Shown here piece by piece: positions 1 through 64,000 of a DNA stretch of 64,000 nucleotides. Under the pieces are notes generated by a model that was given only the letters and a program-made list of their open reading frames with translations, was not told where the DNA came from and did no database searches. The DNA is from Minisyncoccota bacterium. Lineage in GTDB: Bacteria; Patescibacteriota; Minisyncoccia; Phycocordibacterales; SW-6-46-9. How positions within the stretch are numbered: position 1 is the first letter of the stretch; each line of letters opens with the position of its first letter. The position numbers were made by a program, and so were the translations under genes. Location of the stretch: NCBI GenBank assembly GCA_040905385.1, contig JBBDRP010000002.1, forward strand, positions 226,292 through 290,291, in the 5' to 3' direction.

Positions 1-1351
1 GTTCTGTGACTCCGCTAATGATCCAGATGAGTCGCGACCAAACATGAATGTCTGTCCGGTGTGTATGGGGCACCCGGGCACGCTGCCGGTGATTAATAAA
101 GAAGCTGTTCGACAGGTTCTCCGAGTCGGTACGGCGGTCGGTGGAGAGGTAGCCGACTACACCGAGTTTGATCGTAAGAATTACTACTACCCAGATTTAC
201 CAAAAGGGTACCAGATTAGCCAGTATGAGTATCCGTTGATATCTGGTGGAGATCTGGCCGGTGTAGAACTTACACGCATTCATCTCGAAGAGGATACAGG
301 AACCAATATTCATAAGGATGGTCACAGTGTTGTTAATTATAATCGCGCCGGAATTCCACTGATGGAGCTGGTGACTGAACCGGTAATTCATACGGCTGAG
401 GATGCCAAGCAGTTTGCAAAAGAGCTACAACTGCTGCTGCGTACACTCGGTGCGAGTGAAGCTAATCTAGAGAAAGGGGAGATGCGGATTGAGGCAAATA
501 TATCGGTTGCTCCAGAAGGAGCAGACGAGCTGGGTACGAAGGTAGAGGTCAAGAACCTCAACTCATTCCAGGTGGTGTACGACGCAATTGAGTATGAAAT
601 AAAGCGCCAAAGTGAGGCTTTAGATAGCGATGAGGAGCTGGTACAGGAGACTCGTGGCTGGGACGAGAATACAGGGAAGACGGTATCTCAGCGCGTAAAG
701 GAGAGCTCGGATGACTATCGCTACTTTCCAGATCCAGATCTGCCGAAGCTTGTACTCAGTGATATTCCTGAATTCTCTGAGGAGAAAATTTCTGATTCGC
801 TACCTGAGCTTCCTGATACAATTCGCGCACGTCTAGCCGAAAAAGGAGTTGGAGATGATGATATTGATACGCTGCTCCAACGGTCTGATCTGCGCGAGCT
901 TTTTGATACAACTGTTGACAGGACAGGCGATGACGACGAGAAGATTCGACTGGCCGTCAACTACATCACGTCAGATCTAATCGGTCTGGAGCGAGAGCAT
1001 AACGGACAGCAGGAGATAATGTCAGAGAATTTTGCTCACCTGATTGAGATGATTGCTGATGACGATCTGTCTTCACGTGGAGGAAAGGATACGCTGGCAA
1101 TCATGTTTGCTGATGGCGGTGATCCAGATGAGATTGCCAAGAAGCAAGGGCTCCTGCAAAAAAGCAGTAAGGAGGATTTACAGCCGGTCGTTGATGAGAT
1201 TATCACCGAAAACAAATCAGTGGCGGAAGATTATCGATCAGGAGACGAGTCTGTCATTCAGTTTATGATCGGACAAGGGATGAAGAAGACGGGTGGATCA
1301 GCAAATCCGCAGGTCCTGAAACAGCTGTTGGAAGAGACCTTGAAGCAGTAG
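1..1351 (+). CDS. gatB: Asp-tRNA(Asn)/Glu-tRNA(Gln) amidotransferase subunit B, 5' truncated at the window edge; the frame is open from position 2
   Basis: Translation ...NMNVCPVCMGHPGTLPVINKEAV...YYYPDLPKGYQISQ...ETRGWDE... matches conserved GatB motifs. The reading frame runs to the window start. Confidence 0.9.
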   Translation, partial: FCDSANDPDESRPNMNVCPVCMGHPGTLPVINKEAVRQVLRVGTAVGGEVADYTEFDRKNYYYPDLPKGYQISQYEYPLISGGDLAGVELTRIHLEEDTGTNIHKDGHSVVNYNRAGIPLMELVTEPVIHTAEDAKQFAKELQLLLRTLGASEANLEKGEMRIEANISVAPEGADELGTKVEVKNLNSFQVVYDAIEYEIKRQSEALDSDEELVQETRGWDENTGKTVSQRVKESSDDYRYFPDPDLPKLVLSDIPEFSEEKISDSLPELPDTIRARLAEKGVGDDDIDTLLQRSDLRELFDTTVDRTGDDDEKIRLAVNYITSDLIGLEREHNGQQEIMSENFAHLIEMIADDDLSSRGGKDTLAIMFADGGDPDEIAKKQGLLQKSSKEDLQPVVDEIITENKSVAEDYRSGDESVIQFMIGQGMKKTGGSANPQVLKQLLEETLKQ

Positions 1352-2137
1352 CGGTAGGTAATGCGGTAGCTAATAAAGCCCTTTTAGATAGGCATATTAT
1401 ATGAACTGGTAGCTAAATGACTTCTCGTTAAAGCGGGGGTCATTTTGCTTATTATTACAACCTCTAGGAAGATAAGAATATTCGTAAATTCAGAATGTTC
1501 GATCTTTCAGTTACTCTCTAGAATAAAGGTTAGTAAATCCTACTCATGAATTCTGTATAGCGATTAGATAGTGGAGGATAGTAAAAATTAGTTAAATTTT
1601 GGAAAAATAATAAAATCACTGGAGAATAATCTAAAATTTAATCTGGTATCAGCATTATTCGTATAATAAATGTTTAAAATTGCCAAAAATAAAAAATGAG
1701 TATGAATGTGAAATATCTAAATTATAATTATTTTTCTACGTAATTCTTTAAAATATTTACTGCCATAAAATGGTAAATTAACCTACCAAATACATCATAT
1801 TTACCTACCAATGAGCCTTATCTGGGCCATCGACATCAGCTGTCTGCTTACCGGGATTCAAGTATGAGGTTATTTCCTCTAAATTTCATCACTCGGTAAT
1901 GTCAATCTATTAACCCTTACATTCATAATTGGTAGGTACCTTATTTAAGTTGTTTTCGGATATTTTAATTACGGTAGGTATCTAGCTATCGCCTGAGAAA
2001 CATCTATCCTAGAACACTGTAAAATACCCCTCATATCGGCATGACGTGGTGAGTTTTGATTCAAATAATAGGTCTATTACTAGTCATATCGTGTCTCGTT
2101 TGTCCGAGAATCATGTGGATAAGATCGGGCTCAAATA

Positions 2138-5100
2138 TTGTACTATGAATGGCACATGGACGATCAACTGAATTTTGAAAATCAAACCCTTATCACCACG
2201 AACCTGGCGGCAGAGTTGACCGGGTACTCCTCAGACTACATTGGTCAGCTGGCTCGTGATGGTGGTGTTGCCTCGAAGAAAATTGCTGGTCGACGTTTTG
2301 TTGATCGCGATGAGCTGATTGCATATGCTGATGAGAATAAGAAAAGTTTTTCAATTGCTCAATTGCCTGCAGAGCATCGTCCTATATCTGACGAACCAGA
2401 ACCTGTCGAGTCATCGGCAGAGTCAAGCTCTGCACCGGAGGAAACAATAGCGACTGATGAGCAAGCGGACAACGTTGATCAGTCTGTTCCGGAAACTCCT
2501 GCGCCTGATAGTCTGAAAACGCTAGACGATGAGAATTCTGGACTGACCGTCTCTACCGATGAGATCTCTCAAAATAGAGCGTCATCACGATGGCGACTGA
2601 CGCGTGATAAGCACCGCTCGGGTGGTGGCGAGGTTGCGAAGACCTCGGTTTCTCGTTTGCCAGCGATTGCTATGTCACTGATGCTCGTTGCTTCAATTGG
2701 GATTATGTCCTTTGGCATGATTGGTTCGGGCTCTGCATCTGACGCTGGCCAGCATCGAACCTCGGACGATACTCAGTCGGTTGACCAAATAGCTGCATCA
2801 GTCGAGGCTGGATTGCTCGATACATCGGTTCGTTCAGCTGATGCTAAAGAGAAAAGCATTCTAACCTCATCGGTTGACGCGATGTCCTACTCGGTCAAGC
2901 TAGCAGCTGCCGCAGCCGGCACATCACTGAACACGTACGTTTTCCGTCCAGTCCGTAATCTTCTTTCCGATACAATCTACACCGGACTGGCCGGAATACT
3001 GAGGTTTGGTGAAGTCTTCCTCCCTGACTACTTTGGTGATTACTCAGCCGAGTTTGTGCTGAATGATGACGGTGATATTGAGATTGATCGTCAGCGAGCT
3101 GATGAGCAGATGGTGGCAATTACTCGTATCCAGAATCGAAGTCTCAGTGATCGGGTAATCATTACCGCTCTTACGCAGTTGACTGGAGTGACGGCACAGC
3201 TGGCCGAACGTATCGAGGATCCTGAAGCGACTGGTGGTGTCGCCTCACGTGATTTTGTACGTGACCGTATTGATCAGTTGCGGGACATTATGCATGGCAA
3301 CCTAGACTCCTTAATGGATGCTGTTGAGTACGATCACCCGAATGATATCGAGTTGACGACGGCGGATATTGGTACGACCACTTCCGGGGTTCTTGAGGTT
3401 ACCGGACAGACAACATTATCGCAGACACTCATAAACGGTCCGCTTTCGGTAATTGCACCAAACAGCACAAGTTCTAATACGTTGTTTGTGGATACAGCCA
3501 GTGGTCGTGTCGGTATTAATACTGATACACCGCAGTACACGTTGGATGTGAACGGCACCTTTAGAGCTGATTCATTTATCTCTAACTCCACCACTACGGC
3601 GGTTAACTTTACGGCCTCTTCGACTGACACGAATACTCTAACAGCCGACACTGCTACCATCACTGTTCTAACTGTTGGTGATCTTACCGCCACCAGCTCG
3701 GCTGATCTAGCCACGACAACCATTACAGATTTGTCGGCCTCTTCGACCGACACAGATTCGTTGACTGCTGATGATGTAGTAATTACTAATTCCACGACCA
3801 CTAATTCATACATTCAGCAGCTACTTGCTGATAATTCTACGACTACGAATGCGTACGTGACTTCTTTGGTAGCATCATCATCTAACCTCACCAGTGCCCA
3901 GATCGAGGATCTGATTGCCACCAACTCGACAACGACTAATTCTTACATTCAGAATCTCTTGAACGATAATACCACCACAACCAACGCCTACATCACCAAC
4001 CTGATTGCGGAGGACATCACAGTCACTAATGCAACAACGACTAATTCTTACATCCAGCAATTACTAGCCGATAATTCTACGACTACGAATGCGTACGTTA
4101 CCTCACTAGTGGCATCATCATCTGATCTCACCAGTGCCCAGATTGAGGACTTAATCGCGACGAACTCCACTACAACCAACGCCTACATCCAGAAACTTTT
4201 GGTTGATAACTCAACCACTACGAACGCCTTTATTACCTCTCTGGTAGCGGATAACCTGACGGCAACTAGCGGCACCATCACAAATCTCGTAGCTACAGAT
4301 TCGACCACAACCAATGCCTACATCACGAATCTGCTGGCTGACAATTCGACTTCGTCGAATCTTTATTCATCTTCGCTCATTGCAGGCAGTGGAGACATCA
4401 CTGACTTCACCGCTGAGAACGCAACGATTACAAACGCCACCACCACCAACTTCTTTGCGACCCTGGCCAACTTCACCACCGCCTTCTTTGATAACCTCAC
4501 GGCCACCATCGCCGACATTACTAATCTAGAGGTGGACAATGCAACAACGACGAACTTGGTGGCAGTACAGTCCACCACAACCGACGCGTATATTCAGAAT
4601 CTTCTGGCTGACCAGTCGACAACCACAAACTTGACCGTTACAGGCGACACCATACTCGGCAACACAGCATTGGATACGTTGACGGTTAATGCCACTGTTG
4701 AGACCGACCTGGTGCCAAACTCTAACGCTACACTGAATCTCGGTTCTCCATCCTTCTACTGGAACATTGCGTATCTGGATACGATTAATGCCAACAACAT
4801 ATCTGCGGCCTCGACCTCTATCTCTGGAACGCAGGCAGAAAGCTTTACGCTTAATACTGATAATAGTACGCAGGATGGTGAAGATTCAGAGCTAATTTTC
4901 TACCGCGGTCAGGTAACACCGAATGCGGTGATTCAATGGGATTCGGTAGCAGATCGCTTTGATTTCAATCAGTCTCTATATATAAACAATGAATCAGCGT
5001 CGACAACCAATCCGACCTTGGTGGCTGAAGGGGTGATTGGGCAGACGGCTGATCTTTTCCAGCTGGCTTCATCGTCTGGCGACACACTTTTCTCGGTTGG

Positions 5101-8100
5101 GGCGGATGGGTCTGTTGATCTAATTTCGGCTTCAGCTACTGACTTTACTGCTACCAACGCCACTACGACGAACTTCTTCGCAAGCCTCGCCAACTTCACC
5201 ACTGCCTTCTTTGATAACCTCACGGCCACCATCGCGAGTATTACAAACCTCGAGGTCGACAACGCCACGACTACCAACCTAGTTGCCACAGACGCTACGA
5301 CAACTAACCTAACGGCTAGTGGACAGACCGATCTGGCCACAACAAGTGTGACTGGTAATCTGGATGTGAATTCTGGTAGTTTGAGAATAAGCGATTCAGG
5401 ACGCGCTGGGTTTGAGATAGAAAATACTGGCGCGTCATTTACTAATTCATTTATCACTGGAGGAATCGGTAATCCAAAGTTGTTTGCTAACTGGACGTTG
5501 GATGATGAACCAAGCGATGACACAAAGCCAACCTGGGGAACCAAGCTTGCTATCGATCAAGATAGGTTTGAGATTATTCGACTACCGGCCGGAATTGGTG
5601 GTGATTCTGGAACCGGACAGTTGATGGTTGTTGACGCTGCAGGTCAAGTTGGCATTGGTACCTCAACTCCAATCGTTTCTTTAGATATTAATCACACCGA
5701 TGCAGTGCGGCTGCCGGTGGGTACCTCTGCTCAGCGACCAAGTGGTGAGTCAGGATACATCCGCTATAACAGCGATACTGCTCAGTTTGAAGGTTTTTAT
5801 GCTGGAGCGTGGCAGGGCCTGGGTGGTGTCATTGATGTCGACCAGGACACCTACATCACCGCCGAGGAAAGTACCGACGATGATCACCTGCGCTTCTACA
5901 CGGCTGGATCTGAGCAGATGACCATTACTGCTGCGGGTGATGTTGGAATCGGAACAGATAACCCAGCCGAGCGGCTTGAGGTGGCTGGCAGTGGTGGTAC
6001 TCGATTCCTGGTGTCTGATGACACTGGTTACGCCGCTTTCCGATTGGATGCTGCCAGTGGTGAGACGTCGGCCCTTGACTTTGCTCAGGCCGGAACTAAC
6101 ATCTGGGGCTTGGGTATGAAGCAGCAGTCTGGCAATGATGACTTCTGGATCTGGGATGCTCCGTCCGGAGACACACCACGATTTGTTATCGATGCCGTGA
6201 GTGGTGATGTTGGTATCGGCACCACGTCACCAGCCAACACTCTGGATGTAGACGGTGGTATTGATGCCGACACGCTTAATACTGGGCAGGGAGACAACGA
6301 ACTGTACGCGATGGATCAGGATGTTCAGATGACAGATGACGTTACGTTCGCATCGGTAGATACCGCCACCATTACAACCGACAGTTTCTCAGCTACCTCC
6401 GCAGACTTTGTTGACCTGACGGCTGATAACGCCACTACAACCAACTTCTTTGCCTCACTCGCCAACTTCACAACGGCAATCTTTGATAACCTCACGGCCA
6501 CCATCGCCACGATTACGAACCTAGAGGTGGACAATGCAACGACCACGAACCTGGTAGCAACTGATGCAACAACTACCAACCTGACCGCTACTGGACAGAC
6601 GGACTTGGCAACGACGACCGTTACCGGTGATTTCACGGTTAATACAGATAATCTGTATGTAGATGAATCAACTGGCGTTGTCGGGATAGGTATCAATAGC
6701 CCGTCTAGCTATAGCGATAATGTGCTTGATCTTGGTGGTGGTCTAGCATTTGATGGTCAGACAATGTTTAGAAGGTTGGGAAATGATTTTGAGATTGGTG
6801 ACATGCACTCTGGGGATGGTAATATTCATAATCTTTACTTCTTTACTAACGGTAATAGTAATACCGATTTGTCTATTATTGAAAGCGGTAACATTGGTAT
6901 CGCAACACGTACACCGGCTGTATCGTTGGATATAAATGCCACCGATGCAGTGCGGCTGCCGGTTGGTACCTCAGCAGAGCGCCCAAGCGGTGAGGCTGGA
7001 TTCATTCGCTACAACAGCGAAAACAGTCAATTCGAAGGTTTCTATGCCGGGGCGTGGCAGGGCTTAGGCGGTGTCATTGATGTCGACCAGGACACCTACA
7101 TTACCGCCGAGGAAAGCTCGGATGAAGATTACCTGCGCTTCTATACGGCTGGCTCTGAGCGGATGACGGTGACTAATACGGGTGAAGTAGGTATTGGTAC
7201 TACCAGTCCAGAAAATATTTTATCTATAGATACTTCAAATACGAATGATGACGGAATCAGTTTATATGAAAATGGGAATCCGCTTGCTTTTATTGGAGAT
7301 TCATCAGCTTCATTTTCCACAGGGGTCTTGAGGTTGTATTACGAGAATTCTGAAAGAGTTAGAATCAATTCTTCCGGAGATAGTTACTTTAACGGTGGAG
7401 ATATTGGAATTGGCGTTTCAAGTCCAGATGAGTTATTACACGTAGACGGAGATTCAGCAGAGTCTTACATTAAGGTGAGTACTGCATCAGGAGATAAGGC
7501 TGGTATTAAATTTATTGAAGGTTCATCAGATTTATGGACCCTTTATCACGAAAATACCAGTAACTCCTTTAGTGTAAATGAAGATGGAACAGATTATCTG
7601 AGGATAATAAGTGGCGGTAACGTTGGCATCGGTACCACCTCGCCCGCTACAACCCTTGACGTCGCTGGTACCACCACAGCCCAGGCCTTCTCCGTCGGCG
7701 GTGACACCATCAATGACTTCACCGGCCAAGGCTTGAGTGTGGCCAATAACATTTTGAACCTTGATGATGTAGAGACACTCGGCACCTCACTCACCGCCGG
7801 ATCCGTTGTCTTTAGTGATGGCTCAAGCCTGACCGAAGACAATACCAACTTCTTCTGGGATGATGCAAATGACAGGTTGGGAATTGGGACAAATAGTCCA
7901 ACGAGCCCACTTCATATTATTGATTCTGGATTTACACTTGCTGAATTTACTCGTGATTCTACAGCTGGGGCAGGATTTACTCTTAGTAATAATACTGACA
8001 GTATCAACTTTGGACTTGGAGCTGGCGGAGAATTTTTTGCTGGTATTTCTGGTGGTACTGATAATTTCTTTGCAGCAAGTTCAACTACTTTTCAGGTTGG

Positions 8101-11100
8101 CTCTAATTCACGGATTGGATTTACGAGTGGTACAAGCCCAACAGAAAGTAATGTAGACACCAGTCTTTTCCGTAACGCTGCAAATGTATTACGGACCAAC
8201 GATTCATTTATTGTTGATGGAAGTATCGGTATTGGCACGACATCACCAGCTTCCGAGCTTGATGTTTGGGGTGACTTCCGCGCTGGTACCAGCTCGACGC
8301 CGACGTTATTTTCAGATGCATCGACCGGGCGAGTTGGAATTGGAACGTCGAGTCCGGACCATAAACTCACTATTCGCGAAGATACCCCCAACTCTACTTT
8401 TGGTCTACACCTCGACGGTGCAGGTTCCGCCGAACCCACTATTTCCTTTGAAGAGAATGGTGAGGGTGAGAATTTCTTCCTCCGGTATAGTGGGCCTGAT
8501 AACAAATTTTATCTGGGGCGGGGAGTAATACCTGGTTTCTTCAGTCAAGAAGCTATAAGAATGACTATTGAGCGGAATAGCGGTAGAGTCGGAATCGGGA
8601 CGACGAATCCAGCTAGTACTCTTGACGTGGCCGGTACCACCACCGCGCAGGCTTTCTCGGTCGGTGGTGATATCATTAATGACTTTACTGGCACTGGCCT
8701 GAGTGTGGCCGCTAATGTGCTGAACGTTACGCTGAGTCCGTTTAGTACTGATGACCTCTCTGAAGGATCAAATCTGTACTTCACCGATCAGCGAGCGCGC
8801 GATGTCTTTTCTACCGATGCGACGGGACTTACCTACAGCGCGGCTTCGGGAGTACTGAGTCTCACCACCGGTTACAACATTCCACTGACAGCCAGCACCA
8901 CTGACTGGCAGAGCTTTTACGAGACACCGAGTACCCGCATTACCGCCGGTACTGGTCTGAGCTGGAGTGCCAACACGTTGAATACGAATGATATCGAGAC
9001 GCTGACCACCTCCTTCACCGCCGGATCCATCATCTTTAGCGATGGCACCAACCTCGCCCAGGACAATGCCAACTTCTTCTGGGATGATACGAATAATCGA
9101 CTCGGAATTGGGACTACTACACCATCCGCAATTCTGGAAATAGTGGGGGGTGGATCAACGCCGTACCTGCGTATCGGCTCCGGCGGTGGCGGTGCCTACG
9201 CCTTTGAGGTAGATGAGAATGACAAGGTGAGCGTCGGTACCGGCAATGACGATATCTACTTTAATACCTCGGGTGATACGCAGGTGGGTGTAGGAACCTC
9301 TTCGCCAATCTCTGACTTTACCGTTGTGGGTGATTCATACTTCCAGGGCGATGTCGAGGTTACTGGTACGACCAGCGTCGCTAGGTTCAGCGTCGCCACC
9401 GATACCATCACGGACATTACTGGTGACGGTTTGTCGGTGGTTTCGCAGGGCGGTGGAGGACTTGGGCTGACGGTGGATGATATAGAGACACTTTCAACCG
9501 GGCTTAGTGCCGGCTCTATCGTCTTTAGTGATGGCTTATTTCTAACAGAGGATAGCGACAACTTCTTCTGGGATGATGCTAGTAATCGACTCGGTATTGG
9601 GACTAGCAGTCCAAGCGAAACGCTTCAGGTTGCAGGAACCGCTTGGCTTCGCGGCTCAGGGACAACTAACGGATTACTTGTAAACTCAAGCGGAAACGTC
9701 GGCATCGGCACATTATCACCTACCACTACTTTGGAGGTCGCCGGCACCACGACCGCCCAGGCCTTCTCTGTCGGTGGCGATACCATCAATGATTTCACCG
9801 GCCAGGGGCTTTCGGTAGCTAACAATATTCTAAATCTTGATGATGTCGAGACCTTTAGTACCTCACTCTTGGCGGGCTCTGTCGTCTTCTCTGACGGATC
9901 AACATTGACCGAGGACAACGCCAACTTCTTCTGGGACGATGCGAACAATCGGCTGGGAATTGGTACCACCTCGCCAGCTTCCAAGCTGGATGTGTGGGGT
10001 GACTTCCGAGCTGGTACCAGTACGACACCGACGCTGTTTGCTGATACAGCGGCCAATCGAGTAGGGATTGGAACGGTGAGTCCGAGCCATAAACTCACTA
10101 TTCGCGAGGATGCCTCGAACGCTACTTTCGGTATGCACCTCGAAGGCGCAGGTTCTGCCGAACCTACTATTTCTTTTGAAGAGCAGGATGAGGGTGAGAA
10201 TTTTTTCCTCCGGTATAGTGGGGCTGATAATAACTTTTATCTGGGGCGGGGAGTCATACCTGGTTTTGCTAGTCAAGAAGCTATAAGAATGACTATTGAG
10301 CGGGACAGCGACAGAGTCGGTATAGGGACGACGAATCCAGCTAGTACTCTTGACGTGGCCGGAGATATCACCTCTAGCGGCGTTCTGGACATAAATGGTA
10401 CGGGGACCTCGACCTTTGAAGGTGGTATCGATATCGCTGGTTCGATTCTGCCGCGGTCCGACGCTGCCTACGACCTTGGATCTGCCAGCCTACAATGGCG
10501 CGATGTCTACATCAGTTCTGGATCCCTGTACATCGGTGGTCAGAAGGTGCTGGAAGAGGACGCGGATGGAGACATTAATATAACCGCTGACCCAGACCAG
10601 AATCTTAAGCTAACTGCGACCGGTACTGGTAGCGTACAGCTTGGTGCTACTGGCAGCGGAAGCACAAATGTGATAAGCGGAAACTTTGGTATCGGTATCG
10701 GCACCACATCACCTGCCACCACACTTGAGGTTGGTGGCACCGCAACCGTGAATGCGCTGGCGGTTGGTGGGGATACCATCAGTGACTTCACCGGTACAGG
10801 ACTGTCCGTAGCCAGCAATGTGCTGAACGTCTCTTTGGCGTCATTTAGCACAACAGACCTCGCTGAAGGCACAAATCTCTACTTCACCAATGAAAGAGCC
10901 GAGGATGCGGCCGGCGGCATGTTCTCCGGCAATACCGAGACGCTTATTACTGCCACGTATGAGGATGGAGACGGTACGGTTGATCTGGTAGTGGATAACA
11001 ACCTTGCCAACTACTCGAATGCCACCTCACTCTTCCTTGACGGTGTAACCGCTACTGGACTAGAGAAGTCAGGAACTGATGTGGCGCTTACCACCGGCTA

Positions 11101-13117
11101 CAACATTCCACTGACCGCCTCAACGACCGACTGGCAGAGCTTCTACGAGACCCCATCCAGTCGCGTTACCGCCGGCACCGGTCTCTCTTGGAGCACAAAT
11201 ACACTGAATGTAAATGATGTCGAGACGCTGACCACCAGTCTCACCGCCGGATCAATCATCTTTAGCAATGGCACCAACCTCGCCCAGGACAATGCGAACT
11301 TCTTCTGGGACAGTGCTAACAGTCGGCTGGGGATTGGCACCAACGGGCCATCCGCGTTGCTGGAGGTTGCGGCTACTGGCACTACACCGCGTTTCCGCGT
11401 CGAGTCGGCCACTAGTGGCGTCTACGCGCTGGATATTGATGGAGACGACATGGCCACCCTGGGTACCGGTAATGGCCACATCTTTCTGGATACCTCTGGC
11501 ACCACCAATGTAGGTGTGGGTACCTCGACCCCGGCGGTGGACTTCCAGGTCGAGGGAATTGTCCGCCAATCGAACGCGCTTAACTGTGACCTGGAGGCCA
11601 ATGCTAATGGTGATCTGATCTGTGCCGGTACATCTGACTTTAATCTGAAGACGAATATCTTTACCTACAATAGCACCAGCTCGCTGGCAAAGATTAATCA
11701 GCTGGAGGCGCAGACGTATAACTACACGCCGGAGGCGCAGCTGGGTGAGCGCAAGGAGATTGGATTTATTGCCCAGGATGTAGAGAAGATCTTCCCCGAG
11801 CTGGTGGGTGAAAGCAACGGCTACAAGTACATTCGCTACGACAAGCTGACGGTGATTCTGGCCGAGGCGGTCCAGGAGCTGGATGACAAGGTTATCGCGC
11901 TGCAAGCGCAGCAGGCGTCATCAACTGCATCCGGAGATGTGGCTGGTGATAGCGATGGTGCTACTACGTCGGGTACGGAGCAGGTGAATAATGATGACGC
12001 AGAAGAAACTACAGATGAAGCTGAGTCATCGGGAGATGACGAAGTCCCGTCTGAGGAGCAAAGCGACGAAAGCGGGGAAGAAGCATCCTCCAGTATGCTA
12101 GCAGCCGTTGGATCCTGGCTGACTGAGCGGAGGGTAGAGATTACCGACGGTATTGCCCGATTTGTCCGCGGAATCTTCAACTCGGTACGCACCAACCGAC
12201 TTATCGTCGACAACACTCGTGATGATGAAGAGGATGACGAGGATCTTGACCCAGCAGCTGGTACCGGGTTCATTGCTACTGGCGAGCGTTTGGCTGAGAT
12301 AGAGAATAATCAGGCGGCCACCAGCTCGCAGATTATCGTGACCTTTACCCGCGAGATTAATACCTCGTACTGGGTCGAGAAAGCCGAGGGCGCCTTCAGC
12401 GTTCACACCACCGATGATGTGGTGGCCACCACGACCTTTGACTACTTCATTATCGGGGTAGAGATGACCGAGGAGCAGGTGGCATCATCAAGCGCGGTGC
12501 TGCAATCGATCGAGGAGGATGAAGAAGACTCGGACGATGAGAACGGGGGAATGACGCCGATTGATGATGGTGGTGACGAGGAGAGTGGCGATACAGGCGG
12601 TGACAATACTGCCCAGGATGACAGTCAGACCGACTCGGCCGATGACACTGCCTCAACAACCAACGAAACGAACGCAAGTAGCAGTGACCCGTCGAGTGAC
12701 GAAGTGGGTGAGACTGAGGATGATCTGGATACAAGCACCACCACCGCCAGCAGCACACCAGACACGACCACACCGACCATTTCTGGCACCAGTGATGTGA
12801 TTCTTACTGAAGGTGACAGCTTTGATCTACTCGAAGGTGTAACCGCTGAAGATGATATTGATGGCGATATCACTAATAATATTACTGTTGATGAGGGCGG
12901 CTTTGATGCTAATGCTGTCGGTGAATACTTCATCACCTACACTGTCGCAGACCAAGCCGGCAATGAAGCAACAGCCGAACGCACCGTCGTGGTCGAGAAA
13001 GTAGAGGAGGAAGCCGACCCTGACCCTGTGGAGTCAGAAACCGATTCCACAGGGTCTTCAGAGGAAACGGATGAGACTGAGGAGACGGTTTCAACAGAAC
13101 CGACTGATGATGCGTAA
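2138..13117 (+). CDS. Giant (3659 aa) membrane-anchored surface protein. It has an N-terminal HTH-like segment, one TM helix, NSTTTNxYI and VGIGTxSP tail-fibre-like repeats, a Peptidase S74 (endosialidase chaperone) autoprocessing domain, an acidic linker, and a C-terminal DUF5011/Ig-like domain.
   Basis: Single uninterrupted ORF. TM helix LPAIAMSLMLVASIGIMSFGMIGSG at aa 174-197. Repeated VGIGTTSPASTLDV motifs (phage tail fibre repeat). DFNLKTNIFTYN...IGFIAQDVEKIFPELV...YDKLTVILAEAVQEL matches Peptidase_S74. ISGTSDVILTEGDSFDLLEGVTAEDDIDGDIT...TYTVADQAGNEATAERTVVV matches DUF5011. Confidence 0.85.
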   Translation: MYYEWHMDDQLNFENQTLITTNLAAELTGYSSDYIGQLARDGGVASKKIAGRRFVDRDELIAYADENKKSFSIAQLPAEHRPISDEPEPVESSAESSSAPEETIATDEQADNVDQSVPETPAPDSLKTLDDENSGLTVSTDEISQNRASSRWRLTRDKHRSGGGEVAKTSVSRLPAIAMSLMLVASIGIMSFGMIGSGSASDAGQHRTSDDTQSVDQIAASVEAGLLDTSVRSADAKEKSILTSSVDAMSYSVKLAAAAAGTSLNTYVFRPVRNLLSDTIYTGLAGILRFGEVFLPDYFGDYSAEFVLNDDGDIEIDRQRADEQMVAITRIQNRSLSDRVIITALTQLTGVTAQLAERIEDPEATGGVASRDFVRDRIDQLRDIMHGNLDSLMDAVEYDHPNDIELTTADIGTTTSGVLEVTGQTTLSQTLINGPLSVIAPNSTSSNTLFVDTASGRVGINTDTPQYTLDVNGTFRADSFISNSTTTAVNFTASSTDTNTLTADTATITVLTVGDLTATSSADLATTTITDLSASSTDTDSLTADDVVITNSTTTNSYIQQLLADNSTTTNAYVTSLVASSSNLTSAQIEDLIATNSTTTNSYIQNLLNDNTTTTNAYITNLIAEDITVTNATTTNSYIQQLLADNSTTTNAYVTSLVASSSDLTSAQIEDLIATNSTTTNAYIQKLLVDNSTTTNAFITSLVADNLTATSGTITNLVATDSTTTNAYITNLLADNSTSSNLYSSSLIAGSGDITDFTAENATITNATTTNFFATLANFTTAFFDNLTATIADITNLEVDNATTTNLVAVQSTTTDAYIQNLLADQSTTTNLTVTGDTILGNTALDTLTVNATVETDLVPNSNATLNLGSPSFYWNIAYLDTINANNISAASTSISGTQAESFTLNTDNSTQDGEDSELIFYRGQVTPNAVIQWDSVADRFDFNQSLYINNESASTTNPTLVAEGVIGQTADLFQLASSSGDTLFSVGADGSVDLISASATDFTATNATTTNFFASLANFTTAFFDNLTATIASITNLEVDNATTTNLVATDATTTNLTASGQTDLATTSVTGNLDVNSGSLRISDSGRAGFEIENTGASFTNSFITGGIGNPKLFANWTLDDEPSDDTKPTWGTKLAIDQDRFEIIRLPAGIGGDSGTGQLMVVDAAGQVGIGTSTPIVSLDINHTDAVRLPVGTSAQRPSGESGYIRYNSDTAQFEGFYAGAWQGLGGVIDVDQDTYITAEESTDDDHLRFYTAGSEQMTITAAGDVGIGTDNPAERLEVAGSGGTRFLVSDDTGYAAFRLDAASGETSALDFAQAGTNIWGLGMKQQSGNDDFWIWDAPSGDTPRFVIDAVSGDVGIGTTSPANTLDVDGGIDADTLNTGQGDNELYAMDQDVQMTDDVTFASVDTATITTDSFSATSADFVDLTADNATTTNFFASLANFTTAIFDNLTATIATITNLEVDNATTTNLVATDATTTNLTATGQTDLATTTVTGDFTVNTDNLYVDESTGVVGIGINSPSSYSDNVLDLGGGLAFDGQTMFRRLGNDFEIGDMHSGDGNIHNLYFFTNGNSNTDLSIIESGNIGIATRTPAVSLDINATDAVRLPVGTSAERPSGEAGFIRYNSENSQFEGFYAGAWQGLGGVIDVDQDTYITAEESSDEDYLRFYTAGSERMTVTNTGEVGIGTTSPENILSIDTSNTNDDGISLYENGNPLAFIGDSSASFSTGVLRLYYENSERVRINSSGDSYFNGGDIGIGVSSPDELLHVDGDSAESYIKVSTASGDKAGIKFIEGSSDLWTLYHENTSNSFSVNEDGTDYLRIISGGNVGIGTTSPATTLDVAGTTTAQAFSVGGDTINDFTGQGLSVANNILNLDDVETLGTSLTAGSVVFSDGSSLTEDNTNFFWDDANDRLGIGTNSPTSPLHIIDSGFTLAEFTRDSTAGAGFTLSNNTDSINFGLGAGGEFFAGISGGTDNFFAASSTTFQVGSNSRIGFTSGTSPTESNVDTSLFRNAANVLRTNDSFIVDGSIGIGTTSPASELDVWGDFRAGTSSTPTLFSDASTGRVGIGTSSPDHKLTIREDTPNSTFGLHLDGAGSAEPTISFEENGEGENFFLRYSGPDNKFYLGRGVIPGFFSQEAIRMTIERNSGRVGIGTTNPASTLDVAGTTTAQAFSVGGDIINDFTGTGLSVAANVLNVTLSPFSTDDLSEGSNLYFTDQRARDVFSTDATGLTYSAASGVLSLTTGYNIPLTASTTDWQSFYETPSTRITAGTGLSWSANTLNTNDIETLTTSFTAGSIIFSDGTNLAQDNANFFWDDTNNRLGIGTTTPSAILEIVGGGSTPYLRIGSGGGGAYAFEVDENDKVSVGTGNDDIYFNTSGDTQVGVGTSSPISDFTVVGDSYFQGDVEVTGTTSVARFSVATDTITDITGDGLSVVSQGGGGLGLTVDDIETLSTGLSAGSIVFSDGLFLTEDSDNFFWDDASNRLGIGTSSPSETLQVAGTAWLRGSGTTNGLLVNSSGNVGIGTLSPTTTLEVAGTTTAQAFSVGGDTINDFTGQGLSVANNILNLDDVETFSTSLLAGSVVFSDGSTLTEDNANFFWDDANNRLGIGTTSPASKLDVWGDFRAGTSTTPTLFADTAANRVGIGTVSPSHKLTIREDASNATFGMHLEGAGSAEPTISFEEQDEGENFFLRYSGADNNFYLGRGVIPGFASQEAIRMTIERDSDRVGIGTTNPASTLDVAGDITSSGVLDINGTGTSTFEGGIDIAGSILPRSDAAYDLGSASLQWRDVYISSGSLYIGGQKVLEEDADGDINITADPDQNLKLTATGTGSVQLGATGSGSTNVISGNFGIGIGTTSPATTLEVGGTATVNALAVGGDTISDFTGTGLSVASNVLNVSLASFSTTDLAEGTNLYFTNERAEDAAGGMFSGNTETLITATYEDGDGTVDLVVDNNLANYSNATSLFLDGVTATGLEKSGTDVALTTGYNIPLTASTTDWQSFYETPSSRVTAGTGLSWSTNTLNVNDVETLTTSLTAGSIIFSNGTNLAQDNANFFWDSANSRLGIGTNGPSALLEVAATGTTPRFRVESATSGVYALDIDGDDMATLGTGNGHIFLDTSGTTNVGVGTSTPAVDFQVEGIVRQSNALNCDLEANANGDLICAGTSDFNLKTNIFTYNSTSSLAKINQLEAQTYNYTPEAQLGERKEIGFIAQDVEKIFPELVGESNGYKYIRYDKLTVILAEAVQELDDKVIALQAQQASSTASGDVAGDSDGATTSGTEQVNNDDAEETTDEAESSGDDEVPSEEQSDESGEEASSSMLAAVGSWLTERRVEITDGIARFVRGIFNSVRTNRLIVDNTRDDEEDDEDLDPAAGTGFIATGERLAEIENNQAATSSQIIVTFTREINTSYWVEKAEGAFSVHTTDDVVATTTFDYFIIGVEMTEEQVASSSAVLQSIEEDEEDSDDENGGMTPIDDGGDEESGDTGGDNTAQDDSQTDSADDTASTTNETNASSSDPSSDEVGETEDDLDTSTTTASSTPDTTTPTISGTSDVILTEGDSFDLLEGVTAEDDIDGDITNNITVDEGGFDANAVGEYFITYTVADQAGNEATAERTVVVEKVEEEADPDPVESETDSTGSSEETDETEETVSTEPTDDA
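7615..10345 (+). repeat. Intragenic segmental duplication inside giant gene 1. A ~0.65-1 kb protein-coding module appears twice with near-identical amino-acid sequence.
   Basis: aa stretch VGIGTTSPATTLDVAGTTTAQAFSVGGDTINDFTGQGLSVANNILNLDDVETL...FFWDDANDRLGIGT (nt ~7615-7880) recurs at nt ~9705-9965. The following SPASELDVWGDFRAGTS...GRGVIPGFFSQEAIRMTIER...STLDVAG (nt ~8240-8640) recurs at ~9975-10350. Confidence 0.8.
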
Positions 13118-13126
13118 GACAACATC

Positions 13127-13153
13127 GTCTGTAACAATCGGATTGTTACAGAC
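13127..13153. repeat. Perfect 13-bp-stem palindrome GTCTGTAACAATC-G-GATTGTTACAGAC. It is a REP-like hairpin between giant genes 1 and 2, sharing the outer GTCTGTAA/TTACAGAC stem with the hairpins at 19769-20683.
   Basis: Read directly from the sequence. 30 bp after the stop codon of gene 1, 24 bp before the start of gene 2. Confidence 0.8.
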
Positions 13154-13176
13154 ACCTAGTATTAGGGCTTAAATTT

Positions 13177-16100
13177 ATGAGTACGAATTTTATACAATCG
13201 GTGAAAGGCTTTATTAGCGAGAATACGCGTCTGGCGGCGGTATTGTTGGTGGTCTTTTTGGCGCTGGTAACCTTGCTCGTGTTGGGGGTCAGCAGTATTC
13301 AGGCGACCTGGTACAGCGACACGAGTGGCAGCGGAACCTGGGACTATCGTCAGCGGATCATTATCGATAGCGACCAGGTTGACTCGAATCTGCAAGACTT
13401 TCCTGTTTACGTTGATCTTGTTGATCTCGGCAGCCAATTTTTTAGTAACGTCGCGGCCGACGGTGGTGATATTCGCGTGACCAATGCGGTTGGTGAGGAG
13501 CTGCCGCGAGAGGTTGTTTCCGTCGACACCGCCTCCTCGACGGGAGAGCTGCACTTCAAGGCCGATAATCTCTCCAGCACGGCGGACACGACCTTCTATA
13601 TTTATTATGGTAATGCTGATACAGGTAATTACGCCACCAGCAGCACGTACGGTGCCCAGAATGTTTGGACGAATAATGAGGCAGCAGTATGGCACCTTAA
13701 TGAAGATCCCAGCGGTACGGCACCGCAGATACTTGATAGCACCGTAAATAATATTCATGGAACCACTGGTGGCTCGATGACGAGTGCTGATTCTGTTCTT
13801 GGAAGACTTGGCAGGGCGCTTGATTTCGACGGTACTGATGATGATGTAGAAATTCCGGATAACATTTTAATAAACATAGCTGACTCATATGACCAGAAAA
13901 CTCAAACAGTATGGTTCAAGGCTGATGAGGTAACTAGTCGGCAGGTCATCTGGGAGGAAGGTGGTTTTGCAAACGGTATAAATATATATGTAGATAGTGG
14001 TACATTGTACGGCCGAGCCTGGAGTGATAGCGAAAGCTGGTCAAAGGAGCTACAGGTAACAACCAGTGTGGCGGCAGATACGTGGTATCAGGTTTATCTG
14101 GTTCTTGATGCACCGAATGATTCACTTGAAATGTTTGTTAATGGTAGTTCAGTGGGGACGGATAATAAGACAGACGGTAATTTTCATAGTGGTCACGGTA
14201 ACGATATTGGTATTGGTAAAGTACAGGGAGATACGAGAACCCACGTAGGAGATGAAGTAGGTTTAGAATTTAACGGTGTTATTGATGAAGTTAGGCATAT
14301 CAATGAAGATCTGCGTTCTGCCGACTGGATCGCCGCCGAATACACCAACCAAAACGCACCAAATACCTTCTACACCGCTGGCAGCCAGGAAACGCAAAGC
14401 TCATCCAACGTGCCGTTTGGTGACAACCCGGGTGGTGACTTTGCCGACGGGGACTGGGACTTCCGCGAGAAGATTACCATCCACGCTGATCAGGTTGATG
14501 CGAACCTTTCCGACTTTCCGGTGTATGTCGACCTGGCTGATATGAGTGTCAGCTTTTTCGCCAATACATCCGTTAACTGTGGTGATATACGTATGACCAA
14601 TGCTTCCGGTACCGAGCTGGCGCGCGAGGTGGTGGCGTGTGATACGTCAGCCGAGACCGGTGAGCTGCACTTCAAGGCTGACTCACTTTCCAGTACTACG
14701 GACACCGTTTTTTATATTTATTATGATAATCCAGATGCTCATGACTACGTAGTAGATGCCACGTATGGGGCGCAGAATGTCTGGACGAATAACCACGTTG
14801 GTGTGTGGCATCTGAATGAAAGCTCAGGAAACACTCTTGATTCAACATCAAATAATAATGACGCAACAACTAACGGCCCTATACAGGGAGTAGAGGGACA
14901 AGTTGGAGATGCTTACTCTTTTGATGGGGCGGATGACTACGTAGAAATCGATAATTTAATCGACGAAATCCCAAATACGTTTTCTGTCTGGGTAAAAGTA
15001 GCGACTGATGTTGGTGATGGAAGAATAGGAGTCATTGCAGGTAATTATCCTGGTGATGGTTCCGCTATAAATATTGAAGGATATTTCAATGGTGAGGTAA
15101 GGATGTATTGGAATGGCGGACAGGAAAATATAAGATACGAAACGGATATAAGAACTGGCGAATGGGAGCATTTGGTATTTGTGAGAGATGTAGCAGCTGA
15201 TGAGATCAGATTATACCGTAATGGTATTAATATACCGAAGACAAGTGATGCGGGAGATGACGTAACACTAGCAGACAACAATAATAAGTTCAGAATTGGT
15301 TCCGATCATCCGAGCGATAGAGAGCCTTTCGAAGGTGATATAGATAATCTTCATATCTATAACACTGATCTCTCTGAAGAAGAAATCTCCGCTATATACA
15401 ACAACCAGAACTCACCATCCACCTTCTACACCATCTCTGGCGGTGTTTCTGCAGCGCCGGTGCTGCTGACTCCAGAAGACACGTCCACTGAGGTGGTGCG
15501 CAACCCGACTCTGGACTGGGAGCCGGTACAAAACGCTGGTGAGTATCAGGTGCAGGTGTCGCCGACCTCGACCTTCTCATCCATCGTGGTGGATGCAGAT
15601 GTGAGCACCAGCGAGATAACCCTGGGCACGCCGTACCCATCACTGAATGCCAGCACGACCTATCACTGGCGCGTGCGGACGGTGGATGGGCAGGACTTCG
15701 GTACGTGGTCAACTGATTTCGAATTTACGACAGCGGCTGGTCTGGCCGGCAGCGGTACCGAGGCCGATCCGTACCTTGTCAGCACCCCACAGGATCTGGA
15801 TGATGTTCGCAATGATTTGACTGCTTATTACAGGCAGGAAAATGATATTGATCTTACTTTCGATACGCAGGATCCAGCGGGATTATTTTACAATTCAGGT
15901 CAAGGCTGGATTACGATTGATGATTTCGAGGGTGATTATGATCTCAATGGGTATTCTGTCCTGGGAATGTTTCAAGATAGGTCAGGTTTTTATAATCGAG
16001 GACTGTTTAGATTAATCAATGCAGGAACCTTACATGACGGCCACATTGATGGAGATATTACAGGAATTGATTCTAATACAGAGGGTTCAGGTGTTGCAGT

Positions 16101-19100
16101 AGCAACAATTGGTTCAACAGGAGGTGTTCATCGGGTTAAAACAACAGGAAGTGTAGTAGCACAGAGAACAGATTTCTTCGTAACAAATGCTGCTGGTATT
16201 ACAAGTAATAACAATGGAAGCATATCAGATTCTTATAATGAGGCAGTTATTAAACAGGGTCTTGATGAGGGAGAACCTACTAGATATGGTGGAATAGCTG
16301 GACAAAATACCTCAAATATTAATAGGGTTCTGAATACTGGAAATGTTATTGTAACAACAGCAACAAGTGTCGGAGCAGTTCGGGGTTTGGACTCTGCTGG
16401 AGATATATCTAATTCTTTTTATGATCAAGATGTCGTTGATGTCGATGACCCAGAAGCAACCGGATTAACCACTGCTAATGCACAGTCTTTATCAACGTAT
16501 GAAAATGCTGGTTGGGACATTGTCCCGATCGAGCATCACGACGGGCGGAAGTCGACGGCGACCTGGTACATCGACGACGGCAACGACTACCCGCGCCTGT
16601 GGTTCGAGTACGAGGGAGAGGGTTGGTACGACGACGGCTGGAGCCACCGCGAGAAGGTCACGATCAACGCCAGCGAGGTGGATGCGACGCTGGAAGACTT
16701 TCCGGTCTATGTTGACCTGGCTGATTTCGGCGCCACCTTTTTTGCCAATGTTGATGGCGACGGCGGCGACATCCGCGTCACCAAGGCGGACGGTACTACC
16801 GAGCTCCCGCGTGAAGTGGTATCAGTAGATACCGGCGGATCCTCCGGCGAGCTGCACTTCAAGGCCGACCGTCTCTCCAGCACCACCGACACGACCTTCT
16901 ACGTCTATTATGGCAATCCAGATGCGATAGATTATGTGACAGATTATGCGTATGGTGCTGAGAATGTGTGGACAAATGGAACGCAACTGGTATACCACCT
17001 GCAGGATGATCCATCTGGTACCGGTCCGCAGATAAATGACTCAACCAGCGGTGGGTATGATGGTACTGCAAGCTCCATGCAAAGCAGTGACAGTGTTACC
17101 GGAAAGGTTGGAAAAGCTCTAGCTTTTGATGGCACGAAGTATATCGATACGGGTACTGAGTATGTTGGAGATACCGGTTTATTCGCTGATGGTAATGAGA
17201 ATTTCACTGTCAGTATCTGGTCAAAAATTAATTCGGGTGATGAAGGTACCCTGATTGCTCGCGCTGGTGGCTCTTCAGGAAGTAGGACTTTTCAGCTTGT
17301 TTCGTGGCCATCAGGAAATGAAACGCCAGGATATTACCTACGTGGAGAGTTAACTGCAACTAATTTAGGCTTTGATGACGGAACCTGGCACCAGACGACA
17401 CTCGTTTGGAATGGTTCCCAAATGGATTATTATCTGGATGGTGAGTACATGAGTAGCCCGGCAGTTGGTACTGCCGCTGAAGAAATCGGTGAAGCCATCA
17501 TTCTCGGAGCCAGAACTGGTGGTTCTGGTTTTTTGCTCGAAGGTCTTCTTGACGAGCCACGTATCTGGGATCGTGCATTATCTCAGCATGAAGTATCTGC
17601 CGAATACACTAACCAAAATGATCCATCCACCTTTTACACCGTTGCTGGTACCGAGGACGTCATCACCATGGACGGCACCGGTACGGCGGGTAATCCGTAC
17701 CTCATTGAGACGCCACAGGATCTAGATGATGTTCGCAAAGACCTCAATGCCTACTACCAACTGGCCAATGATATCGACCTGACCTTTGATACGCAGAACG
17801 CGGACGGAGATTTCTATAATGGCGGCAGCGGATGGGATCCAATCGCCACGACGAGCGCTAATTCTTTTACTGGTAGCCTTGATTTCGAGGGATATAAAAT
17901 TAGTGGATTAATGATAAATAAGCCATCAGAAAATAATCAATCATTATTTGGCTTCACTGATGGAGTAGAGTTTAACGATGTTTGGATTGAGGCAGATATT
18001 ACAGGACGTTTCAGAGCAACTATACTGACCTCACTTAATACTGGTGTATCAGTTGTTAATGGCATTAAAGCCGAAGGTGTTATAACAGGAGAAGGCAGTT
18101 CAACTGCTGAAATAGGTATAGTTGTAGGGTATCACGAAGGAACTTTCACCGTAAATGATGCCTCTTTTGATGTTCAGATTAATAATCCAAACAATCTTAA
18201 ACGAGTGGGTGGAGCTGTTGGTCACAACTATTTTGCTGGGGATGAGTTTACTGTTAACAGAGGCTTAACGAGAGGGCTATATAACTTCGATACAACAGTT
18301 GATGATACAGATCCTTTTATTGGTAATAGAGGCGCTACGAGTGTTGTTAATGATAGTTTTATTGATAGTGAGACAAGTGGTTTTCCTGCAGTAGATATTG
18401 ATGATAATACTACCTCTCTTACCACTGCCGAGGCGCAGGATATCGATACGTACCTGGATGCTGGCTGGGACATTATTGATATATCTCAGCATGATGGGGA
18501 GCGTGCGACGGCCATCTGGTTTATAGACGACGGTAATGATTACCCGCGCCTATGGTTCGAGCGTGACGGGGTAGAGAGTACGAACTTTGGCGACAGTGCG
18601 GACGGTGACTTTGTCGACACCGACTGGGGCTATCGCGAAAAGATTACCATTAACGCCAGCGAGGTGGATGCAACGTTGACCGATTTTCCGGTCTATATCG
18701 ACCTGGCCGATCTCGATAGTGAGTTTTTCGACAACGTGAAAAGTGATGGTGGTGATATCCGCGTGACGGCTGCTGACGGTACAACCGAGCTGGCGCGCGA
18801 GGTTGTGTCCATAGATACAGCGGCCCAGACGGGTGAGTTACACTTCAAGGCGCCATCACTTTCGGCCTCGACTAATACCGAGTTCTACATCTATTTTGGT
18901 AACTCTAGCGCGGTGGATTACCAGGCCGGGGATACGTACGGACGCAATGCGATGTGGAGCAATGGCTACAAGTCCGTCTACCACATGCAGGAAGATCCGT
19001 CCAGGACGGCACCACAGATAATCGACTCAACCGGTGGTGACAAGGCGACCAGTAGTGGGGCAATGACTATCGATGACAGTGTTTCTGGCCAGCTGGCTGG

Positions 19101-19737
19101 AAATGCCCTTGATTTTGATGGTAGTGATGATCATGTTCATATGCCGGAGCGACACACAGGTGGTGAAAGTGAGGTGACGCTATCGCTGTGGTTGAACCCA
19201 GTTTCCTGCGGATCGTCACAGGCGATTTACGACGAAGCCTGGGATGACGATCCTGATCAACCACGTTACTGGCAATTTGCCATCGATTGTGGCACTTGGT
19301 ATACCCGTGATACTAGCACTGGAAAGACCGGTAGTCGCAATAATGACCTTTCCTTACCAGCCTTGACTAATGGATCCTGGCAGCATCTGACCTTTGCTTA
19401 CAGCGCAGGTAGTGGTTATAAGCGAATCTATCTGGACGGAGCCCAGTCAGCTGAGACAACCAATAGCGTTGATCAGCTTACAAGTGATGAGGCTGGATTC
19501 GACTTCATTGCTCGACCCAATGATGGTAGCTATTTTGATGGCAATATTGATGAGGTTCGGGTAGCAACTGCACAGCGATCACAAAGCTGGATCGCCGCCG
19601 AATACACCAACCAAAACGCTCCATCCACCTTCTACACCGTTGGTGATGCGCAGACCGTGGATGAGAGTGCTGCAGAAGGAAACTCGGCCACAGAAATCCG
19701 CGGCGGCGAGTTCCGCGGCGGCGTAGAGTTCAGATAA
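13177..19737 (+). CDS. Giant (2186 aa) surface protein with N-terminal signal/TM anchor, four DUF2341-like modules each followed by a LamG/concanavalin-like (Laminin_G_3) domain, and an FN3 domain. C-terminus ends in ...IRGGEFRGGVEFR.
   Basis: Repeated W(D/Q)YR(Q/E)KITI...DFPVYVDL..GGDIRVT..G.EL.REVVS.DT...GELHFKAD...FYIYYGN modules (DUF2341-like). VWHLNE...DS..N.N.GT...LDEVRI.N LamG_3 signatures. PTLDWEPVQNAGEYQVQVSPTSTFSS...YHWRVRTVDGQ FN3. Confidence 0.85.
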   Translation: MSTNFIQSVKGFISENTRLAAVLLVVFLALVTLLVLGVSSIQATWYSDTSGSGTWDYRQRIIIDSDQVDSNLQDFPVYVDLVDLGSQFFSNVAADGGDIRVTNAVGEELPREVVSVDTASSTGELHFKADNLSSTADTTFYIYYGNADTGNYATSSTYGAQNVWTNNEAAVWHLNEDPSGTAPQILDSTVNNIHGTTGGSMTSADSVLGRLGRALDFDGTDDDVEIPDNILINIADSYDQKTQTVWFKADEVTSRQVIWEEGGFANGINIYVDSGTLYGRAWSDSESWSKELQVTTSVAADTWYQVYLVLDAPNDSLEMFVNGSSVGTDNKTDGNFHSGHGNDIGIGKVQGDTRTHVGDEVGLEFNGVIDEVRHINEDLRSADWIAAEYTNQNAPNTFYTAGSQETQSSSNVPFGDNPGGDFADGDWDFREKITIHADQVDANLSDFPVYVDLADMSVSFFANTSVNCGDIRMTNASGTELAREVVACDTSAETGELHFKADSLSSTTDTVFYIYYDNPDAHDYVVDATYGAQNVWTNNHVGVWHLNESSGNTLDSTSNNNDATTNGPIQGVEGQVGDAYSFDGADDYVEIDNLIDEIPNTFSVWVKVATDVGDGRIGVIAGNYPGDGSAINIEGYFNGEVRMYWNGGQENIRYETDIRTGEWEHLVFVRDVAADEIRLYRNGINIPKTSDAGDDVTLADNNNKFRIGSDHPSDREPFEGDIDNLHIYNTDLSEEEISAIYNNQNSPSTFYTISGGVSAAPVLLTPEDTSTEVVRNPTLDWEPVQNAGEYQVQVSPTSTFSSIVVDADVSTSEITLGTPYPSLNASTTYHWRVRTVDGQDFGTWSTDFEFTTAAGLAGSGTEADPYLVSTPQDLDDVRNDLTAYYRQENDIDLTFDTQDPAGLFYNSGQGWITIDDFEGDYDLNGYSVLGMFQDRSGFYNRGLFRLINAGTLHDGHIDGDITGIDSNTEGSGVAVATIGSTGGVHRVKTTGSVVAQRTDFFVTNAAGITSNNNGSISDSYNEAVIKQGLDEGEPTRYGGIAGQNTSNINRVLNTGNVIVTTATSVGAVRGLDSAGDISNSFYDQDVVDVDDPEATGLTTANAQSLSTYENAGWDIVPIEHHDGRKSTATWYIDDGNDYPRLWFEYEGEGWYDDGWSHREKVTINASEVDATLEDFPVYVDLADFGATFFANVDGDGGDIRVTKADGTTELPREVVSVDTGGSSGELHFKADRLSSTTDTTFYVYYGNPDAIDYVTDYAYGAENVWTNGTQLVYHLQDDPSGTGPQINDSTSGGYDGTASSMQSSDSVTGKVGKALAFDGTKYIDTGTEYVGDTGLFADGNENFTVSIWSKINSGDEGTLIARAGGSSGSRTFQLVSWPSGNETPGYYLRGELTATNLGFDDGTWHQTTLVWNGSQMDYYLDGEYMSSPAVGTAAEEIGEAIILGARTGGSGFLLEGLLDEPRIWDRALSQHEVSAEYTNQNDPSTFYTVAGTEDVITMDGTGTAGNPYLIETPQDLDDVRKDLNAYYQLANDIDLTFDTQNADGDFYNGGSGWDPIATTSANSFTGSLDFEGYKISGLMINKPSENNQSLFGFTDGVEFNDVWIEADITGRFRATILTSLNTGVSVVNGIKAEGVITGEGSSTAEIGIVVGYHEGTFTVNDASFDVQINNPNNLKRVGGAVGHNYFAGDEFTVNRGLTRGLYNFDTTVDDTDPFIGNRGATSVVNDSFIDSETSGFPAVDIDDNTTSLTTAEAQDIDTYLDAGWDIIDISQHDGERATAIWFIDDGNDYPRLWFERDGVESTNFGDSADGDFVDTDWGYREKITINASEVDATLTDFPVYIDLADLDSEFFDNVKSDGGDIRVTAADGTTELAREVVSIDTAAQTGELHFKAPSLSASTNTEFYIYFGNSSAVDYQAGDTYGRNAMWSNGYKSVYHMQEDPSRTAPQIIDSTGGDKATSSGAMTIDDSVSGQLAGNALDFDGSDDHVHMPERHTGGESEVTLSLWLNPVSCGSSQAIYDEAWDDDPDQPRYWQFAIDCGTWYTRDTSTGKTGSRNNDLSLPALTNGSWQHLTFAYSAGSGYKRIYLDGAQSAETTNSVDQLTSDEAGFDFIARPNDGSYFDGNIDEVRVATAQRSQSWIAAEYTNQNAPSTFYTVGDAQTVDESAAEGNSATEIRGGEFRGGVEFR

Positions 19738-19768
19738 AACCCTCACCCAACCACCACCTCTACGTCTC

Positions 19769-19791
19769 GTAAGGATAACATCCTTGCAGAC
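19769..19791. repeat. REP-like hairpin copy 1 (GTAAGGATAACATCCTTGCAGAC) upstream of the HUH transposase
   Basis: Core palindrome AAGGAT-AAC-ATCCTT. The same 23-mer recurs at 20658-20680 and, with a perfect 12-bp stem, at 20531-20560. Confidence 0.8.
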
Positions 19792-19822
19792 ACTATAAGA
19801 TAAGCCTTAAATTCAACATTCT

Positions 19823-20503
19823 ATGCTTTTACACATTATAAAACGAGGAGGACGCGGCCTGCCGATTGTTGCGGATGACGATGATCGCTGGCGATATCTG
19901 AAATGTCTGTATTATCTAAATGATAAAAATCATCCGATAGGTTGGGAGCGTGATGTTGAAGCGCTTGGTTCTGGACTGCACTTTCAACGCCCGGAATCGT
20001 GGGGTGGTGAGCGCGATCCGTACGTCGATATCCTGTCGTACTGTCTGATGGATAATCATTACCATCTATTCGTTTCCGAGCGCGATGAGGGCATGATGGC
20101 GGCTTTTACGAGGTCGCTAAATAAAAGCATGTCGCAGGCCTATAATGAAAAGCAAGACACAAGCGGAAGTATCTTTCAAGGCCCGCCCAAGAAAAAGTTT
20201 GTTGAGGATGACGCCTACCTGAAATTCCTGTACGTCTATGTCAACGTCAAGAATCCCTTCGAGCGGTATCAGGGCGGCATTCGGAAGGCGATCGAGAATT
20301 TTGATGACGCCTGGGAGTTTGCGCTCGAATACGATTTCTCTAGCTTACCAGATTGTGCGGGTGACCGGGCGTCACCCATCGTGTCGCTGGATATATTTCG
20401 GGATGCATTTTCAAGCTCCGCCGAGTTCAAAGAGTTCGCCCGCGAGCAGATGCATCGGTACGGGCAGTTTCTGGAAGATGTCGATGCGGATGACTTAGAG
20501 TAG
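19823..20503 (+). CDS. tnpA: IS200/IS605-family / REP-associated (RAYT-like) HUH tyrosine transposase (Y1_Tnp)
   Basis: HuH motif MDNHYHLFV (nt ~20055-20080) and catalytic-Tyr region LYVYVNVKNPFE (compare E. coli RayT YIYINPVKHG). At 226 aa it is slightly longer than typical TnpA. Flanked by directly oriented REP-like hairpins. Confidence 0.7.
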   Translation: MLLHIIKRGGRGLPIVADDDDRWRYLKCLYYLNDKNHPIGWERDVEALGSGLHFQRPESWGGERDPYVDILSYCLMDNHYHLFVSERDEGMMAAFTRSLNKSMSQAYNEKQDTSGSIFQGPPKKKFVEDDAYLKFLYVYVNVKNPFERYQGGIRKAIENFDDAWEFALEYDFSSLPDCAGDRASPIVSLDIFRDAFSSSAEFKEFAREQMHRYGQFLEDVDADDLE

Positions 20504-20530
20504 AGAAAAGGACAGAGAGGGAGTGTCTCG

Positions 20531-20560
20531 GTGTCTGTAAGGATAACATCCTTACAGACT
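20531..20560. repeat. REP-like hairpin copy 2 with a perfect 12-bp stem, GTCTGTAAGGAT-AAC-ATCCTTACAGAC
   Basis: Read directly. 28 bp downstream of the transposase stop codon. Confidence 0.85.
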
Positions 20561-20655
20561 GAGGTTAGTAGAAATTCACAGGAATAGATGTCGAAAGTCG
20601 AGAATGTGGGTTAAAATGAAGGCTAAGTACGCGGTGGTTGCCCGGGGTCTAGGGT

Positions 20656-20683
20656 CTTGTAAGGATAACATCCTTGCAGACGA
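20656..20683. repeat. REP-like hairpin copy 3 (TTGTAAGGATAACATCCTTGCAGACGAG), same orientation as copies 1 and 2
   Basis: Near-identical to copy 1 including 4 flanking bases. 45 bp upstream of giant gene 3. Confidence 0.8.
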
Positions 20684-20727
20684 GGAAAAGGATGATGAGG
20701 GTGGGGAGGTGACGGGAAATTACGCTA

Positions 20728-23700
20728 GTGATGATTTTAGAATTTTATAAAAAAGTTAAGGAGTTTATCGGGCGGCATCCGCGGATGGTGGCGGTGGTGG
20801 GGGTGACGGTCGCGGTGCTCGTGATACTGGGAAGTGTTGGCACGCAGGCGGCGTGGTACTCATCAACCGGCGACGGCCCGACCTGGCAGTACCGCCAGAA
20901 GATTACCATCGATGCCGACCAGGTAGATGCCGAGCTGACCGACTTTCCCGTCTACGTTGATTTATCAGATTTTGGTAGTGATTTTTTTAGTAATGTCGCG
21001 GCAGATGGTGGGGATATTCGCATCACTACCGCCGATGGCACCACCGAGCTGGCGCGTGAGGTCGTCTCGGTAGACACGGCTTCATCAACCGGGGAGCTAC
21101 ACTTCAAGGCTGATAGCCTTAGCGCCTCAAGCGACAGCGAGTTTTTTATATACTACGGCAGTAGCGGCGCAAGTGATTATGCTGTTACGGATACGTACGG
21201 CCGCAATGCGGTGTGGAGTGATTATCGTTTTGTATCACATGACGCTGGTTACACTGACTCTAGTGGCGCTCTTGCTCAAGGAACTTTGTTTAATGGTATA
21301 ACGCCAAATGATTCAGCGGGAATAATTGGAAAAGCAACGCTTTTTGACAAACCTTCACAGCAGTATGTTCAACTTGGTGACACAATCATACCTCCAAGCA
21401 GTGATTTTACGTTTGATGTTTGGGCTGAGCAGTTTGATTTTACAGGAACTACTGTATCAGATGAATCATTAATACTTACTCAAAATGATTCTGGAAGCAC
21501 AAATGCTACTTTTGTGCACGGTTCTAATGCAAGACAAAACCATATTACTGGTCTGTGGGATATTAATAATAGCAGAACTCTAGAAGGTCCTGATATAAGA
21601 GGAAATGGCTGGGTAAAATTACAGATAAGAAGAGATGGTAATGAATTTAATTTATTCCATAACAATGTCCTTCAGGATGCGACCACCACAGCCATCACAA
21701 TTCCTGATGCAGCAAACGCTTATTTGGGTGCGTATGAAAATAATGGACCAGAAAGATTTTTCACAGGTTTAATTTCAGAAGTTAGATCTGCATATACTGC
21801 TCGGTCTGATGATTGGATTGCTACTGAGTACACCAATCAAAATAATACAACTGATTTCTATACCATCGGCGCTCAGGACACCCAGCCGGATTCGAACGTC
21901 GCTTTTGGGGCGAATTCGTACGGCGACTTTGCGGATACTCGCTGGAGCCACCGTGAGAAGATCACGATTGACGCCGCCCAGGTCGATGCGGATCTAGCCG
22001 ACTTTCCGGTCTATGTAGACCTGGCCGACCTATCGACAACATTTTTCCAAAATACCAACGTAACCTGTGGCGACATCCGTGTCACGGCCGGCGACGGCCT
22101 GACCGAGCTGGCTCGCGAGGTGGTGGCGTGTGATACGGCCTCATCCACTGGTGAGCTTCACTTCAAGGCCGACAGCTTATCGGCTTCTTCAGACACCGAG
22201 TTCTACATCTACTACGGCAACAACTCAGCCAATAACTACATCCATGATGAGCAGTTTGGGCGAGATAATGTGTGGTCGGATGGGTATGCTGGTGTATGGC
22301 ATCTAAGCGAAGGTTCAGGTGAGGCCCGTGACTCAACAGCTAACAGCAGTAACGGTACAAATAATGGTGCCACTCAGGGCGTAGTCGGGCAGGTAGGTGG
22401 CGGGTATGATTTCGATGGTACGGATGATTATGTAAAGATTACAGAAAATTTCGTCTCTTCTCCAAGTGAGCTGACTATTTCTGCCTGGTTTAAGAAGGAA
22501 AGTGGCGGTGATGTGTATGAGACTGTTTTACATAAGGGTTCAGCCGATACTGTCGGCAGTAGTGATTACTGGCTAGGAGTAAGTGGTGACGATAACTTAA
22601 CCGCCACTATTGGTGCCAATACTGGCGTTGGATGGGATGCTGGTGAAACTACTACTTCAGTAAATCTCGGACAATGGTATCACATGGCTGCTACCTGGGA
22701 CGGGTCTGTTGTTGAGGTTTATCTAGATGGTCAATTTAATAAGCAGTACAGTCTGAGTTCTTACGGTGATCTGAACACGGACACCAGATTCGGTTCATCT
22801 GCAGACGGTACAAATTATCAGTTTAGAGGTACTGCCAGTGAGATTAGGATTTATAACAAAAGTATTTCCGGTGACGAGATCTCCGCAACTTACCGCAACC
22901 AGAACTCACCAACCACTTTCTACACCGTCGGGGTGAATGAAGCTTCGGCCGGGCTGTTTGGTGATAACCCGTCCGGTGACTTTGCCGACGCCGACTGGGG
23001 GTATCGCGAGAAGATCACGATTGACGCCGATCAGGTCGGTGCAACTCTGACTGACTTTCCGGTCTACGTCGACCTTTCCAACTTGTCCGCAACCTTTTTT
23101 GATAATGTCACCGCCAGTGGTGGCGACATCCGTGTGACCGCCGGCGACGGCACTACCCAGCTGGCGCGGGAAGTTGTCTCGGTCAATACAGCCTCCTCGA
23201 CCGGTGAGCTGCATTTTAAGGCTGACTCAATATCGAGCACGACCGACACCAGCTTCTACATCTACTACGGTAATCCGAATGCTGATGATTATGCGGTAGG
23301 TGATACCTACGGCGCCGAGAATGTGTGGTCGAATGAGACACTAGCAGCATTCCACCTTGAGGAAAATGCTGTGAATAGTTCCGATGATAATTTCAATGGA
23401 ACAATAAACGGAAGTCCTGCCTGGGTGACTGGTGTTATTTACAGTGCTTTGGACTTCTTGGGTACTAATGGTAATAATGTCGAAATATCGAGTGCATTGC
23501 AATCAGACATTACAAATAATTCTTACACGGTTAAAGCATGGATAAATCCAAGATTAACTGGTTCTAGTAATCAAGCAATTATAGATACAGGTAGTGAAGG
23601 AGATGGTCAGATGCGCTTCTTTATGAATGACACAGATGGGTCGTTCAAGATACAAAACACAGCCAGTTTTACTGGCACAGGAGTAAGGTCTTCAGCTGGG

Positions 23701-26700
23701 ATCTTAACCGCGGATATATGGAATCAGGTTGTAGCGGTTGTAAATGGTACTAGCGCAATTTTGTATCATAACGGTCAGGAGATAACTTCAGGAACAATCG
23801 ATGCATATACAGGTAATGGCAATAATATTGCTTTTGGTGATAAACCACTAAGTTCAGGGTCTAGCATGAATGCTCTTAATGGGTCTCTGGATGAAGTTTA
23901 TATTTACAATAGTTTATTGTCTACTGACTGGATTGCCGCCGAGTACACTAACCAGTCTACCACTACTGACTTCTACACCGTCGGTAGCCTGGAAGAGCCG
24001 AGCACCGTCTTTGGCGACGATACCGATGGTGACTTTGCTGACACCGACTGGACGTATCGCGAGAAGATCACCATCAACGCCGACCAGGTGGAGGAGACGC
24101 TGACCGACTTCCCGGTCTATGTTGATCTGTCTGATTTCGGATCACAGTTTTTCAACAATGTCCGCAGTGATGGTGGTGATATTCGCATCACCGCCAGCGA
24201 CGGCACGACCGAGCTGGCGAGGGAAGTCGTCTCTGTGGACACTGCCTCATCGACCGGGGAAATCCATTTCAAGGCCGACGAGATCGACGCCGAGGCCGAT
24301 ACCGACTTTTACATTTACTATGGCAATACCGCCGCGGTCGACTACGTCGTTACGGATACGTACGGCCGTAACGCGGTGTGGAGTAACGGCTATGCTGGAG
24401 TTTGGCACACAGGCGAAGACTCTGCTACACAAACGTTTGATTCTACTGGTAACAATAATACGGGAAACTTTCAGGATAACTTACCAACCACGCAGTCTGG
24501 AAAGATTGGAGATACGCAAGATTTTGATGGCACTAGTGATTATATTGATGCGGGTACTGACTCTAGCCTAGACATCACAACTGAAATCACGGTCGGTGTC
24601 TGGGTGAATCCTGATAATACTGGTGGTGACTATACAGGAATAGTAAATAAAAGCAGAGCAGATACGGCTGGTTTCTGGATGGGGTATTCAGCGAACGGTG
24701 ATATAGTTAGATGGGAGACTAATGATGCAGGAGGAAGTTGGCATGAAGTTGATATGCCTTTAATAGATGCCGAAGTAGGAGAATGGAATCACTTCGTAGG
24801 TGTTTATGATGGTAGTGAGCTTATAGGTTATAAAAATGGTTCTCAATCAGGAACTCCTGATAGTTTTACTGGAGAATTTGAAACTACAACTAATTCCCTA
24901 AAGTTTGGAGATTTTGAGGTTGCGGATAGATGGTTTGATGGCATGCTTGATGAGATTCGTATCTCCAGTGCTGCGCGCTCTGCCGACTGGATCGCCACCG
25001 AATACAACAACCAAAATGCTCCTAGTAGCTTCTACACCATCTCTGGCAGCCCTTCCGAAGCGCCGGTGCTGCTGACTCCGGAAGATACGGCCACCGAGGT
25101 GAGCCGGGCGCCGACGCTGGACTGGCAACCGGTCCAATCAGCTACCGAGTACCAGGTGCAGGTGTCGCCAACCTCGACCTTCTCATCTATCACGGTGGAT
25201 GCGAACGCAACCGACAGCGAGATAGCTCTGGGCACGCCGTATCCGTCATTGGATGCCAGCACAACCTATCACTGGCGCGTACGCACGGTGGATGGGCAGA
25301 GCTTCGGCGCCTGGTCCACCGACTTTTCCTTTACGACAGCTGCTGGTCTGGCCGGCAGCGGTACCGAGGCCGATCCGTACCTCATCAGTACTCCACAAGA
25401 CCTGGATGACATTCGCAATGACCTGGATGCCTACTACCGACTTACGCAGGATATTGATCTGACCTTTGATACACGGGATCCAAATGGAGATTTTTATAAT
25501 GCTGGTGATGGTTGGCAGGAAATAGATAACTTTGATGGTGAATTCGATATGGGTGGATATAGTATTATCGGAGCCCGAATTTTTAATGGATTTTTTGATA
25601 ACATTGGATCAAATGGGCTTATACATTCAGGAAAATTTGCCGATTGCGAAGTTCATGGAGGATATGATCAAGGAGTTATTAACGAAACAGGAGGGGCAGG
25701 ATTAATTAAAGAAGTTGTAGTAGATAATTGTTCTGTGGCGTCGGGCAATACTACAAGCCGTAGAATTGGTGGATTTAGCGGTAGAGGAATCTCTTCTCAG
25801 GATGTTATTTCACGTAATCTTGTGCTCGGTGGAGAAGGTGATAAGGGTGCAAACACTGGACGAGTTTTTGATACCAAGGTGTACACACGAAACCTCATTC
25901 ACAATGTGAGTTGGGAGGGTGTAAGTGGTCAAACTGAAAATCCTCTTTTTGGGTGGATTCAATCTGGTGGAAATCCGACGGTAAATGATGTGTTTTTTGA
26001 TGATGATACGCTTGATTATGCCGGAACTCGAACTGACCAAGGTACCGGGCTAACTACCACCGAGGCGCAGGATATTACTACGTATGAAAATGCTGGGTGG
26101 GACATCGTTCCGATTGCTCAGCACGACGGGCAGCGGTCAACAGCAATTTGGTACATCGATGATGGCAATGATTATCCACGTCTGTGGTTCGAGTACGAGG
26201 GTGAGGGCTGGAAAGATGGCTGGAGCCACCGTGAGAAGGTCACGATCAAGTCATCGGCGGTGGATGCGACGCTGGAAGACTTTCCGGTCTATGTCGACCT
26301 AGCTGATTTCGGCGCCACGTTCTTTAATAACGTCCGTACTGATGGTGGCGATATTCGTGTCACCAAGGCGGACGGTACTACCGAGCTGGCCCGGGAGGTT
26401 GTCTCGGTAGATACCGCCTCCTCGACCGGTGAGTTACACTTCAAGGCCGACCGCCTCGCCAGCACCACCGACACAACCTTCTACGTTTATTATGGTAATC
26501 CAGATGCGTCCGAGTACGCGACTGATTATGCGTATGGTCGCAATGTTGTCTGGAGCGATTATGAAAACGTCTACCACCTCGACGAGCAAGGAGACGGTAC
26601 CACCGGAGAGCATATCGACTCAGCCGGTAACCACGACCTGACGGCTGGATACTTTTCTGCTGGTATTCCGAATCGAGTTGATGGAAACCTCGGGTACGCG

Positions 26701-29700
26701 CAGCAGTTTAACGGAACTGATACATCAATTGGTGGTGTATTTAATCTGAGTGCTAAGGATGAAATGGTCGTGTCGGTATGGGCGCAACCAACGGCCAGCG
26801 GGCAGTCCAGCCGGTCGGGAATATTTGGATACAGTGAATATAACGTTAGTTCAGCCTATCGATTGGGTGGATTTAGATTTACAAGCAGTGATTTAGGTGG
26901 GCTTGATATCTATCTAGATGATGGAAGTGCCGAGTGGTTTAACTCCACACTGACACTGAATCTCAACCAATGGAATTACATGGTGGGTAGATTTGAATCA
27001 GGGGTTACAAAAGATATTCTTATCAATGACCAGTGGGATGAACGTACTGCACCGACAGGCAGTTTGGCAGCGGGGACCTCAAGCATAGCACTTGGTGAAG
27101 TGCAGGAAGATCCTGTGAACCGCCGATTTCAGGGGCTCATTTCCGAGGCTCGCTACAGCACCGTAAAGAGGAGCCAGGAATTTTATGCCGCTGAGTATAC
27201 GAACCAATCGACCACCACCGATTTCTATACGGTCGATACGACACCAATCCAGATTGACAGCATCGAGGATTTGGATGATGTACGCAACGACCTATCAGCC
27301 AGTTATGAGTTGACGCGCAACCTGGATTTCGACGACTGCGCCTCTTATGACACCTGTGCCAATATGGACACCTACACAACCGGCAGTGGGTGGGACCCAA
27401 TTGGCACGAGTGGCGACCCTTTTACAGGTCAATTTGATTTCAAAGGACACTCAATTACCGGATTAATGATAAATAGATCTAGCACCGACTATCAAGGACT
27501 TTTCGGGGCCTTGGGACTTGATGGTTATATTCATAGCGGTTCAATTATTAATGCAGATGTTATCGGTGAGAAACGTACTGCAGTACTTGTTGGTTTCATG
27601 GATGGAAATGCACTTGTCGAACATATTTCTATTAGGAATAGTACTGTTGGAGGGTCGTACAGTGGTAACAAGGGACTGTTAGTTGGATGGTTAAATAGCA
27701 CTACTTCTCTGATAAGAGATTCTTATGCTCAAGGGCAAGCAATTGTAGGTAATTATAGTGCTGCAGCTGGAGAAATACATCCTGTTGATGCTCAGTTTCC
27801 TTCTGAAAATCTTTACTTTGTCGGAACTCTTGATTATGGTGCCAGTAGCCCTGTTGGAGGTATTGATGCGGCAGATAATGCTTTAAATAGTTTTTATGAT
27901 CAGGATGTTGCAGGAGAAATTTTTGGAGCAGATCCAGGAAATGCAACAACAACGGTCATAATGCAGGACATTGATACGTATATTAATGCTGGCTGGGACA
28001 TCGTCCCGATCGAAGAGCATGACGGGCAGGAGTCGACGGCGACCTGGTTTATTGATGATGGTAATGACTATCCGAAGCTGTGGTTTGAACGCGAGGGGGC
28101 CCAAAGCACAGCGTTTGGCGACGACCCCGACGGCGACTTTGCCGACACCGACTGGAGCCACCGCGAGAAGATCACCATCAACCCCGACAAGGTGCCGACG
28201 GTTACAAGTAGCGTTAATTCGCGCGTCACGCAATCCAGTGATGATGCTGAGGAAAAGCTTTCCGATAATAGTATGCTTATCTCAAGTTCTGATCTTGAAC
28301 TTATCGCTGATGGCACGTCGCCTGGCGGCGATCAAGAGATCGGACTGCGTTTCCAGAACATTACTATTCCCCAGGGTGCCGTGATCACCAACGCCTACAT
28401 CGAGTTCCAGACCGACGAGACCAACAGCACTACCACCAACCTAACCTTCCGCGCGGAGGATAATAACGATACGACGACCTTTACTACCGGTAGTGGTGAC
28501 ATTACCAACCGATCCAAGACAGCCGCCTCGGTTGATTGGAACAACGTGCCGGCCTGGAATACGATTAGCGAAAAGCATCAGACCCCGGATCTGTCGGCGG
28601 TGGTGCAGGAGGTGGTTGATCGCGCCGGCTGGCAGAGTGGTAACGCGATGGCGATGTTTGTCACTGGTGACGGAACCCGGATTGCCGAGGCATATGATGG
28701 CGAGGCGGCCAATGCACCGCTGCTGCATATCGAGTACGAATCTCCAGCGGCAACCTTGACGGATTTTCCAGTTTATGTTGATCTGGCCGATCTGTCGGAT
28801 ACGTTTTTCGTCTACGTAGCAAATGACGGGGCGGACATCCGCGTGACGGCCGGTGACGGGCTGACCGAGCTTCCGCGGGAAGTCGTGTCTGTGGATAGCG
28901 TCGGGAAGACGGGTGAGCTGCACTTCAAGGCCGATGCAGTATACGGGTCGGTCGGGACTGAGTTCTACATCTACTACGGTAATCCGTTTGCTGTGAATTA
29001 TTCAGCCACGGATACGTATGGTGCTCAGAATGTGTGGAATAGTAATTATGTGTTGGTTAGCCATGATGGAGGTGCCACAGATTCAACAAGCAATGGAAAT
29101 AATGGAACTGCTAATGGTGATGCTACTGCAGGGATAGCTACTGGTAAAGTTGGTACTGCTGCAGAATTTGATGGAGTTAGTGATTCATTCCAGATAGCAG
29201 ACGACGCTTCGCTTGATACACCCTCCGCAATCACTATTACAGCTTGGGTAAATGCGAACTCATTCAAGTCTGACTTCAGCGAAATTGTTAGTAAGAAGTT
29301 TGATACTGGTTATGATTTCTTGGTCGACAATGATGCTGGCACAAACGATTTGGAATTCATAAGTTTTGATGCAGATATTCTTCAGTATTCCAACGATAAC
29401 GTGGTTGCCACTAGTACTTGGTCTCATGTGGCTGTTACATATGATAAATCAAATGTAAATTTTTATGCGGATGGCTCGTATGAAGGAGGCGGTGCAGAGA
29501 CGGCAGATATTGGTACGAATAATGAGGATCTGTATATCGGTAGCGATGCAGGTAATAGCTGGGAGTGGAATGGACTTATTGATGAAGTCAGGATACTCTC
29601 TAGTTCTCAATCTGCTGACTGGATTACAGTCGAGTATAATAACCAGTCGTCTCCATCCACCTTCTACTCTGTAGGTACGCAGGAGATTAGCGGCGAAGAC

Positions 29701-30423
29701 ACGATACCGCCGTATCCAGATCCGAGCGAGTTTGCCGTGGCACCAGATGGGGCCAGCACGTCGTCGATCACGATGACGGCTGCCACCTCTACGGACGGCG
29801 AGGGATCAACCCCGGTCGAGTACTACTTCAACTACCAGGCGTGTGCTGCCGATGCCGGCACCGGCTGGAGTCACTCTGGTTGGTTGGTGGAGACGTCGTA
29901 TACCGACGAGAATCTCCAGGTTAACCAGTGCTACAGCTACCGCGTAAAGACCCGGGATAGCCTGGGTAACGAGACGGCGTACTCGGCAACATCCAGTGCC
30001 TACACCGCCGCCGCAATTCCGGACGCGCCGTCACTTTCCAACCCGACGGAGACGACGCTGGACTTGGTGAACAATGAAGGTGCCAACCCAACCGCTAATC
30101 CCGACACCACCTTTGCGGTACAAGTCAGCGATACCTCACCAGGAGACCAGACCTGGACAAACCAGTACGTCAACGCCAGTGGTGAGCCGTCAGCCACCGC
30201 CGTCTGGCTGACAGACAGCCAGCTGAGCGGCTTGACGGTTACCATGCTGGAGCCGAACATCACCTACACCTTCCGCACCAAGGCTCGCAATGAAGACGGT
30301 GACGAGACCGGCTGGTCGGCGACAACCGTGGCCTCGACCTCGTCTGACTACCCAGATGAGACGGACACCTCAACCCGTCTGCGCGGCGGCTCGACCATCC
30401 GCGGTGGCAGCACAGCGCAGTAA
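20728..30423 (+). CDS. Giant (3231 aa) surface protein, paralogous to gene 2. Has an N-terminal TM anchor, at least seven DUF2341-like modules interleaved with LamG_3 domains, two FN3 domains and a distinct insert domain (nt ~28225-28745). C-terminus ends in ...LRGGSTIRGGSTAQ.
   Basis: Same module signatures as 13177-19737. Long near-identical stretches shared with gene 2 (e.g. AAGLAGSGTEADPYL.STPQDLDD.RNDL; TTAEAQDI.TY.NAGWDIVPI..HDG..STA.WYIDDGNDYP.LWFE). Terminal FN3: YYFNYQACAADAGTGWSHSGWL...YSYRVKTRDSLGNET. Confidence 0.85.
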   Translation: MMILEFYKKVKEFIGRHPRMVAVVGVTVAVLVILGSVGTQAAWYSSTGDGPTWQYRQKITIDADQVDAELTDFPVYVDLSDFGSDFFSNVAADGGDIRITTADGTTELAREVVSVDTASSTGELHFKADSLSASSDSEFFIYYGSSGASDYAVTDTYGRNAVWSDYRFVSHDAGYTDSSGALAQGTLFNGITPNDSAGIIGKATLFDKPSQQYVQLGDTIIPPSSDFTFDVWAEQFDFTGTTVSDESLILTQNDSGSTNATFVHGSNARQNHITGLWDINNSRTLEGPDIRGNGWVKLQIRRDGNEFNLFHNNVLQDATTTAITIPDAANAYLGAYENNGPERFFTGLISEVRSAYTARSDDWIATEYTNQNNTTDFYTIGAQDTQPDSNVAFGANSYGDFADTRWSHREKITIDAAQVDADLADFPVYVDLADLSTTFFQNTNVTCGDIRVTAGDGLTELAREVVACDTASSTGELHFKADSLSASSDTEFYIYYGNNSANNYIHDEQFGRDNVWSDGYAGVWHLSEGSGEARDSTANSSNGTNNGATQGVVGQVGGGYDFDGTDDYVKITENFVSSPSELTISAWFKKESGGDVYETVLHKGSADTVGSSDYWLGVSGDDNLTATIGANTGVGWDAGETTTSVNLGQWYHMAATWDGSVVEVYLDGQFNKQYSLSSYGDLNTDTRFGSSADGTNYQFRGTASEIRIYNKSISGDEISATYRNQNSPTTFYTVGVNEASAGLFGDNPSGDFADADWGYREKITIDADQVGATLTDFPVYVDLSNLSATFFDNVTASGGDIRVTAGDGTTQLAREVVSVNTASSTGELHFKADSISSTTDTSFYIYYGNPNADDYAVGDTYGAENVWSNETLAAFHLEENAVNSSDDNFNGTINGSPAWVTGVIYSALDFLGTNGNNVEISSALQSDITNNSYTVKAWINPRLTGSSNQAIIDTGSEGDGQMRFFMNDTDGSFKIQNTASFTGTGVRSSAGILTADIWNQVVAVVNGTSAILYHNGQEITSGTIDAYTGNGNNIAFGDKPLSSGSSMNALNGSLDEVYIYNSLLSTDWIAAEYTNQSTTTDFYTVGSLEEPSTVFGDDTDGDFADTDWTYREKITINADQVEETLTDFPVYVDLSDFGSQFFNNVRSDGGDIRITASDGTTELAREVVSVDTASSTGEIHFKADEIDAEADTDFYIYYGNTAAVDYVVTDTYGRNAVWSNGYAGVWHTGEDSATQTFDSTGNNNTGNFQDNLPTTQSGKIGDTQDFDGTSDYIDAGTDSSLDITTEITVGVWVNPDNTGGDYTGIVNKSRADTAGFWMGYSANGDIVRWETNDAGGSWHEVDMPLIDAEVGEWNHFVGVYDGSELIGYKNGSQSGTPDSFTGEFETTTNSLKFGDFEVADRWFDGMLDEIRISSAARSADWIATEYNNQNAPSSFYTISGSPSEAPVLLTPEDTATEVSRAPTLDWQPVQSATEYQVQVSPTSTFSSITVDANATDSEIALGTPYPSLDASTTYHWRVRTVDGQSFGAWSTDFSFTTAAGLAGSGTEADPYLISTPQDLDDIRNDLDAYYRLTQDIDLTFDTRDPNGDFYNAGDGWQEIDNFDGEFDMGGYSIIGARIFNGFFDNIGSNGLIHSGKFADCEVHGGYDQGVINETGGAGLIKEVVVDNCSVASGNTTSRRIGGFSGRGISSQDVISRNLVLGGEGDKGANTGRVFDTKVYTRNLIHNVSWEGVSGQTENPLFGWIQSGGNPTVNDVFFDDDTLDYAGTRTDQGTGLTTTEAQDITTYENAGWDIVPIAQHDGQRSTAIWYIDDGNDYPRLWFEYEGEGWKDGWSHREKVTIKSSAVDATLEDFPVYVDLADFGATFFNNVRTDGGDIRVTKADGTTELAREVVSVDTASSTGELHFKADRLASTTDTTFYVYYGNPDASEYATDYAYGRNVVWSDYENVYHLDEQGDGTTGEHIDSAGNHDLTAGYFSAGIPNRVDGNLGYAQQFNGTDTSIGGVFNLSAKDEMVVSVWAQPTASGQSSRSGIFGYSEYNVSSAYRLGGFRFTSSDLGGLDIYLDDGSAEWFNSTLTLNLNQWNYMVGRFESGVTKDILINDQWDERTAPTGSLAAGTSSIALGEVQEDPVNRRFQGLISEARYSTVKRSQEFYAAEYTNQSTTTDFYTVDTTPIQIDSIEDLDDVRNDLSASYELTRNLDFDDCASYDTCANMDTYTTGSGWDPIGTSGDPFTGQFDFKGHSITGLMINRSSTDYQGLFGALGLDGYIHSGSIINADVIGEKRTAVLVGFMDGNALVEHISIRNSTVGGSYSGNKGLLVGWLNSTTSLIRDSYAQGQAIVGNYSAAAGEIHPVDAQFPSENLYFVGTLDYGASSPVGGIDAADNALNSFYDQDVAGEIFGADPGNATTTVIMQDIDTYINAGWDIVPIEEHDGQESTATWFIDDGNDYPKLWFEREGAQSTAFGDDPDGDFADTDWSHREKITINPDKVPTVTSSVNSRVTQSSDDAEEKLSDNSMLISSSDLELIADGTSPGGDQEIGLRFQNITIPQGAVITNAYIEFQTDETNSTTTNLTFRAEDNNDTTTFTTGSGDITNRSKTAASVDWNNVPAWNTISEKHQTPDLSAVVQEVVDRAGWQSGNAMAMFVTGDGTRIAEAYDGEAANAPLLHIEYESPAATLTDFPVYVDLADLSDTFFVYVANDGADIRVTAGDGLTELPREVVSVDSVGKTGELHFKADAVYGSVGTEFYIYYGNPFAVNYSATDTYGAQNVWNSNYVLVSHDGGATDSTSNGNNGTANGDATAGIATGKVGTAAEFDGVSDSFQIADDASLDTPSAITITAWVNANSFKSDFSEIVSKKFDTGYDFLVDNDAGTNDLEFISFDADILQYSNDNVVATSTWSHVAVTYDKSNVNFYADGSYEGGGAETADIGTNNEDLYIGSDAGNSWEWNGLIDEVRILSSSQSADWITVEYNNQSSPSTFYSVGTQEISGEDTIPPYPDPSEFAVAPDGASTSSITMTAATSTDGEGSTPVEYYFNYQACAADAGTGWSHSGWLVETSYTDENLQVNQCYSYRVKTRDSLGNETAYSATSSAYTAAAIPDAPSLSNPTETTLDLVNNEGANPTANPDTTFAVQVSDTSPGDQTWTNQYVNASGEPSATAVWLTDSQLSGLTVTMLEPNITYTFRTKARNEDGDETGWSATTVASTSSDYPDETDTSTRLRGGSTIRGGSTAQ

Positions 30424-30426
30424 ATC

Positions 30427-30452
30427 AAAAAAGCGTTATGCGCTTTTTTGAT
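30427..30452 (+). terminator. Rho-independent terminator after giant gene 3
   Basis: AAAAAAGCG-TTAT-GCGCTTTTTTGA hairpin followed by a T-run, immediately after the stop codon. Confidence 0.75.
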
Positions 30453-30481
30453 TTAGAGGTAAGAGCTAAGAGACATGATAT

Positions 30482-30886
30482 ATGAGCAAAGAACCCAAAA
30501 AGGAGAACAAAATTACATCATTCACTGATCTGACAACGTGGCAAAAAGGCCATGAACTAGTAGTGGAGATTTATGAGACAACCGAGGAGTTTCCTAAGCG
30601 AGAGGTGTATGCGCTTACCGACCAAATTCATCGATCGGCTGTATCAGTTACTTCCAACATTGCTGAAGGGTTTGGTCGTTTTAGCTACGCCGATAGACTA
30701 CATTTTTACCGCATGGCTCGTGGATCACTGACAGAATTACAGAATCAACTCTTGATTGCTCGTGATGTTGGGTATCTCGGCACGGACAAATTTAAAGCCT
30801 TGGCAAGTAAAACCACTACGGTAGAGAAATTACTACAAGGCTTGATTCGAGCCACGAGTGATAGGAAAGATTCACATACCTCTTAG
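30482..30886 (+). CDS. Four-helix-bundle protein (23S rRNA intervening-sequence protein family, TIGR02436-like)
   Basis: ...TDLTTWQKGHELVVEIYETTEEFPKREVYALTDQIHRSAVSVTSNIAEGFGRFSYADRLHFYRMARGSLTELQNQLLIARDVGYL... matches the family pattern (W..A..L...IY.....FP..E...L..Q..R...SI..NIAEG). Confidence 0.75.
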   Translation: MSKEPKKENKITSFTDLTTWQKGHELVVEIYETTEEFPKREVYALTDQIHRSAVSVTSNIAEGFGRFSYADRLHFYRMARGSLTELQNQLLIARDVGYLGTDKFKALASKTTTVEKLLQGLIRATSDRKDSHTS

Positions 30887-31033
30887 CTCTTGTCTCTTGG
30901 ATGTGAAATGCTCTGATATATGTGATTTTGCTACAATGCATAGGAATCGCAGGTGTGGATAGTAAAACCTGTACCTCTGTTATACTAAAGGAGTAGCTTT
31001 TTTTAACTAACTCTTTATATGATGTAAGCCTAT

Positions 31034-32254
31034 ATGTCGCATAAGATCCTCATGTTTGGTTGGGAATTTCCGCCGCATAACAGTGGGGGTCTTGGCGTTG
31101 CCTGTGAGGGAATTGCCCGCGCCTTGGTGCGGGCGGGGCATAATCTGCACTTTGTGCTGCCACGTTCTTACGATCTACTCGATAAAAACATCTCCTTTGT
31201 ATTTGCTGATACCGAGCGCGAGACGCTCAAGGTGACGCCGATCGCCTCGACGCTGTACTCGCCGTATGCCACCAGTACCAGCTACCAAGAGGCAGTGAAA
31301 AAGGGGCTGATAGCACCCGGTCCGTACGGAAACTCACTAATGGCCGAGGTGATGCGGTACAGCTATCAGGCTGGTGCTATTGCGGAGGAGACTGATCCAG
31401 ATATCATCCACGCTCATGACTGGCTGTCCTTTCCGGCGGCGATGGCGGCGAAGCGGGCGACTGGTAAGCCCTTCGTGGCGCATGTGCACGCCACCGAGTA
31501 TGACCGGACCGGTGGTAACGGGCTCAACCAAGAGGTTTATGATATCGAGCGGGCCGGGGTGCAGGCGGCCGATAAGGTGCTCGCTGTTAGCGCCTTTACC
31601 CGCCAGACGCTAATTGACCATTACGGGCTAGATCCAAAAAAGGCTGGTGTCGCCCACAACGGTATCGAGAGCGAGCAGAAGCCGAAGCTACAGCCGGTAC
31701 TAAAGAATATAAAGAATCGTGGCGGTAAGATTGTGCTTTTTCTCGGTCGGATCACGATCCAGAAGGGGCCGGATTACCTGATGGAGGCGGCGCGTCGGCT
31801 TTTGGAAATCCGCGACGACACCTACTTTGTAGTGGCCGGATCCGGGGATATGCATGACCAAATGGTCGAGCGAGCTGCCGAGTTAGGTCTGGCCGACCGG
31901 GTATTTTTTCCGGGATTTGTGCGTGGCTGGAAGATTGATCAGCTGTATCAATCAGCCGATCTTTTTGTGATGCCGTCGGTGTCCGAGCCGTTTGGTATTA
32001 CGCCGCTGGAGGCGCTGATGAACAAGACGCCGGTTTTGATTTCCAAGCAGTCCGGAGTTTCGGAGGTGCTGGATCACGCGCTGACCGTCGACTTTTGGGA
32101 TACCGAGAAGATGGCCGACCAGATGAATGCGGTACTGGAGCACCCGGCGCTGTATGCCGAGCTGTCACGAAACGGGAATAATGAGGTGCATAAGATTAGC
32201 TGGGATGATACTGCTCGGTCTATTACTGCTGCGTACGATTTGGTTGCTGGGTAA
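31034..32254 (+). CDS. GT4-family glycosyltransferase, archaeal-type glycogen(starch) synthase-like
   Basis: N-terminal ILMFGWEFPPHNSGGLGVACEGIARALVRAGH (E..PP..GGLG motif). C-terminal GT-B fold with EPFGITPLEA (glycosyl transferase group 1). Confidence 0.8.
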   Translation: MSHKILMFGWEFPPHNSGGLGVACEGIARALVRAGHNLHFVLPRSYDLLDKNISFVFADTERETLKVTPIASTLYSPYATSTSYQEAVKKGLIAPGPYGNSLMAEVMRYSYQAGAIAEETDPDIIHAHDWLSFPAAMAAKRATGKPFVAHVHATEYDRTGGNGLNQEVYDIERAGVQAADKVLAVSAFTRQTLIDHYGLDPKKAGVAHNGIESEQKPKLQPVLKNIKNRGGKIVLFLGRITIQKGPDYLMEAARRLLEIRDDTYFVVAGSGDMHDQMVERAAELGLADRVFFPGFVRGWKIDQLYQSADLFVMPSVSEPFGITPLEALMNKTPVLISKQSGVSEVLDHALTVDFWDTEKMADQMNAVLEHPALYAELSRNGNNEVHKISWDDTARSITAAYDLVAG

Positions 32255-32287
32255 AGATTCGTAATTTTTAGCTCTTAGCTCATACCT

Positions 32288-32310
32288 TTCAGAACATGGA
32301 ATGTTCTGAA
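32288..32310. repeat. Palindromic hairpin TTCAGAACAT-GGA-ATGTTCTGAA between the GT4 and GH57 genes. Same core as 35761-35779.
   Basis: 10-bp stem read directly, followed by AAAAA. The second copy CAGAACAT-GAA-ATGTTCTG lies between the GH15 and MFS genes. Confidence 0.7.
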
Positions 32311-32336
32311 AAACCCGTGATATAATAAATACACAT

Positions 32337-33605
32337 ATGGCCACTGTTTGTTTTTATTTTCAAGTACACCAGCCGTACCGCCTGCGGAACTTTTCTATTT
32401 TTGAGACCACGGAGGCAGCTGACGGCACGCCTCGAGACTATTTTTCTGATGTGTCCGAGACGTCGAGAAATAATAGGAGGGTGATGCAGAAGGTGGCACG
32501 TAAGTCCTACTTGCCAACCAATCAGACCTTATTGAAGCTACTGCGCGATCATCCCGAATTTCGCGTCTCTTTTTCCTTTTCTGGACTTGCGCTGGAGCAG
32601 TTTGCCGAGTTTGCTCCGGAGGTCTTGGAGTCATTTAAGGCACTGGTTGGTACTGGCCAAGTCGAAGTGCTTTCCGAGACGTATCATCACTCGCTGGCCT
32701 TCTTTTATGACAGGGATGAGTTCACCAACCAGGTTGCCGAGCATGGCGAGCTAATTTACGACCTGTTTGGCGTCACCCCACGCGTATTTCGGAATACGGA
32801 GCTCGCCTACAATAATGATCTGGGCCAGTGGGCAGACGAGCACGGCTACGACGGAGTACTGGCAGAGGGCTGGGATCCGGTGCTGGAGTGGCGTTCGCCA
32901 AACTTTGTGTACCAGCCGCCTGGTGCCGAAAAGACCCGACTTCTGCTGAAAAATTACAAGCTTAGCGATGATATTGCCTTCCGATTTTCAGATAGAGACT
33001 GGAAGGGTTGGCCACTAACGGCCGAGAAGTTTGCCGGCTGGGTGAGCGACCATAACGCCGCCCGAGATACCAGCGGCGAGCTGATAAATCTGTTTATTGA
33101 TTACGAGACCTTTGGCGAGCACCAGTGGGAGGATACGGGTATTTTTGACTTCTTGAGGAAGTTGCCGGCTGCACTTCTGGAGCATCCGGACAACGCCTTC
33201 ATGACACCGTCAGAGGTGATTGCTAATCATGAAGTTCGCGACGAGATGGACATTCCGCACACGGTGACCTGGGCAGATACCGAGCGCGACCTATCGGCCT
33301 GGCTCGGCAACGAGATGCAGCAGTCGGCGGTCAAGGCGCTGTATGATCTGAAACCGCTCGTGGTGGCCACGGACGACCCGGACATTCTTCGTGACTGGCA
33401 GCGCCTGCAGACGTCAGACCACCTGTACTACATGTGCACGAAGTGGTCTGCCGATGGTGATGTGCATGCGTATTTCAATCCGTATGATTCACCATACGAG
33501 GCGTTTGTGACCTACATGAATGTACTTACTGATCTACGTGAGCGCTGCGCGCCGCAGAACGAGTCTCCCACAGCCATGGCTCCCGCGGCAGTTGAAGTTG
33601 GGTAA
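32337..33605 (+). CDS. Glycoside hydrolase family 57 (alpha-amylase / alpha-glucan branching or 4-alpha-glucanotransferase-like)
   Basis: N-terminal FYFQVHQPYRL GH57 signature. Length 422 aa fits the GH57 catalytic (beta/alpha)7 region. Confidence 0.7.
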   Translation: MATVCFYFQVHQPYRLRNFSIFETTEAADGTPRDYFSDVSETSRNNRRVMQKVARKSYLPTNQTLLKLLRDHPEFRVSFSFSGLALEQFAEFAPEVLESFKALVGTGQVEVLSETYHHSLAFFYDRDEFTNQVAEHGELIYDLFGVTPRVFRNTELAYNNDLGQWADEHGYDGVLAEGWDPVLEWRSPNFVYQPPGAEKTRLLLKNYKLSDDIAFRFSDRDWKGWPLTAEKFAGWVSDHNAARDTSGELINLFIDYETFGEHQWEDTGIFDFLRKLPAALLEHPDNAFMTPSEVIANHEVRDEMDIPHTVTWADTERDLSAWLGNEMQQSAVKALYDLKPLVVATDDPDILRDWQRLQTSDHLYYMCTKWSADGDVHAYFNPYDSPYEAFVTYMNVLTDLRERCAPQNESPTAMAPAAVEVG

Positions 33606-33631
33606 TTTTCTACGGTATAATAGAAGCAGCG

Positions 33632-33769
33632 AGTAGAAAGCCGAAAGTTCAAAGTCTGTAAAGTCATAAAGGATCTTTACAAAATATAGCCGTGACGGCA
33701 TACTCACTCTCTCGATTTATAAGGAAAATCTAATTGCAACTTTTAACTTTTTACTTTTGACTAATTTTT
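33632..33769. repeat. ~135-bp intergenic element, copy 1. Has inverted AAAGTC/ACTTT-rich arms (GTAGAAAGCCGAAAGTTCAAAGTCTGTAAAGTC ... AACTTTTAACTTTTTACTTTTGAC) and a conserved core GGAAAATCTAATTGCAAC.
   Basis: Homologous to 37010-37129 (core GAAAAATCTAATTGTAAC, arms GTCGAAAGTCTAAAGTCAAAAGTCGTAAAGTT / AACTTTCGACATTTGACTTTTAGC). Immediately upstream of the GH15 start. Confidence 0.7.
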
Positions 33770-33772
33770 AAT

Positions 33773-35758
33773 ATGCCACGATCATTTACAGCCGGAAATG
33801 GAGAGATGCTTGTCGGAGTCGATGAGTATGGTTTCATGCAGGATCTCTACTATCCACACATCGGATTAGAGAACCATGTTGGTGATGCACACCAACACCG
33901 CATCGGTATTTTTGTTGATGGTGGAATTCACTGGCTGTCGGACAAGGATTTTGAGGTTTTGGCCACAACAAATCCGGAGACGATGATGTCCGATATCGTG
34001 GCCCGTAACACTAAGATCGGTGTAACAGTGACCATGCAGGACGTTGTTTATAATGAGAAGCCAATTTTAGTACGTGAGGTAACGGTGAAAAATACCTGGG
34101 ATGTGGTCCGAGATATAACATTGTATTTTGGTCAGGAGTTCGAGATTAGTCAGTCACGGCAGGCGAGTACTGCATACTTTGACCCAGCCAATGAATGCAT
34201 CATCCATTACCGCGGTCGCCGCGCCTTTTTGATGAACGCGGTTGATGATGACGGTTCTTTTACACAGTATACGACTGGTGTTTCCGGGATTGAGAACAAA
34301 GAGGGATCCTGGCGTGATGCCGAGGATGGTCAGCTGCAGGGTAATCCAATAGAGCACGGACCGGCTGATTCTGTTTTTGGACTGGAGCGTTCGTACGAAG
34401 GCAAGTCTGAGCGCACCACCTACTTCTGGCTGGTGGCAGGAAAGTCTATTAATGAGGTAATCAGGCTTAACAAGTATGTTCACGACCGTACACCGGAGCA
34501 CCTGCTTAAAACAACGAGTAACTACTGGCGTGCCTGGCTGGATCGCTGTCCGGATCATTTTCATGACCTTTCCGAGCCGGCGCAGGATCTCTTTAGTCGG
34601 TCGTTGTTAATTATTCGAGCGCATGCCGACAAGGATGGCGGTATTCTGGCTTCGAGTGATTCGGATATGCTGCAGCGGGGTAAGGACTCGTACGAGTATG
34701 TTTGGCCGCGGGATGGTTCCTACATCACCCGAGCGCTGGATCAGGTGGGCGCCTGGAAGGTCAGTGAACGGTTCTTTTACTTCATGAATTACGTTATGGA
34801 CGGTGACGGCTACCTAATGCATAAGTATGGTCCGGACGGGTCGCTGGGATCATCCTGGCATCCGTGGTTTTATCAGGATATGTACCAGTTGCCGATTCAG
34901 GAGGATGAGACGGCAACGGTTCTGCATACGCTGTGGCAGCATTACCAGCAGTCGCAGGACCTAGAGTTCATTGAGAGTATTTACAACTCCTTTATAGAAC
35001 GAGCGGCGAACTTTTTGATAACCTATCGACACCACGAAACCAAGCTTCCAAAACGCAGTTATGATCTCTGGGAGGAGCGGATTGGTGTGCATACCTACAC
35101 GGCCGCGTCGGTGTATGGTGGCCTGCAGGCAGCTAGCAATTTTGCGGGACTTTTGGGTAAGGATGTCGAGGAGAAGCATTACAAAGCCAAGGCAAATGAG
35201 ATCAAGGATGCAATTTTGAAGTATTTATATAACGAGGACGAGGGCTGCTTTGTACGGAGTGGTGAGACCGAGGATGGTGCCTTTGTTCAGGACACCACCA
35301 TTGATTTTTCATCTACGTTTGGTGTCTGGTACTTTGGCGTACTGCCGGGTCGAGACGATCGACTAGTTAACTCGATGGCGATGACGCAGGAAGCACTAGG
35401 TGTACCTGGTGTTGGTGGCTTTGCTCGTTACGAAGGTGATACCTACTATCGCAACAAAAATCATGAAGGTGTGACTGCACCCGGTAATCCGTGGTTTGTG
35501 ACAACATTATGGTACGCCCAGTACGTGACCGAGCTAGCTGACAATGAAGAGGAGATCAAGCAGGTGGCGCATATTCTGGAGTGGGTGACAGACCACACTA
35601 CGACGGCTGGGCTGCTTTCCGAGCAGCTAGATCTTAAGACTAGCGAGCCGCTGTCGGCAACACCATTGGTCTGGAGCCACGGGGAGTACGTTATTACCGT
35701 GGTGAAGTATCTCGAGAAGCTTGAGGAGCTTGGGCTCTGCCGCAATTGTAAGAAGTAG
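33773..35758 (+). CDS. GH15-family glucoamylase / glucodextranase-like (bacterial-archaeal type, N-terminal beta domain + (alpha/alpha)6 barrel)
   Basis: YEYVWPRDGSYITRAL (GH15 W.RD motif), ...SSWHPWFYQ..., 661 aa. Confidence 0.8.
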   Translation: MPRSFTAGNGEMLVGVDEYGFMQDLYYPHIGLENHVGDAHQHRIGIFVDGGIHWLSDKDFEVLATTNPETMMSDIVARNTKIGVTVTMQDVVYNEKPILVREVTVKNTWDVVRDITLYFGQEFEISQSRQASTAYFDPANECIIHYRGRRAFLMNAVDDDGSFTQYTTGVSGIENKEGSWRDAEDGQLQGNPIEHGPADSVFGLERSYEGKSERTTYFWLVAGKSINEVIRLNKYVHDRTPEHLLKTTSNYWRAWLDRCPDHFHDLSEPAQDLFSRSLLIIRAHADKDGGILASSDSDMLQRGKDSYEYVWPRDGSYITRALDQVGAWKVSERFFYFMNYVMDGDGYLMHKYGPDGSLGSSWHPWFYQDMYQLPIQEDETATVLHTLWQHYQQSQDLEFIESIYNSFIERAANFLITYRHHETKLPKRSYDLWEERIGVHTYTAASVYGGLQAASNFAGLLGKDVEEKHYKAKANEIKDAILKYLYNEDEGCFVRSGETEDGAFVQDTTIDFSSTFGVWYFGVLPGRDDRLVNSMAMTQEALGVPGVGGFARYEGDTYYRNKNHEGVTAPGNPWFVTTLWYAQYVTELADNEEEIKQVAHILEWVTDHTTTAGLLSEQLDLKTSEPLSATPLVWSHGEYVITVVKYLEKLEELGLCRNCKK

Positions 35759-35760
35759 CT

Positions 35761-35779
35761 CAGAACATGAAATGTTCTG
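35761..35779. terminator. Shared hairpin between the convergent GH15 (+) and MFS (-) genes (CAGAACAT-GAA-ATGTTCTG)
   Basis: 8-bp stem in the 21-bp gap between two converging stop codons. No strong T-run; function as a terminator is inferred. Confidence 0.5.
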
Positions 35780-37000
35780 CTACAGCGTATCGACAATTGG
35801 AAGGGCAAGTAACCCACCAACTAAGAGCAGGCCGGCGACACCAACAAAGATAAACTCAAACGGTGCAAAGAGAAGTACTGCACTTGCCAGTACCGGAGCA
35901 ACAATATATGCAAGTGGTCTGATCATTCTCAGGACAGACAACTCATCGGTGTCATAACTTTCGACATGCTTAAAGAAGTAGCCGTCGGACATGACTTCGA
36001 TCATAGTGGCGCCGATACGAGTTCCAAATAGCAGAGCTGCCCATACCCAGATCTCGGTGCTCTCTACAAAGCCCAGTAGAGCGGTAAAGAAGGCAGCAAT
36101 GATAAATCCACCGATTAGGAGTTCCTTTTCACCAAGATAGTGGTCAGCGATCTCTCCGAGAGGACGACCCAGTAAGACAAAGGGAATTAGCATAATAGAA
36201 AAGATAATTCCAATAGCACTAAAGGAGAGACCGATGAATTGGTAGAGGTAGATTGGGGTGTATACGACCATCATGGCGTAAAACATATTCAGTACGAGCA
36301 TAGTTCCAAGTGTAAAACGGACGTTTACATCGCGCCAGACTCTTTTGAGACTTTTCCAGAGCGTTGTGCGGGCATAATCAGCGTCGGGGAAGTTACTGAA
36401 CTTCTTTAGAAGAATCGTTAGCAGCGGCAGAATAACAACAGCTGAAATTAGATAAATCTGCCAGAAGGTATCCTCACCGACGGCGAATCCGGCAATCAGC
36501 GGTCCTAGAATGAAGGCGATGTAGGTAAGAGTAATCAAGGTTCCGCGAATCTCGCCTGTCTTGGAATCATCAGAAAATTTCTCTAAAAATATATCTAGGT
36601 TAAAGCGAATCACGGCGGTAAGCATCCAGTGTGCCATGAAGGCAGTGATAAGCAGCCAGATAGGAGCGCTTTGGATAGCCAAAATACTCACGGCGATTAG
36701 TTCTGCAATTACCAGAGCAAGCGTAGTAGCATAGTTACCAAACTTCGGTAGCGCTCGGGTAACAGCAGACATGGTCATGATTGCCAGCACAGCCGCGGCG
36801 CTAAAGGCGATACTGGTTGATGTCTCGGAAAGTATGGTGTTCAAAAAGTTGGAGTTAATGTACAGCGGAAAGACGTAATGCAGCGTAAAGAAGAAGTACA
36901 TGATGTACACCACAACTCGCAGCTCCTCAGGGGAATCTGGCTTATCCTCGGTATCCTCAGTCCTTGTGCGTTTGAGATGGAATGGTACGTGAATTTGCAT
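35780..37000 (-). CDS. Polytopic membrane transporter, probably MFS family
   Basis: 406 aa with ~11-12 hydrophobic helices. No specific family motif recognised. Confidence 0.6.
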   Translation of the reverse strand: MQIHVPFHLKRTRTEDTEDKPDSPEELRVVVYIMYFFFTLHYVFPLYINSNFLNTILSETSTSIAFSAAAVLAIMTMSAVTRALPKFGNYATTLALVIAELIAVSILAIQSAPIWLLITAFMAHWMLTAVIRFNLDIFLEKFSDDSKTGEIRGTLITLTYIAFILGPLIAGFAVGEDTFWQIYLISAVVILPLLTILLKKFSNFPDADYARTTLWKSLKRVWRDVNVRFTLGTMLVLNMFYAMMVVYTPIYLYQFIGLSFSAIGIIFSIMLIPFVLLGRPLGEIADHYLGEKELLIGGFIIAAFFTALLGFVESTEIWVWAALLFGTRIGATMIEVMSDGYFFKHVESYDTDELSVLRMIRPLAYIVAPVLASAVLLFAPFEFIFVGVAGLLLVGGLLALPIVDTL

Positions 37001-37009
37001 ATTTAAAAG

Positions 37010-37129
37010 AGTCGAAAGTCTAAAGTCAAAAGTCGTAAAGTTTAACGTTCATAATATCACGCCTCCAGTTTGGATTTATTAGAAAAATCTAATTGTAACT
37101 TTCGACATTTGACTTTTAGCTTTTAACTT
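37010..37129. repeat. ~135-bp intergenic element, copy 2 (see 33632-33769)
   Basis: Same arm and core sequences as copy 1. Lies immediately upstream (on the minus strand) of the MFS start. Confidence 0.7.
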
Positions 37130-37158
37130 AACTTGTTCTTACCTAGTATAACAAAAAA

Positions 37159-37187
37159 CCTGGGAACATAATGTTCCCAGGTTTTTT
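37159..37187. terminator. Bidirectional rho-independent terminator
   Basis: AAAAAA-CCTGGGAACAT-AA-TGTTCCCAGG-TTTTTT: a 10-bp GC-containing stem flanked by an A-run and a T-run. Confidence 0.8.
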
Positions 37188-37199
37188 AAATAACTCACC

Positions 37200-37830
37200 G
37201 GGTTGAGTTATTTAGCCAGCGTGAAGGATGGCCAGTATTTATCTATTACAAAAGCCGCCATCTTCTCGATAGCGGCTTTCTCGAACGACTTGAATGAGCA
37301 CCCGATATCTCTTGCTGCTAAGCAGGAAGAGAACGGTTGTGCGAATTTACCCGCACACTCGAAGCTTCGAGTGTTAGCTGGCAAAGCCAGCGCGGGTTTA
37401 TGTCCGGAAATTATATGTAATTTCCCTGGACCAAGTCGGCGGGTAAAGCGAGCGCTTCGACTTGCGGAGTGCTCGCGGCTTCCGAAGTCAAGACTTCTTA
37501 TCTTGTTATTTGATTAGCGAAGTCGAGCGACTCAAGTCGGCGGAATAAGCTTGGTGCCGTGGAGTACACGGTGCCAAGCGGCTTAGGGAGTTTAAGTAGC
37601 AATCTGGCGAACTGTTAATTACTCGAAGGACTCAAGTCCGCACGAGTGCTCGCAAATCACAAAACTTTGTAGATAGCGTAGACATGAAGCGAGCTGAAAA
37701 TCTTCGACACAGTAGTGCGAAGATTTCAGTGAGCCAACACTAAGGATGGAATGGATCATATCGAACTATTGATTAATCCAACGCCTCAAGGCGGTAAAAA
37801 TTGTCGGAAATTACATTCTGTTGTAGACTG
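37200..37830. ncRNA. Candidate large structured non-coding RNA region (~630 bp, ORF-free, dense hairpins). Strand and identity unknown.
   Basis: Only a spurious 104-aa ORF. Contains a perfect 20-nt palindrome ACACTCGAAGCTTCGAGTGT (37355-37374); a 12-bp stem CTTGGTGCCGTG-GAGUA-CACGGTGCCAAG with two G-U wobbles (37550-37578); GTCCGGAAATTA-TATG-TAATTTCCCTGGAC; CTGAAAATCTTCG...CGAAGATTTCAG; and repeated words AAGTCGGCGG, CTCAAGTC, GAGTGCTCGC. Confidence 0.3.
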
Positions 37831-37831
37831 C

Positions 37832-39589
37832 CTATACTCCGATAACCACCGGAATCACAAGCGGTTCCTTGCCCGTCTCCTGTCGGAGGTAGCTGCGGGT
37901 TCGTTCGGTTAGCTTGCTCTTTACGTAGTCAAAGTTAACTGACTTACGGCCTTTAGCAGCCTCCTCGACAACATTGCGAACGAGGTCACGTGTGTCGGAA
38001 AGAAGTTTCTTGCTTTCTCGGAGATAGACAAATCCGCGGCTGATAAGATCCGGAGACTTACGCAGCTTCCCGTTCTTTGGGTTAATGGCCACGATTATTA
38101 CGAAGATACCTTCAGTCTGTAGTATTTCGCGATCACGGATGACAACATCCTGAATGTTACCAATACTGAGTCCATCAACGGTAAGTGTCTCTCCAGCGGC
38201 CTTTTGCGGCAGCTTTTCGAACTTTGTACCGTTCTCTTTAATTTCCACAATGGATCCATTCTCGGGAACAATTACGTGATTATCTGGCATACCAAGATCC
38301 TTGGTAGCTAGCTTCTTGTGCAGCTCGAGCATATAACGGTTTCCGTGCTGTGGCATGAAGAATTTTGGCTTCAGCATTTCGTGCAGCCAACGAATTTCAC
38401 CACGGTTTCCGTGTCCGGAAGCATGAACGTGTAGGTCAGTGGTTTTTGAGGTAATGATATCGGCACCCGAGGCCGCAATGTTGTCCTTTAGTGATGCCAC
38501 TGCTTTTTCGTTTCCAGGTACAACCGACGCAGATAGTACGACAGTGTCCTGCCCGTTAAAGGCTAGATGATGGTGGGTCTGGTTTGCCATACGGTTGAGG
38601 GCGGCAAATTCCTCTCCCTGTGATCCGGTAGCAAGAATCAAAATCTCGTTTGGTTGGTAGTTATCGACATCCTTGCCTTGAATAAATATGCCATCTGGTG
38701 CCTTGATGAGCCCGGCTTCCTGCGCAACAGCAACGTTCGTACGCATGGATCGACCTTCAAGTACGACTTTGCGGTTGTACTGACCAGCCAAATCAATAAT
38801 TCGTGCCATACGTTCGATTAGCGAGGCGAAGGAGGCAATGATCAGTCGTCCGTGCGTCTGCTGGAAGATTTTTTCTAGGTCGCGGTGTACCTTCCATTCC
38901 GGTACTCCGAATCCAGGATTCTCAATGTTAGTGGAGTCCATCATCAGCATCAGAACATCCTTCTCGGCGACTTTTTTGTATACTTGCTGCTCTTTCTCGG
39001 AAACAGTTCCATCCACGTGGTCCAGCTCGAAGTCGGCCTGGTTGATAATCTGTCCGTATGGTGTGTCGATGATGACACCCATAGAGTCAGGAATTGTGTG
39101 TGCCATCTCATAGAATCGTACTGGTGTGCTACCGAGCGTGATTTCATCCTCACCCGTAACGACATGAATATCAAGTGGTTCGTTGTCAGGAAATTCTTCC
39201 TGACGCTTTAAAATCATCAGTTTAGAAAAACTGCGACAGTAAATTGGAGGATTGCCGATACGATCCATAATATAGGGAATACCACCGATGTGGTCGAGGT
39301 GACCGTGAGTGATGACGAGACCGCGAATTTTATCTTTGTGCTCCTCGAGGTAACGAGTATTTGGAAGCACATAATCAATTCCAGGTAGATCTTCACTTTC
39401 AAAGCTGTATCCGCAGTCGATGATAATGATGTCATTGGCTGTCTCTATCATGGCCATGTTGCGTCCGACCTCCTCGACTCCGGACAGCGGAATGATGCGA
39501 ATGTCTCCTTCGGCGACTTCAGGAATTGGATCGCCTTTGCGTTCATCTAATTCTCTGTGTTGTAGATTGGTAGTTGTGTATCGTCCCAT
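37832..39589 (-). CDS. rnj: Ribonuclease J (metallo-beta-lactamase / beta-CASP RNase)
   Basis: ...IIPLSGVEEVGRNMAMIETANDIIIIDCG...LVITHGHLDHIGGIPY... HxHxDH motif and beta-CASP layout, 585 aa. Confidence 0.9.
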   Translation of the reverse strand: MGRYTTTNLQHRELDERKGDPIPEVAEGDIRIIPLSGVEEVGRNMAMIETANDIIIIDCGYSFESEDLPGIDYVLPNTRYLEEHKDKIRGLVITHGHLDHIGGIPYIMDRIGNPPIYCRSFSKLMILKRQEEFPDNEPLDIHVVTGEDEITLGSTPVRFYEMAHTIPDSMGVIIDTPYGQIINQADFELDHVDGTVSEKEQQVYKKVAEKDVLMLMMDSTNIENPGFGVPEWKVHRDLEKIFQQTHGRLIIASFASLIERMARIIDLAGQYNRKVVLEGRSMRTNVAVAQEAGLIKAPDGIFIQGKDVDNYQPNEILILATGSQGEEFAALNRMANQTHHHLAFNGQDTVVLSASVVPGNEKAVASLKDNIAASGADIITSKTTDLHVHASGHGNRGEIRWLHEMLKPKFFMPQHGNRYMLELHKKLATKDLGMPDNHVIVPENGSIVEIKENGTKFEKLPQKAAGETLTVDGLSIGNIQDVVIRDREILQTEGIFVIIVAINPKNGKLRKSPDLISRGFVYLRESKKLLSDTRDLVRNVVEEAAKGRKSVNFDYVKSKLTERTRSYLRQETGKEPLVIPVVIGV

Positions 39590-39768
39590 AATTTATTAGC
39601 TTCGAGCTCTTAGCTTTTAGCTTATAAGTTAGATCTAGACTGTTTTGGTTATCAGCTAGATTTTGAATAATAATGCGAATTGAACAAACTCGCGGGATAC
39701 AGGAACAATGTTTTGATCCCGTATCGGCGGGCTCATTTTTTGGTTTGTACGTTCGTTGACCCCTTTGT

Positions 39769-41481
39769 CTATCGGCTGGCTTTTTCGGCATTGGTCTGGT
39801 CGTCATCCAGAAATATATTCCAGAGTTTTGTGGTACTGGTATGCCAGTCAGTAATGCGGGCAAAGCGGTCGGATGGTGTGGTGATTGGTGGAATGGCGGC
39901 ATTTCTTATGTTGTCGGGAAGTATGTAGATGAAGCTAGGGCTGTAGACAAAGCTGGCGGGTTGGTCGTCTGTGATTGTTTCGGTAATCTCACTCTGCAGG
40001 TTATCGCGAACCACAGTGGAGGTGGCAACGCGCCACTGGGAAAGCGCATCATCAATGCTGGAGTTGGTGTATATTGCAAGATTTAGCCCGGGATCATCCT
40101 GACCACTGGAGTGCCAGAATGGGTAGAGGTCGCCGCTCTGGTTGATAACCTGACCGAAAAGCAGCGCTTCGTAATCTCGTGGACGAATAATACTCTGTGT
40201 TAATTCATTTACTGGCAGCGTAGTGACCGTAACCGAGACACCGATATCCTCCCAGCTTTCAGCGATGCGGTTAGCGGTCTCCTGAAGCGCTGGAATTGCT
40301 GCTGTGGTCAGCTCGATCGATAGCGTTTCGCCATCTTCATTGACCCGTGTATCGCCAGATTCTTCCCACCCAGCCGTTGTTAATGTTTCCCTAGCTGCTC
40401 TGATGGTTGAGGAACTTACTTCCTCAGCTGGACGAATACTTGGTAGCGGTCCGTCAAGTGGTTTACCGTATCCGTACAGAGCCTCCTGGATAATTTCTCT
40501 GCGTGGAATCACGGAATCCAGCGCTCGGCGCAGATCTGCCTCAACCAGCACCTCATTGTTGTTCTGGTTGTAGTAAATGGCGAATACTCGGTTCAGCGAT
40601 TTGCTGACTATCTGTGTGTTATTAGTATTCAGCTCATCTACAGCGTGTGGGTCAGCACCATAAAAGCCATCAATATCTTCAGAACGGAAGGCGTCAGTAA
40701 CTGCGTTGGCATCAGTGAAAAAGGAAAGCGAGACACGTTTTATATACGGGGTACTGTGGTACGTCTCGGCAGCAGTTAGATCGTAACGGTTCGGAATTCC
40801 TTCTTCGTTGCGAATAATGTCAGCTACCTGGTACGGTCCGGCACCAACCGGTCGGACATTAAGGCTCGAGAAAGAGATTGAACTGATGGTTTCATTCTCC
40901 CAAAGATGGGCGGGTAGAATACCGATACGAGCTGTATACGGAAAGCTTGTAAATGGCTGCGAAAGATTGAAGGCGACAGTCTTATCGTCAATTACCTCGA
41001 CACTGATACTGTTCCAGTCGGACTGTTGTGGGCTATTGACCACCGGGTCTTGAATCAGGGAGATGGTGAAGGCAATATCCTCGGCCGTCACCGGCTGCCC
41101 ATCATGAAAGACAGCATCATCACGGATAGTAAAGGTGTAGGTCTCGCCGTTCTCTGAGACCTCCATAGCTTCTGCTAGGTCAAGCGTAATGTCACCGCTG
41201 GTGGTGAGTTTCGTAAGTCCGGCGTGTACTAGTGCTGACAGGTCGCGGTCGGCGTCACTGCGGGCCAGAACTGGATTAATATACTGTGGGAAGCCGACAA
41301 TGCCTTCATGATAGTGACCACCCCGAGTTGGGATAACGGTAGAGGCATTATCTTGTAACTGGTTTAGTAGCCCCATACCACCAAGCGTGACCAGTACAAC
41401 CAGCACTGAAAACACTACCAGCTCGAGTGGAGAGAGATTGTGGTAAGCATGACGAAGTTGGCTGTAAAGGGGTATTTCCAT
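39769..41481 (-). CDS. Membrane-anchored extracellular solute-binding protein, family 5 (peptide/oligosaccharide ABC-type SBP), no adjacent permease genes
   Basis: N-terminal TM helix, then a typical SBP_bac_5 layout (…YINPVLARSDADRDLSALVHAGL…, 570 aa). Confidence 0.75.
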   Translation of the reverse strand: MEIPLYSQLRHAYHNLSPLELVVFSVLVVLVTLGGMGLLNQLQDNASTVIPTRGGHYHEGIVGFPQYINPVLARSDADRDLSALVHAGLTKLTTSGDITLDLAEAMEVSENGETYTFTIRDDAVFHDGQPVTAEDIAFTISLIQDPVVNSPQQSDWNSISVEVIDDKTVAFNLSQPFTSFPYTARIGILPAHLWENETISSISFSSLNVRPVGAGPYQVADIIRNEEGIPNRYDLTAAETYHSTPYIKRVSLSFFTDANAVTDAFRSEDIDGFYGADPHAVDELNTNNTQIVSKSLNRVFAIYYNQNNNEVLVEADLRRALDSVIPRREIIQEALYGYGKPLDGPLPSIRPAEEVSSSTIRAARETLTTAGWEESGDTRVNEDGETLSIELTTAAIPALQETANRIAESWEDIGVSVTVTTLPVNELTQSIIRPRDYEALLFGQVINQSGDLYPFWHSSGQDDPGLNLAIYTNSSIDDALSQWRVATSTVVRDNLQSEITETITDDQPASFVYSPSFIYILPDNIRNAAIPPITTPSDRFARITDWHTSTTKLWNIFLDDDQTNAEKASR

Positions 41482-41520
41482 GTGTATATAAGGAGAGTGG
41501 TTTTCTATGCAGTTTGACTG

Positions 41521-41751
41521 CTAGATAAGAAAGCTAATGAAGGATGCTAAGGCAAAAAGAATCGCGATAACAATCGTGGCTTTGAATAGGGTTTTATCGA
41601 AGCCGCGTCGTGTACGACCACCTCCACCGGAATCTCCACCACCAAATACGGCACCCAGACTAGCGTCTGTTTGTTGCATTAGTATGGCTGTCACAAGAAT
41701 GACAGACAGGAATATTTGGATGTAGGGAAGAATGGAGCTCATAGCGTTCAC
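41521..41751 (-). CDS. secG: Preprotein translocase subunit SecG
   Basis: 76 aa, two TM helices, LMQQ...GLGAVFGGG motif. Confidence 0.75.
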   Translation of the reverse strand: MNAMSSILPYIQIFLSVILVTAILMQQTDASLGAVFGGGDSGGGGRTRRGFDKTLFKATIVIAILFALASFISFLI

Positions 41752-42018
41752 GTAGGTAGTATTGTAGCAGATGTGAATTTATTTACAACAGCGGTCGTTC
41801 GCACTCCTCCTTTGTGTGCGCACGAATAAACCACGCATTACGCGTGGTTTTTCTCTGCTCGTCCCGCTTTAGCGGGACTGTGCAAGGCTTCACAAAGGAG
41901 AGTACTCACTTAGTAGTACATTTCCAATCTTTTGTAATATAAATAGATTCAGGAAGGAGGTGCGCATATTACGTATTTATAAGCCTGCAATTTTAATTGC
42001 AGGCGCTCTTAAAGCGAA

Positions 42019-42147
42019 CCCACTCCTTCTCAGCTACCTCTCGGAGGCTGATTTGCTCGGTTTCTTCTTTTTGAAGAAAAATCAGCCGAGAGTGAGCGCA
42101 ATTTCTCGCTGGAGAAATTGACGCGTGTATGCTGAGAAGGTAGTGGG
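42019..42147. repeat. ~130-nt compound hairpin structure. Outer inverted repeat CCCACTCCTTCTCAGC / GCTGAGAAGGTAGTGGG encloses two stable inner hairpins (CTCTCGGAGGCTGATTT...AAAATCAGCCGAGAG and GCGCAATTTCTC-GCTG-GAGAAATTGACGCG).
   Basis: Read directly. Lies between secG (-) and the groES promoter. No ORF. Confidence 0.6.
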
Positions 42148-42158
42148 TGAGCGCCCAC

Positions 42159-42187
42159 TTGAAACGGAAGAGCGTGGCGCGTATAAT
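42159..42187 (+). promoter_or_regulatory. Sigma70-type promoter TTGAAA-N17-TATAAT for groES-groEL. An inverted repeat CTGCACT-N19-AGTGCAG (42192-42224) in the 5' UTR is a candidate operator.
   Basis: Consensus hexamers at optimal spacing ~100 bp upstream of the groES ATG. The IR is not a canonical CIRCE. Confidence 0.5.
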
Positions 42188-42290
42188 GTGCCTGCACTAA
42201 TGAATTCTGTAGTTGACAGTGCAGCCACTATATCGACCGCGTGTGGTCGGTAATTTATGATTATTAAAGACGTTAAAAATACAAAAAACT

Positions 42291-42617
42291 ATGGCAAAGA
42301 AAAAGAATCCTGTTGGAATTAAACCGCTTGCCGACCGAGTCTTGATACGAGAAGAGACGGCAGACGAAGGAGAGAAAAAGACGGAGTCAGGAATCATCAT
42401 TCCAGATACGGTTGGCGATGACAACGCTCGTGGTGCTAATCGCGGTGAAGTTGTGGCAGTTGGTGACGGAAAGGTTGATGACGATGGAAAGAAGCTCGAG
42501 ATTCCCGTAAAGGCTGGCGACATTGTTATCTTTAGCTGGGGTGAGCAGCTAACGATTGATGAGATTGATTACCACCTTGTTGATCAGAGCAATATTCTTG
42601 CAGTAGTTGAGGGGTAG
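42291..42617 (+). CDS. groES: Co-chaperonin GroES
   Basis: IKPLADRVLIR...ESGIIIPDT...GEVVAVGDGK... Confidence 0.95.
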   Translation: MAKKKNPVGIKPLADRVLIREETADEGEKKTESGIIIPDTVGDDNARGANRGEVVAVGDGKVDDDGKKLEIPVKAGDIVIFSWGEQLTIDEIDYHLVDQSNILAVVEG

Positions 42618-42651
42618 AGGTTTATTATTTCTAATCTAAATCATATTTACT

Positions 42652-44304
42652 ATGTCTAAAAACGTTATCTTTCATGAGGAGGCACGTCAGAAGCTGATGG
42701 CTGGAATCGACAAGGTTGCGAATGCGGTAAAGGTGACGATTGGTCCGCGTGGACGCAATGTTGTACTGGATAAGGGCTACGGAGCGCCGACCATTACTAA
42801 TGATGGAGTTTCCATTGCTAAGGAAATTTCGCTCAAGAACAAGTTCGAAAACATGGGGGCCGAGATTATCAAGGAGGTAGCCGAGAAGACCAACACGGCA
42901 GCTGGTGACGGAACCTCGACAGCCACGATTCTGGCTCACGCCATTATGACCGAGGGGCTGAAGCGAACAACGCTCGGTGCCAATGCAATGGTGATTCGTG
43001 AGGGTATCGAGGAGGCCGCTCGTGACGCGGTAGAGGAGCTAATGAAGACGGCGACCAATGTACGCGGTGACGACATTCAGCGTGTGGCAGCTATCGCTGC
43101 CGAGAGCGAGAAGCTTGGTGAAATCATTGCCGACACGATGGAGAAGGTCGGCAAGGACGGTGTGGTGACGGTAGAGGAGTCACGTACCACCGGACTGTCT
43201 TCGGAGGTGGTTGAGGGACTAGAGTTTGATAAAGGATTTGTGTCACCGTACATGGTGACCGATTCAGAACGTATGGAGGCGGTGTATGAAGACACGGCGG
43301 TGCTGGTAACCGACCAGAAGATCTCAAGTGCTAAGGATATTCTACCACTGCTGGAGAGTCTGGCACAGGGAGGCCAAAAGGAGCTGGTGATTATCGCTGA
43401 TGATATTGAGGGCGAGGCACTAGCGACGTTTGTGGTTAACAAGCTTCGCGGTGGATTTAACGTGCTGGCTATCGAAGCACCTGGGTTTGGTGACGCCAAG
43501 AAGGATCGACTCGAGGATATTGCGACGGTCGTTGGTGCGCAGGTTATCTCAGAAGATCGTGGACACTCGCTGGACAAGGCAACCGAGTCAATGCTCGGAA
43601 AGGCCGGAAAGATTATTGCCTCAGAAGACAAGACAACCATCGTAGGAGGCGCAGGAACCAAGAAGGATATCGAGGCCCGTGCCGAGAAACTTCGCACGCA
43701 GGCCGAGCATGCTGATGCATCTTATGCTCGTGAGAAGCTCGAAAAGCGTGCCGCTGCATTGACCGGTGGAGTGGCGGTAATCCGGGTTGGTGCTGCTACC
43801 GAGACCGAGATGAAGTATCTCAAGCTGAAGATCGAGGATGCGGTGAATGCTACCAAGGCCGCTATTGAAGAAGGGGTCGTTGATGGTGGTGGAGCCGCGT
43901 TGGTAAAGATTGGCAAGAAGCTTCGCGACAAGCTCGAGAAGATGGATGCCAATGATGATCACAAGGTTGGGTACATGATTCTTACCCGCGCGCTGGACGC
44001 ACCGTTCAAGCAGATTGTTCAGAACGCCGGAAATGAAGAGGCGTCGGCCGTGCTGCATGACGTTCGTATCGGCAAAAAAGGATACGATGCCAAGAACAAC
44101 GTGATTGTAGACAACATCTCCTCAGCTGGAATTATTGATCCGGCTAAGGTGGTGCGAACGGGAATCGAGAACGCTGCCTCTGCAGCCGCAATTCTCCTGA
44201 CTACGGAGGCGGCAGTTGCTGAAGACCCAGACGATGATGATGATCAGCAGGGTGGCGGTGGCATGCCGGGTGGAATGGGTGGCGGTATGCCGGGTATGAT
44301 GTAG
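42652..44304 (+). CDS. groEL: Chaperonin GroEL (C-terminal GGM repeat)
   Basis: ...[17 protein letters not shown]...[13 protein letters not shown]... and C-terminal [16 protein letters not shown]. Confidence 0.97.
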
Positions 44305-44366
44305 TAAAAATCTATGGCGGACAGTGATCCGCAGACACTCTTGCGCGCTTGAGCGCTTCGAGAAAG

Positions 44367-44398
44367 CCACCGTCTCTGCGACGGCGGCTTTTGTTATT
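44367..44398 (+). terminator. Probable groEL terminator hairpin
   Basis: AAAGCCACCGTC-TCTGC-GACGGCGGCTTTTGTT. Confidence 0.55.
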
Positions 44399-44399
44399 A

Positions 44400-44680
44400 A
44401 ACTATCTACAACAGATAGTGATGGGAGAACGTAGTTGACGGCTTGAGCCGTTGGATTGATTGGTAGTCGAGCCAGGAAAGCCGCCAGCACTCCGCCAGTC
44501 GGAGCACTGGCTTATAACCGAATGGTTTGGGAAAATAGCCGTCTCCTGGACGGTCATTTTTGTTATCGGATAACCAGTAAGGTTTTACACTGGAAACCAC
44601 AAAATCTGCGGAAGGTCTTACAGAAAGCAGGTACTCGTTCGTATTGCGAAAAGACCGCCGGTTGACGGTCTTTTTTTAAT
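44400..44680 (+). ncRNA. Candidate ORF-free transcript (~270 nt) ending in a strong terminator; possible small RNA or leader
   Basis: No ORF of 60 aa or more on the + strand. Internal hairpin GCCAGCACTCCG-CCAGT-CGGAGCACTGGC with a symmetric 2x2 internal loop. Terminator AGACCG-CCGGTTGA-CGGTCT-TTTTTTT at 44650-44678. Confidence 0.35.
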
Positions 44681-44766
44681 GGAGGGTATTAATTGACATA
44701 AGATATATATAAATGTAAAGTAAAAATAGAAACTAAAATGTTAATTCTTTAGAAACGGAGGCCATC

Positions 44767-45357
44767 ATGGCCAATATCCTAATAGTAGAAGGCGACAGCC
44801 GTCAAGTGAAGTCGGCGATTGATCATCTAGGTGAAAAGAATGAACTTGTCATATTAAACTGTGACTATACTGGTTTTGTTAGTCTTGAACTGTTTGATTT
44901 CATTCTTATTGACTTACTAAAAACCAGACTTCCTGATCCGGATTATTACAGGTTTGGAAGAGAGAGGATGATTTTCAAGGAAGCTTTTAATCTTCTCGAT
45001 AGATTAGTCATACGAGGAATTGCTTTTGTTGGTAATCCTTGTAATCCAGAAGAAAAGTTTAATAAAGATGTTCTTTCACTTTTTGCTAGATCGTACAAGT
45101 TTTGCTTTCCTAATCCTCCTAGATATGAACACTTCCGTGCAATATCTTCTAGGGGAGAAAAGTCTGAGCTGAGAAATTCTCTAGTTATGTTTAATCACAT
45201 GATTGATGAATATAAATACCTATTGACTCCGGAGGGTAATAGACTAAGAACAGCTTCATTATCTTTAGATCAAATAAGTGATCTTTGTTACAACAAAGAT
45301 CATGTTCCAGAAATACCTTGGAAGGAGGTTGTCCACGCTCTTGAACTTCCAAAATAA
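44767..45357 (+). CDS. Hypothetical protein. The N-terminal ~110 aa resemble a degenerate CheY-like receiver fold (MANILIVEGD...FDFILIDLL); the C-terminal domain is unknown.
   Basis: Receiver-like beta1/beta3 motifs by eye only. No output domain recognised. Confidence 0.5.
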   Translation: MANILIVEGDSRQVKSAIDHLGEKNELVILNCDYTGFVSLELFDFILIDLLKTRLPDPDYYRFGRERMIFKEAFNLLDRLVIRGIAFVGNPCNPEEKFNKDVLSLFARSYKFCFPNPPRYEHFRAISSRGEKSELRNSLVMFNHMIDEYKYLLTPEGNRLRTASLSLDQISDLCYNKDHVPEIPWKEVVHALELPK

Positions 45358-45422
45358 TCACAAAATTAAAATTAAAAGCCAACCGAGCTTCTTGGTTGGC
45401 TTTTTAATATGCTACTCTTGAG

Positions 45423-45962
45423 ATGTATAAAGATTATCCGCTTAAGATTAAAAAGCATATGCGTCGATTATCGAACAAAGCCATTATCACCACGTCGTTT
45501 GGCCGTATTTTTTCTTCAATTTTTGTCGTTCCTGGGTTACGCATGCTTCTTGCAAATATTCAAGAAACAACCTCGGAAGAAATACTCTCTTCTGGATTGA
45601 CTCTTGCGATTACCATAGCCTTGTTTCTACTCGTGATTGTTTACTCGGTTTTGTGGGTCAGGTGGTATTACTACGAGGTCGCTCCAGATGAATTCAAGAA
45701 GGAGTATGGTGTTATTTCTAAAAGCTACACTTCAATTCCCTACAGCCGTATTCAGAATGTGAACATCGAACGAAGTCTACTGGAACGAATGCTGGGAATC
45801 TCAACACTGCAGATCCAGACAGCTGGAACTGGAATGATTCAAGCTGAGGGAAGAGTTCCTGGAATTGAAAAGGATACTGCCGAAGAAGTTCGTGAGGCAA
45901 TTCTTAGCAAATCACGCAGCGGTCGACAAGCTGGGCAGGGAGTCCCTGAACCGGGAGTTTAA
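45423..45962 (+). CDS. Membrane protein with a bacterial PH domain (YdbS/YdbT-like, bPH_2/DUF304)
   Basis: Two TM helices, then ...YGVISKSYTSIPYSRIQNVNIERSLLERMLGISTLQIQTAG.... Confidence 0.7.
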   Translation: MYKDYPLKIKKHMRRLSNKAIITTSFGRIFSSIFVVPGLRMLLANIQETTSEEILSSGLTLAITIALFLLVIVYSVLWVRWYYYEVAPDEFKKEYGVISKSYTSIPYSRIQNVNIERSLLERMLGISTLQIQTAGTGMIQAEGRVPGIEKDTAEEVREAILSKSRSGRQAGQGVPEPGV

Positions 45963-45990
45963 ACAGTCATGATACAAGTCACGCATGTAA

Positions 45991-46015
45991 AAGACCGCCA
46001 CTCAGCGGTCTTTTG
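45991..46015 (+). terminator. Rho-independent terminator
   Basis: AGACCGC-CACTCA-GCGGTCT-TTTG. Confidence 0.65.
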
Positions 46016-46071
46016 TTATTCAATTCAGACATACTCCGGATACTTATTGTGAGGATGGTGGAGGTATCCAA

Positions 46072-46347
46072 TTAGGAGCAGCAAAATGACTGTACGAAAA
46101 AAAGATCGTACAAGCCACCAACAAGAGCAATTATAAAAAGGCCAATCAATCCCCATTTGGCGTACTTGCCGTATCTGCTTTTATCCTTGTCAGTAAAAAT
46201 TTTTGTATAGAGGTATGAACCGAAGCCAAACAGTGTCATGCAGATTCCCACAAATGCGAGCAGCGGTTGTAGCTGATAAACGCTTGATATCAGGACAATA
46301 ATCGCAAAAGAGATAATCCCTAATACTGTACGAGTGGTTTGTGTCAT
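46072..46347 (-). CDS. Small hypothetical membrane protein (91 aa, 3 predicted TM helices)
   Basis: ORF with hydrophobic segments only. Confidence 0.45.
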   Translation of the reverse strand: MTQTTRTVLGIISFAIIVLISSVYQLQPLLAFVGICMTLFGFGSYLYTKIFTDKDKSRYGKYAKWGLIGLFIIALVGGLYDLFFVQSFCCS

Positions 46348-46452
46348 GTATATATACTACTATCCACCAAGGTCAGAAATCACTACATAGGTCTAACCTC
46401 TGTAAATTTCCCAGAGTCTTTCATGTGGGCGTGATATACTATATTCATACTA

Positions 46453-48074
46453 TGCCTTCTGGATTAAATTCTAACGCTGGCTTCGCTGCTCTTTCAATTG
46501 TGCTGTTTATTGGTGGTATCATCGCCGCTAGTACGGTTGGTTACGTTGGCTACCAGGTCCTACAGGAGGATCAGCCGACTGAGAGTATGGCGACGACCAG
46601 TGATTTTTATACTGAAGACAGGGCAGCGACATCCAGCTCATCCGTTCTGGATTTCTGGAAGACATACCGCAACGATGAGCATGGTTTTTCGTTGCGGTAC
46701 CCAGAGATATACGGTGATTTTAAAGATGTCGATGGATGGGCACATGATTCGGAACTAGAATCGTTTCAAACCCAGGCTTCTGGTTACCCAAATTTTTCCG
46801 TTAAAATTCATGACATAGATACGTTTGCAGCCGGAGCGGATGTTGGCGGCACGTGGCCGCATTACTATATTTCCGAGGAAGATCGTTGGATTGCCCGATC
46901 TAGCAACGCCACATCATCACCGTCCACTGGAGACAGTGTTGGGTATACCGCATCTGGTCACAAAGTATACTTTTTTGAGACAGCCAATATACCGAGTCGA
47001 AAAGAAACCTACGCCATTCCTGTACCGGATCAAAATCTGATGGTCGAATTGAGTTTTCTATACAACACTGTTCAAGAAAGTTCTTCATATACGACAGAAG
47101 ATGTTGATAGAGAAAAAATATTCTCATCCTTTGATTTTTACGCCGATATTTCCGCTACATCTGAATCTGATTCATGGCAGACGTACCGGAATGGAGAGTA
47201 CGGTTTTTCTTTCCAGTATCCAGAAGACTGGCGGGTGAGCACCGGCGAATCAGAAGGAAAAGATGAAGTGGTGGTACGAGTTGTGAATCCTGAATATGCC
47301 GGTGCTTCGGATACTGATATCCCGGCTGAGCAGTTTCTTGTGCGTAAAAAAAGCCCACAAGACTGCCAATTCGGGGAGTTAACAAAGATCAAAGGCAGGA
47401 ATGCCTTTGATACCGGTTGGGCCGAAAGTAGATTTACCGGACTTCCGCAGCGTGATATATGCTTTGATGTTGCAGATACTGGAACGTCAGAAAGAGATGC
47501 AGAGATAAAGATATCACTGAGTGGACGGAATGAGGCTTCAGTAAATACAATGAATAGAATTCTGAATTCTTTCGACTTTACTGCTATACCAGATATTCCG
47601 TTAACACTCCATGATATTGATGTGCAGTACACAGATAAATTACTGAATAATTCGGAATTTACGAAAGAAATTAATGTTAATACAAACACTACCAATATTA
47701 GTGTTCGAAAACCAATCAAGTTTGCTGTGTGGAATAGGGTTGGAACAGATGATGAACCATTGGCAGTAATTAATTTATTGTATGAGGTTAAAGACAGTAC
47801 TCCTACTGGATATGAGATAATTCTATTTGATATTGATGCCGGTAATAATATTTCTAATCCGACAAAGATTGATTCTGGTTATACAGCAGGTAGTTACAGC
47901 CAGAACTCTGAATCTTTTTCGCTTAATGCTATTGATACACAGGGACATTTTTCAATTAATCTCGAAGTTCGTATACCTGAGATCGTTGCTGGTAGTGATC
48001 AGGTTAGATATATCGAAAAAGAGTTTAGTTACATGAATGAAGATGTTGTTACTGTCAGTAGTAATGAGGATTAA
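46453..48074 (+). CDS. Secreted or membrane-anchored hypothetical protein with two PsbP/Mog1-like (DUF1795-like) domains. The start is probably the internal ATG at 46453 (MPSGLNS...), not 46341.
   Basis: TM helix FAALSIVLFIGGIIAASTVGYVGY. Twice-repeated W.TYRN.E.GFS..YPE(DW) domain-start motif (aa ~70 and ~270 of the long ORF). Taking 46341 as start would overlap the upstream minus-strand gene. Confidence 0.55.
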
Positions 48075-48176
48075 TAGTAGTTATACGTATATAGACAGAA
48101 GCTTGTTATGGATAGATAACGATAACTAATATAAAGGTGCTATAATAGAGGTGTATTACCAACTAACGTATTTACT

Positions 48177-48737
48177 ATGTCAACAGCTTTAATTATTATC
48201 ATCGTTCTGTTAGCGGTCCCAGTTCTGTACGGAATCGTCCGTTACAACAGCTTCATCGCCCAAGTTGCTCGTGTTGACGAGGCCTGGGCCGACATCGACG
48301 TGCAGCTCAAGCGTCGCTACGACCTGATTCCGAACCTGATGGACACGGTAAAGGGCTATATGCAGCATGAGCAGGAGACCTTCCAGAAGGTGACCGAAGC
48401 CCGCACGATGGCGATGCAGGCCGGTACGGTTAAAGAGCACGAGGGTGCCGAGAATATGCTTAGCGGCGCCTTGAAGTCACTGTTTGCTGTCTCGGAAAGC
48501 TACCCGGAGCTACGTGCTACCGAGAACTTTCAGAAGTTTCAGGATGAGCTAGCCGACACAGAGAACAAGATTCAGGCAGCTCGACGCTTCTACAACGCCA
48601 ACGTTCGTGACTACAACACTGATGTTGATCAGTTTCCGGCTAACGTAATTGCAAACATGGCTAGTTTCGATAAGCGTGACTTCTTCGAGCTAGAAGAAGA
48701 ATCAGTTGAGCGGGAAAACATAGACGTCGAGTTCTAA
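48177..48737 (+). CDS. lemA: LemA family protein
   Basis: TM helix, then RYNSFIAQVARVDEAWADIDVQLKRRYDLIPNLMDTVKGY (LemA signature). Confidence 0.85.
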   Translation: MSTALIIIIVLLAVPVLYGIVRYNSFIAQVARVDEAWADIDVQLKRRYDLIPNLMDTVKGYMQHEQETFQKVTEARTMAMQAGTVKEHEGAENMLSGALKSLFAVSESYPELRATENFQKFQDELADTENKIQAARRFYNANVRDYNTDVDQFPANVIANMASFDKRDFFELEEESVERENIDVEF

Positions 48738-48823
48738 TCCAGTTTCCTAACTGTAGTTGATTAAACATCAACTCTACGTACGTGATTTAACTATTTATGC
48801 ATATACACGGACGGATAATTTCA

Positions 48824-48853
48824 GCAAGCCTCATTCTTGGGCTTGCTTTGTTC
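48824..48853 (+). terminator. Rho-independent terminator
   Basis: CAGCAAGCC-TCATTCTTG-GGCTTGCTTTGTT. Confidence 0.6.
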
Positions 48854-48986
48854 GTGGGCTATCTGGCAGCTGCCGAGGTTGCTGCTGAGAGGACGTCGAT
48901 TTCCTGCTTCATACCTAATACCTCTTTTTTCTAATTCTCTATAATGGACTTTTTGCCTTACAGTCTTTATACTTTAGACTAATACC

Positions 48987-49886
48987 ATGGCAACACTATA
49001 TGGTGACCAATCGGCGAATAGAAAGAAAACCTGGGCCCTGATGGCCGGTTTCTTGATCGTGATTATTCTGCTTGGTTGGGCGGCTAGCTGGTACTTTAAC
49101 TCGCAGATTATTCTCTTTGTGGCGGTGGGGTTTTCACTGGTCATGAACGGCATCAGCTTCTGGTTTTCACACAAGATTGCGCTCAAGAGTGCCGGTGCGG
49201 AGGAGGCTGACCCGAAGCAGTATCAGGAGCTGCACAATCTTGTCGAGAACCTCTGCATCACCGCTGGTATTCAGAAGCCAGGTGTATACATCATCGAGGA
49301 TCCGTCTCCAAATGCCTTTGCTACCGGGCGTAATGAAGAGACAGCCGCCGTGGCGGTTACAACGGGGCTGCTACAGCTACTGGATCGGTCCGAGCTAGAG
49401 GGAGTGATTGCCCACGAGATTGCCCACATCACCAATCGAGATATCCTGCTGTCCTCGATGGTCGTGGTATTGGTTGGGTTTGTGACGCTGCTTTCTGACT
49501 TTTTTCTGCGCTGGTCGCTTTTCGGTGGCGGTGGTAGTGACAATCGGGCAGGACTTCTCTTCGCTATTGTTGGAATCGCACTGGCAATTCTGTCGCCGAT
49601 TATTGCTATGATTATTCAGCTGGCCATCTCTCGCAAGCGTGAGTTTCTCGCCGATGCTAGTGGGGCACTTTTGACTCGGTATCCGGAGGGGTTAGCAAAT
49701 GCACTACGAAAGATTGATTCATCGGTAAGCGATCGACCACTCAGCCGGGCTAACCACGCGACGGCACATCTGTACTTTGAGAATCCGTACGGGGGAGACG
49801 ACTCAAAAAAAGGATTTCTAACCAAGGCGTTTATGACCCACCCACCGACCAGTGAGCGGATTAATGCTCTGATGAGTCAACAGTAG
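48987..49886 (+). CDS. htpX: Zn-metalloprotease HtpX (peptidase M48)
   Basis: HEIAHI (HExxH) motif, 4 TM helices, typical HtpX length. Confidence 0.9.
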   Translation: MATLYGDQSANRKKTWALMAGFLIVIILLGWAASWYFNSQIILFVAVGFSLVMNGISFWFSHKIALKSAGAEEADPKQYQELHNLVENLCITAGIQKPGVYIIEDPSPNAFATGRNEETAAVAVTTGLLQLLDRSELEGVIAHEIAHITNRDILLSSMVVVLVGFVTLLSDFFLRWSLFGGGGSDNRAGLLFAIVGIALAILSPIIAMIIQLAISRKREFLADASGALLTRYPEGLANALRKIDSSVSDRPLSRANHATAHLYFENPYGGDDSKKGFLTKAFMTHPPTSERINALMSQQ

Positions 49887-50210
49887 TGCCGAACATTTGC
49901 CAGAAGAGAAGTAGCGGCTGCCAGTTTTAGTACATGATTATGCAAAAGTTTATTATTCGAGCACGTAAAGGCCTTATTTTTAGCTACAATAAATAGCACA
50001 CAAAACTGTGGATAAGTCTACTTGACTCTGTATACCGTTTTGCTAATATATGTGTACGGGCAAAGACAGAGACATTAAAAATCAAAGTTGAGTCGGTACT
50101 TACGACAACCGCATCACTACGATGCATACACCATACACACCCACTCAACACACACATTTTTAACTCACTCTCAATCTTTCCCACACAACACATATTCATT
50201 TCATTTATAA

Positions 50211-50234
50211 TTCTGCATTTGCAGAATTTTTTTA
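50211..50234 (+). terminator. AT-rich hairpin + T8 (TTCTGCATTTGCAGAATTTTTTTA) ending a G-depleted CA-rich tract
   Basis: Read directly. The stem is weak (6 bp). Confidence 0.4.
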
Positions 50235-50349
50235 TTACATACAGCTATTGACCGCAAGAGCTAATTAGAATAATATGTGGCTGCTGAGACATAATCCCCT
50301 TTGTTTCAGCAGGTTACCAATACAGGTAATTCCATCCCACACTCCTACG

Positions 50350-50380
50350 GGCCCGAGCCAGCTAAGCTCGGGCCTTTTTT
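50350..50380 (+). terminator. Strong rho-independent terminator
   Basis: GGCCCGAGC-CAGCTAA-GCTCGGGCC-TTTTTT, with no ORF upstream. Confidence 0.75.
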
Positions 50381-50471
50381 ATTTAATAAAATGAAAACTT
50401 TAGGTATACTGACAGCATACGTAGCATTCATAGAGGGGTGACAGAGTGGATGAAAAAAATATTATTACAGC

Positions 50472-50557
50472 GGAGGGATGACAGAGCGGTCGATTGTGCA
50501 CGCTTGGAAAGCGTGTGTGCGTTCTTCGCACCGCGGGTTCGAATCCCGCTCCCTCCG
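50472..50557 (+). tRNA. tRNA-Ser (anticodon GGA), class II with long variable arm
   Basis: Acceptor GGAGGGA/TCCCTCC + G, 3-bp D-stem, anticodon loop TTGGAAA, variable hairpin GTGCG-TTCT-CGCAC, T-arm GCGGG-TTCGAAT-CCCGC. Confidence 0.9.
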
Positions 50558-50577
50558 CTGTGGTTGTATTTTTTCGC
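50541..50577 (+). repeat. Direct repeat copy 1: last 17 nt of tRNA-Ser + 20 nt trailer (GAATCCCGCTCCCTCCGCTGTGGTTGTATTTTTTCGC)
   Basis: Identical sequence (with one extra T) at 50691-50728. Confidence 0.85.
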
Positions 50578-50690
50578 GCTCTCTGCAGAATTTGAACGAG
50601 TTGGATTTTTAAGGAGAAAAGAAAGCGCATTTCTGCGCTTTCGTGAGGCGTGGTGACGGAAATTTTGAGTCAGCAAAATTATCTGTGACC

Positions 50691-50728
50691 GAATCCCGCT
50701 CCCTCCGCTGTGGTTGTATTTTTTTCGC
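50691..50728 (+). repeat. Direct repeat copy 2 of the tRNA-Ser 3' end + trailer (att-like scar)
   Basis: See 50541-50577. 113 bp separate the copies. Confidence 0.85.
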
Positions 50729-50799
50729 CCCCCTCAGTATTGAATAACCAACAAGTACTTCGTGTGTTTGTTGGTGGTTAAATAGGTATAATTATAAAT

Positions 50800-51123
50800 A
50801 TGACAAATACAAAGTTAGTAAAATTTAAGTTTAAATTGGGTACTAAACAAATTTGGCTAGATTGGTCAAAGGAGTTAAAGCGAAGGGAAGATGAAGTAAT
50901 TGAGACACTTAAAAATGAAGGTGTTGTTTCTGAATCTTGTTATATGTCAGATGATGGCGAGCATGTTTATTATTTTATGGAAGCAGAAGATTTTGAGAAA
51001 GTAAAAAGGGCTGTTAGTGAAAATCCTCATCCTATTGACAGTGATCATAAAAAGGCCAGAGAAAGTAGTCTAGATTTTGTTTCAAAATTAGAATGTCTTT
51101 TTCATTTTAGTAACAGAAATTAA
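50800..51123 (+). CDS. Hypothetical protein (107 aa), markedly more AT-rich than neighbours; extended -10 TGGTTAAATAGGTATAAT 8 bp upstream
   Basis: ORF only. Compositional contrast visible by eye. Confidence 0.5.
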   Translation: MTNTKLVKFKFKLGTKQIWLDWSKELKRREDEVIETLKNEGVVSESCYMSDDGEHVYYFMEAEDFEKVKRAVSENPHPIDSDHKKARESSLDFVSKLECLFHFSNRN

Positions 51124-51190
51124 CGTTATTAGAACCTTAAAACGTTATACTAAAAAGTATTAAAAACATAGTGGTATACTGGAGTCAGTT

Positions 51191-51715
51191 ATGAAGCGCC
51201 ACCACATTATCCTTACAACGGTTTTCCTAACCCTGGCTGTCATTTTTGTGGCTGGATGGTATCTACTGCCGATTGAGTTGTTTCCGGATCGCGATACAAC
51301 CAACAACAGCGATATAACCCAGTACGCTGTTTGGGAGCACGAAGATCGTTGTTTCTATTTAGATGTGGCAGATACCTCTACGCTCCGGCGTCAAGGTCTC
51401 TCTGGACGCGAGTCTCTCGGATCCAACGAGGGCATGCTTTTTCTGTATCGTTTGTCGGGTGAGTACGGCTTCTGGATGCGGGACATGAACTTTCCAATTG
51501 ACATCATCTGGTTGGATCGAAACGACGAGATTGTCACTATTGTATCGTCCGCATTACCGGATTCGTATCCGGAAATTTATTATCCTGACAATTCTGCCAG
51601 AAAGATCATCGAAGTCTCGGCCGGTGTAGCTGAGAAGCTCGATTTGAATATTGGCGATCGGCTAGATGTGTCCCCGGCAACCTCGACTCCGTCGGTTGAT
51701 TGCGCGATGCTTTGA
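51191..51715 (+). CDS. DUF192 (COG1430) domain protein with N-terminal TM anchor
   Basis: ...YLDVADTSTLRRQGLSGRESLGSNEGMLFLY...FWMRDMNFPIDIIWLDRNDEIVTI.... Confidence 0.75.
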   Translation: MKRHHIILTTVFLTLAVIFVAGWYLLPIELFPDRDTTNNSDITQYAVWEHEDRCFYLDVADTSTLRRQGLSGRESLGSNEGMLFLYRLSGEYGFWMRDMNFPIDIIWLDRNDEIVTIVSSALPDSYPEIYYPDNSARKIIEVSAGVAEKLDLNIGDRLDVSPATSTPSVDCAML

Positions 51716-51862
51716 CGATGTATTTTACAAGCATGCAAGAGAGTTTTCTTGTCGTTTAAAACCGTAAATGAAATGATCTCACCCCATTTTCTGTACTATA
51801 ATTAGATACACAACTCAATACGATTACTGTACTTTACTAATTCTTAACGCCACACATTTTAA

Positions 51863-53197
51863 ATGTCAAAAACTACATCCCAAGATTCTGATACAGCAGG
51901 ATTTTCAGTCACGGAGGCTGAAAAAATTGTCGGTAATGTCCTAAAACGCGACGGTAGCAAGGTTGCGTTTGATATTGATAAAATTGTCGCTGCTATTATG
52001 GGCGCTATGAGCGAAGCTGAAGAGGGAACCGAAGACGATGCCCGACAAGTAGCTGAAAATGTCCTGATGGAGCTGGCTCGTATAAAGGATCGCTACGCGA
52101 CGTTTCTGCCGTCGGTAGAAGGGATTCAGGACCATGTCGAGAAGGAGCTCATTAAGGCCAACTATGCCGCTACGGCCAAGGCCTATATTTTGTATCGGCA
52201 TCGACAGGCTGAGCTACGTGAGCGTAACCTGTTTCGTCCACGTCAGAATCTCAAGCCGTACGAGTATCCCGAGCTGGCCGAGTACGTCGATGCTATCCGG
52301 CACTCCTACTGGATTCATACCGAGTTTAACTACACCTCGGATATCAATGACTACAAAGCCAACATTACGGATGTGGAGCAGAGCGCCATCAAGAACTCCA
52401 TGCTGGCGATTGCGCAGATCGAGGTGGCGGTAAAGACTTTCTGGGGTGATTTGTATAAGAAGATGCCGAAGCCAGAGATCGGGGCAGTCGGTTATACGTT
52501 TGCTGAAAGTGAGGTTCGTCACATGCAGGCGTACTCACATCTGCTGGAAATTCTTGGCCTGAATGGTGAGTTTAAACACCTTACCGAGGTGCCAGTAATC
52601 AAGGAAAGAATTGATTACCTGAATCGGGCGGCAGCACCATCGCATAATGACAACGATCGCGAGTATACGCGCTCCATATTTCTGTTCTCCTTGTTTGTAG
52701 AGCATGTATCACTGTTCAGTCAGTTCCTGATCATTATGGCCTTTCAGAAGCACAAGAACCTCTTTAAGGGCATCTCTAACGTCGTCGAGGCTACCTCAAA
52801 GGAAGAGCAGATTCACGGTCTGTTTGGAATTGACCTCGTAAATCAGATTAAAAAAGAAGAGCCACGTTGGTTTGATGACGAGTACGAGCAATCGGTGCGC
52901 AACATGTGCCGGGAGGCGATGGCGACCGAGGAAAAGCTGGTCGACTGGATCTTCGAGGCTGGCGAGCTTGATTTTCTTCCTAAGCAGGTGGTGCATGAGT
53001 TCCTCAAGCACCGTATGAACAACTCCTTGAAATCAATTGGCTATGCGCCAGAGTTTGATACTGATAAAGATCTTGTGGCCGAAACAGCCTGGTTTAACGA
53101 AGAGGTGATTGCCACCAAGCATGTCGACTTCTTCCAGAAGCGCTCCATCAATTACTCCAAAAAGACGCAGAGTGTCACCTCTGATGACCTCTTCTAA
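51863..53197 (+). CDS. nrdB: Ribonucleotide reductase small subunit (NrdB, ferritin-like di-metal R2) with an N-terminal ATP-cone
   Basis: N-term VLKRDGSKVAFDIDKIVAAI (ATP-cone). R2 core ...EVRHMQAYSHLLE..., ...SLFSQFLIIMAFQ... Precedent: ATP-cone-containing NrdB proteins are described in the literature. Confidence 0.8.
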   Translation: MSKTTSQDSDTAGFSVTEAEKIVGNVLKRDGSKVAFDIDKIVAAIMGAMSEAEEGTEDDARQVAENVLMELARIKDRYATFLPSVEGIQDHVEKELIKANYAATAKAYILYRHRQAELRERNLFRPRQNLKPYEYPELAEYVDAIRHSYWIHTEFNYTSDINDYKANITDVEQSAIKNSMLAIAQIEVAVKTFWGDLYKKMPKPEIGAVGYTFAESEVRHMQAYSHLLEILGLNGEFKHLTEVPVIKERIDYLNRAAAPSHNDNDREYTRSIFLFSLFVEHVSLFSQFLIIMAFQKHKNLFKGISNVVEATSKEEQIHGLFGIDLVNQIKKEEPRWFDDEYEQSVRNMCREAMATEEKLVDWIFEAGELDFLPKQVVHEFLKHRMNNSLKSIGYAPEFDTDKDLVAETAWFNEEVIATKHVDFFQKRSINYSKKTQSVTSDDLF

Positions 53198-53244
53198 CGA
53201 TGACCGGGGAGTGCTTATTTACCACCTAACACACAGTCACTGAT

Positions 53245-54921
53245 ATGTCATACGAATGGTTAAACGAACAGTCACAAACATTTCTCGAGCGTGGGTACCT
53301 GGTTGGCGACCAGACGCCGAAGGGGAGAATTCGCGAGATTGCTGAAACCGCCGAAGAATACCTCCAGAAGGACGGCTTCGCCGATAAGTTCGAGGACTAC
53401 ATGTCCAAGGGCTACATCTCATTGGCTAGTCCAGTTTGGAGTAACTTTGGGCTGGATCGGGGGTTACCAATCAGCTGCTTTGGATCTGACATTGCCGATA
53501 ATATGAGCAGTATTTTATATACACAGGCGGAGGTTGGCATTATGAGTAAGTACGGTGGGGGAACCTCAGCTCACTTTGGTAATCTGCGCGAGCGTGGTGC
53601 CTCGATTTCTAACAATGGTCAGTCCAACGGTCCGGTCCACTTTATGCAGCTTTTTGACAAGATGGTTGATGTAGTTAGCCAGGGAAATGTGCGCCGCGGA
53701 AATATGGCGACGTATCTTCCGGTTGAACATCCAGACATCATGGAGTTTCTAGATATTGGTACTGAAGGAAACGAGATTCAGGGGCTGACTCACGCCGTAA
53801 CAGTTGGGGATGATTGGATGCAGGAAATGGTGGACGGCGATGACGAGAAGCGCGCCATCTGGGCCAAGGTTATCCAGCGTCGTGGAGAGATCGGCTATCC
53901 GTACATTATGTTTTCTGATAATGCCAACAACAACCGACCACAGGTTTACAAGGATAAGGACATGCGTATCAAGGCCACGAACCTGTGTTCGGAAATCATG
54001 CTGCCATCAGACGAGGATCTTTCCTTTGTCTGCTGCCTGTCTTCAGTGAATCTCCTCCACTACAACGAATGGAAGGACACCGACCTGATTGAGACCGTGA
54101 CGTACTTTCTGGATGCCGTTATGGAGGACTTCATCGTCTCGCTGGAACGGCTGCGTGACTCTGACGAAGAGGAGGATCAGCAGTCATTTGAGTTCATGAA
54201 ACGAGCGCATAAGTTTGCCAAGGAGCACCGTGCTGTTGGGGTCGGTGTGTTGGGTTGGCACTCATTCCTGCAGTCCCGTAGCATTCCGATGGAAAGCCAG
54301 GAGGCTGATCAGCTGAACGTAGAAATATTTAAAAATCTTAAAGAAAAAACGTATGCTGCCTCCGAGGAAATGGCGCAGGTGTACGGTGAGCCGGAGGTCC
54401 TGAAAGGCTACGGTCGGCGTAATACGACGACGATGGCGATTGCACCAACTACCTCATCATCCTTTATTTTGGGGCAGGTTTCGCAAAGCATCGAGCCGCT
54501 GATGAGTAACTGTTACGTAAAGGATCTGGCCAAGATAAAGACCACCATTCGCAATCCATACCTGAAAGAAATTCTCAAGGAGAAGGGGAAGGATACGGTG
54601 GAAACCTGGGACAGCATTCGCGACAATGATGGGTCCGTCCAGCACCTGGATTATCTTTCCGAGCATGAGAAGGAGGTGTTTCGCACCTACGCAGAGATGG
54701 ATCAGGCCAAGATTATTGAGCAGGCAGCGGTACGTCAGCAGTACATTGACCAGGGACAGTCTCTGAACGTACTGGTTGGTCCGGAGGCTTCGGCTAAGGA
54801 TATCAATGAGCTGTATCTGAAGGCGTGGCGAAACGGGGTCAAGGCACTGTACTATCAGCACAGCATGAACGCTGCCCAGCAGCTGAGTCGGAAGAAGATT
54901 TGTGCGGCTTGTGAAGCGTAA
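53245..54921 (+). CDS. nrdA: Class I ribonucleotide reductase large subunit (NrdA/NrdE-like), short form without ATP-cone
   Basis: Catalytic NLCSEIMLP motif and C-terminal redox pair KICAACEA. 558 aa. Confidence 0.75.
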   Translation: MSYEWLNEQSQTFLERGYLVGDQTPKGRIREIAETAEEYLQKDGFADKFEDYMSKGYISLASPVWSNFGLDRGLPISCFGSDIADNMSSILYTQAEVGIMSKYGGGTSAHFGNLRERGASISNNGQSNGPVHFMQLFDKMVDVVSQGNVRRGNMATYLPVEHPDIMEFLDIGTEGNEIQGLTHAVTVGDDWMQEMVDGDDEKRAIWAKVIQRRGEIGYPYIMFSDNANNNRPQVYKDKDMRIKATNLCSEIMLPSDEDLSFVCCLSSVNLLHYNEWKDTDLIETVTYFLDAVMEDFIVSLERLRDSDEEEDQQSFEFMKRAHKFAKEHRAVGVGVLGWHSFLQSRSIPMESQEADQLNVEIFKNLKEKTYAASEEMAQVYGEPEVLKGYGRRNTTTMAIAPTTSSSFILGQVSQSIEPLMSNCYVKDLAKIKTTIRNPYLKEILKEKGKDTVETWDSIRDNDGSVQHLDYLSEHEKEVFRTYAEMDQAKIIEQAAVRQQYIDQGQSLNVLVGPEASAKDINELYLKAWRNGVKALYYQHSMNAAQQLSRKKICAACEA

Positions 54922-54949
54922 CGTAAATACCAATCTTTTGCGTGCGCAC

Positions 54950-54975
54950 AAATAAATCCCTGCGAGGATTTTTAT
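54950..54975 (+). terminator. Weak hairpin + T-run after nrdA (AAATCCCTGCGAGGATTTTTA)
   Basis: 5-6 bp stem. Confidence 0.35.
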
Positions 54976-55062
54976 CCGCTCAGGCGCTCAGTTTGATAGA
55001 AATCGGACATCATACTGAGCGCCTTGCGCAAGGCTCCGAAAAAGAGGTATTTACTCAGTTCA

Positions 55063-55093
55063 TCGATTTTATTTTCTTTGAAAATAAAATCGG
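55063..55093. repeat. 13-bp-stem hairpin TCGATTTTATTTTC-TTT-GAAAATAAAATCGG immediately preceding motif-family copy A
   Basis: Read directly. Confidence 0.7.
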
Positions 55094-55396
55094 AAAGGAA
55101 GTCCGAACAAAACAAGGTGCTCGCATTGAAGTTTCTTGCCTAATCTATAGTTATGTTACTCGGCTTCGTCTCTTTAAGTAAAGCTAAGAAGTATCCCTGT
55201 GCTGAAGCTAGAACAGTACATAGATAAGAGGTAATTTTTGCCCAAAAAACGACCCAGAACGGCTATTTATTTTGGTTGAAAAAAGTCGATATTGAATTAT
55301 TCCATCTTATTTTTAGAGATGTTTTTTATAGCCAGCTACTGCGCACTAGTTAAACGATATCTTTTACAAATATGCAATTAAGGTTTTTGTTTAGCA

Positions 55397-55426
55397 TCTA
55401 TCAGTAAAAATAATTTTACTGATAGA
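55397..55426. promoter_or_regulatory. Perfect inverted repeat TCTATCAGTAAAA-ATAA-TTTTACTGATAGA ~65 bp upstream of the class-II-like RNR gene; candidate operator
   Basis: 13-bp arms read directly. Not a canonical NrdR box. Confidence 0.4.
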
Positions 55427-55491
55427 AACATAATATAATACATAAACAATTAAATAATGTTTCGGTTTTAAAATCTAATTATTTATTCTTT

Positions 55492-57819
55492 ATGTCTCAA
55501 TCAGCATCTCAATTAGGGGAGGGTAAAAGAAATGTATCAGTGGATGAAGCTGAAAAAATTATTGGTAAAGTCATGAAGCGTGATGGTGCTATTGTTGATT
55601 TTAATATTGATAATATTGCGAACGCTATTTTCTCTGCAATGAAAGAGACGGAAGAGGGATCTAAATCAGCAGCAGAAAAAGTTGCCAAGCGTGTTTTAAC
55701 AGAGCTCGTTCGTATCAAGGAGCGATACGCTACCTTCGTCCCTTCTGTTGAAGGAATTCAGGACCATGTAGAGAAGGCACTTATGCGAGCTGACTTTCCG
55801 CAGACGGCCAAGGCTTATATTTTATATCGAGAGAAGCGATCGCAAGAGAGAGAGCAAAAAACCTATGTAGTTCCCGAGGAGGTTAAGCAGGCGGTGGCTG
55901 AGTCAAGTCAGTATTTCGGCAGTTCTTATCAGGAGTTTATTTTTTACCGCACCTACTCTCGTTGGCGAGATGATCTCGGTCGGCGGGAAACTTGGACGGA
56001 GGCCATCGATCGGTATATGGATTTCATGCGTGAGAATGTTGGCAACAAAATAACTGAATCTGAGTATAAGGAAGTTCGTCAGGCTATGCTGGATATGGAA
56101 ATTATGCCTTCGATGCGACTACTTTGGTCGTCCGGTAAGGCGGCTCGGGAGTCAAATGTTTGGGCGTACAACTGTTCTTATTTAGCACCAACTCGGTTGC
56201 GAGATTTTCCCGAAATGATGTATATCCTTATGTGTGGAGCTGGTTTAGGCTACTCGGTTGAGACTGAGAATATTGGGCAGTTACCGCAGATAATTAAGCA
56301 AACAGGAGAGCAGCTAGAGACACATGTGGTGGCTGATAATAAAGAGGGTTGGGCTGATGCTTTTCTTCATGGTCTTGAGACGTGGTATGCCGGTAAGGAT
56401 ATTGAGTTTGATTACTCGAAGGTGCGTCCGAAAGGGGCTCGCTTGAAGACGGCTGGTGGTACAGCCAGCGGTCCGCAGCCGCTGAAGAACTTAATGGCTT
56501 TTTCTCGTGAGAAAATTCTTGCTCGACAAGGTAAGCGACTATCAACCATTGATGTGCATGACATAATTTGTAAAATCGGAGAGATTGTAGTATCTGGTGG
56601 AGTGCGACGATCGGCCTTGATTTCGTTGTCAGATCTTGGTGACGAGGATATGCGTGATGCTAAAAAAGGGCGCTTCTTTGACACGGAACCGCAGCGAGCC
56701 ATGGCCAACAACTCAGCAGTTTATGAAGAAAAACCATCACCAGGAACCTTTCTGTCTGAGTGGACAGCGTTGGTGAAAAGTAATTCTGGAGAACGCGGTA
56801 TCTTTAATCGCGGTGGCCTGGAGGAGCAGCTACCCGAGCGCCGTGCAAAAATATTTCGCGAGAAAGAGGAGAATGGAGATATGAGTTTCCGGCCAGGAGT
56901 TAATCCGTGTGGTGAAATTATTCTGCAGAGCCGACAGTTTTGCAATCTTACCAATGTGGTAATACGGAAAGGGGATACCGTGAAAGAGCTGAAGCGGCGT
57001 ATGCGGCTGGCGAGTCTGCTTGGTACGTACCAAGCAACCTTGACAAAGTTCAAGTATCTGTCTGAGGAATGGAAGCAGAACTGTGACCAAGAGCGCTTAC
57101 TTGGCGTTGCCTTTACTGGCTATTATGACAACGAGGCGGTACGCGATGATAAGGTGATGGAGGAGCTTAAAAACGAAGCCGTAGCCGCCAATGATAAGTA
57201 TGCGGAACGTCTTGGTATTAGTAAATCAACCTGTGTGACTACGGTGAAGCCAAGTGGAAACTCATCCCAGCTAACTGACACAGCTTCGGGAATGCATCCA
57301 CGCTACGCTCCGTACTACATTAGACGCGTACGAATCAGCGATACTGATCCTTTGTTTAAATTAATGAAGGAAGAAGGGGTGTCGTACCAGCCTGAGGTTG
57401 GTCAGACTGAGGATACAGCCAATACGTTTGTGCTAGAGTTTCCGCTGAAAGCACCGGAAGGAGCCATCACAACTAAGGATGTTAGTGCCTTAGATCTACT
57501 TAAGGAGTGGCGCCGCGTCAAGGAGCATTACACAGAACATAATCCTTCAATCACGATTTCGGTTGGTGATGATGAGTGGATTGAAGTGGCTAACTTTCTG
57601 TATAAAAATTGGGAGACGGTTGGTGGACTGTCATTTCTGCCACGAACTGACCACGTTTACGACTTAGCTCCGTATGAGCCAATCTCGAAGGAGGAGTACG
57701 AAGAGATGGTTTCCCAGGTGCCGGATGTTGACTTTGCTAAGCTGTCCGCTATCGAGGCGACAGATAATACCGAGGGATCAAAGGAGTTTGCCTGCGTGTC
57801 TGGAGAGTGTCCAATTTAG
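55492..57819 (+). CDS. Ribonucleotide reductase, class II (adenosylcobalamin-dependent, NrdJ-like) with N-terminal ATP-cone
   Basis: N-term VMKRDGAIVDFNIDNIANAIFSA (ATP-cone). NPCGEIILQSRQFCNLTNV active-site motif typical of class II. 775 aa. Confidence 0.65.
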   Translation: MSQSASQLGEGKRNVSVDEAEKIIGKVMKRDGAIVDFNIDNIANAIFSAMKETEEGSKSAAEKVAKRVLTELVRIKERYATFVPSVEGIQDHVEKALMRADFPQTAKAYILYREKRSQEREQKTYVVPEEVKQAVAESSQYFGSSYQEFIFYRTYSRWRDDLGRRETWTEAIDRYMDFMRENVGNKITESEYKEVRQAMLDMEIMPSMRLLWSSGKAARESNVWAYNCSYLAPTRLRDFPEMMYILMCGAGLGYSVETENIGQLPQIIKQTGEQLETHVVADNKEGWADAFLHGLETWYAGKDIEFDYSKVRPKGARLKTAGGTASGPQPLKNLMAFSREKILARQGKRLSTIDVHDIICKIGEIVVSGGVRRSALISLSDLGDEDMRDAKKGRFFDTEPQRAMANNSAVYEEKPSPGTFLSEWTALVKSNSGERGIFNRGGLEEQLPERRAKIFREKEENGDMSFRPGVNPCGEIILQSRQFCNLTNVVIRKGDTVKELKRRMRLASLLGTYQATLTKFKYLSEEWKQNCDQERLLGVAFTGYYDNEAVRDDKVMEELKNEAVAANDKYAERLGISKSTCVTTVKPSGNSSQLTDTASGMHPRYAPYYIRRVRISDTDPLFKLMKEEGVSYQPEVGQTEDTANTFVLEFPLKAPEGAITTKDVSALDLLKEWRRVKEHYTEHNPSITISVGDDEWIEVANFLYKNWETVGGLSFLPRTDHVYDLAPYEPISKEEYEEMVSQVPDVDFAKLSAIEATDNTEGSKEFACVSGECPI

Positions 57820-57834
57820 AATAAAAAGGTTGGT

Positions 57835-58161
57835 TTGATTTATACACAATCAAATGTTATAATTATCATTGGTGATTGCGTAGTCGCCCCCCACCACTTT
57901 GTGCATTACGTTTACGTTTTAAAAAGTCAGAAGGATAAAAAGCTCTACATTGGAGTGACGGAAGATCTTAAACGACGTTTTGCTGAGCATCAAAATGGAG
58001 AAAATCGCTCAACGAAACATCGTCGTCCGTTTACACTTGTTTACTACGAAGCATTTAGAGCCAAAGTAGATGCTCATGAAAGAGAGCGGAAGCTAAAACA
58101 GTTTAAGAATTCGTATAAACATCTAAAGGATCGTATTGGTAAATGTATTGATAGTGCATAA
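57835..58161 (+). CDS. GIY-YIG nuclease superfamily protein (YhbQ/UPF0213-like); alternative GTG start near 57900
   Basis: VHYVYVLKSQKDKKLYIGVTEDLKRRFAEHQNG...RRPFTLVYYEAF GIY-YIG core. Confidence 0.75.
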   Translation: MIYTQSNVIIIIGDCVVAPHHFVHYVYVLKSQKDKKLYIGVTEDLKRRFAEHQNGENRSTKHRRPFTLVYYEAFRAKVDAHERERKLKQFKNSYKHLKDRIGKCIDSA

Positions 58162-58495
58162 AGTGGTGGGGGGAGGAAAGTCCGAACACACCCTGATTTT
58201 TTAATCTGGAGCACGTAGCGGGTAACTCCCGTCAGTCGTAAGACTGTGGTGCGAACAGTGACGCTGAAATTTGAAAGGGTTTCAGCATCCCCCACTTTTA
58301 AAGGTAGCGGATGAACTTGGTGGCAACACTAAGGTGAAACGGCTAAATCTGTACGTGTGTGCAAGGCCGTATTCCAGCCTCCGGGCTGGTCTGAGCCGCT
58401 TGAGTACAGTGGTAACACTGTACCTAGACAAATGACTACAACGGAACTTATGTAACGTAGGTTTCTAAACAGAATTCGGCTTACGGATCACCAAA
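58162..58495 (+). ncRNA. rnpB: RNase P RNA (bacterial type). The 5' boundary is uncertain and may overlap the end of the GIY-YIG ORF.
   Basis: P4 5' strand GGAGGAAAGUCCGAAC (58172-58187) and 3' strand ACAGAAUUCGGCUUACGG (58469-58486), with a compensatory CCGAA/UUCGG change relative to the E. coli CCGGG/CCCGG. Spacing ~290 nt as in E. coli. Short P1 UGGUG/CACCA. Confidence 0.6.
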
Positions 58496-58503
58496 ATATA
58501 CGA

Positions 58504-58532
58504 AAAAGCCACCCTGACGGTGGCTTTTTCTT
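58504..58532 (+). terminator. Rho-independent terminator after rnpB
   Basis: AAGCCACC-CTGA-CGGTGGCTT-TTTC. Confidence 0.7.
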
Positions 58533-58595
58533 TTAGCTTGACGCTGAGGTTATTCGTATATTTTTTCTTTCAGCACGCTATAATAGGAAGGCATT

Positions 58596-60278
58596 ATGTT
58601 TAAGCGCATTCTCTTTTTTCTGAGTAAAAAAATCACTGGTTTACACCAGGCTGCGTATATTATTGGGTTCTTTACGCTGCTTAGCCAGGTCTTGGGCTTG
58701 GTGCGTGATCGTCTGCTTGCTTATAACTTCGGCGCCGATACAACGGTGGATATCTACTACGCGGCTTTCCGTATTCCGGACATTATTCTGGTTGTGGCAG
58801 GATCCGTTGTTTCCATATCAGTCTTGGTTCCATTTCTTACCAAGAAGATATCTCAGAGCAAAGAGGTTGCAGAAGAGTTCATTGATACAGTCTTCACGAT
58901 ATTCTTTATTGGAGTTATTACGATCTGTATCCCGCTTTACTTCCTGATGCCGAACCTGATTCCGGTTGTCTTTCCCGGAATTACGGACGCAGTAGCCCAG
59001 GCTAATCTGATCTTTTTGGCTCGGCTATTCCTCCTATCGCCAATCCTGCTGGGGCTGTCTAACATCTTTGCGTCCATTATTCAGGTACACCGGCGATTTC
59101 TTATCTACGCGATTTCACCGCTTCTCTATAATTTAGGTATTATTATTGGTATTGTGGCGCTCTACCCGTATTTCGGGATTACAGGGCTTGGACTTGGAGT
59201 TGTTCTCGGAGTGCTGATGCATGTTGGAATTCAGCTGCCGTTTATTATCAAGAAGGGGTTCGTTCCACGCTGGTTTTTTCCTGCTGACCGTAGCGAGATC
59301 TGGAAGGTGGTGCGCAACTCTTTGCCGCGAACCTTCACGCTTTCGATTGATAAACTGGCCCTACTATTTCTCGTTAGCTTGGCATCGCTTATTGGTTCGG
59401 GTTCAATTGCGATCTTTAACTATGCCTGGAACCTACAGTCGGTGCCAATGGCGCTGGTTGGGGCCAGCTATTCATTGGCGGCTTTTCCGGTGTTGTCGCA
59501 GTTGTTTGCTGATGGTGATATGAAGGGATTTATGCGCCAGGTGCAGACAGCCATCCGGCATGTTGTCTTCTGGTCGCTACCGATCCTGTCACTTTTTATT
59601 GTTCTGCGGGCGCAGATAGTTCGTACCATTCTTGGGGCTGGAGAGTTCGGCTGGCTGGCGACACGATTGACAGCGGCATCGCTGTCGCTTTTCGTGATTT
59701 CGGTAGTGGCACAAAGCCTGGTGCTGGTACTGGTTCGAGCCTACTATGCAGCTGATGATACAATGACGCCGCTGATAACCAGTGTGATTGGCGGTACGAC
59801 GATTCTGGGTGGTGCCTACGGTCTAATGGCGGCCTTTCAGAATATTCCGGTATTTCGATTCTTTCTCGAGAATTTGCTGCGCGTACGCGGGATAGAAGGT
59901 ACTGGTGTATTGGTGCTGCCGCTGGCGTACTCACTGGGAATGGTAGTAATGGTAGCCATCCTGTGGTACTTTTTTCAGGACAAGTTTGGTCTCTTTCCAG
60001 CTGATATGTATCGCTCGCTCTGGCAGTCAGCTGGTTCAGCCATAGTTGGTGGCTTCGTTGCCTACGGTGGTCTGCTGCTGTTTGGAAATTGGCTTGCGCT
60101 TACAACCGGGCTCGGTATCTTCCTACAGGGATTTTTGGCTGGTATTACCGGCATCGCAGCGATGATTTTGACTTTGTGGCTGATGGATAATCAAGAACTT
60201 GAGGAGATGTGGCAGGCTGTGCGTGAACGTTACTGGCATGTATCCGTAGAAGCCATCGGTCCAGCCGAACAACAATAA
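58596..60278 (+). CDS. murJ: Lipid II flippase MurJ (MviN)
   Basis: ...LSQVLGLVRDRLLAYNFGADTTVDIYYAAFRIPDI..., 12-14 TM helices, 560 aa. Confidence 0.85.
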   Translation: MFKRILFFLSKKITGLHQAAYIIGFFTLLSQVLGLVRDRLLAYNFGADTTVDIYYAAFRIPDIILVVAGSVVSISVLVPFLTKKISQSKEVAEEFIDTVFTIFFIGVITICIPLYFLMPNLIPVVFPGITDAVAQANLIFLARLFLLSPILLGLSNIFASIIQVHRRFLIYAISPLLYNLGIIIGIVALYPYFGITGLGLGVVLGVLMHVGIQLPFIIKKGFVPRWFFPADRSEIWKVVRNSLPRTFTLSIDKLALLFLVSLASLIGSGSIAIFNYAWNLQSVPMALVGASYSLAAFPVLSQLFADGDMKGFMRQVQTAIRHVVFWSLPILSLFIVLRAQIVRTILGAGEFGWLATRLTAASLSLFVISVVAQSLVLVLVRAYYAADDTMTPLITSVIGGTTILGGAYGLMAAFQNIPVFRFFLENLLRVRGIEGTGVLVLPLAYSLGMVVMVAILWYFFQDKFGLFPADMYRSLWQSAGSAIVGGFVAYGGLLLFGNWLALTTGLGIFLQGFLAGITGIAAMILTLWLMDNQELEEMWQAVRERYWHVSVEAIGPAEQQ

Positions 60279-60366
60279 ATTATGAATAATATCCGAAATT
60301 TCATCATAATAGCCTGTCCCACTTCGCGCAGAGCGCTTCGCGGGGCAGGTATAGACCATTTTTATC

Positions 60367-62151
60367 ATGGATAATATTAGAAATTTCAGCATAATTGCAC
60401 ATATCGACCACGGTAAGAGCACCCTGGCGGATCGGATGCTGGAGGTGACTGGAACGATTTCTGATCGTGATATGCAGGAGCAGGTGCTGGACCAGATGGA
60501 TCTCGAGCGAGAGCGTGGTATTACCATCAAGATGACACCGGTGACAATGAAGTATGAAGCCAATGGCGCGGCGTATGAGCTGAATCTTATCGATACCCCT
60601 GGTCACGTTGATTTTTCCTACGAAGTCTCACGAGCCATGCGAGCAGTTGAAGGTGCCGTTCTGTTGGTGGATTCGACGCAGGGTATCGAGGCGCAGACAT
60701 TGGCCGTGTTGTCGATTGCTCAGGAGCAGCAGTTGACGATTGTACCAGCGGTAACCAAGATTGATGCCAAGAATGCTCGACCGGAAGAGGTGGCGCTAGA
60801 GCTGGCGGAGCTGCTTTCGGTAGAAATGGATGATATTGCTCGTGTTTCTGGCAAGACCGGTGAGGGAGTCGATGATCTACTGCGCCGTGTGATCCGGAAC
60901 GTGCCGGCTCCGACCCAGCGAGATACAAAAACTTCACAAGGATTAGTTTTTGATTTTGATTACTCATCGCACCGCGGCATTGTGGCGTATACACGTATTT
61001 TCTCTGGTGAGTTCTCTAAAAATAACAAGTTGAAGCTAGTGGCGGCAGACCGTACCTTTATCCCGGCAGAGGTTGGTGTCTTCTCACCGACAGCGGTGCC
61101 CCAGAGGGAGCTCAATGCGGGATCGGTCGGGTACGTGGTAACAGGTATCAAGGAGCCCGGAGTCGTATCTATTGGTGACACAATCACAACGGCTGATGCC
61201 AGTATCGAGCCGTTGGCTGGGTATGATCCGCCACAGCCGGTGGTGTGGGCCAGCGTTTTTCCGGAAAATCAGGATCAGTTCACCTCACTCGAGCAGGCAC
61301 TGGAGCGCCTGCTTTTGACTGATTCATCCCTACAGTACGAACGCGAAAAAAGTGCCGGTCTGGGTCAGGGATTTCGCTGTGGTTTTTTAGGGCGATTGCA
61401 TATGGAGGTTGCTATTGAGCGACTTCGCCGTGACTATAATCTGGATCTTATTACGACTAGCCCGTCGGTAGCCTTTCGGGTGACCACGAATAATGGGGAG
61501 ACCGAGACAATCCGTACGCCGTCACGCTTTCCGCATTATGGCGAGATAAAGGAGATTCAGGAGCCCTGGGTATCGGTTACCATTCGTACGCCCAACGACT
61601 ACATGAGCGACATTATGAGCATTGTGTACGAGCATGAAGGAGAGGTGGTTGATACGCAGTCGGGGCAGTCGGATCGTTTGACGGTGGTGGCCGAGATGCC
61701 GCTACGTGAGCTAATGCGTGGATTTTTTACGGCGCTGAAGCAGTCATCATCGGGATTTGCTTCGCTTTCTTACGAGGTCGTGGCGTACCAGCCAGCCGAG
61801 GTGACGCGTCTGGAGGTCCTGGTGGCCGGCGAGCGGGTACCAGCACTGGCCACTATTGTTTCCAAGCAGCGGGTGGATCGTCAGGCCCGGGAAATCGTTG
61901 AGAAGCTCAAAGACTTACTACCACAGCAGGTAGTATCAGTCCGAATCCAGGCTGAGTCTCAGGGGCGCATAATTGCCTCCGAGACGTTACGAGCGAGTCG
62001 TAAGGATGTAACGGCCGGATTGTACGGTGGTGACTTCTCGCGCAAGAAAAAGAAGCTGAAGGCGCAGCGAGAAGGCAAGAAGAAACTTCAGGATCGCGTT
62101 AGCGTCCGAATTCCGTCCGAGGTGTATATAAAGATGATGCGGGATGACTAG
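60367..62151 (+). CDS. lepA: Translation elongation factor 4 (LepA)
   Basis: IRNFSIIAHIDHGKSTLADRML...DTPGHVDF..., C-terminal LepA-specific domain. Confidence 0.95.
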   Translation: MDNIRNFSIIAHIDHGKSTLADRMLEVTGTISDRDMQEQVLDQMDLERERGITIKMTPVTMKYEANGAAYELNLIDTPGHVDFSYEVSRAMRAVEGAVLLVDSTQGIEAQTLAVLSIAQEQQLTIVPAVTKIDAKNARPEEVALELAELLSVEMDDIARVSGKTGEGVDDLLRRVIRNVPAPTQRDTKTSQGLVFDFDYSSHRGIVAYTRIFSGEFSKNNKLKLVAADRTFIPAEVGVFSPTAVPQRELNAGSVGYVVTGIKEPGVVSIGDTITTADASIEPLAGYDPPQPVVWASVFPENQDQFTSLEQALERLLLTDSSLQYEREKSAGLGQGFRCGFLGRLHMEVAIERLRRDYNLDLITTSPSVAFRVTTNNGETETIRTPSRFPHYGEIKEIQEPWVSVTIRTPNDYMSDIMSIVYEHEGEVVDTQSGQSDRLTVVAEMPLRELMRGFFTALKQSSSGFASLSYEVVAYQPAEVTRLEVLVAGERVPALATIVSKQRVDRQAREIVEKLKDLLPQQVVSVRIQAESQGRIIASETLRASRKDVTAGLYGGDFSRKKKKLKAQREGKKKLQDRVSVRIPSEVYIKMMRDD

Positions 62152-62301
62152 CTCGTTACGCCGGCGATGGGGGTATATAGCAAGATCATTCCCAGAATTA
62201 GTACCACTGTCACTACGATGGTAATAATTCTCAGCATTTTTCTGTTTTCCTTTCCAAACATATATAATGTATAAAGCTAATAAATTCGTAACTTCAGTAT
62301 A

Positions 62302-62679
62302 ATGCCTCGACGCACTACAAACAAATTACAACGGGTGATTTATTCGATTCCTTTTTTGATTTTTCTAACGGTAATGGTGGTTTTGGTAGTTATGGCGGCC
62401 TGGAATATGTATCAGACCAGCTACGGAACCGAGCAACGTCTAGAGCGTCTGCGAGCCGAACACCAGGAACTTCAGCAGCGAGAGGAGATTGTCTCTAATG
62501 ATGCGTTGAACGTATCCACCGAGCGTGGATTGGAGGCTGAGATTCGCGAGAAGTTTTCAGTAGCTGCGGAGGGGGAGCGGGTGATTGTACTGGTTGATGA
62601 TAAGGATCAGCCGGCGACCACGACCGAACCAGAAGCTTCATGGTGGCAGAGGACACTTTCCTCTATCTGGCCATTTTAG
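62302..62679 (+). CDS. Septum formation initiator family protein (FtsB/DivIC-like)
   Basis: N-terminal TM helix followed by coiled coil LERLRAEHQELQQREEIV. Confidence 0.55.
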   Translation: MPRRTTNKLQRVIYSIPFLIFLTVMVVLVVMAAWNMYQTSYGTEQRLERLRAEHQELQQREEIVSNDALNVSTERGLEAEIREKFSVAAEGERVIVLVDDKDQPATTTEPEASWWQRTLSSIWPF

Positions 62680-62769
62680 AGACGGTCTAAATATGCTATA
62701 ATCCTGTTAATTATTCATCATTAACCGCGGAGTGGAGAAATACCCGGACACACTTCGTTTAATATTTAT

Positions 62770-63015
62770 ATGAAAAAAGTTACCATTTACTCTACACCGA
62801 CATGCCAGTACTGCGAGGCGGCAAAAGAATACATGAAGGAGCACGAGATTGATTACAAAGATTACGATGTATCTTCCGACACCGACCGACGCAAGGAGAT
62901 GATTGAGAAGTCAGGACAGATGGGCGTTCCGGTTATCGTCATTGGTGAGGAGATGATGGTTGGATTTGAGCAGGACAAGTTTGAGGAGTTACTGGCGTCA
63001 CAAAGCGAAGAATAA
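62770..63015 (+). CDS. Glutaredoxin-like protein (NrdH/YruB-like thioredoxin fold)
   Basis: VTIYSTPTCQYCEAAKEYM...GVPVIVIG CxxC motif. Confidence 0.8.
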   Translation: MKKVTIYSTPTCQYCEAAKEYMKEHEIDYKDYDVSSDTDRRKEMIEKSGQMGVPVIVIGEEMMVGFEQDKFEELLASQSEE

Positions 63016-63043
63016 CTCGTACCCCTGTTTTGCTTCGGCACGA

Positions 63044-63070
63044 AAAGACGCCCAGCGGGCGTCTTTTCTC
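63044..63070 (+). terminator. Rho-independent terminator
   Basis: AAGACGCC-CAGC-GGGCGTCTT-TTCT. Confidence 0.7.
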
Positions 63071-63217
63071 ATATCTCAGCCTCGCTCCTCCGACACATGT
63101 CGGAGACCATGCTCGCTTGGCTTACGAAGTCCGAACAAAACAGAGTACTCGCTTTATAGTTTCCTACACAAACTACGAATGCGTATAGACTTTTGAAGGG
63201 ACGTGCTGTATTTATTG

Positions 63218-63290
63218 TCTCTCTGCCAGGAGTCGAACCTGAATTTGGTCCTTAGGAGGGACCCGTTCTATCCAGTTGAACTACAGAGAG
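63218..63290 (-). tRNA. tRNA-Arg (anticodon CCT)
   Basis: Reverse complement folds as CTCTCTG-TA-GTTC-AACTGGATA-GAAC-G-GGTCC-CTCCTAA-GGACC-AAAT-TCAGG-TTCGACT-CCTGG-CAGAGAG-A. Confidence 0.85.
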
Positions 63291-63328
63291 ATATCGGCAT
63301 AATAGCATTTTAGCCACAAGATGTACGA

Positions 63329-63622
63329 ATGGTCTATTTTTGCTATACTAGGTCTATGGAAAATAAGGACTTTAAAAATATGGAGCAGAATATGGAACGC
63401 AAGCTTCGCGAGACCAGAGAGCTGGCTGAACGCAACAACGAAATACTGCAAAAGCTGTACCGTTCGATGATGTGGAGCAGAGTTATGTGGGTTCTGTACT
63501 TAGTGATTATTATCGGTATAGCAATCGGAGCCTTTTACTTTCTGGAGCCGTACTGGGACACGGTTATGGAGGCGTATGACAGTGTCCGTGGTCAGATTCA
63601 GTTCTCAACTCCACAGGGATAG
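63329..63622 (+). CDS. Small hypothetical membrane protein; likely start at the internal ATG 63356 (MENKDFK...)
   Basis: Coiled N-terminus plus one TM helix. No homology recognised. Confidence 0.4.
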   Translation: MVYFCYTRSMENKDFKNMEQNMERKLRETRELAERNNEILQKLYRSMMWSRVMWVLYLVIIIGIAIGAFYFLEPYWDTVMEAYDSVRGQIQFSTPQG

Positions 63623-63740
63623 TCTATAATTGTTTTTGTGCTTTTCTTCAATACGTTAAGCACTGCTTGGCGTATTGACTGAGATTACATTGAAAAAATA
63701 ATCTCAGATGGGTATATTAAAGTAGATCCGTAACAATACG

Positions 63741-63850
63741 CTGGAGTAGCTCAGGGGATAAAACAGCATCTGCTTGCTGTTTTATCCGATCTACCTGCAG
63801 GGTAGAATCGCGTATGTTCCGCCTTTGCGGAACCAGCGATAGGAGGAAGA
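63741..63850 (+). other. tRNA-like element. The first 20 nt are identical to the 5' end of tRNA-Phe (ACGCTGGAGTAGCTCAGGGG), fused to a perfect 13-bp-stem hairpin (GGATAAAACAGCA-TCTGCT-TGCTGTTTTATCC), two further stem-loops and a CCAGCG segment complementary to the 5' end.
   Basis: Read directly. Does not fold as a canonical tRNA (no D-stem partner). Confidence 0.35.
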
Positions 63851-63920
63851 GCTTGCTCTAGCCCTGTGGAATAAAAAGAATTAGTTTCGTTTCATTGTTT
63901 TGTGGGTTATATTAGTACAT

Positions 63921-63992
63921 ACGCTGGAGTAGCTCAGGGGTAGAGCACCTGTTTGAAGCACAGGGTGTCGTCGGTTCGATTCCGGCCTCCAG
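63921..63992 (+). tRNA. tRNA-Phe (anticodon GAA)
   Basis: GCTGGAG-TA-GCTC-AGGGGTA-GAGC-A-CCTGT-TTGAAGC-ACAGG-GTGTC-GTCGG-TTCGATT-CCGGC-CTCCAGC-A. Confidence 0.9.
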
Positions 63993-64000
63993 CACAAACG

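Follow-up and report, generated by a model that had tools for sequence, protein, structure and literature searches.

What might a bacterium do with three giant genes that together occupy about 28 kb of its chromosome? In the window, by which we mean the whole 64-kb stretch of DNA that was analysed, three open reading frames of 3659, 2186 and 3231 aa (genes 1, 2 and 3) start downstream of gatB (44–1351, + strand), all on the plus strand and all with acidic products. An earlier sequence-only reading had reported these three same-strand ORFs and put their share of the window at 44%, and its coordinates were exact; the locus span covers 44.2% and the ORFs alone 42.6%. Stop-free frames this long have a chance probability of 10^-49 to 10^-82. 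The closest relatives of GatB all belong to Patescibacteria (50–58% identity), which agrees with the ultra-small bacterial host proposed earlier and places it as a Paceibacteria-like patescibacterium. The neighbours in the window are gatB, a glycosyltransferase, GH57, GH15, RNase J, GroEL, RNR, MurJ and LepA, and the flanking genes are housekeeping genes. HMM searches recovered four of four expected domain types, i.e. tail-fibre repeats, Peptidase_S74, DUF2341 and LamG, and the description of the products as giant, repetitive and exported or membrane-bound was supported. As the best explanation for the whole we favour, with moderate confidence, a chromosomal, non-prophage surface-protein locus that encodes a membrane-rooted S74 fibre and two lectin-module proteins.

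Gene 1 follows gatB after an intergenic stretch of 804 nt with 33% GC (1352–2155), and an Rfam search of this AT-rich leader gave no match. Its ORF opens with a TTG at 2138, which yields 3659 aa. The true start is likely the ATG at 2156 (gene 1, 2156–13117, + strand, 3653 aa), because a recorded protein, P0170, begins there and homologues open with MDDE or MDDQ. P0170 is 3653 aa long, a length that fits gene 1 read from Met7, and its first 444 residues are identical to those of gene 1. The N-terminal part holds a predicted cytoplasmic HTH_17-type domain (2192–2338, + strand, ORF residues 19–67). The match of gene 1 itself to PF12728 (HTH_17) stays below threshold (21.8 bits against a Pfam cut-off of 27, E 2e-4), and the same profile matches 35 of 41 aligned members of the gene 1 family with a best E of 1.6e-12. 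The domain also matches PHROG 66 (excisionase/regulator), and a relative, P0001, was named 'excisionase family DNA binding protein' by JGI. Hydropathy indicates a single transmembrane (TM) helix (2657–2725, + strand, residues 174–196) in N-in orientation; eight Lys and Arg residues lie in the 40 residues before it and two in the 40 after it, a positive-inside bias. The N-terminal membrane anchor claimed earlier for every protein of the locus is thus found in gene 1 as a helix that sits behind a cytoplasmic domain. Gene 1 would be a type II membrane protein with a cytoplasmic HTH_17 domain, an acidic linker, one TM helix and then the ectodomain.

By sequence similarity the HTH-TM module is a member of a large family from Patescibacteria, for which a protein database search found 661 homologues. 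When syntenic loci were compared, at least 20 related Patescibacteria loci had the HTH-TM gene directly after gatB, in the same orientation. At three loci (L011, L030 and L045) the gene after HTH-TM is a giant one of its own, which encodes a signal peptide and VGIGT motifs and at L045 also carries S74. A fourth locus, L004, has a comparable neighbouring giant gene, but without the shared N-terminal start. Fused HTH-TM/fibre versions are represented by gene 1 and by L007, L009, L010, L025 and L082. The fusion and the conserved gatB neighbourhood connect surface fibres with about 660 HTH-TM proteins that are uncharacterised, and thereby suggest a role for this large phylum-specific family. As a side observation, related contigs frequently break within the gene-1-like ORF.

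Internal repeats occupy residues ~450 to 3140 of gene 1. They comprise a Thr/Asn-rich shaft (3485–4747, + strand) with a periodicity of 15 and 45 residues (NSTTTNAYIxxLLAD), within which lies a 240-nt tandem repeat (3785–4229), shorter blocks related to the shaft at residues ~1000–1075 and 1415–1500, and a fibre region (5435–11557, + strand) that contains 20 motifs of the 'GxVGIGTxxP' type as well as large, diverged repeats. Tail-fibre families of PHROGs match residues ~1150–3260; PHROGs 9942, 18345, 32294 and 6005 in the fibre region are annotated as tail fibre or baseplate, and E values for PHROGs 9942, 18345, 5668 and 1980 range from 1e-15 to 1e-20. Distant tblastn matches at 26–42% identity were obtained to tail fibres of Synechococcus, Pelagibacter, Burkholderia, Thermus and T5-like phages. 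Up to S74, the ectodomain of ~2,970 residues would have the build of a phage tail fibre. No description of this architecture was found in the literature searched, which also gave nothing relevant on S74 or tail-fibre proteins from CPR/Patescibacteria.

The S74 domain that the sequence-only reading had added to these repeats was confirmed by Pfam. Peptidase_S74 (PF13884), an intramolecular chaperone, has a match of 56.4 bits (cut-off 22, E 3.6e-15) at 11633–11806 (+ strand, residues 3166–3223). Residues S3166, D3167 and K3171 (S-D-x-x-x-K) are invariant in all 16 aligned homologues, and the role of the Ser-Lys dyad is established from work on endosialidase and MYRF. The predicted cleavage site is abutted by a conserved Cys-x11-Cys loop (11585–11632, + strand) formed by C3150 and C3162, the sole cysteines of gene 1. 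Every cysteine lies in a closely spaced pair, the pattern expected of extracellular proteins. As a structural check on a single module, the AF2 model of S74 (local pLDDT 80–95) was searched with Foldseek and matched the solved MyRF ICA domain 7dc3 (E 2e-4, TMt 0.61); the match to the endoNF chaperone 3gw6 was weak (E 0.35).

In the PHROG phage profiles S74 lies in the last ~100 positions, whereas in gene 1 it is non-terminal and followed by 436 conserved residues. They include a helix and a small beta-domain (12092–12469, + strand, residues ~3319–3444, ending in TFDYFIIGV) that is conserved in P0007 and P0015. The model of the beta-domain (pLDDT 80–89) gave no significant fold match in the structure search, and Pfam gave no match either; its candidacy as an H-type lectin was rejected, as the single structural match (2ccv, E 0.3) was insignificant. 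Further downstream, a Bact_surface_Ig-like domain (DUF5011; 12776–12994, + strand, Pfam E 6e-16) sits between acidic Ser/Thr-rich linkers and has PDB sequence matches to the Ig-like domains of chitinase 60 and bacillolysin. Such a C-terminal extension, made of the beta-domain and/or DUF5011, recurs in P0007, P0015, P0017, P0023 and P0030. Because of the 436 residues downstream of S74, its processing in gene 1 may differ from that in phage. We infer that after export of the chain trimerisation most likely starts at the C-terminal end, nucleated by S74 as it is in phage fibres and endosialidases, and that S74 then most likely severs itself from the chain at Ser3166. The product would be a membrane-rooted trimeric filament with the disulfide-closed loop at its distal tip, and an acidic fragment of 494 residues, carrying the small beta-domain and the Ig-like DUF5011, would be freed or kept non-covalently.

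Genes 2 and 3 are built differently. Pfam and local HMMs resolved the DUF2341-LamG arrays that had been claimed for them into four and six modules, respectively. In gene 2 (13177–19737, + strand, 2186 aa) the modules lie at 13375–14331, 14491–15387, 16675–17595 and 18661–19593, together with an fn3/Ig domain (15484–15741) and two spacer domains of ~300 aa (15736–16620 and 17644–18600), all on the plus strand. In gene 3 (20728–30423, + strand, 3231 aa) they lie at 20920–21819, 21979–22881, 23032–23934, 24085–24993, 26257–27183 and 28744–29625, and this gene likewise has an fn3/Ig domain (25090–25347) and two spacer domains (25342–26200 and 27232–28110), followed by two C-terminal fn3 domains (about 29626–30380), again all on the plus strand. 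PF10102 and PF13385 alternate above their gathering scores, with E values in the two genes of 1e-23 and 7e-37 for DUF2341 and of 3e-69 and 1e-95 for Laminin_G_3. At E<1e-10 the two proteins have 454 homologues. The LamG half has a ConA-like jelly-roll fold, and no ligand-binding residues were identified in it; the match lists held no solved structural relative of the DUF2341 half, and the one NCBIfam match, to TafC via the LamG domain, was sub-threshold. The two genes are collinear with 44% identity and, judged by their sequences, are old paralogues. Their modules are 31–48% identical at the protein level, with an average of 66% for the DUF2341 halves and 26% for the LamG halves. Each rigid two-domain module would thus use a conserved DUF2341 scaffold to present a highly divergent ConA-like (LamG) lectin-type domain, and the divergence of the LamG halves over four plus six modules points to ten different putative binding surfaces.

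Export of both proteins would rely on a signal peptide or signal anchor at the N-terminus. Their hydrophobic N-termini end in AxA-like sites (IQA/TW and TQA/AW), at the point where the signal peptides of homologues are cleaved, and h-regions of ~20 residues are compatible with a signal peptide or an anchor. The membrane anchors proposed earlier for genes 2 and 3 may therefore be cleavable signal peptides. Several other modes of export and attachment were considered and rejected. The three proteins have no LPxTG motif and no C-terminal hydrophobic segment for LPXTG/sortase anchoring. The N-termini of genes 2 and 3 have no G(-1)/F(+1)/E(+5) pattern, the conserved mark of a pilin-like signal, and no pilus-related Pfam family was found in window ORFs of at least 150 aa. 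Both proteins carry a C-terminal RGG motif, which was dismissed as a general sorting signal since 1,414 other ORFs lack it. DUF2341 is also found in type IV pilus tip adhesins, PilY-like and archaeal arCOG03508 (PMC4858521). Unlike these adhesins and S. sanguinis PilC (7oa7, a lectin-bearing minor pilin), genes 2 and 3 are without a class III signal and have no pilus genes near them in the window.

Giant proteins of this kind have repeatedly been proposed as adhesins in Patescibacteria, both those with DUF2341/FhaB (PMC11809585) and those with fn3/ConA domains (PMC13059738), and adhesins are essential to the epibiotic growth of a Saccharibacterium (PMC10633639). Genes 2 and 3 share with both groups of giant proteins the phylum, the size class, the acidic and repetitive character, the DUF2341, ConA-like/LamG and fn3 domains and the proposed adhesion role. 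In contrast to them, genes 2 and 3 are resolved as four and six DUF2341-LamG pairs with conserved scaffold and divergent lectin halves, add the ~300-aa spacer and the C-terminal RGG, and have no FhaB domain. By themselves they add little to the giant proteins already reported from the phylum. Taken with gene 1, the three proteins are probably attachment devices, whose most probable joint task is contact with a host cell or substrate, at its glycans or surfaces. Knowledge of how Patescibacteria recognise and hold their hosts comes largely from the type IV pili of Saccharibacteria. The locus offers a testable attachment candidate in the much larger Paceibacteria branch, with a cell-anchored, phage-fibre-like filament that bears a putatively self-cleaving chaperone and two proteins that would display ten different lectin-type domains.

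The strongest competitor of this view, which we nevertheless consider unlikely, is that genes 2 and 3 encode, in place of host adhesins, polysaccharide-harvesting or envelope (S-layer-like) proteins, whose LamG domains act as carbohydrate-binding modules for environmental glycans and whose spacers are possibly catalytic. The four spacer copies do have invariant Asp, His and Trp positions, and DUF2341-LamG proteins are widespread beyond episymbionts, in Chloroflexi, Caenarcaniphilales and Thorarchaeota. However, the spacers match no catalytic family, or any other Pfam family, at E<=1 and have no PDB sequence relative; on the same grounds a GLUG or beta-helix-like assignment was discarded. In addition, the GT4, GH57 and GH15 genes downstream, separated from gene 3 by 610 nt, look by their sequences like cytoplasmic glycogen-type metabolism.

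We next consider the attachment locus as a possible source of variation. The sequence-only reading had described long near-identical segments, shared between genes 2 and 3 and repeated within gene 1, and had considered recombination-driven variation plausible. The repeats turned out to be far from identical. The best DNA repeat pairs are 78–86% identical over 280–514 nt and most are 65–75% identical; the longest exact repeat measures 41 nt, only 42 distinct 30-mers recur, and one weak tandem repeat is present. Between 55 and 75% of the repeat mismatches fall on codon position 3, and all four bases are involved, which argues for old divergence under purifying selection and not for DGR-type mutagenesis. 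A DGR target was also rejected because the window has no reverse transcriptase and the mismatches show no adenine bias. Thus, ongoing recombination-driven variation is unsupported.

An antigenic or phase-variation system, in which the repeats feed frequent gene conversion or module shuffling within the population, is rather improbable in view of the age of the repeats and the lack of a reverse transcriptase or invertase in the window. Module number does vary between relatives with common termini: P0050 has the N-terminus of gene 2 and an identical C-terminal tail, but it is 775 aa long with two modules, compared with four in gene 2. Domain reshuffling has been proposed for giant Patescibacteria proteins (PMC11809585), and the contigs that stop inside the gene-1-like ORF could be read in the same sense, as could a RAYT-like gene between genes 2 and 3. 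This is a RAYT/IS200-like HUH ORF (19823–20503, + strand, 226 aa, 'NHYHLF') with a match to Y1_Tnp of 20.6 bits, below the Pfam cut-off of 23 (E 5e-4). REP-like palindromes (TGTAAGGATAACATCCTTRCAGAC) at 19768–19791, 20533–20559 and 20658–20681 flank the ORF on both sides; four matches were found against zero expected, and none elsewhere in the window. The 'tandem array' of the earlier reading holds for three genes on one strand, but the RAYT-like ORF breaks it between genes 2 and 3.

To our knowledge, MYRF is the only other protein that joins a DNA-binding-type domain, a TM helix and S74/ICA in one chain, and its ICA domain is the best solved structural match of the S74 model. MYRF carries its ICA domain between the DNA-binding domain and the TM helix, so that cleavage frees the transcription factor. 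In gene 1, unlike in MYRF, the TM helix lies between the HTH and S74, which is ~2,970 residues away on the other side of the membrane, and cleavage therefore cannot release the HTH. RodZ and the ToxR/CadC-type regulators resemble gene 1 at the level of architecture only: all have a cytoplasmic HTH at the N-terminus, a basic stretch next to the membrane, one TM helix and a domain outside the cytoplasm. Unlike theirs, the HTH of gene 1 is HTH_17 (MerR/excisionase) and not Xre/HTH_25 or an OmpR-type winged helix, DUF4115 is absent, and the ectodomain is a 3,400-aa fibre in place of a small sensor. A bolder proposal, which we regard as a long shot, is that gene 1 and its split-gene relatives form a Patescibacteria-specific apparatus in which a domesticated phage-type trimeric fibre stands on HTH_17-TM roots. 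The HTH would couple the filament to DNA (ToxR-like) or to the cytoskeleton (RodZ-like), so that the fibre would be a host-contact sensor that relays contact or tension at the tip, beyond an adhesin, and the fragment after S74 would be a second product released by self-cleavage.

Gene 1 would also be an example of phage receptor-binding machinery in cellular use (domestication). Like the S74 fibres and tailspikes of phages (K1F endosialidase, the T5 L-shaped fibre pb1), it has VGIGT-type repeats, the S74 Ser-Lys dyad, a predicted long helix after S74 and presumed C-terminal trimerisation followed by self-cleavage. Unlike them it is chromosomal and cellular with no virion genes nearby, begins with a cytoplasmic HTH and a TM helix instead of a virion-attachment domain, continues beyond S74 with the beta-domain, the Ig-like domain and acidic linkers, and at 3,653 aa is far longer. 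That gene 1 is a prophage or tailocin tail-fibre remnant without a cellular role is very improbable, although PHROG and tblastn searches show that it resembles the tail fibres and S74 chaperones of phages. We reject this origin because the 64-kb window has no genes for capsid, terminase, tail tube, baseplate or integrase and because gene 1 is fused in frame to an HTH-TM module whose chromosomal place beside gatB is conserved across Patescibacteria. Moreover, identity to phage proteins reaches only 26–42%, the GC content of gene 1 (50%) is near the 47% of the remaining window, and the third-position mismatch bias indicates that its coding has been maintained. Finally, we give hardly any credence to the giant ORFs as assembly chimeras from repeat collapse or mis-joining, as their repetitive content and the frequent breaks of related MAG contigs in homologous genes might suggest, since assemblers would not be misled by so few recurring 30-mers and so short a longest exact repeat, no reading frame is broken across 2,186–3,659 codons, the domain order is coherent, the independent homologues P0050, P0053 and P0007 have conserved termini, and the recorded protein P0170 agrees with gene 1 in both N-terminal sequence and length.

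Genes 1, 2 and 3 lie on the + strand at 2138–13117 (3659 aa), 13177–19737 (2186 aa) and 20728–30423 (3231 aa), with coordinates and lengths exactly as given in the sequence-only reading, and together they span 44.2% of the window. At the local base composition, the chance of stop-free frames of such length is 10^-49 to 10^-82. The S74, tail-fibre, DUF2341 and LamG domains that had been proposed for them were all recovered by Pfam, PHROG and local HMM matches. Gene 1 likely starts at the ATG at 2156, because a homologue on record (P0170, 3653 aa) agrees with it in length and, where the two were compared (first 444 residues from Met7), is identical, and close homologues open with MDDE.

The upstream neighbour of the array is the housekeeping gene gatB, and further housekeeping genes follow downstream (GT4, GH57, GH15, MFS, RNase J, SBP, GroEL, LemA, HtpX-like M48, RNR, MurJ, LepA and tRNAs). 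No phage structural genes were found in the 64-kb window. A search of 185,579 species genomes with GatB returned best relatives exclusively from Patescibacteria (Campbell-, Kaiser-, Lloyd- and Paceibacterota and 'Parcubacteria') at 50–58% identity, which supports the attribution of the organism to the CPR; none of them is a close relative. The region between gatB and gene 1 (1352–2155, 804 nt) has 33% GC compared with about 47–50% elsewhere; Rfam gave no match to it, and its promoter-like sites are all weak. A related locus (L081) carries a 234-aa gene at the equivalent position.

The N-terminal part of gene 1 (residues 19–67) resembles HTH_17, scoring slightly under the Pfam cut-off. Its domain family comprises 661 proteins (322 at E<=1e-10), and HTH_17 was matched by 35 of 41 sampled members with a best E of 1.6e-12. 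The HTH is followed by an acidic linker, a basic stretch (8 K+R), the only TM helix of gene 1 (residues 174–196) and an acidic segment, an arrangement that predicts an N-in orientation. The ectodomain opens with a Thr/Asn-rich segment with periodicities of 15 and 45 residues, and the next ~2,000 residues contain 20 GxVGIGTxxP-type motifs and large diverged repeats. PHROG tail-fibre families match this motif region with E values down to 1e-22, and identity to annotated tail fibres is 26–42%, the sources being cyanophages, pelagiphages, Burkholderia, Thermus and T5-like phages.

The gatB neighbourhood of gene 1 proved to be conserved. At least 20 Patescibacteria loci have, immediately after gatB and in its orientation, one or two genes coding for proteins of 260–430 aa with an HTH_17 domain and a TM helix (HTH-TM); at two further loci the HTH gene is divergent and upstream of gatB. 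In three related loci (L011, L030 and L045) the HTH-TM gene(s) precede a separate giant gene. Its product has a classical signal peptide of its own, the conserved start NPEINYQGKL and VGIGT motifs, joined in L045 by S74; a comparable neighbouring gene in L004 lacks the NPEINYQGKL start. In L007, L009, L010, L025 and L082, as in gene 1, HTH-TM is fused to a fibre-type ectodomain. This split-versus-fused pattern is our main new result, and it speaks for the HTH-TM family being what roots the fibres in the membrane. The literature searched held no paper linking S74 or tail-fibre proteins to CPR/Patescibacteria, and gene 1, with the split and fused forms of its neighbourhood, deserves follow-up. 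One locus labelled Acidimicrobiales (L014, JBLIMJ010000028.1) has gatB followed by two HTH-TM genes, an arrangement of the Patescibacteria type, and may be mis-binned.

Pfam places the Peptidase_S74 domain of gene 1 at residues 3166–3223, and S3166, D3167 and K3171 are invariant in a 16-sequence alignment. AlphaFold models the domain with a pLDDT of 80–95, and the model matches the solved MyRF ICA domain (E 2e-4, TMt 0.61). The sole cysteines of gene 1, C3150 and C3162, lie just upstream of the predicted cleavage site and are conserved as a pair among homologues. S74 is terminal in phage proteins, whereas here 436 residues come after it, comprising a long helix, an acidic disordered linker, a small beta-domain, a second acidic linker and a DUF5011 Ig-like domain. 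The beta-domain is confidently predicted and gave no significant fold match. Other Patescibacteria proteins have their own versions of the extension, with the beta-domain after S74 in two homologues (P0007 and P0015) and DUF5011 Ig-like domains after S74 in four (P0015, P0017, P0023 and P0030). What is new in gene 1 is that a predicted cytoplasmic HTH and a TM helix are joined to a tail-fibre shaft, to an S74 that is not terminal and to a conserved extension.

Genes 2 and 3 contain four and six DUF2341-LamG modules, respectively, according to local HMMs. In each, the modules are accompanied by a single fn3/Ig domain and by an uncharacterised domain of ~300 aa that occurs twice (15736–16620, 17644–18600, 25342–26200 and 27232–28110), and gene 3 has two C-terminal fn3 domains. 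The ~300-aa domain starts with PYLIxTPQDLDDVRNDLxAYY, ends with AGWDIVPIxxHDGxxSTAxWFIDDGNDYPRLWFE and has 58 invariant positions; it gave no Pfam match at E<=1 and no sequence relative in the PDB. Residues 32–1830 of gene 2 are collinear with residues 730–2489 of gene 3 at 44% identity, which makes the two genes old paralogues. Within the modules the DUF2341 half is conserved (mean identity 66%) and the LamG half is not (26%), implying ten different LamG surfaces carried on one scaffold. Structure prediction gave a confident, rigid model for a module (pLDDT 90.4, pTM 0.90), and the hit lists contained no solved structural relative of the DUF2341 half.

The DUF2341-LamG family is widespread, with 454 matches at E<1e-10 from Patescibacteria, Chloroflexi, Caenarcaniphilales and Thorarchaeota. 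Many homologues have a short classical signal peptide cleaved right before the (A/S)WY that opens DUF2341. Since IQA|TWY in gene 2 and TQA|AWY in gene 3 stand at this position, both proteins may be secreted rather than anchored. Their extreme C-termini carry an RGG...RGG(VEFR) motif (19690–19734 and 30376–30420), and no TM helix follows. Of 120 homologues 15 share the motif ('SRGGVKFR', 'IRGGEIRGGVEFR'), which was absent from the 1,414 other ORFs examined and may serve as a signal for sorting or retention. Earlier work described giant DUF2341-bearing proteins in Patescibacteria and suggested that they are adhesins (PMC11809585), and genes 2 and 3 add further members to this kind of surface protein. 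Pilus-tip adhesins are another group with which DUF2341 has been connected (PMC4858521), but genes 2 and 3 lack a pilin-like signal, and no pilus-related Pfam family was found among the window's ORFs of at least 150 aa.

In the most likely mechanism, the product of gene 1 is a trimeric filament rooted in the membrane. Once it has been exported, the C-terminal S74 chaperone would nucleate its folding and afterwards cleave itself at Ser3166. The products of genes 2 and 3 would present lectin-type domains in arrays. In this scheme the architecture is observed, and trimerisation, cleavage, display and ligands are inferred. With net charges of −391, −242 and −326, the proteins of genes 1, 2 and 3 are all highly acidic, and their most probable role is contact with glycans of a host or a substrate.

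The sequence-only reading had described long near-identical segments and considered recombination-driven variation plausible. It was confirmed in part as an observation and supported in part as an interpretation; near-identical segments do not exist, the repeats being far more diverged. The best DNA pairs are 78–86% identical, most are 65–75%, the longest exact repeat is 41 nt and there is a single, weak tandem repeat. Mismatches involve all four bases, with 55–75% at codon position 3. The pattern is one of ordinary post-duplication divergence under purifying selection, and it argues against assembly chimeras, DGR mutagenesis and recent gene conversion. On an evolutionary scale variation does occur: a homologue of gene 2 (P0050) shares its N-terminus, has an identical C-terminal tail and contains only two modules.

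The array is broken by a 226-aa ORF (19823–20503), which is RAYT/IS200-like HUH, with 'NHYHLF' and a Y1_Tnp score slightly under the Pfam cut-off. It is flanked by a palindromic REP-like element, TGTAAGGATAACATCCTTRCAGAC, present three times (19768–19791, 20533–20559 and 20658–20681) and nowhere else in the 64-kb window. Directly downstream of gene 3, after a 610-nt gap, a GT4 glycosyltransferase/GH57/GH15 cluster (31034–35758) represents glycogen- or trehalose-type metabolism, with no established link to the surface proteins. Further on, a 196-aa ORF (44767–45357) has no Pfam family, and the sole match of a 577-aa ORF (46341–48074) is a short PsbP_2-like stretch. Two ribonucleotide reductase systems adjoin each other at 51863–57819: a class I pair with the ATP-cone on the small subunit (51863–53197) and none on the large subunit (53245–54921), and a 775-aa ATP-cone protein with class II-type RNR_Alpha and insertion domains (55492–57819).

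Follow-up and report, generated by a model that had tools for sequence, protein, structure and literature searches.

The giant gene described here encodes a surface fibre of a Patescibacteria/CPR cell, which resembles phage tail fibres and carries a self-cleaving folding domain close to its terminus, although no experiment has been made on its surface exposure or cleavage. The parts of the protein are, in order, a winged helix-turn-helix (HTH), a single transmembrane (TM) helix with the N-terminus inside, a fibre body, a Peptidase_S74 domain (S74) and an acidic tail of 494 aa that includes an Ig-like domain (Table 1). The HTH and TM head is the signature of a large HTH-TM family in Patescibacteria that is common to many large surface proteins. 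As the probable explanation, held with some reserve, we favour a type II (N-in) membrane-anchored adhesive trimer similar to the mosaic adhesive trimer (MAT) fibres of Bdellovibrio, in which S74 folds the tip and then cuts between T3159 and S3160. The coordinates given by an earlier sequence-only reading of this DNA were all correct to within a few bases; the HTH-TM family, its linkage to gatB, the recurrent and split architectures and the DnaA-box-like motif upstream are new.

Table 1 Features of the giant gene and its surroundings. Positions are those of the window, the whole stretch of 64,000 nucleotides that was analysed; aa numbering starts at ATG 2156
Feature	Position	Strand	Details and evidence
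gatB, conserved neighbour of the HTH-TM family	44..1351	+	Pfam GatB_N, GatB_Yqey
TGTGGATAA, reverse complement of the DnaA-box consensus TTATCCACA	2114..2122	+	42 nt upstream of ATG
Giant gene	2156..13117	+	3,653 aa from ATG 2156; alternative TTG start 2138; stop codon 13115-13117
Winged HTH, excisionase/MerR type	2156..2359	+	aa 1-68; recognition-helix family motif GYSSDYIGQLxR
Acidic Ser/Pro/Glu-rich cytoplasmic linker	2360..2575	+	aa 69-140; composition; low pLDDT at its start
Basic stretch preceding the membrane helix	2576..2656	+	aa 141-167, net +6; positive-inside rule
Single TM helix, signal-anchor, N-terminus inside	2657..2731	+	aa 168-192
Juxtamembrane extracellular region	2732..3475	+	aa 193-440; no recognisable family
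Thr/Asn-rich 15-residue repeats (NSTTTNAYI type)	3593..4645	+	Motif positions; more copies near aa 1000-1040, 1425-1465
Module aa 894-953	4835..5014	+	50% identity with positional orthologue P0121; BLASTP E=5.6e-13
Fibre body	5603..11545	+	aa about 1150-3130; mosaic repeats punctuated by GxVGIGTxxPxxxL loops
C3144 and C3156, sole cysteines of the protein	11585..11623	+	Just before the predicted cut
Predicted autocleavage site, between T3159 and S3160	11630..11635	+	Homology to the MyRF cut; Ser3160 aligns with that Ser
Peptidase_S74 intramolecular chaperone/autoprocessing domain	11633..11947	+	aa 3160-3264, including long C-terminal helix; Ser3160-Lys3165 dyad
Acidic low-complexity linker 1	11948..12094	+	Sequence; pLDDT <50
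Conserved post-S74 segment ('EITDGIARF') and small beta-rich region	12095..12466	+	aa 3314-3437; low AF2 confidence
Acidic low-complexity linker 2	12467..12775	+	Composition; pLDDT <50
Bacterial surface Ig-like domain (PF16403 / DUF5011)	12776..12994	+	aa 3541-3613; Pfam Bact_surface_Ig-like E=5.9e-16
Acidic C-terminal tail	12995..13114	+	Composition

The open reading frame (2138..13117, plus strand) is uninterrupted in the ORF list and its translation, and comprises 3,659 codons when counted from the TTG at 2138. The ATG is more probably the start codon, since in alignment M1-D2 fall on the N-terminal residues of the relative P0001. A frame of this length excludes a chance origin. An assembly artefact arising from repeats was also rejected, as the internal DNA repeats of the gene share only 71-84% identity and are therefore old duplications. 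These repeats were found at the DNA level; at the protein level, self-BLASTP yielded no pairs of internal repeats. No match to the protein was obtained with the NCBIfam profiles.

In the case of the N-terminus, the Pfam profile HTH_17 (PF12728) matched aa 13-61 below its cut-off (E=0.0083; 16.8 bits versus 27), and so did TIGR01764 (15.6 bits versus 28.8). Relatives of the same family score above the HTH_17 cut-off (P0123, 38.6 bits; P0163, 37.7; L047, 29.5; P0121, 28.0). The AF2 model has pLDDT values of 91-93 across aa 11-60 and a topology of b-b-H-H-b-b-H. When this model was compared with the PDB using Foldseek, the best matches were RacA, Xis, BldC, CarH, GlnR and the RdfS excisionase (probability 0.97-1.0; rmsd 1.4-2.5 A). 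The E-values were merely 0.06-0.3, which is expected for a domain of 60 aa. The predicted structure thus meets the description of the class, with a helix-turn-helix, a beta-hairpin wing and a C-terminal helix, and all of the top PDB matches belong to it. The sequence-only reading had proposed an HTH-like fold at aa ~15-60, a claim that would have fallen had no such fold been found; family profile, model (winged HTH, pLDDT >90) and fold search all support it. The net charge of this HTH is 0, compared with a family median of +3 per 48 aa, and that of aa 63-140 is -16.

Only one Kyte-Doolittle window in all 3,653 aa exceeds 1.6, at about aa 168-192. The 27 residues before the helix carry a net charge of +6 and the 33 residues after it -5, and this bias indicates an N-in topology. 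Hydropathy and charge thus agree with the cytoplasmic N-terminus of ~170 aa and the one TM helix that had been proposed. The juxtamembrane region that follows (aa 193-440) gave no significant Pfam match and was not common to the relatives in BLASTP.

A profile built for the HTH-TM family retrieved 8,088 cluster representatives at E<=1e-3 and 5,432 at E<=1e-10. Among the top 150 members, exactly one TM was present in 144 and two HTH copies in 140; most members measure about 330 aa and contain two HTH copies and a single TM. The recognition helix is strongly conserved across the phylum. NCBIfam recognises only the generic 'excise' domain in this family, and no description of an HTH-TM-fibre family in Patescibacteria was found in the literature. 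The sequence-only reading had called a cytoplasmic HTH on a surface fibre unexpected: its location stands, but with so many representatives it is not an oddity of one protein.

The whole plan recurs in L041, a complete protein of 2,589 aa from another metagenome, which adjoins gatB and consists of two HTH copies, a TM helix, a GIGT fibre, an S74-like domain (S-T-R-E-E-K), an 'ITDGIA' segment and PF16403. A split version was observed in 10 loci, where small (140-aa) HTH-TM genes lie 3-50 bp upstream of genes for surface proteins of 646 to >2,000 aa with fn3, DUF2341 and PF16403 domains. We conclude that the head serves membrane or surface proteins throughout the lineage as a dedicated module, either fused to them or encoded immediately upstream. 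Most likely it binds a conserved cytoplasmic partner, and whether this partner is DNA or protein is unresolved. DNA would fit the fact that most family copies are basic, and the motif TT(A/G)TCCACA upstream of the genes; this evidence is indirect only, and a protein partner (cf. RodZ-MreB) is not excluded.

The motif TT(A/G)TCCACA is the textbook DnaA box; we found no description of DnaA boxes in Patescibacteria in the literature. T[AG]TCCACA occurs within 400 bp 5' of the HTH gene in 31 of 45 loci including the giant gene, with a density of 2.0/kb upstream of HTH genes versus 0.37/kb in other intergenic DNA (a 5-fold enrichment) and 0.04/kb in coding DNA. Two further promoters of the window carry it as well (30954 and 50007). 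At the giant gene, its orientation is opposite to that in most loci and its position is different, which counts against the favoured reading. The 800-bp region upstream of the giant gene has no Rfam match and no small ORFs of note. gatB adjoins an HTH-TM gene in 21 of 37 genome loci, and does so again in L040, L041/42, L043/44 and L046; the arrangement of the giant gene beside gatB is found in more than 25 other genomes. Six loci carry the label 'Gammaproteobacteria', which may be wrong.

These observations bear on a rather unlikely alternative, namely that the protein is a membrane-tethered transcription factor or contact sensor (ToxR/CadC- or MYRF-like) whose fibre senses host contact or its own oligomerisation. 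Its HTH would regulate genes, its own included, through TT(A/G)TCCACA, either while tethered or after intramembrane proteolysis. The bitopic HTH-TM-ectodomain layout, the phylum-wide conservation of the recognition helix, the motif upstream of so many family genes and at the two further promoters, and best fold matches that are DNA-bound regulators all fit this alternative, as do the small HTH-TM genes directly 5' of large surface-protein genes, a position often taken by regulators. However, most family ectodomains have only 40-140 aa and no sensor-like domain, the HTH of the giant protein is not basic, no site-2 protease or partner was identified near its gene, and DnaA is the simpler binder of a motif that equals the DnaA box.

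The giant protein can be compared with MYRF (myelin regulatory factor), a eukaryotic membrane-bound transcription factor; both chains combine a DNA-binding-type domain, a TM helix and S74. In MYRF the order is DBD-ICA-TM with both domains in the cytosol, so that cleavage frees the DBD. In the giant protein the order is HTH (aa 1-68), TM (168-192), fibre and S74 (3160-3264, outside). The membrane separates S74 from the HTH, and cleavage by S74 cannot free the HTH in the manner of MYRF (PMC8326128). A MYRF-like release of the HTH was therefore rejected. The DNA-binding domains are also unrelated (Ndt80-like in MYRF, excisionase/MerR-like here).

The extracellular part had been described as containing NSTTTN(A/S)YI and VGIGTxSP repeats, and 13 N[AS]TTTN and 20 G[IV]G[TI] motifs were indeed counted in the protein. 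The NSTTTNAYI region includes a 240-nt tandem duplication (3762-4241) and shares 41-48% identity with repeats of L005. MAT fibres are known from Bdellovibrio bacteriovorus, where they include an S74 subgroup, e.g. Bd3182 (PMC10769870). When aa 1210-1395 were searched against PDB sequences, the only matches were four of these fibres (Bd2133, 8ond, E=6.8e-9; Bd1334, 8oml, 1.3e-6; Bd3182, 8ojn, 1.9e-6; Bd2439, 8ol4, 2.1e-5). The alignments run along GxVGIGTxxPxxxLxV motifs and conform to the MAT capping loop (V-G-G/N-x-x-x-P-x-x-x-L). PHROG 9942 ('tail fiber protein') matched five stretches of the fibre body (E=6.6e-22), and Pfam found nothing in the fibre segments. With the PHROG and MAT matches, the phage-fibre-like nature of the protein holds. 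Judged by sequence, the fibre body appears homologous to the trimeric beta-helix fibres of Bdellovibrio and to phage tail-fibre families; the trimeric state is inferred, as only monomers were predicted. The positional orthologue P0121 has no PDB sequence match.

The S74 domain that had been located at nt ~11631-11915 scores 56.4 bits in Pfam (PF13884; cut-off 22; E=3.6e-15; aa 3160-3217, nt 11633-11806). In the alignment, its Ser3160 and Lys3165 (S-D-F-N-L-K) fall on the Ser and Lys of SDERLK in tail fibre 8jov and on S587/K592 in MyRF, (A)DLRAK; both residues are invariant in 54 of 54 S74 relatives. Absence of this dyad would have refuted the proposal; the alignment placed both residues. MyRF S587/K592 are the equivalents of endoNF S911/K916, and the MyRF chain is cut after P586, directly before S587 (PMC8326128). 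Self-cleavage of S74 has also been demonstrated for the bacterial fibre Bd3182 (PMC10769870). In the AF2 monomer, pLDDT values are 89-97 and a helix spans model residues 99-131; its Foldseek match to the MyRF ICA domain (7dc3; E=5.9e-6; probability 1.0; TM(target) 0.62-0.68) supports an ICA fold that ends in a long C-terminal helix, the element which builds the trimeric coiled coil in this domain family. This rests on a monomer model, from which the trimer is inferred.

A cysteine 1-3 residues ahead of the catalytic Ser is also present in P0002, P0017, P0018 and P0036.

The S74 domain is optional for the family, as P0121 has none. In the 10 kb that follow each of the 37 genome loci no S74 was found, but most long genes are incomplete there. 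P0121 and L041 may instead carry a Peptidase_G2-like chaperone domain, for which a weak sequence match (E=0.0037) is the only support.

Behind S74, the claims of an acidic low-complexity linker and a DUF5011 Ig-like domain were both confirmed. The region aa 3201-3653 is D/E-rich, and in addition to PF16403 the Ig-like domain matches PDB 2kpn by sequence (E=8.9e-10), is modelled at pLDDT 79-89 and retrieves 2kpn and 4hmc in Foldseek. The segment at aa 3314-3437 has no Pfam match and is common to P0018 (E=4.8e-4) and L041 ('KITDGIASF'). Concerning cleavage, it had been suggested that the acidic and DUF5011 part is released from the fibre. By homology its release can be retained, but S74 would not stay behind: the cut in this family falls N-terminal to the Ser, and the released piece would be aa 3160-3653 with S74 included.

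The mechanism that we favour, a membrane-anchored trimer with a self-cutting chaperone, would proceed as follows. In the cytoplasm, residues 1-68 would form a winged HTH of the excisionase/MerR type, as profile and model indicate, and the single helix would anchor the chain with its N-terminus inside, as hydropathy and charge indicate. About 3,460 residues would then be exported, an inferred step. At the far end, S74 would trimerise through its C-terminal helix and template the folding of the upstream beta-helical fibre, before cutting between T3159 and S3160 with Ser3160/Lys3165. Both activities are inferred by homology, whereas the dyad and the fold are found in the protein itself. The cut would free a 494-aa acidic fragment (S74, the small conserved segment and the Ig-like domain) and expose the fibre tip, and the fibre would probably attach to a host cell or surface, an inference drawn from MAT fibres and from the fact that cultivated Patescibacteria live as epibionts. 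Trimerisation, cleavage, surface exposure and binding are without experiment or multimer model. In addition to the upstream motif, four findings count against this mechanism: the sub-threshold Pfam score and neutral charge of the HTH, the lack of any S74 in the positional orthologue P0121, a tip that after the cut would be a short Cys-containing stretch without recognisable binding domain, and the ~390 residues with a conserved Ig-like domain behind an S74 that is terminal in phages.

The last of these leads to an unlikely alternative, in which S74 serves only as a trimerisation or folding module, is left uncut or keeps its fragment bound, and the Ig-like domain is the working adhesive tip. 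The order S74, conserved segment and PF16403 recurs in P0002, P0018, P0036 and L041, which suggests a functional tail, and its conservation is hard to reconcile with mere discarding. L041 has a Thr in place of the conserved Asp beside the Ser, and the two S74 domains that P0002 carries in tandem do not sit easily with the view that S74 is always a terminal cap to be discarded. On the other hand, Ser and Lys are intact in the giant protein and in all 54 relatives, all S74 domains tested so far (endoNF, MyRF and Bd3182) self-cleave, and the long disordered acidic linkers (pLDDT <50) give no indication that the fragment is stably attached to the fibre.

It is also conceivable, but quite unlikely in our judgement and without any binding data, that the head is a Patescibacteria-specific membrane-tethered DNA-binding device which recognises TT(A/G)TCCACA and couples genes or the chromosome to the insertion sites of giant fibres. 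Such a device could help co-transcriptional export, or could act in regulation that senses contact or oligomerisation. If this is true, trimerisation driven by S74 outside would cluster three HTHs inside, and the protein would represent a new kind of transmembrane link from a host-contacting fibre to DNA.

That the gene is a phage or prophage tail-fibre gene or remnant, as S74, the PHROG similarity and the database name of relatives ('tail fiber domain-containing protein') might suggest, is highly improbable and a prophage origin was rejected, because an N-terminal HTH and a TM anchor are foreign to virion proteins, the gene is flanked by housekeeping genes (gatB, GroEL, RNase J, RNR and tRNAs) and by no phage genes, gatB synteny is kept across Patescibacteria, and the HTH pattern GYSSDYIGQ had 0 matches in 2.9 million viral contigs. 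The gene is thus cellular, not viral.

Cultivated Patescibacteria live attached to other microbes. To our knowledge, how they recognise their hosts is largely unknown apart from type IV pili. The giant protein and its relatives are candidate host-recognition fibres that follow the same principle as phage and Bdellovibrio fibres, and exchangeable fibre bodies and tips would make host range testable. The head itself represents an undescribed phylum-wide family of thousands of members with a DNA-binding-type domain at the inner membrane face; it could be a handle for finding surface proteins in Patescibacteria genomes, and may point to a link of the envelope with the chromosome or cell cycle.

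RodZ and ToxR/CadC are bitopic proteins with an N-terminal cytoplasmic HTH, one TM helix and an extracytoplasmic C-terminal part. The giant protein has the same topology, but its sequence showed no relationship to theirs and its ectodomain is unrelated. The HTH classes differ as well: RodZ has an XRE-type HTH and ToxR/CadC an OmpR-type winged helix, whereas the HTH here is of the excisionase/MerR (HTH_17) type. The closest structural matches of the N-terminal domain are RacA, Xis, BldC and other small DNA-binding domains of the MerR/excisionase type. These proteins are soluble, and their identity to the HTH is just 11-22%. The family motif GY(S/T)xDY(I/V)GQLxR is specific to the Patescibacteria group, for which DNA binding has not been shown. 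The tandem HTH duplication common in the family can be compared with the two-HTH protein TraN.

With regard to S74, the best structural match is the S74/ICA fold of MYRF (7dc3), and the C-terminal ICA domains of phage tailspikes and tail fibres (endosialidase K1F endoNF, T5 pb1; PF13884) belong to the same domain family, in which Ser and Lys of the dyad are spaced by five residues and a long helix lies at the C-terminus. In phages, S74 closes the chain of a virion component that lacks a membrane anchor, whereas the giant protein is encoded on the chromosome, is anchored in the membrane and continues beyond S74 with further cargo.

In MAT fibres, a signal peptide precedes a conserved beta-rich N-terminal domain of 130 aa (PMC10769870). 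The giant protein differs in having a cytoplasmic HTH and TM anchor and no N-terminal signal peptide (no direct comparison with the MAT N-domain was made), in being ~4 times longer, in its S74, which is followed by about 390 residues including the Ig-like domain, and in host phylum and envelope type. Both are cell-encoded, with a phage-tail-fibre-like body and recurring VG(I)GxxxPxxxL loop motifs, and the S74 domain with its SDxxxK motif is common to the giant protein and the MAT S74 subgroup. In both groups S74 is present in some members and absent in others, the bodies are mosaic, and the fibres come from bacteria that live on other bacteria.

The giant protein is encoded by one ORF (2138-13117, + strand), as seen in the ORF list and the translation. 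ATG 2156 was taken as residue 1 on the basis of P0001, the closest relative, whose first residues align with Met1-Asp2; residue numbering from this codon gives a protein of 3,653 aa. Pfam recovered all three domains named in the sequence-only reading (HTH_17, Peptidase_S74 and PF16403, i.e. DUF5011), and hydropathy found exactly one membrane helix, as proposed there. The charges around this helix (+6 in the 27 residues before it and -5 in the 33 after it) place the N-terminus inside. The two repeat types described earlier were counted as 13 N[AS]TTTN and 20 G[IV]G[TI] motifs, and the acidic low-complexity C-terminal part is evident from the strongly acidic composition of the last 450 residues. 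Assembly error was ruled out as the source of the repeats in the giant gene, since the DNA copies are just 71-84 % identical and are therefore old duplications. The earlier observation was confirmed, and its interpretation is supported with two corrections.

Coordinates of features in the giant protein, in the window and in loci with split genes
Feature	Residues (aa)	Nucleotides	Strand	Remark
HTH_17	13-61			Pfam, weak: E=0.0083, 16.8 bits against a cut-off of 27
Membrane helix (sole)	~168-192	2657-2731	+	Hydropathy
C3144	3144	11585-11587	+	16 residues before predicted cleavage Ser
C3156	3156	11621-11623	+	4 residues before predicted cleavage Ser
Peptidase_S74	3160-3217			Pfam E=3.6e-15
Bact_surface_Ig-like PF16403 (DUF5011)	3541-3613			Pfam E=5.9e-16
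Intergenic motif copy, window		30954-30962		Before GT4 gene
Intergenic motif copy, window		50007-50015		After M48 peptidase gene
Large ORF after small HTH-TM gene, L017		10494-14978
Large ORF after small HTH-TM gene, L022		5386-11211
Large ORF after small HTH-TM gene, L028		10415-12421
Large ORF after small HTH-TM gene, L029		10308-16895
Large ORF after small HTH-TM gene, L032		10421-15346
Large ORF after small HTH-TM gene, L035		10459-16596
Large ORF after small HTH-TM gene, L037		5513-9025

When the N-terminal domain was modelled with AlphaFold using an alignment of relatives, a beta-beta-helix-helix-beta-beta-helix fold was obtained (pLDDT 91-93 over aa 11-60). The best PDB matches in Foldseek had a probability of 0.97-1.0 and an rmsd of 1.4-2.5 A, and the matching folds were the RacA DNA-binding domain, mycobacteriophage Xis, CarH, BldC, TraN, GlnR and the RdfS excisionase. 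The E-values were no better than 0.06-0.3, a usual range for a domain of 60 residues. Relatives exceed the Pfam HTH_17 threshold (38.6, 37.7, 28.0 and 29.5 bits). As modelled, the domain is an excisionase/MerR-type winged HTH, in line with the initial suggestion. The median net charge of the HTH in the family is +3 per 48 aa (most copies are basic), and the copy in the window is neutral.

The catalytic pair expected of an S74 domain is present as Ser3160 and Lys3165, and the refuting condition set for it, like the one for the HTH fold, was not fulfilled. The motif S3160-D-F-N-L-K3165 aligns with SDERLK of the solved tail fibre 8jov and with that of the MyRF ICA structure 7dc3, in which the Ser is mutated to Ala; both residues are invariant across 54 aligned S74 domains retrieved by the homology search. 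In an AlphaFold model of aa 3130-3653, the S74 part including the long C-terminal helix reached pLDDT 89-97 and matched MyRF ICA in a structure search (E=5.9e-6). In MyRF, a eukaryotic membrane-bound transcription factor, the dyad S587/K592 is equivalent to S911/K916 of endoNF, either Ala mutant abolishes cleavage, and the cut falls between P586 and S587 (PMC8326128). By homology, the cut in the giant protein is predicted at T3159|S3160. Since such a cut lies N-terminal of Ser3160, S74 itself would belong to the released piece; the acidic and Ig-like parts proposed earlier remain in it, but they do not make up the whole. The inferred piece is 494 aa long and comprises S74, two acidic linkers, a small conserved segment and the Ig-like domain.

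C3144 and C3156 are the only cysteines among the 3,653 residues, and a Cys 1-3 residues ahead of the S74 Ser is found in several bacterial S74 relatives too; the fibre tip could carry a disulphide. The relative P0002 (550 aa) carries a tandem S74 pair (CTSDARLKTNI and CSSDLRLKTNI) with a short GIGT segment between the two and PF16403 after them, which is hard to reconcile with S74 as an always terminal, discarded cap.

When the whole giant protein was compared with PDB sequences, Ig-like domains matched the tail and Bd3182 (8ojn) matched aa 1242-1370. A 186-aa sub-query (aa 1210-1395) matched four structures only, all of them Bdellovibrio MAT fibres (Bd2133, 6.8e-9; Bd1334, 1.3e-6; Bd3182, 1.9e-6; Bd2439, 2.1e-5), with alignments centred on GxVGIGTxxPxxxLxV motifs. 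MAT fibres ('mosaic adhesive trimers') sit on the surface of a predatory bacterium, and all have a signal peptide and a conserved N-terminal domain; their C-terminal ends carry S74 with SDxxxK in thirteen cases and none in eight, their recurrent capping loop is V-G-G/N-x-x-x-P-x-x-x-L, and S74 self-cleavage was demonstrated at S782 of Bd3182 (PMC10769870). In PHROGs, the tail-fibre family phrog_9942 matched the giant protein in five stretches (E=6.6e-22). Scaling from Bd3182 (922 aa, ~550 A long; PMC10769870), we infer that a fibre of ~2,700 residues could be of the order of 100-200 nm.

A homology search with the N-terminal 420 aa brought up a single relative, P0001, in which HTH, linker, TM and GIGT fibre are arranged alike. 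A scan for the shared peptide YSSDYIGQ (one genome per species) yielded 37 loci, 31 of which carry Patescibacteria lineage labels, including Saccharibacteria, Parcubacteria, Zambryskibacteria, Nomurabacteria and Falkowbacteria. The other six (L009, L014, L017, L020, L021 and L022; small HTH-TM subtype) belong to MAGs with the label 'uncultured Gammaproteobacteria'; this label may be wrong, or else the family reaches beyond Patescibacteria. Nearly all ORFs of the 37 loci have an N-terminal HTH followed by one TM 70-270 residues in, and their ectodomains range from almost nil (proteins of 127-180 aa) to >1,900 aa.

As the peptide scan admits only motif-bearing loci, an exhaustive profile search was added; it gave 8,088 cluster representatives (E<=1e-3), of which 5,432 also passed E<=1e-10. 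The best 150 matches had a median length of 326 aa, with two tandem HTH copies in 140 and exactly one TM in 144. When matches were aligned without demanding the exact peptide, Y24, D27, Y28, Q31 and R34 of the recognition helix were invariant. The DNA-binding-like domain had been called unexpected in a surface fibre; it is indeed there, but it is common to a large family and not peculiar to the giant protein. No dedicated Pfam or NCBIfam model exists for this family (generic HTH_17 and 'excise' only), and the GYSSDYIGQ pattern had no match among 2.9 million viral contigs.

The gatB gene directly adjoins the HTH-TM gene, on the same strand or divergently, in 21 of the 37 genome loci, and it does so in L040, L041/42, L043/44 and L046, just as it does in the window. 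This makes the giant gene a positional orthologue of a conserved Patescibacteria gene with an expanded outside part. Overall, the two genes are neighbours in >25 Patescibacteria loci (in the window, gatB lies at 44-1351 and the giant gene starts at 2156), and the functional reason is not apparent.

The window protein is not unique in its full plan, as a complete 2,589-aa protein adjoining gatB in L041 combines two HTHs and a TM with a GIGT fibre, an S74-like domain in which the spacing of Ser and Lys is unchanged (S-T-R-E-E-K) and a PF16403 Ig-like domain, together with a segment KITDGIASF (EITDGIARF in the window protein). The positional orthologue P0121 (1,692 aa) has the head and fibre without S74. 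Fibre bodies in the family show patchy similarity, with scattered modules at 25-57 % identity. A weak match to Peptidase_G2, the phi29-type autochaperone, was seen at aa 2085-2154 of the L041 protein (E=0.0037), and P0121 has a similar '...ALE(A/P)FSS' segment at aa ~1330-1450; this part may serve members without S74 as a different intramolecular chaperone.

In 10 loci of the small subtype, an HTH-TM gene of ~140 aa is followed within 3-50 bp by a same-strand ORF of 646 to >2,000 aa. Each large ORF inspected (7 loci) has its own N-terminal TM, and four of the five scanned with Pfam had matches (fn3, DUF2341 or PF16403). Such a pair is the split counterpart of the fused giant protein, and the occurrence of fused genes in some genomes and adjacent ones in others is an argument for joint action of the head with large surface proteins.

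The surroundings of the giant gene are those of an ordinary cellular chromosome. It has gatB upstream and, downstream, the genes of two more giant surface proteins (LamG/DUF2341); the window also encodes glycogen-type enzymes, RNase J, GroEL, ribonucleotide reductase (RNR) and tRNAs. The two downstream giants (13177-19737, 2,186 aa; 20728-30423, 3,231 aa) combine a short N-terminus and a TM with many LamG/DUF2341 domains, and form a 28-kb surface-protein island with the fibre gene. Between them, a 226-aa ORF (19823-20503) weakly matches an IS200-like Y1 transposase (E=5e-4). At 51863-57819, the RNR genes comprise one for a small chain that includes an ATP-cone, an ORF of 558 aa for a large chain and, apart from these, an ORF of 775 aa whose domains are ATP-cone, RNR_Alpha and the class-II insertion; they represent either two RNR classes or one split large subunit. 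The 800-bp AT-rich non-coding stretch between gatB and the giant gene (1352-2155) is unusually long for a small genome and contains no ORF >41 aa and no Rfam match.

A k-mer screen over 250 bp upstream of family genes singled out TGTGGATAA/TTATCCACA and TTGTCCACA. The motif T[AG]TCCACA occurs <=400 bp upstream of the HTH-TM gene in 31 of 45 loci, at 2.0 per kb upstream of the gene, 0.37 in the remaining intergenic DNA of these loci (~5-fold lower) and 0.04 in coding DNA. It was found and counted on the same loci, and the enrichment does not come from an independent set. Ahead of gatB-linked genes it usually lies 50-66 nt from the start codon; the window copy (2114-2122) is 42 nt ahead of the ATG in opposite orientation, and the two further window copies are ~16-17 nt downstream of TACAAT boxes. 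Its sequence is that of the classical DnaA box, known as TTATCCACA from E. coli and as TTGTCCACA from actinobacteria. Regulation by DnaA is the simplest reading. An attractive alternative is that the motif is the HTH's own binding site, for which the invariant recognition helix speaks; the present analysis does not separate the two.

We propose that the 3,460-aa ectodomain would be exported and trimerise, that S74 would assist folding and then cut, releasing the C-terminal fragment, and that the fibre may be adhesive and act in host contact. A MYRF-like release of the HTH is forbidden by topology, as S74 lies outside and the HTH inside; S74 therefore cannot liberate the HTH and the MYRF analogy fails. 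The partner bound by the HTH and the reason for the conserved Ig-like domain after S74 are unresolved.

In the literature searched, there was no description of an S74 fibre combined with a bitopic cytoplasmic-HTH anchor, of cargo positioned after S74, or of the phylum-wide HTH-TM family, its gatB linkage and its fused or split tie to giant surface proteins. Bitopic proteins with a cytoplasmic HTH include RodZ and ToxR/CadC. S74-bearing fibres on bacterial cells are already known from the MAT family, and the presence or absence of S74 among HTH-TM fibres parallels the split between S74 and non-S74 MAT fibres.

Follow-up and report, generated by a model that had tools for sequence, protein, structure and literature searches.

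The window, a stretch of 64,000 nucleotides from a Minisyncoccota genome, contains giant gene 1, an open reading frame that is uninterrupted across 10,980 nt. The frame opens at position 2138, and with its ATG at 2156 the gene spans nt 2156-13117 of the forward strand and encodes 3653 aa. The product is found at NCBI as MEX2514736.1, from a Candidatus Paceibacterota MAG and on a 784-kb contig. It forms a singleton protein cluster, and we found no complete close orthologue in genome and metagenome collections. The neighbourhood is chromosomal: the gene adjoins GatB, beyond which lie GroEL, RNase J and tRNAs, and no phage genes were found around it. Outside the repeats, the product has the following features:

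nt 2192-2338, + strand: N-terminal excisionase/MerR-like helix-turn-helix (HTH_17, E=0.008, weak and under the Pfam cut-off)
nt 2657-2725, + strand: single hydrophobic stretch LPAIAMSLMLVASIGIMSFGMIG (aa 174-196), read by eye from the sequence
nt 11633-11806, + strand: Peptidase_S74 intramolecular chaperone/autoprotease domain (Pfam and motif), with SDFNLK (SDxxxK) at its start
nt 12776-12994, + strand: C-terminal Ig-like domain of the bacterial surface type, beyond the predicted site of S74 cleavage

The helix-turn-helix-like segment spans aa 19-67, and a homologue, P0076, carries MerR at E=3.6e-13. The hydrophobic stretch is read as a putative membrane anchor, and the N-terminal part of the protein also holds a 15-aa-periodic NxTTTNxYIxxLLA region. 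The S74 match (PF13884, E=3.6e-15) covers aa 3166-3223, with SDFNLK starting at aa 3166 (nt 11633), and ~435 aa, the Ig-like domain among them, come after this domain. Between aa 1171 and 3125 there are 21 VGIGTxxPxxxL capping-loop motifs, each of ~45 nt at the DNA level.

Very probably, the product is a surface fibre of great length, anchored in the membrane, that belongs to the phage-like S74 or "mosaic adhesive trimer" (MAT) kind, which was described together with its capping-loop consensus (VG-x-G/N-T-xx-P-xxx-L) and SDxxxK motif by Caulton et al. 2024 (PMC10769870). A phmmer search with giant gene 1 matched the Bdellovibrio fibres Bd2133 (8OND, E=3e-6) and Bd3182 (8OJN, E=5e-5) in regions aa ~1670-1770 and 1242-1370, respectively, and its capping loops align residue by residue with those of the same two proteins. 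The profile of one repeated module, B, matched 8OND (E=2.6e-22), 8OML (1e-12), 8OJN (1e-12) and 8OL4 (3.5e-8) in the PDB. In a Foldseek search, the AF2 model of its second copy, B2 (pLDDT 79.7), matched the Bd3182 beta-helix 8ONC_A best (E=2e-4, prob 1.0, TM 0.49). The protein also matches a PHROG tail-fibre family (E=6.6e-22). Three features of MAT/S74 membership are found: an S74 domain with SDxxxK, repeated capping loops, and a beta-helix fold, the last for module B and these aa regions. The profile of module A matches solved MAT fibres via the capping loop only and not via its NFFWDD half, and the region of a third module, of 55 aa, was modelled at pLDDT 48, too low for a fold. Trimerisation, self-cleavage at the S74 serine and a role in adhesion would be expected from these resemblances.

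The original prediction was that modules of this gene had been duplicated recently. The repeats and the units that contain them are as follows:

nt 3785-4251, + strand: tandem 240-nt (80-aa) duplication in the NxTTTNxYIxxLLA region (77.5% nt, 88% aa, dS ~2)
nt 4424-4588, + strand: 55-aa module, copy 1 (TNATTTNFFATLANFTTAFFDNLTATIADITNLEVDNATTTNLVA)
nt 5111-5983, + strand: ~1.25-kb super-unit, copy 1, with homologous blocks 5111-5464 and 5639-5983
nt 5147-5311, + strand: 55-aa module, copy 2
nt 6383-7228, + strand: ~1.25-kb super-unit, copy 2, with blocks 6383-6736 (64% aa) and 6884-7228 (76% aa; 82% nt in the best stretch)
nt 6419-6583, + strand: 55-aa module, copy 3
nt 7613-7879, + strand: module A1, 89 aa; capping loop, then AQAFSVGGDTINDFTG..., then NFFWDD submodule
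nt 7880-8227, + strand: module X, 116 aa, in unit 1 only; GIGT capping-loop motifs at both edges
nt 8228-8632, + strand: module B1, 135 aa; short capping-loop module plus ~85-aa beta-helix module
nt 8633-9112, + strand: module A2/C1; A-type with internal insertion, NFFWDD submodule at end
nt 9113-9331, + strand: module D1; 89% aa identity to relative L160, only 49% to D2
nt 9332-9688, + strand: module E1, a further A-type module, which closes unit 1
nt 9689-9955, + strand: module A3, copy of A1 (89% aa, 73% nt, saturated synonymous sites)
nt 9956-10360, + strand: module B2, copy of B1 (84% aa, 85% nt, dS 0.41); AF2 model matches the Bd3182 beta-helix
nt 10361-10735, + strand: module Y, 125 aa, in unit 2 only; capping-loop motifs at its edges
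nt 10736-11338, + strand: module A4/C2, copy of A2/C1
nt 11339-11557, + strand: module D2, old copy of D1 (49% aa)

The flagged repeats are in frame and far above chance in a self-blastn of the gene, with which a separate repeat search agrees. The pairs found were 8228-8634 vs 9956-10362 for module B (85.5% nt, E=1e-133), 7614-7890 vs 9690-9966 for module A (75.2% nt, E=7e-48), and 4433-4564 vs 6428-6559 (85.6% nt) and 4429-4563 vs 5152-5286 (81.5% nt) for the 55-aa module. Over its full 89 aa, module A (7613-7879 vs 9689-9955) has 89% aa and 73% nt identity at an offset of 2076 nt, in agreement with the ~90-aa module that had been placed ~2.1 kb apart. The expected ~130-aa repeat also exists, as module B (135 aa, 8228-8632 vs 9956-10360), with identities of 84% (aa) and 85% (nt). 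Its copies are offset by 1728 nt and not by ~2.1 kb, because A and B are separated in unit 1 by an additional module, X, of 116 aa. Three copies of the 55-aa module are present, as predicted, with 93-95% aa identity across a 44-aa core. All offsets between repeat copies are multiples of three, and mismatches lie mostly at third codon positions and synonymous sites. The description of the copies as near-identical suits the proteins loosely (84-95%) but not the DNA, whose identity of 73-86% (14-27% diverged) stayed above the <60% named beforehand as evidence against the duplications. Copies elsewhere are much less similar, with identities of no more than 48% for module A over its full length and 38% for module B.

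The A and B modules sit within a collinear, adjacent pair of ~2-kb super-units (7613-9688 vs 9689-11557), and a second pair of ~1.25 kb lies at 5111-5983 vs 6383-7228, with beta-helix modules matching Bd3182 in block 5639-5983 of its first copy. Both super-unit pairs and the 240-nt tandem pair come in addition to the repeats flagged at the outset. These collinear pairs support intragenic duplication of several modules at a time, as the word "segmental" had implied. Both large indels between the ~2-kb units, X and Y, start and stop at capping-loop motifs, so that whole modules were gained or lost in register.

How old are these copies? We estimated dS by the Nei-Gojobori method on 45-160 codons, which makes the values noisy and prone to saturation. 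The module B pair is the youngest (dS 0.41, dN/dS 0.23), and the other pairs have dS from 0.6 to >2 with dN/dS of 0.03-0.2. At conserved residues, the copies of A use the same codon in 32 of 78 cases (0.41), where 0.35 is expected from the codon usage of the gene (z=1.2), so that their codon choice is indistinguishable from random. The corresponding fractions are 0.78 for B (z=10) and 0.55 for C/D, and the difference between A and B is significant (Fisher test, p=3.7e-7). Identity at 4-fold sites gives the same order, with 0.38 for A, 0.73 for B and 0.45 for C/D (random, 0.25). Divergence thus varies by module, and B is clearly younger than A. Pair A is anomalous, since it has the higher protein identity of the two flagged pairs (89%) and yet the most randomised codons, which requires a dN/dS of ~0.08 or less, below the rest of the gene. 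The flagged repeats are ancient module copies whose likeness at the protein level is maintained by selection.

An outgroup provides further evidence on their age. The closest relative found, L160, is a fragment on a single 1.4-kb contig, for which we assume orthology. Across 133 shared columns, L160 is 81% aa and 77% nt identical to unit 1 and 62% and 65% identical to unit 2, and the two units are 64% and 67% identical to each other. This signal stems from the D module, in which L160 is 89% identical to unit 1 at the aa level and 53% to unit 2, with 49% between the units. Because L160 is far nearer unit 1 than unit 2, the D-module part of the ~2-kb duplication is older than the split from L160, for which dS to the window gene is 0.97. 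In the NFFWD submodule (58 codons only), the two window copies are 83% aa identical to each other and 71-72% to L160, and thus a pre-split age is not shown for every part of the super-unit. L160 also has a different module following E1. The term "recent" therefore does not hold for duplications in which synonymous sites are saturated or nearly so, the youngest pair has dS 0.41 and the D part predates the L160 split.

One could still ask whether the repeats are recent segmental duplications that serve today as substrates for slippage or recombination and generate fibre-length variants within the population. The direct repeats measure 130-400 nt, share one orientation and are spaced by 0.24-2.2 kb, and most pairs contain exact runs of 28-38 nt. 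In addition, some members of the fibre family have internal copies that are 100% identical over most of their length, which means that fresh amplification does occur in this family. The codon-level saturation and the pre-split age of the D-module part argue against this reading for giant gene 1. Copies that are nearly identical in DNA (roughly >95%) and share long exact matches are not found in it, the longest exact run common to any two copies being 38 nt. RecA needs a minimal identical stretch, and recombination falls log-linearly with divergence. Homologous recombination between the copies is possible but would be inefficient, since it is strongly depressed at 14-27% divergence with such short exact runs. 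Slipped-strand mispairing, for which the repeats had been proposed as substrates, is ruled out by their spacing of 1.2-2.2 kb together with the same divergence and run lengths, and there are no short tandem units, the only tandem array being 1.9 copies of 240 nt with 79% matches. We regard the recent-duplication reading as quite improbable, and frequent ongoing length variation in giant gene 1 as unlikely. What does stand is a change of module number in such fibres over evolutionary time, as seen in the X and Y indels, the module after E1 in L160 and the 100%-identical copies in some family members. An assembly artefact, collapsed or chimeric, comes to mind because giant repetitive genes are difficult to assemble and the sequence comes from a MAG. 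This is very improbable given the open frame, the offsets in multiples of three and the differences mainly at third codon positions; moreover, copies that differ by 14-27% and share no exact repeat >38 nt are resolved by standard k-mers. Diversity-generating retroelements and shufflons bring variation into surface proteins and tail fibres, and this group of bacteria commonly has them. The idea that the repeats are template and variable repeats, or invertible cassettes, is nevertheless the least credible of all. The copies differ mostly at synonymous sites with an unbiased spectrum and no adenine bias of mismatches in either copy, there are no inverted repeats of >=30 nt in nt 1500-14000, and the genes scanned included neither a reverse transcriptase nor a recombinase.

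The lower divergence of B raises a different question. Module B, and perhaps the NFFWD submodule, may have become more alike through gene conversion between old paralogous modules and not through a separate later duplication. This could explain why saturated A flanks B on one side and 78% of the codons of B are identical, why same-codon identity along B climbs from 0.54 at the 5' end to 0.92 at the 3' end, with the 38-nt run falling on its terminal capping-loop motif, and why the NFFWD copies are nearer each other than L160 when the adjoining D module shows the opposite. However, copying of B alone and its insertion beside A3 at the capping-loop motif would give the same pattern, and the two histories are indistinguishable from one genome. 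The 38-nt run is unexceptional at 85% identity over 407 nt (we estimate an expected longest run of ~26 nt), and the NFFWD difference comes from few codons. We see gene conversion as a serious possibility, without favouring it. Selection might also have acted on synonymous recoding itself, guarding a giant repetitive gene against recombinational collapse: pair A combines 89% protein identity with random codon usage between copies, and no two copies in the gene share >38 identical bases. Yet active avoidance predicts codon identity below random, and 0.41 is not below 0.35. The longest exact runs are about as long as expected from overall identity, 100%-identical repeats over most of their length are tolerated in other members of the family, and neutral saturation with strong purifying selection accounts for the data. 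Selected recoding is therefore improbable.

Old duplication followed by selection on the fibre modules is, with good confidence, our overall explanation. In this view, the fibre consists of beta-helix modules strung together, each with a VGIGTxxPxxxL capping loop to close it, and the chain ends in an S74 chaperone-protease that would fold the trimer before releasing itself by self-cleavage. The flagged repeats are copies of these modules and stem from nested block duplications of ~240 nt, 0.7 kb, 1.25 kb and 2.1 kb, made within the lineage long ago, and at least part of the 2.1-kb one before the split from the nearest sampled relative. Synonymous sites have since drifted to or near saturation, with purifying selection on the fibre fold keeping the proteins 84-95% alike. 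In the simplest reading, gene conversion or replacement on the scale of modules came after the old duplication, and its breakpoints lay within the conserved capping-loop motif. X and Y were gained or lost whole, in the same register.

CPR bacteria live attached to other cells, by a machinery that to our knowledge remains largely unknown. Here, a Paceibacterota genome of ~0.8 Mb devotes 11 kb to a fibre whose modules are also those of phage tail fibres and of the fibres by which Bdellovibrio recognises its prey. We tentatively suggest, while finding it rather doubtful, that the capping-loop motif (~45 nt, 21 copies) doubles as an in-register recombination site, and that module conversion, insertion and deletion between motifs are a general engine by which CPR fibres are extended, shortened and reshuffled. 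If this were true, it would have left its traces in pair B, which is younger, in the indels X and Y, and in the module after E1 that differs in L160, and the gene would be a self-contained cassette system varying a host-attachment fibre. Bd3182 measures 60 Å per 135-aa tip domain and 550 Å for the whole ~760-aa fibre (PMC10769870). By extrapolation, the fibre part of giant gene 1 (~2,700 residues) could have a length of the order of 0.1-0.2 µm, comparable to the cell. There is also a methodological lesson: high protein identity of internal repeats is no proof of recency, and here a codon-level comparison with an outgroup overturned what the amino-acid sequence had suggested.

Giant gene 1 encodes a further member of an already known fibre superfamily, for which repeats are ordinary. 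It resembles Gram-positive repeat proteins of the Rib/alpha C and SasG type in that a long surface protein is built of repeated structural modules whose number sets its length. Those proteins have nearly identical DNA repeats, homogenised by recombination and variable in copy number, whereas the DNA copies in giant gene 1 are 14-27% diverged, without homogenisation. With phage tailspikes and tail fibres (K1F endosialidase, 3GW6; T5 L-shaped tail fibre, 4UW8) it shares Peptidase_S74 and, by its PHROG match, a tail-fibre family, and their trimeric beta-helix architecture is expected for it by homology. It differs from these phage fibres in being chromosomal in a cellular genome, putatively membrane-anchored, and far longer. 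In eukaryotes, an S74-type domain and the capping-loop motif are also found in the myelin regulatory factor, MyRF (PMC10769870), as weak profile matches from modules A and B also indicate. MyRF likewise joins a DNA-binding domain, a membrane helix and S74, but its domain order and topology differ and it has no fibre of repeated modules. A close parallel is the S74 subgroup of Bdellovibrio bacteriovorus MATs (Bd3182; also Bd2133, Bd1334 and Bd2439), which share the beta-helix chain with capping loops, the C-terminal S74 chaperone-protease with SDxxxK and a mosaic, module-wise evolution; the fold predicted for module B also corresponds to the tip of Bd3182. The A-type NFFWDD modules and the 15-aa-periodic N-terminal region are without a solved counterpart. 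All 21 Bdellovibrio MATs have a signal peptide followed by a conserved ~130-aa beta-rich N-terminal domain (PMC10769870). The N terminus of giant gene 1 reads as a helix-turn-helix-like segment and a hydrophobic, putatively membrane-spanning helix, and hence the MAT signal peptide and N-terminal domain are probably absent from it. Unlike the MATs, giant gene 1 continues for ~435 aa with an Ig-like domain after S74, is ~4x longer (3653 aa vs ~1000), and belongs to a Paceibacterota (CPR) bacterium and not to a Gram-negative predator.

Comparing giant gene 1, the 3,653-aa surface-fiber gene, with itself yielded 20 in-frame direct-repeat pairs, and the repeats of the original prediction lie where it had placed them. 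Module A (89 aa) recurs at 7614-7890 and 9690-9966 (75.2% nucleotide identity, E=7e-48, offset 2076), module B (135 aa) at 8228-8634 and 9956-10362 (85.5%, E=1e-133, offset 1728), and the 55-aa module is present three times (4424-4588, 5147-5311, and 6419-6583; 78-86% nucleotide identity). The proposed spacing of ~2.1 kb fits A but not B, whose copies are 1,728 nt apart. The term "near-identical" loosely suits the proteins (89% in A, 84% in B, and 93-95% across a 44-aa core of the 55-aa module), but not the DNA. A fragment-against-whole protein comparison combined with global alignment placed A and B in two super-units that adjoin each other and are collinear. Together with an upstream pair of super-units and a short tandem pair, this shows that the gene grew through nested duplications, each copying several modules at once.

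Repeated blocks of giant gene 1 (window positions, + strand)
2138-13117: open reading frame, ATG at 2156, 10,980 nt open
3785-4251: 240-nt tandem pair
5111-5983 and 6383-7228: second, upstream super-unit pair, units of ~1.25 kb
7613-9688: unit 1, modules A1-X-B1-A2/C1-D1-E1
9689-11557: unit 2, modules A3-B2-Y-A4/C2-D2

The duplications had also been proposed to be recent, and it is this part that does not hold. By Nei-Gojobori estimates, dS is 0.41 in B, and in all other pairs it lies between 0.64 and more than 2; dN/dS ranges from 0.03 to 0.23. We also counted how often two copies use the same codon at residues conserved between them, a measure that needs no correction for saturation. In A this is the case for 32 of 78 residues (0.41, against 0.35 expected from the codon usage of the gene, z=1.2), whereas in B it is the case for 87 of 112 (0.78, z=10; difference between A and B, p=3.7e-7); the other pairs range from 0.43 to 0.68. 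At 4-fold degenerate sites, the two copies agree in 38% of cases for A, 73% for B, and 45% for C/D, where chance alone would give 25%, and the longest exact run common to any two copies is 38 nt. Elsewhere in public data, the best full-length matches reach 48% identity for A and 38% for B, so the copies are lineage specific, though not recent. Frequent instability of these repeats at present is unlikely.

A relative of the gene allows the copies to be ordered in time. When 1.84 billion representatives were searched exhaustively with HMMER, a single close relative emerged, the 449-aa fragment P0135, which is encoded on the 1,404-nt contig JAIVGY010000399.1 of NCBI assembly GCA_020201355.1, hereafter L160; other genome and metagenome scans returned distant relatives only. 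L160 is 78% identical in nucleotides to positions 8954-9608. Between L160 and the window, dS is 0.97.

Identity over the 133 columns shared by L160 and the two super-units
L160 vs unit 1: 81% amino acid, 77% nucleotide
L160 vs unit 2: 62% amino acid, 65% nucleotide
Unit 1 vs unit 2: 64% amino acid, 67% nucleotide

Within module D alone, L160 is 89% identical in amino acids to unit 1 and 53% to unit 2, and the two units are 49% identical to each other. Since D1 is closer to L160 than to D2, the D1/D2 duplication predates a split of dS ~1. The A pair, whose codons are saturated, is at least comparably old, and the B pair (dS 0.41) is younger. The NFFWD submodule, a part of the A-type modules, behaves differently: its copies in the window are slightly closer to each other (83% amino-acid identity) than to the outgroup (71-72%), over 58 codons only. 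Such differences between modules reveal a patchwork of divergence. This does not fit a single duplication followed by uniform decay, but does fit an old duplication in which individual modules were later converted or replaced.

Changes in module content follow the capping-loop boundaries. Units 1 and 2 differ by only two large indels, X (116 aa) and Y (125 aa), each of which is exactly one module with the capping-loop motif at either end. Past the closing capping loop of E1, L160 carries a different module from that of the window, so that one module has been exchanged for another between the lineages exactly at a motif. Changes bounded by motifs in this way would result from unequal recombination between the motifs, but they are equally expected if selection tolerates only in-register changes, and the data are compatible with both. 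As for other origins of the repeats, an assembly artifact is contradicted by copies too diverged to collapse, by a frame open throughout, and by differences that fall at third codon positions. A diversity-generating retroelement or a shufflon is rejected as well, because the mismatches lack adenine bias and positions 1500-14000 hold no inverted repeats of 30 nt or more. Selected synonymous recoding is unsupported, since codon identity is not below random.

In the exhaustive search, 14,782 representatives fell into this fiber family at E≤1e-3; many members have 2,000-6,600 aa and up to 34 matched stretches. In a word-indexed protein search, a 916-aa query had no match above 1,602 aa and missed even its own 3,653-aa parent, whereas HMMER found many giants, so the lack of long homologs in the former is no evidence. 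We compared 80 of the giants of at least 1,800 aa, a set that included the unrelated gene 2 of the window. Of these, 8 contain 100%-identical internal copies with a length of 100 aa or more, and in P0144 77% of the 120-aa windows have a copy at least 95% identical. At the protein level, P0140, P0144, P0145, P0139, and P0176 consist largely of internal repeats 95-100% identical, which are either very recent amplifications or assembly artifacts. Patterns of this kind mark truly recent amplification in the fiber family, with these assembly caveats. Giant gene 1 is no such case: it is mid-range, its best 120-aa window having a copy at 83%. The giant genes of Omnitrophota (preprint 10.1101/2023.11.21.568195) encode other types of proteins and have no bearing on this gene.

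What are these modules? The gene has a Peptidase_S74 domain (aa 3166-3223, E=3.6e-15, Pfam), opening with SDFNLK, a match to the SDxxxK catalytic motif, and a C-terminal bacterial surface Ig-like domain (aa 3547-3619, Pfam); NCBIfam gave no match. Between aa 1171 and 3125 there are 21 copies of the motif [VIL]G[IV]G[TIV]xxPxxxL. The "mosaic adhesive trimer" (MAT) fibers of Bdellovibrio are made of intertwined trimeric beta-helix domains, each closed by capping loops with the same motif, and S74 ends 13 of the 21 family members (PMC10769870). Searching all PDB sequences with phmmer matched aa 1242-1370 to Bd3182 (8OJN, E=5e-5) and aa ~1670-1770 to Bd2133 (8OND, E=3e-6). A profile of module B with 21 homologous segments matched Bd2133 (E=2.6e-22), Bd1334 and Bd3182 (1e-12), and Bd2439 (3.5e-8), and an AlphaFold2 model of B2 (pLDDT 79.7) had as its sole significant Foldseek match the Bd3182 beta-helix (8ONC_A, E=2e-4, probability 1.0, TM 0.49). 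The module A profile matches solved MAT structures through the capping loop only. Its conserved half, TAGSVxFxxxGxLxQDNANFFWDDxNNRLGIGT, is widespread in CPR, Bacteroidota, other bacteria, and one phage family of unknown function, with no counterpart among solved structures. A single-sequence AlphaFold2 model of the region of 15-aa repeats and 55-aa modules was discarded (pLDDT 48). Judging from sequence and predicted structure, giant gene 1 encodes a fiber of the known S74/MAT kind, very long and from a CPR bacterium, with the repeats as its ordinary building blocks.

The gene (NCBI MEX2514736.1, annotated "immunoglobulin-like domain-containing protein," a singleton at 90% clustering) is on a 784-kb contig of a metagenome-assembled Candidatus Paceibacterota genome. 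The window is part of a cellular genome, with GatB, GroEL, RNase J, glycosyl-transferases and hydrolases as well as three tRNAs in the neighborhood of the gene; an exact look-up with the upstream GatB found no other assembly of the locus. Three giant surface-protein genes (3,653, 2,186, and 3,231 aa) follow in a row at 2138-30423, i.e., ~28 kb of the 784 kb. Genes 2 and 3 consist of LamG_3 and DUF2341 repeats and have no kinship with gene 1. Between them, a 226-aa ORF (19823-20503) weakly matches an IS200-like Y1 transposase (E=5e-4, below the Pfam cutoff).

S74 proteins typically end with the chaperone at their C terminus. Here ~435 residues follow the S74 domain (11807-13117), with acidic low-complexity tracts, one further domain, and the Ig-like domain; should S74 cut itself here as it does in phage proteins, the entire tail would come free. 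The N terminus (2189-2725) has an excisionase/MerR-like helix-turn-helix (HTH_17, E=0.008, below the cutoff) and then one hydrophobic helix. This layout of helix-turn-helix, membrane helix, and giant GIGT-motif fiber recurs in homologs, including P0076 (MerR, E=3.6e-13), whose opening motif is shared by P0134, P0152, P0176, and P0183. Eukaryotic MyRF likewise has S74, a DNA-binding domain, and a membrane helix in one protein, but in a different order.
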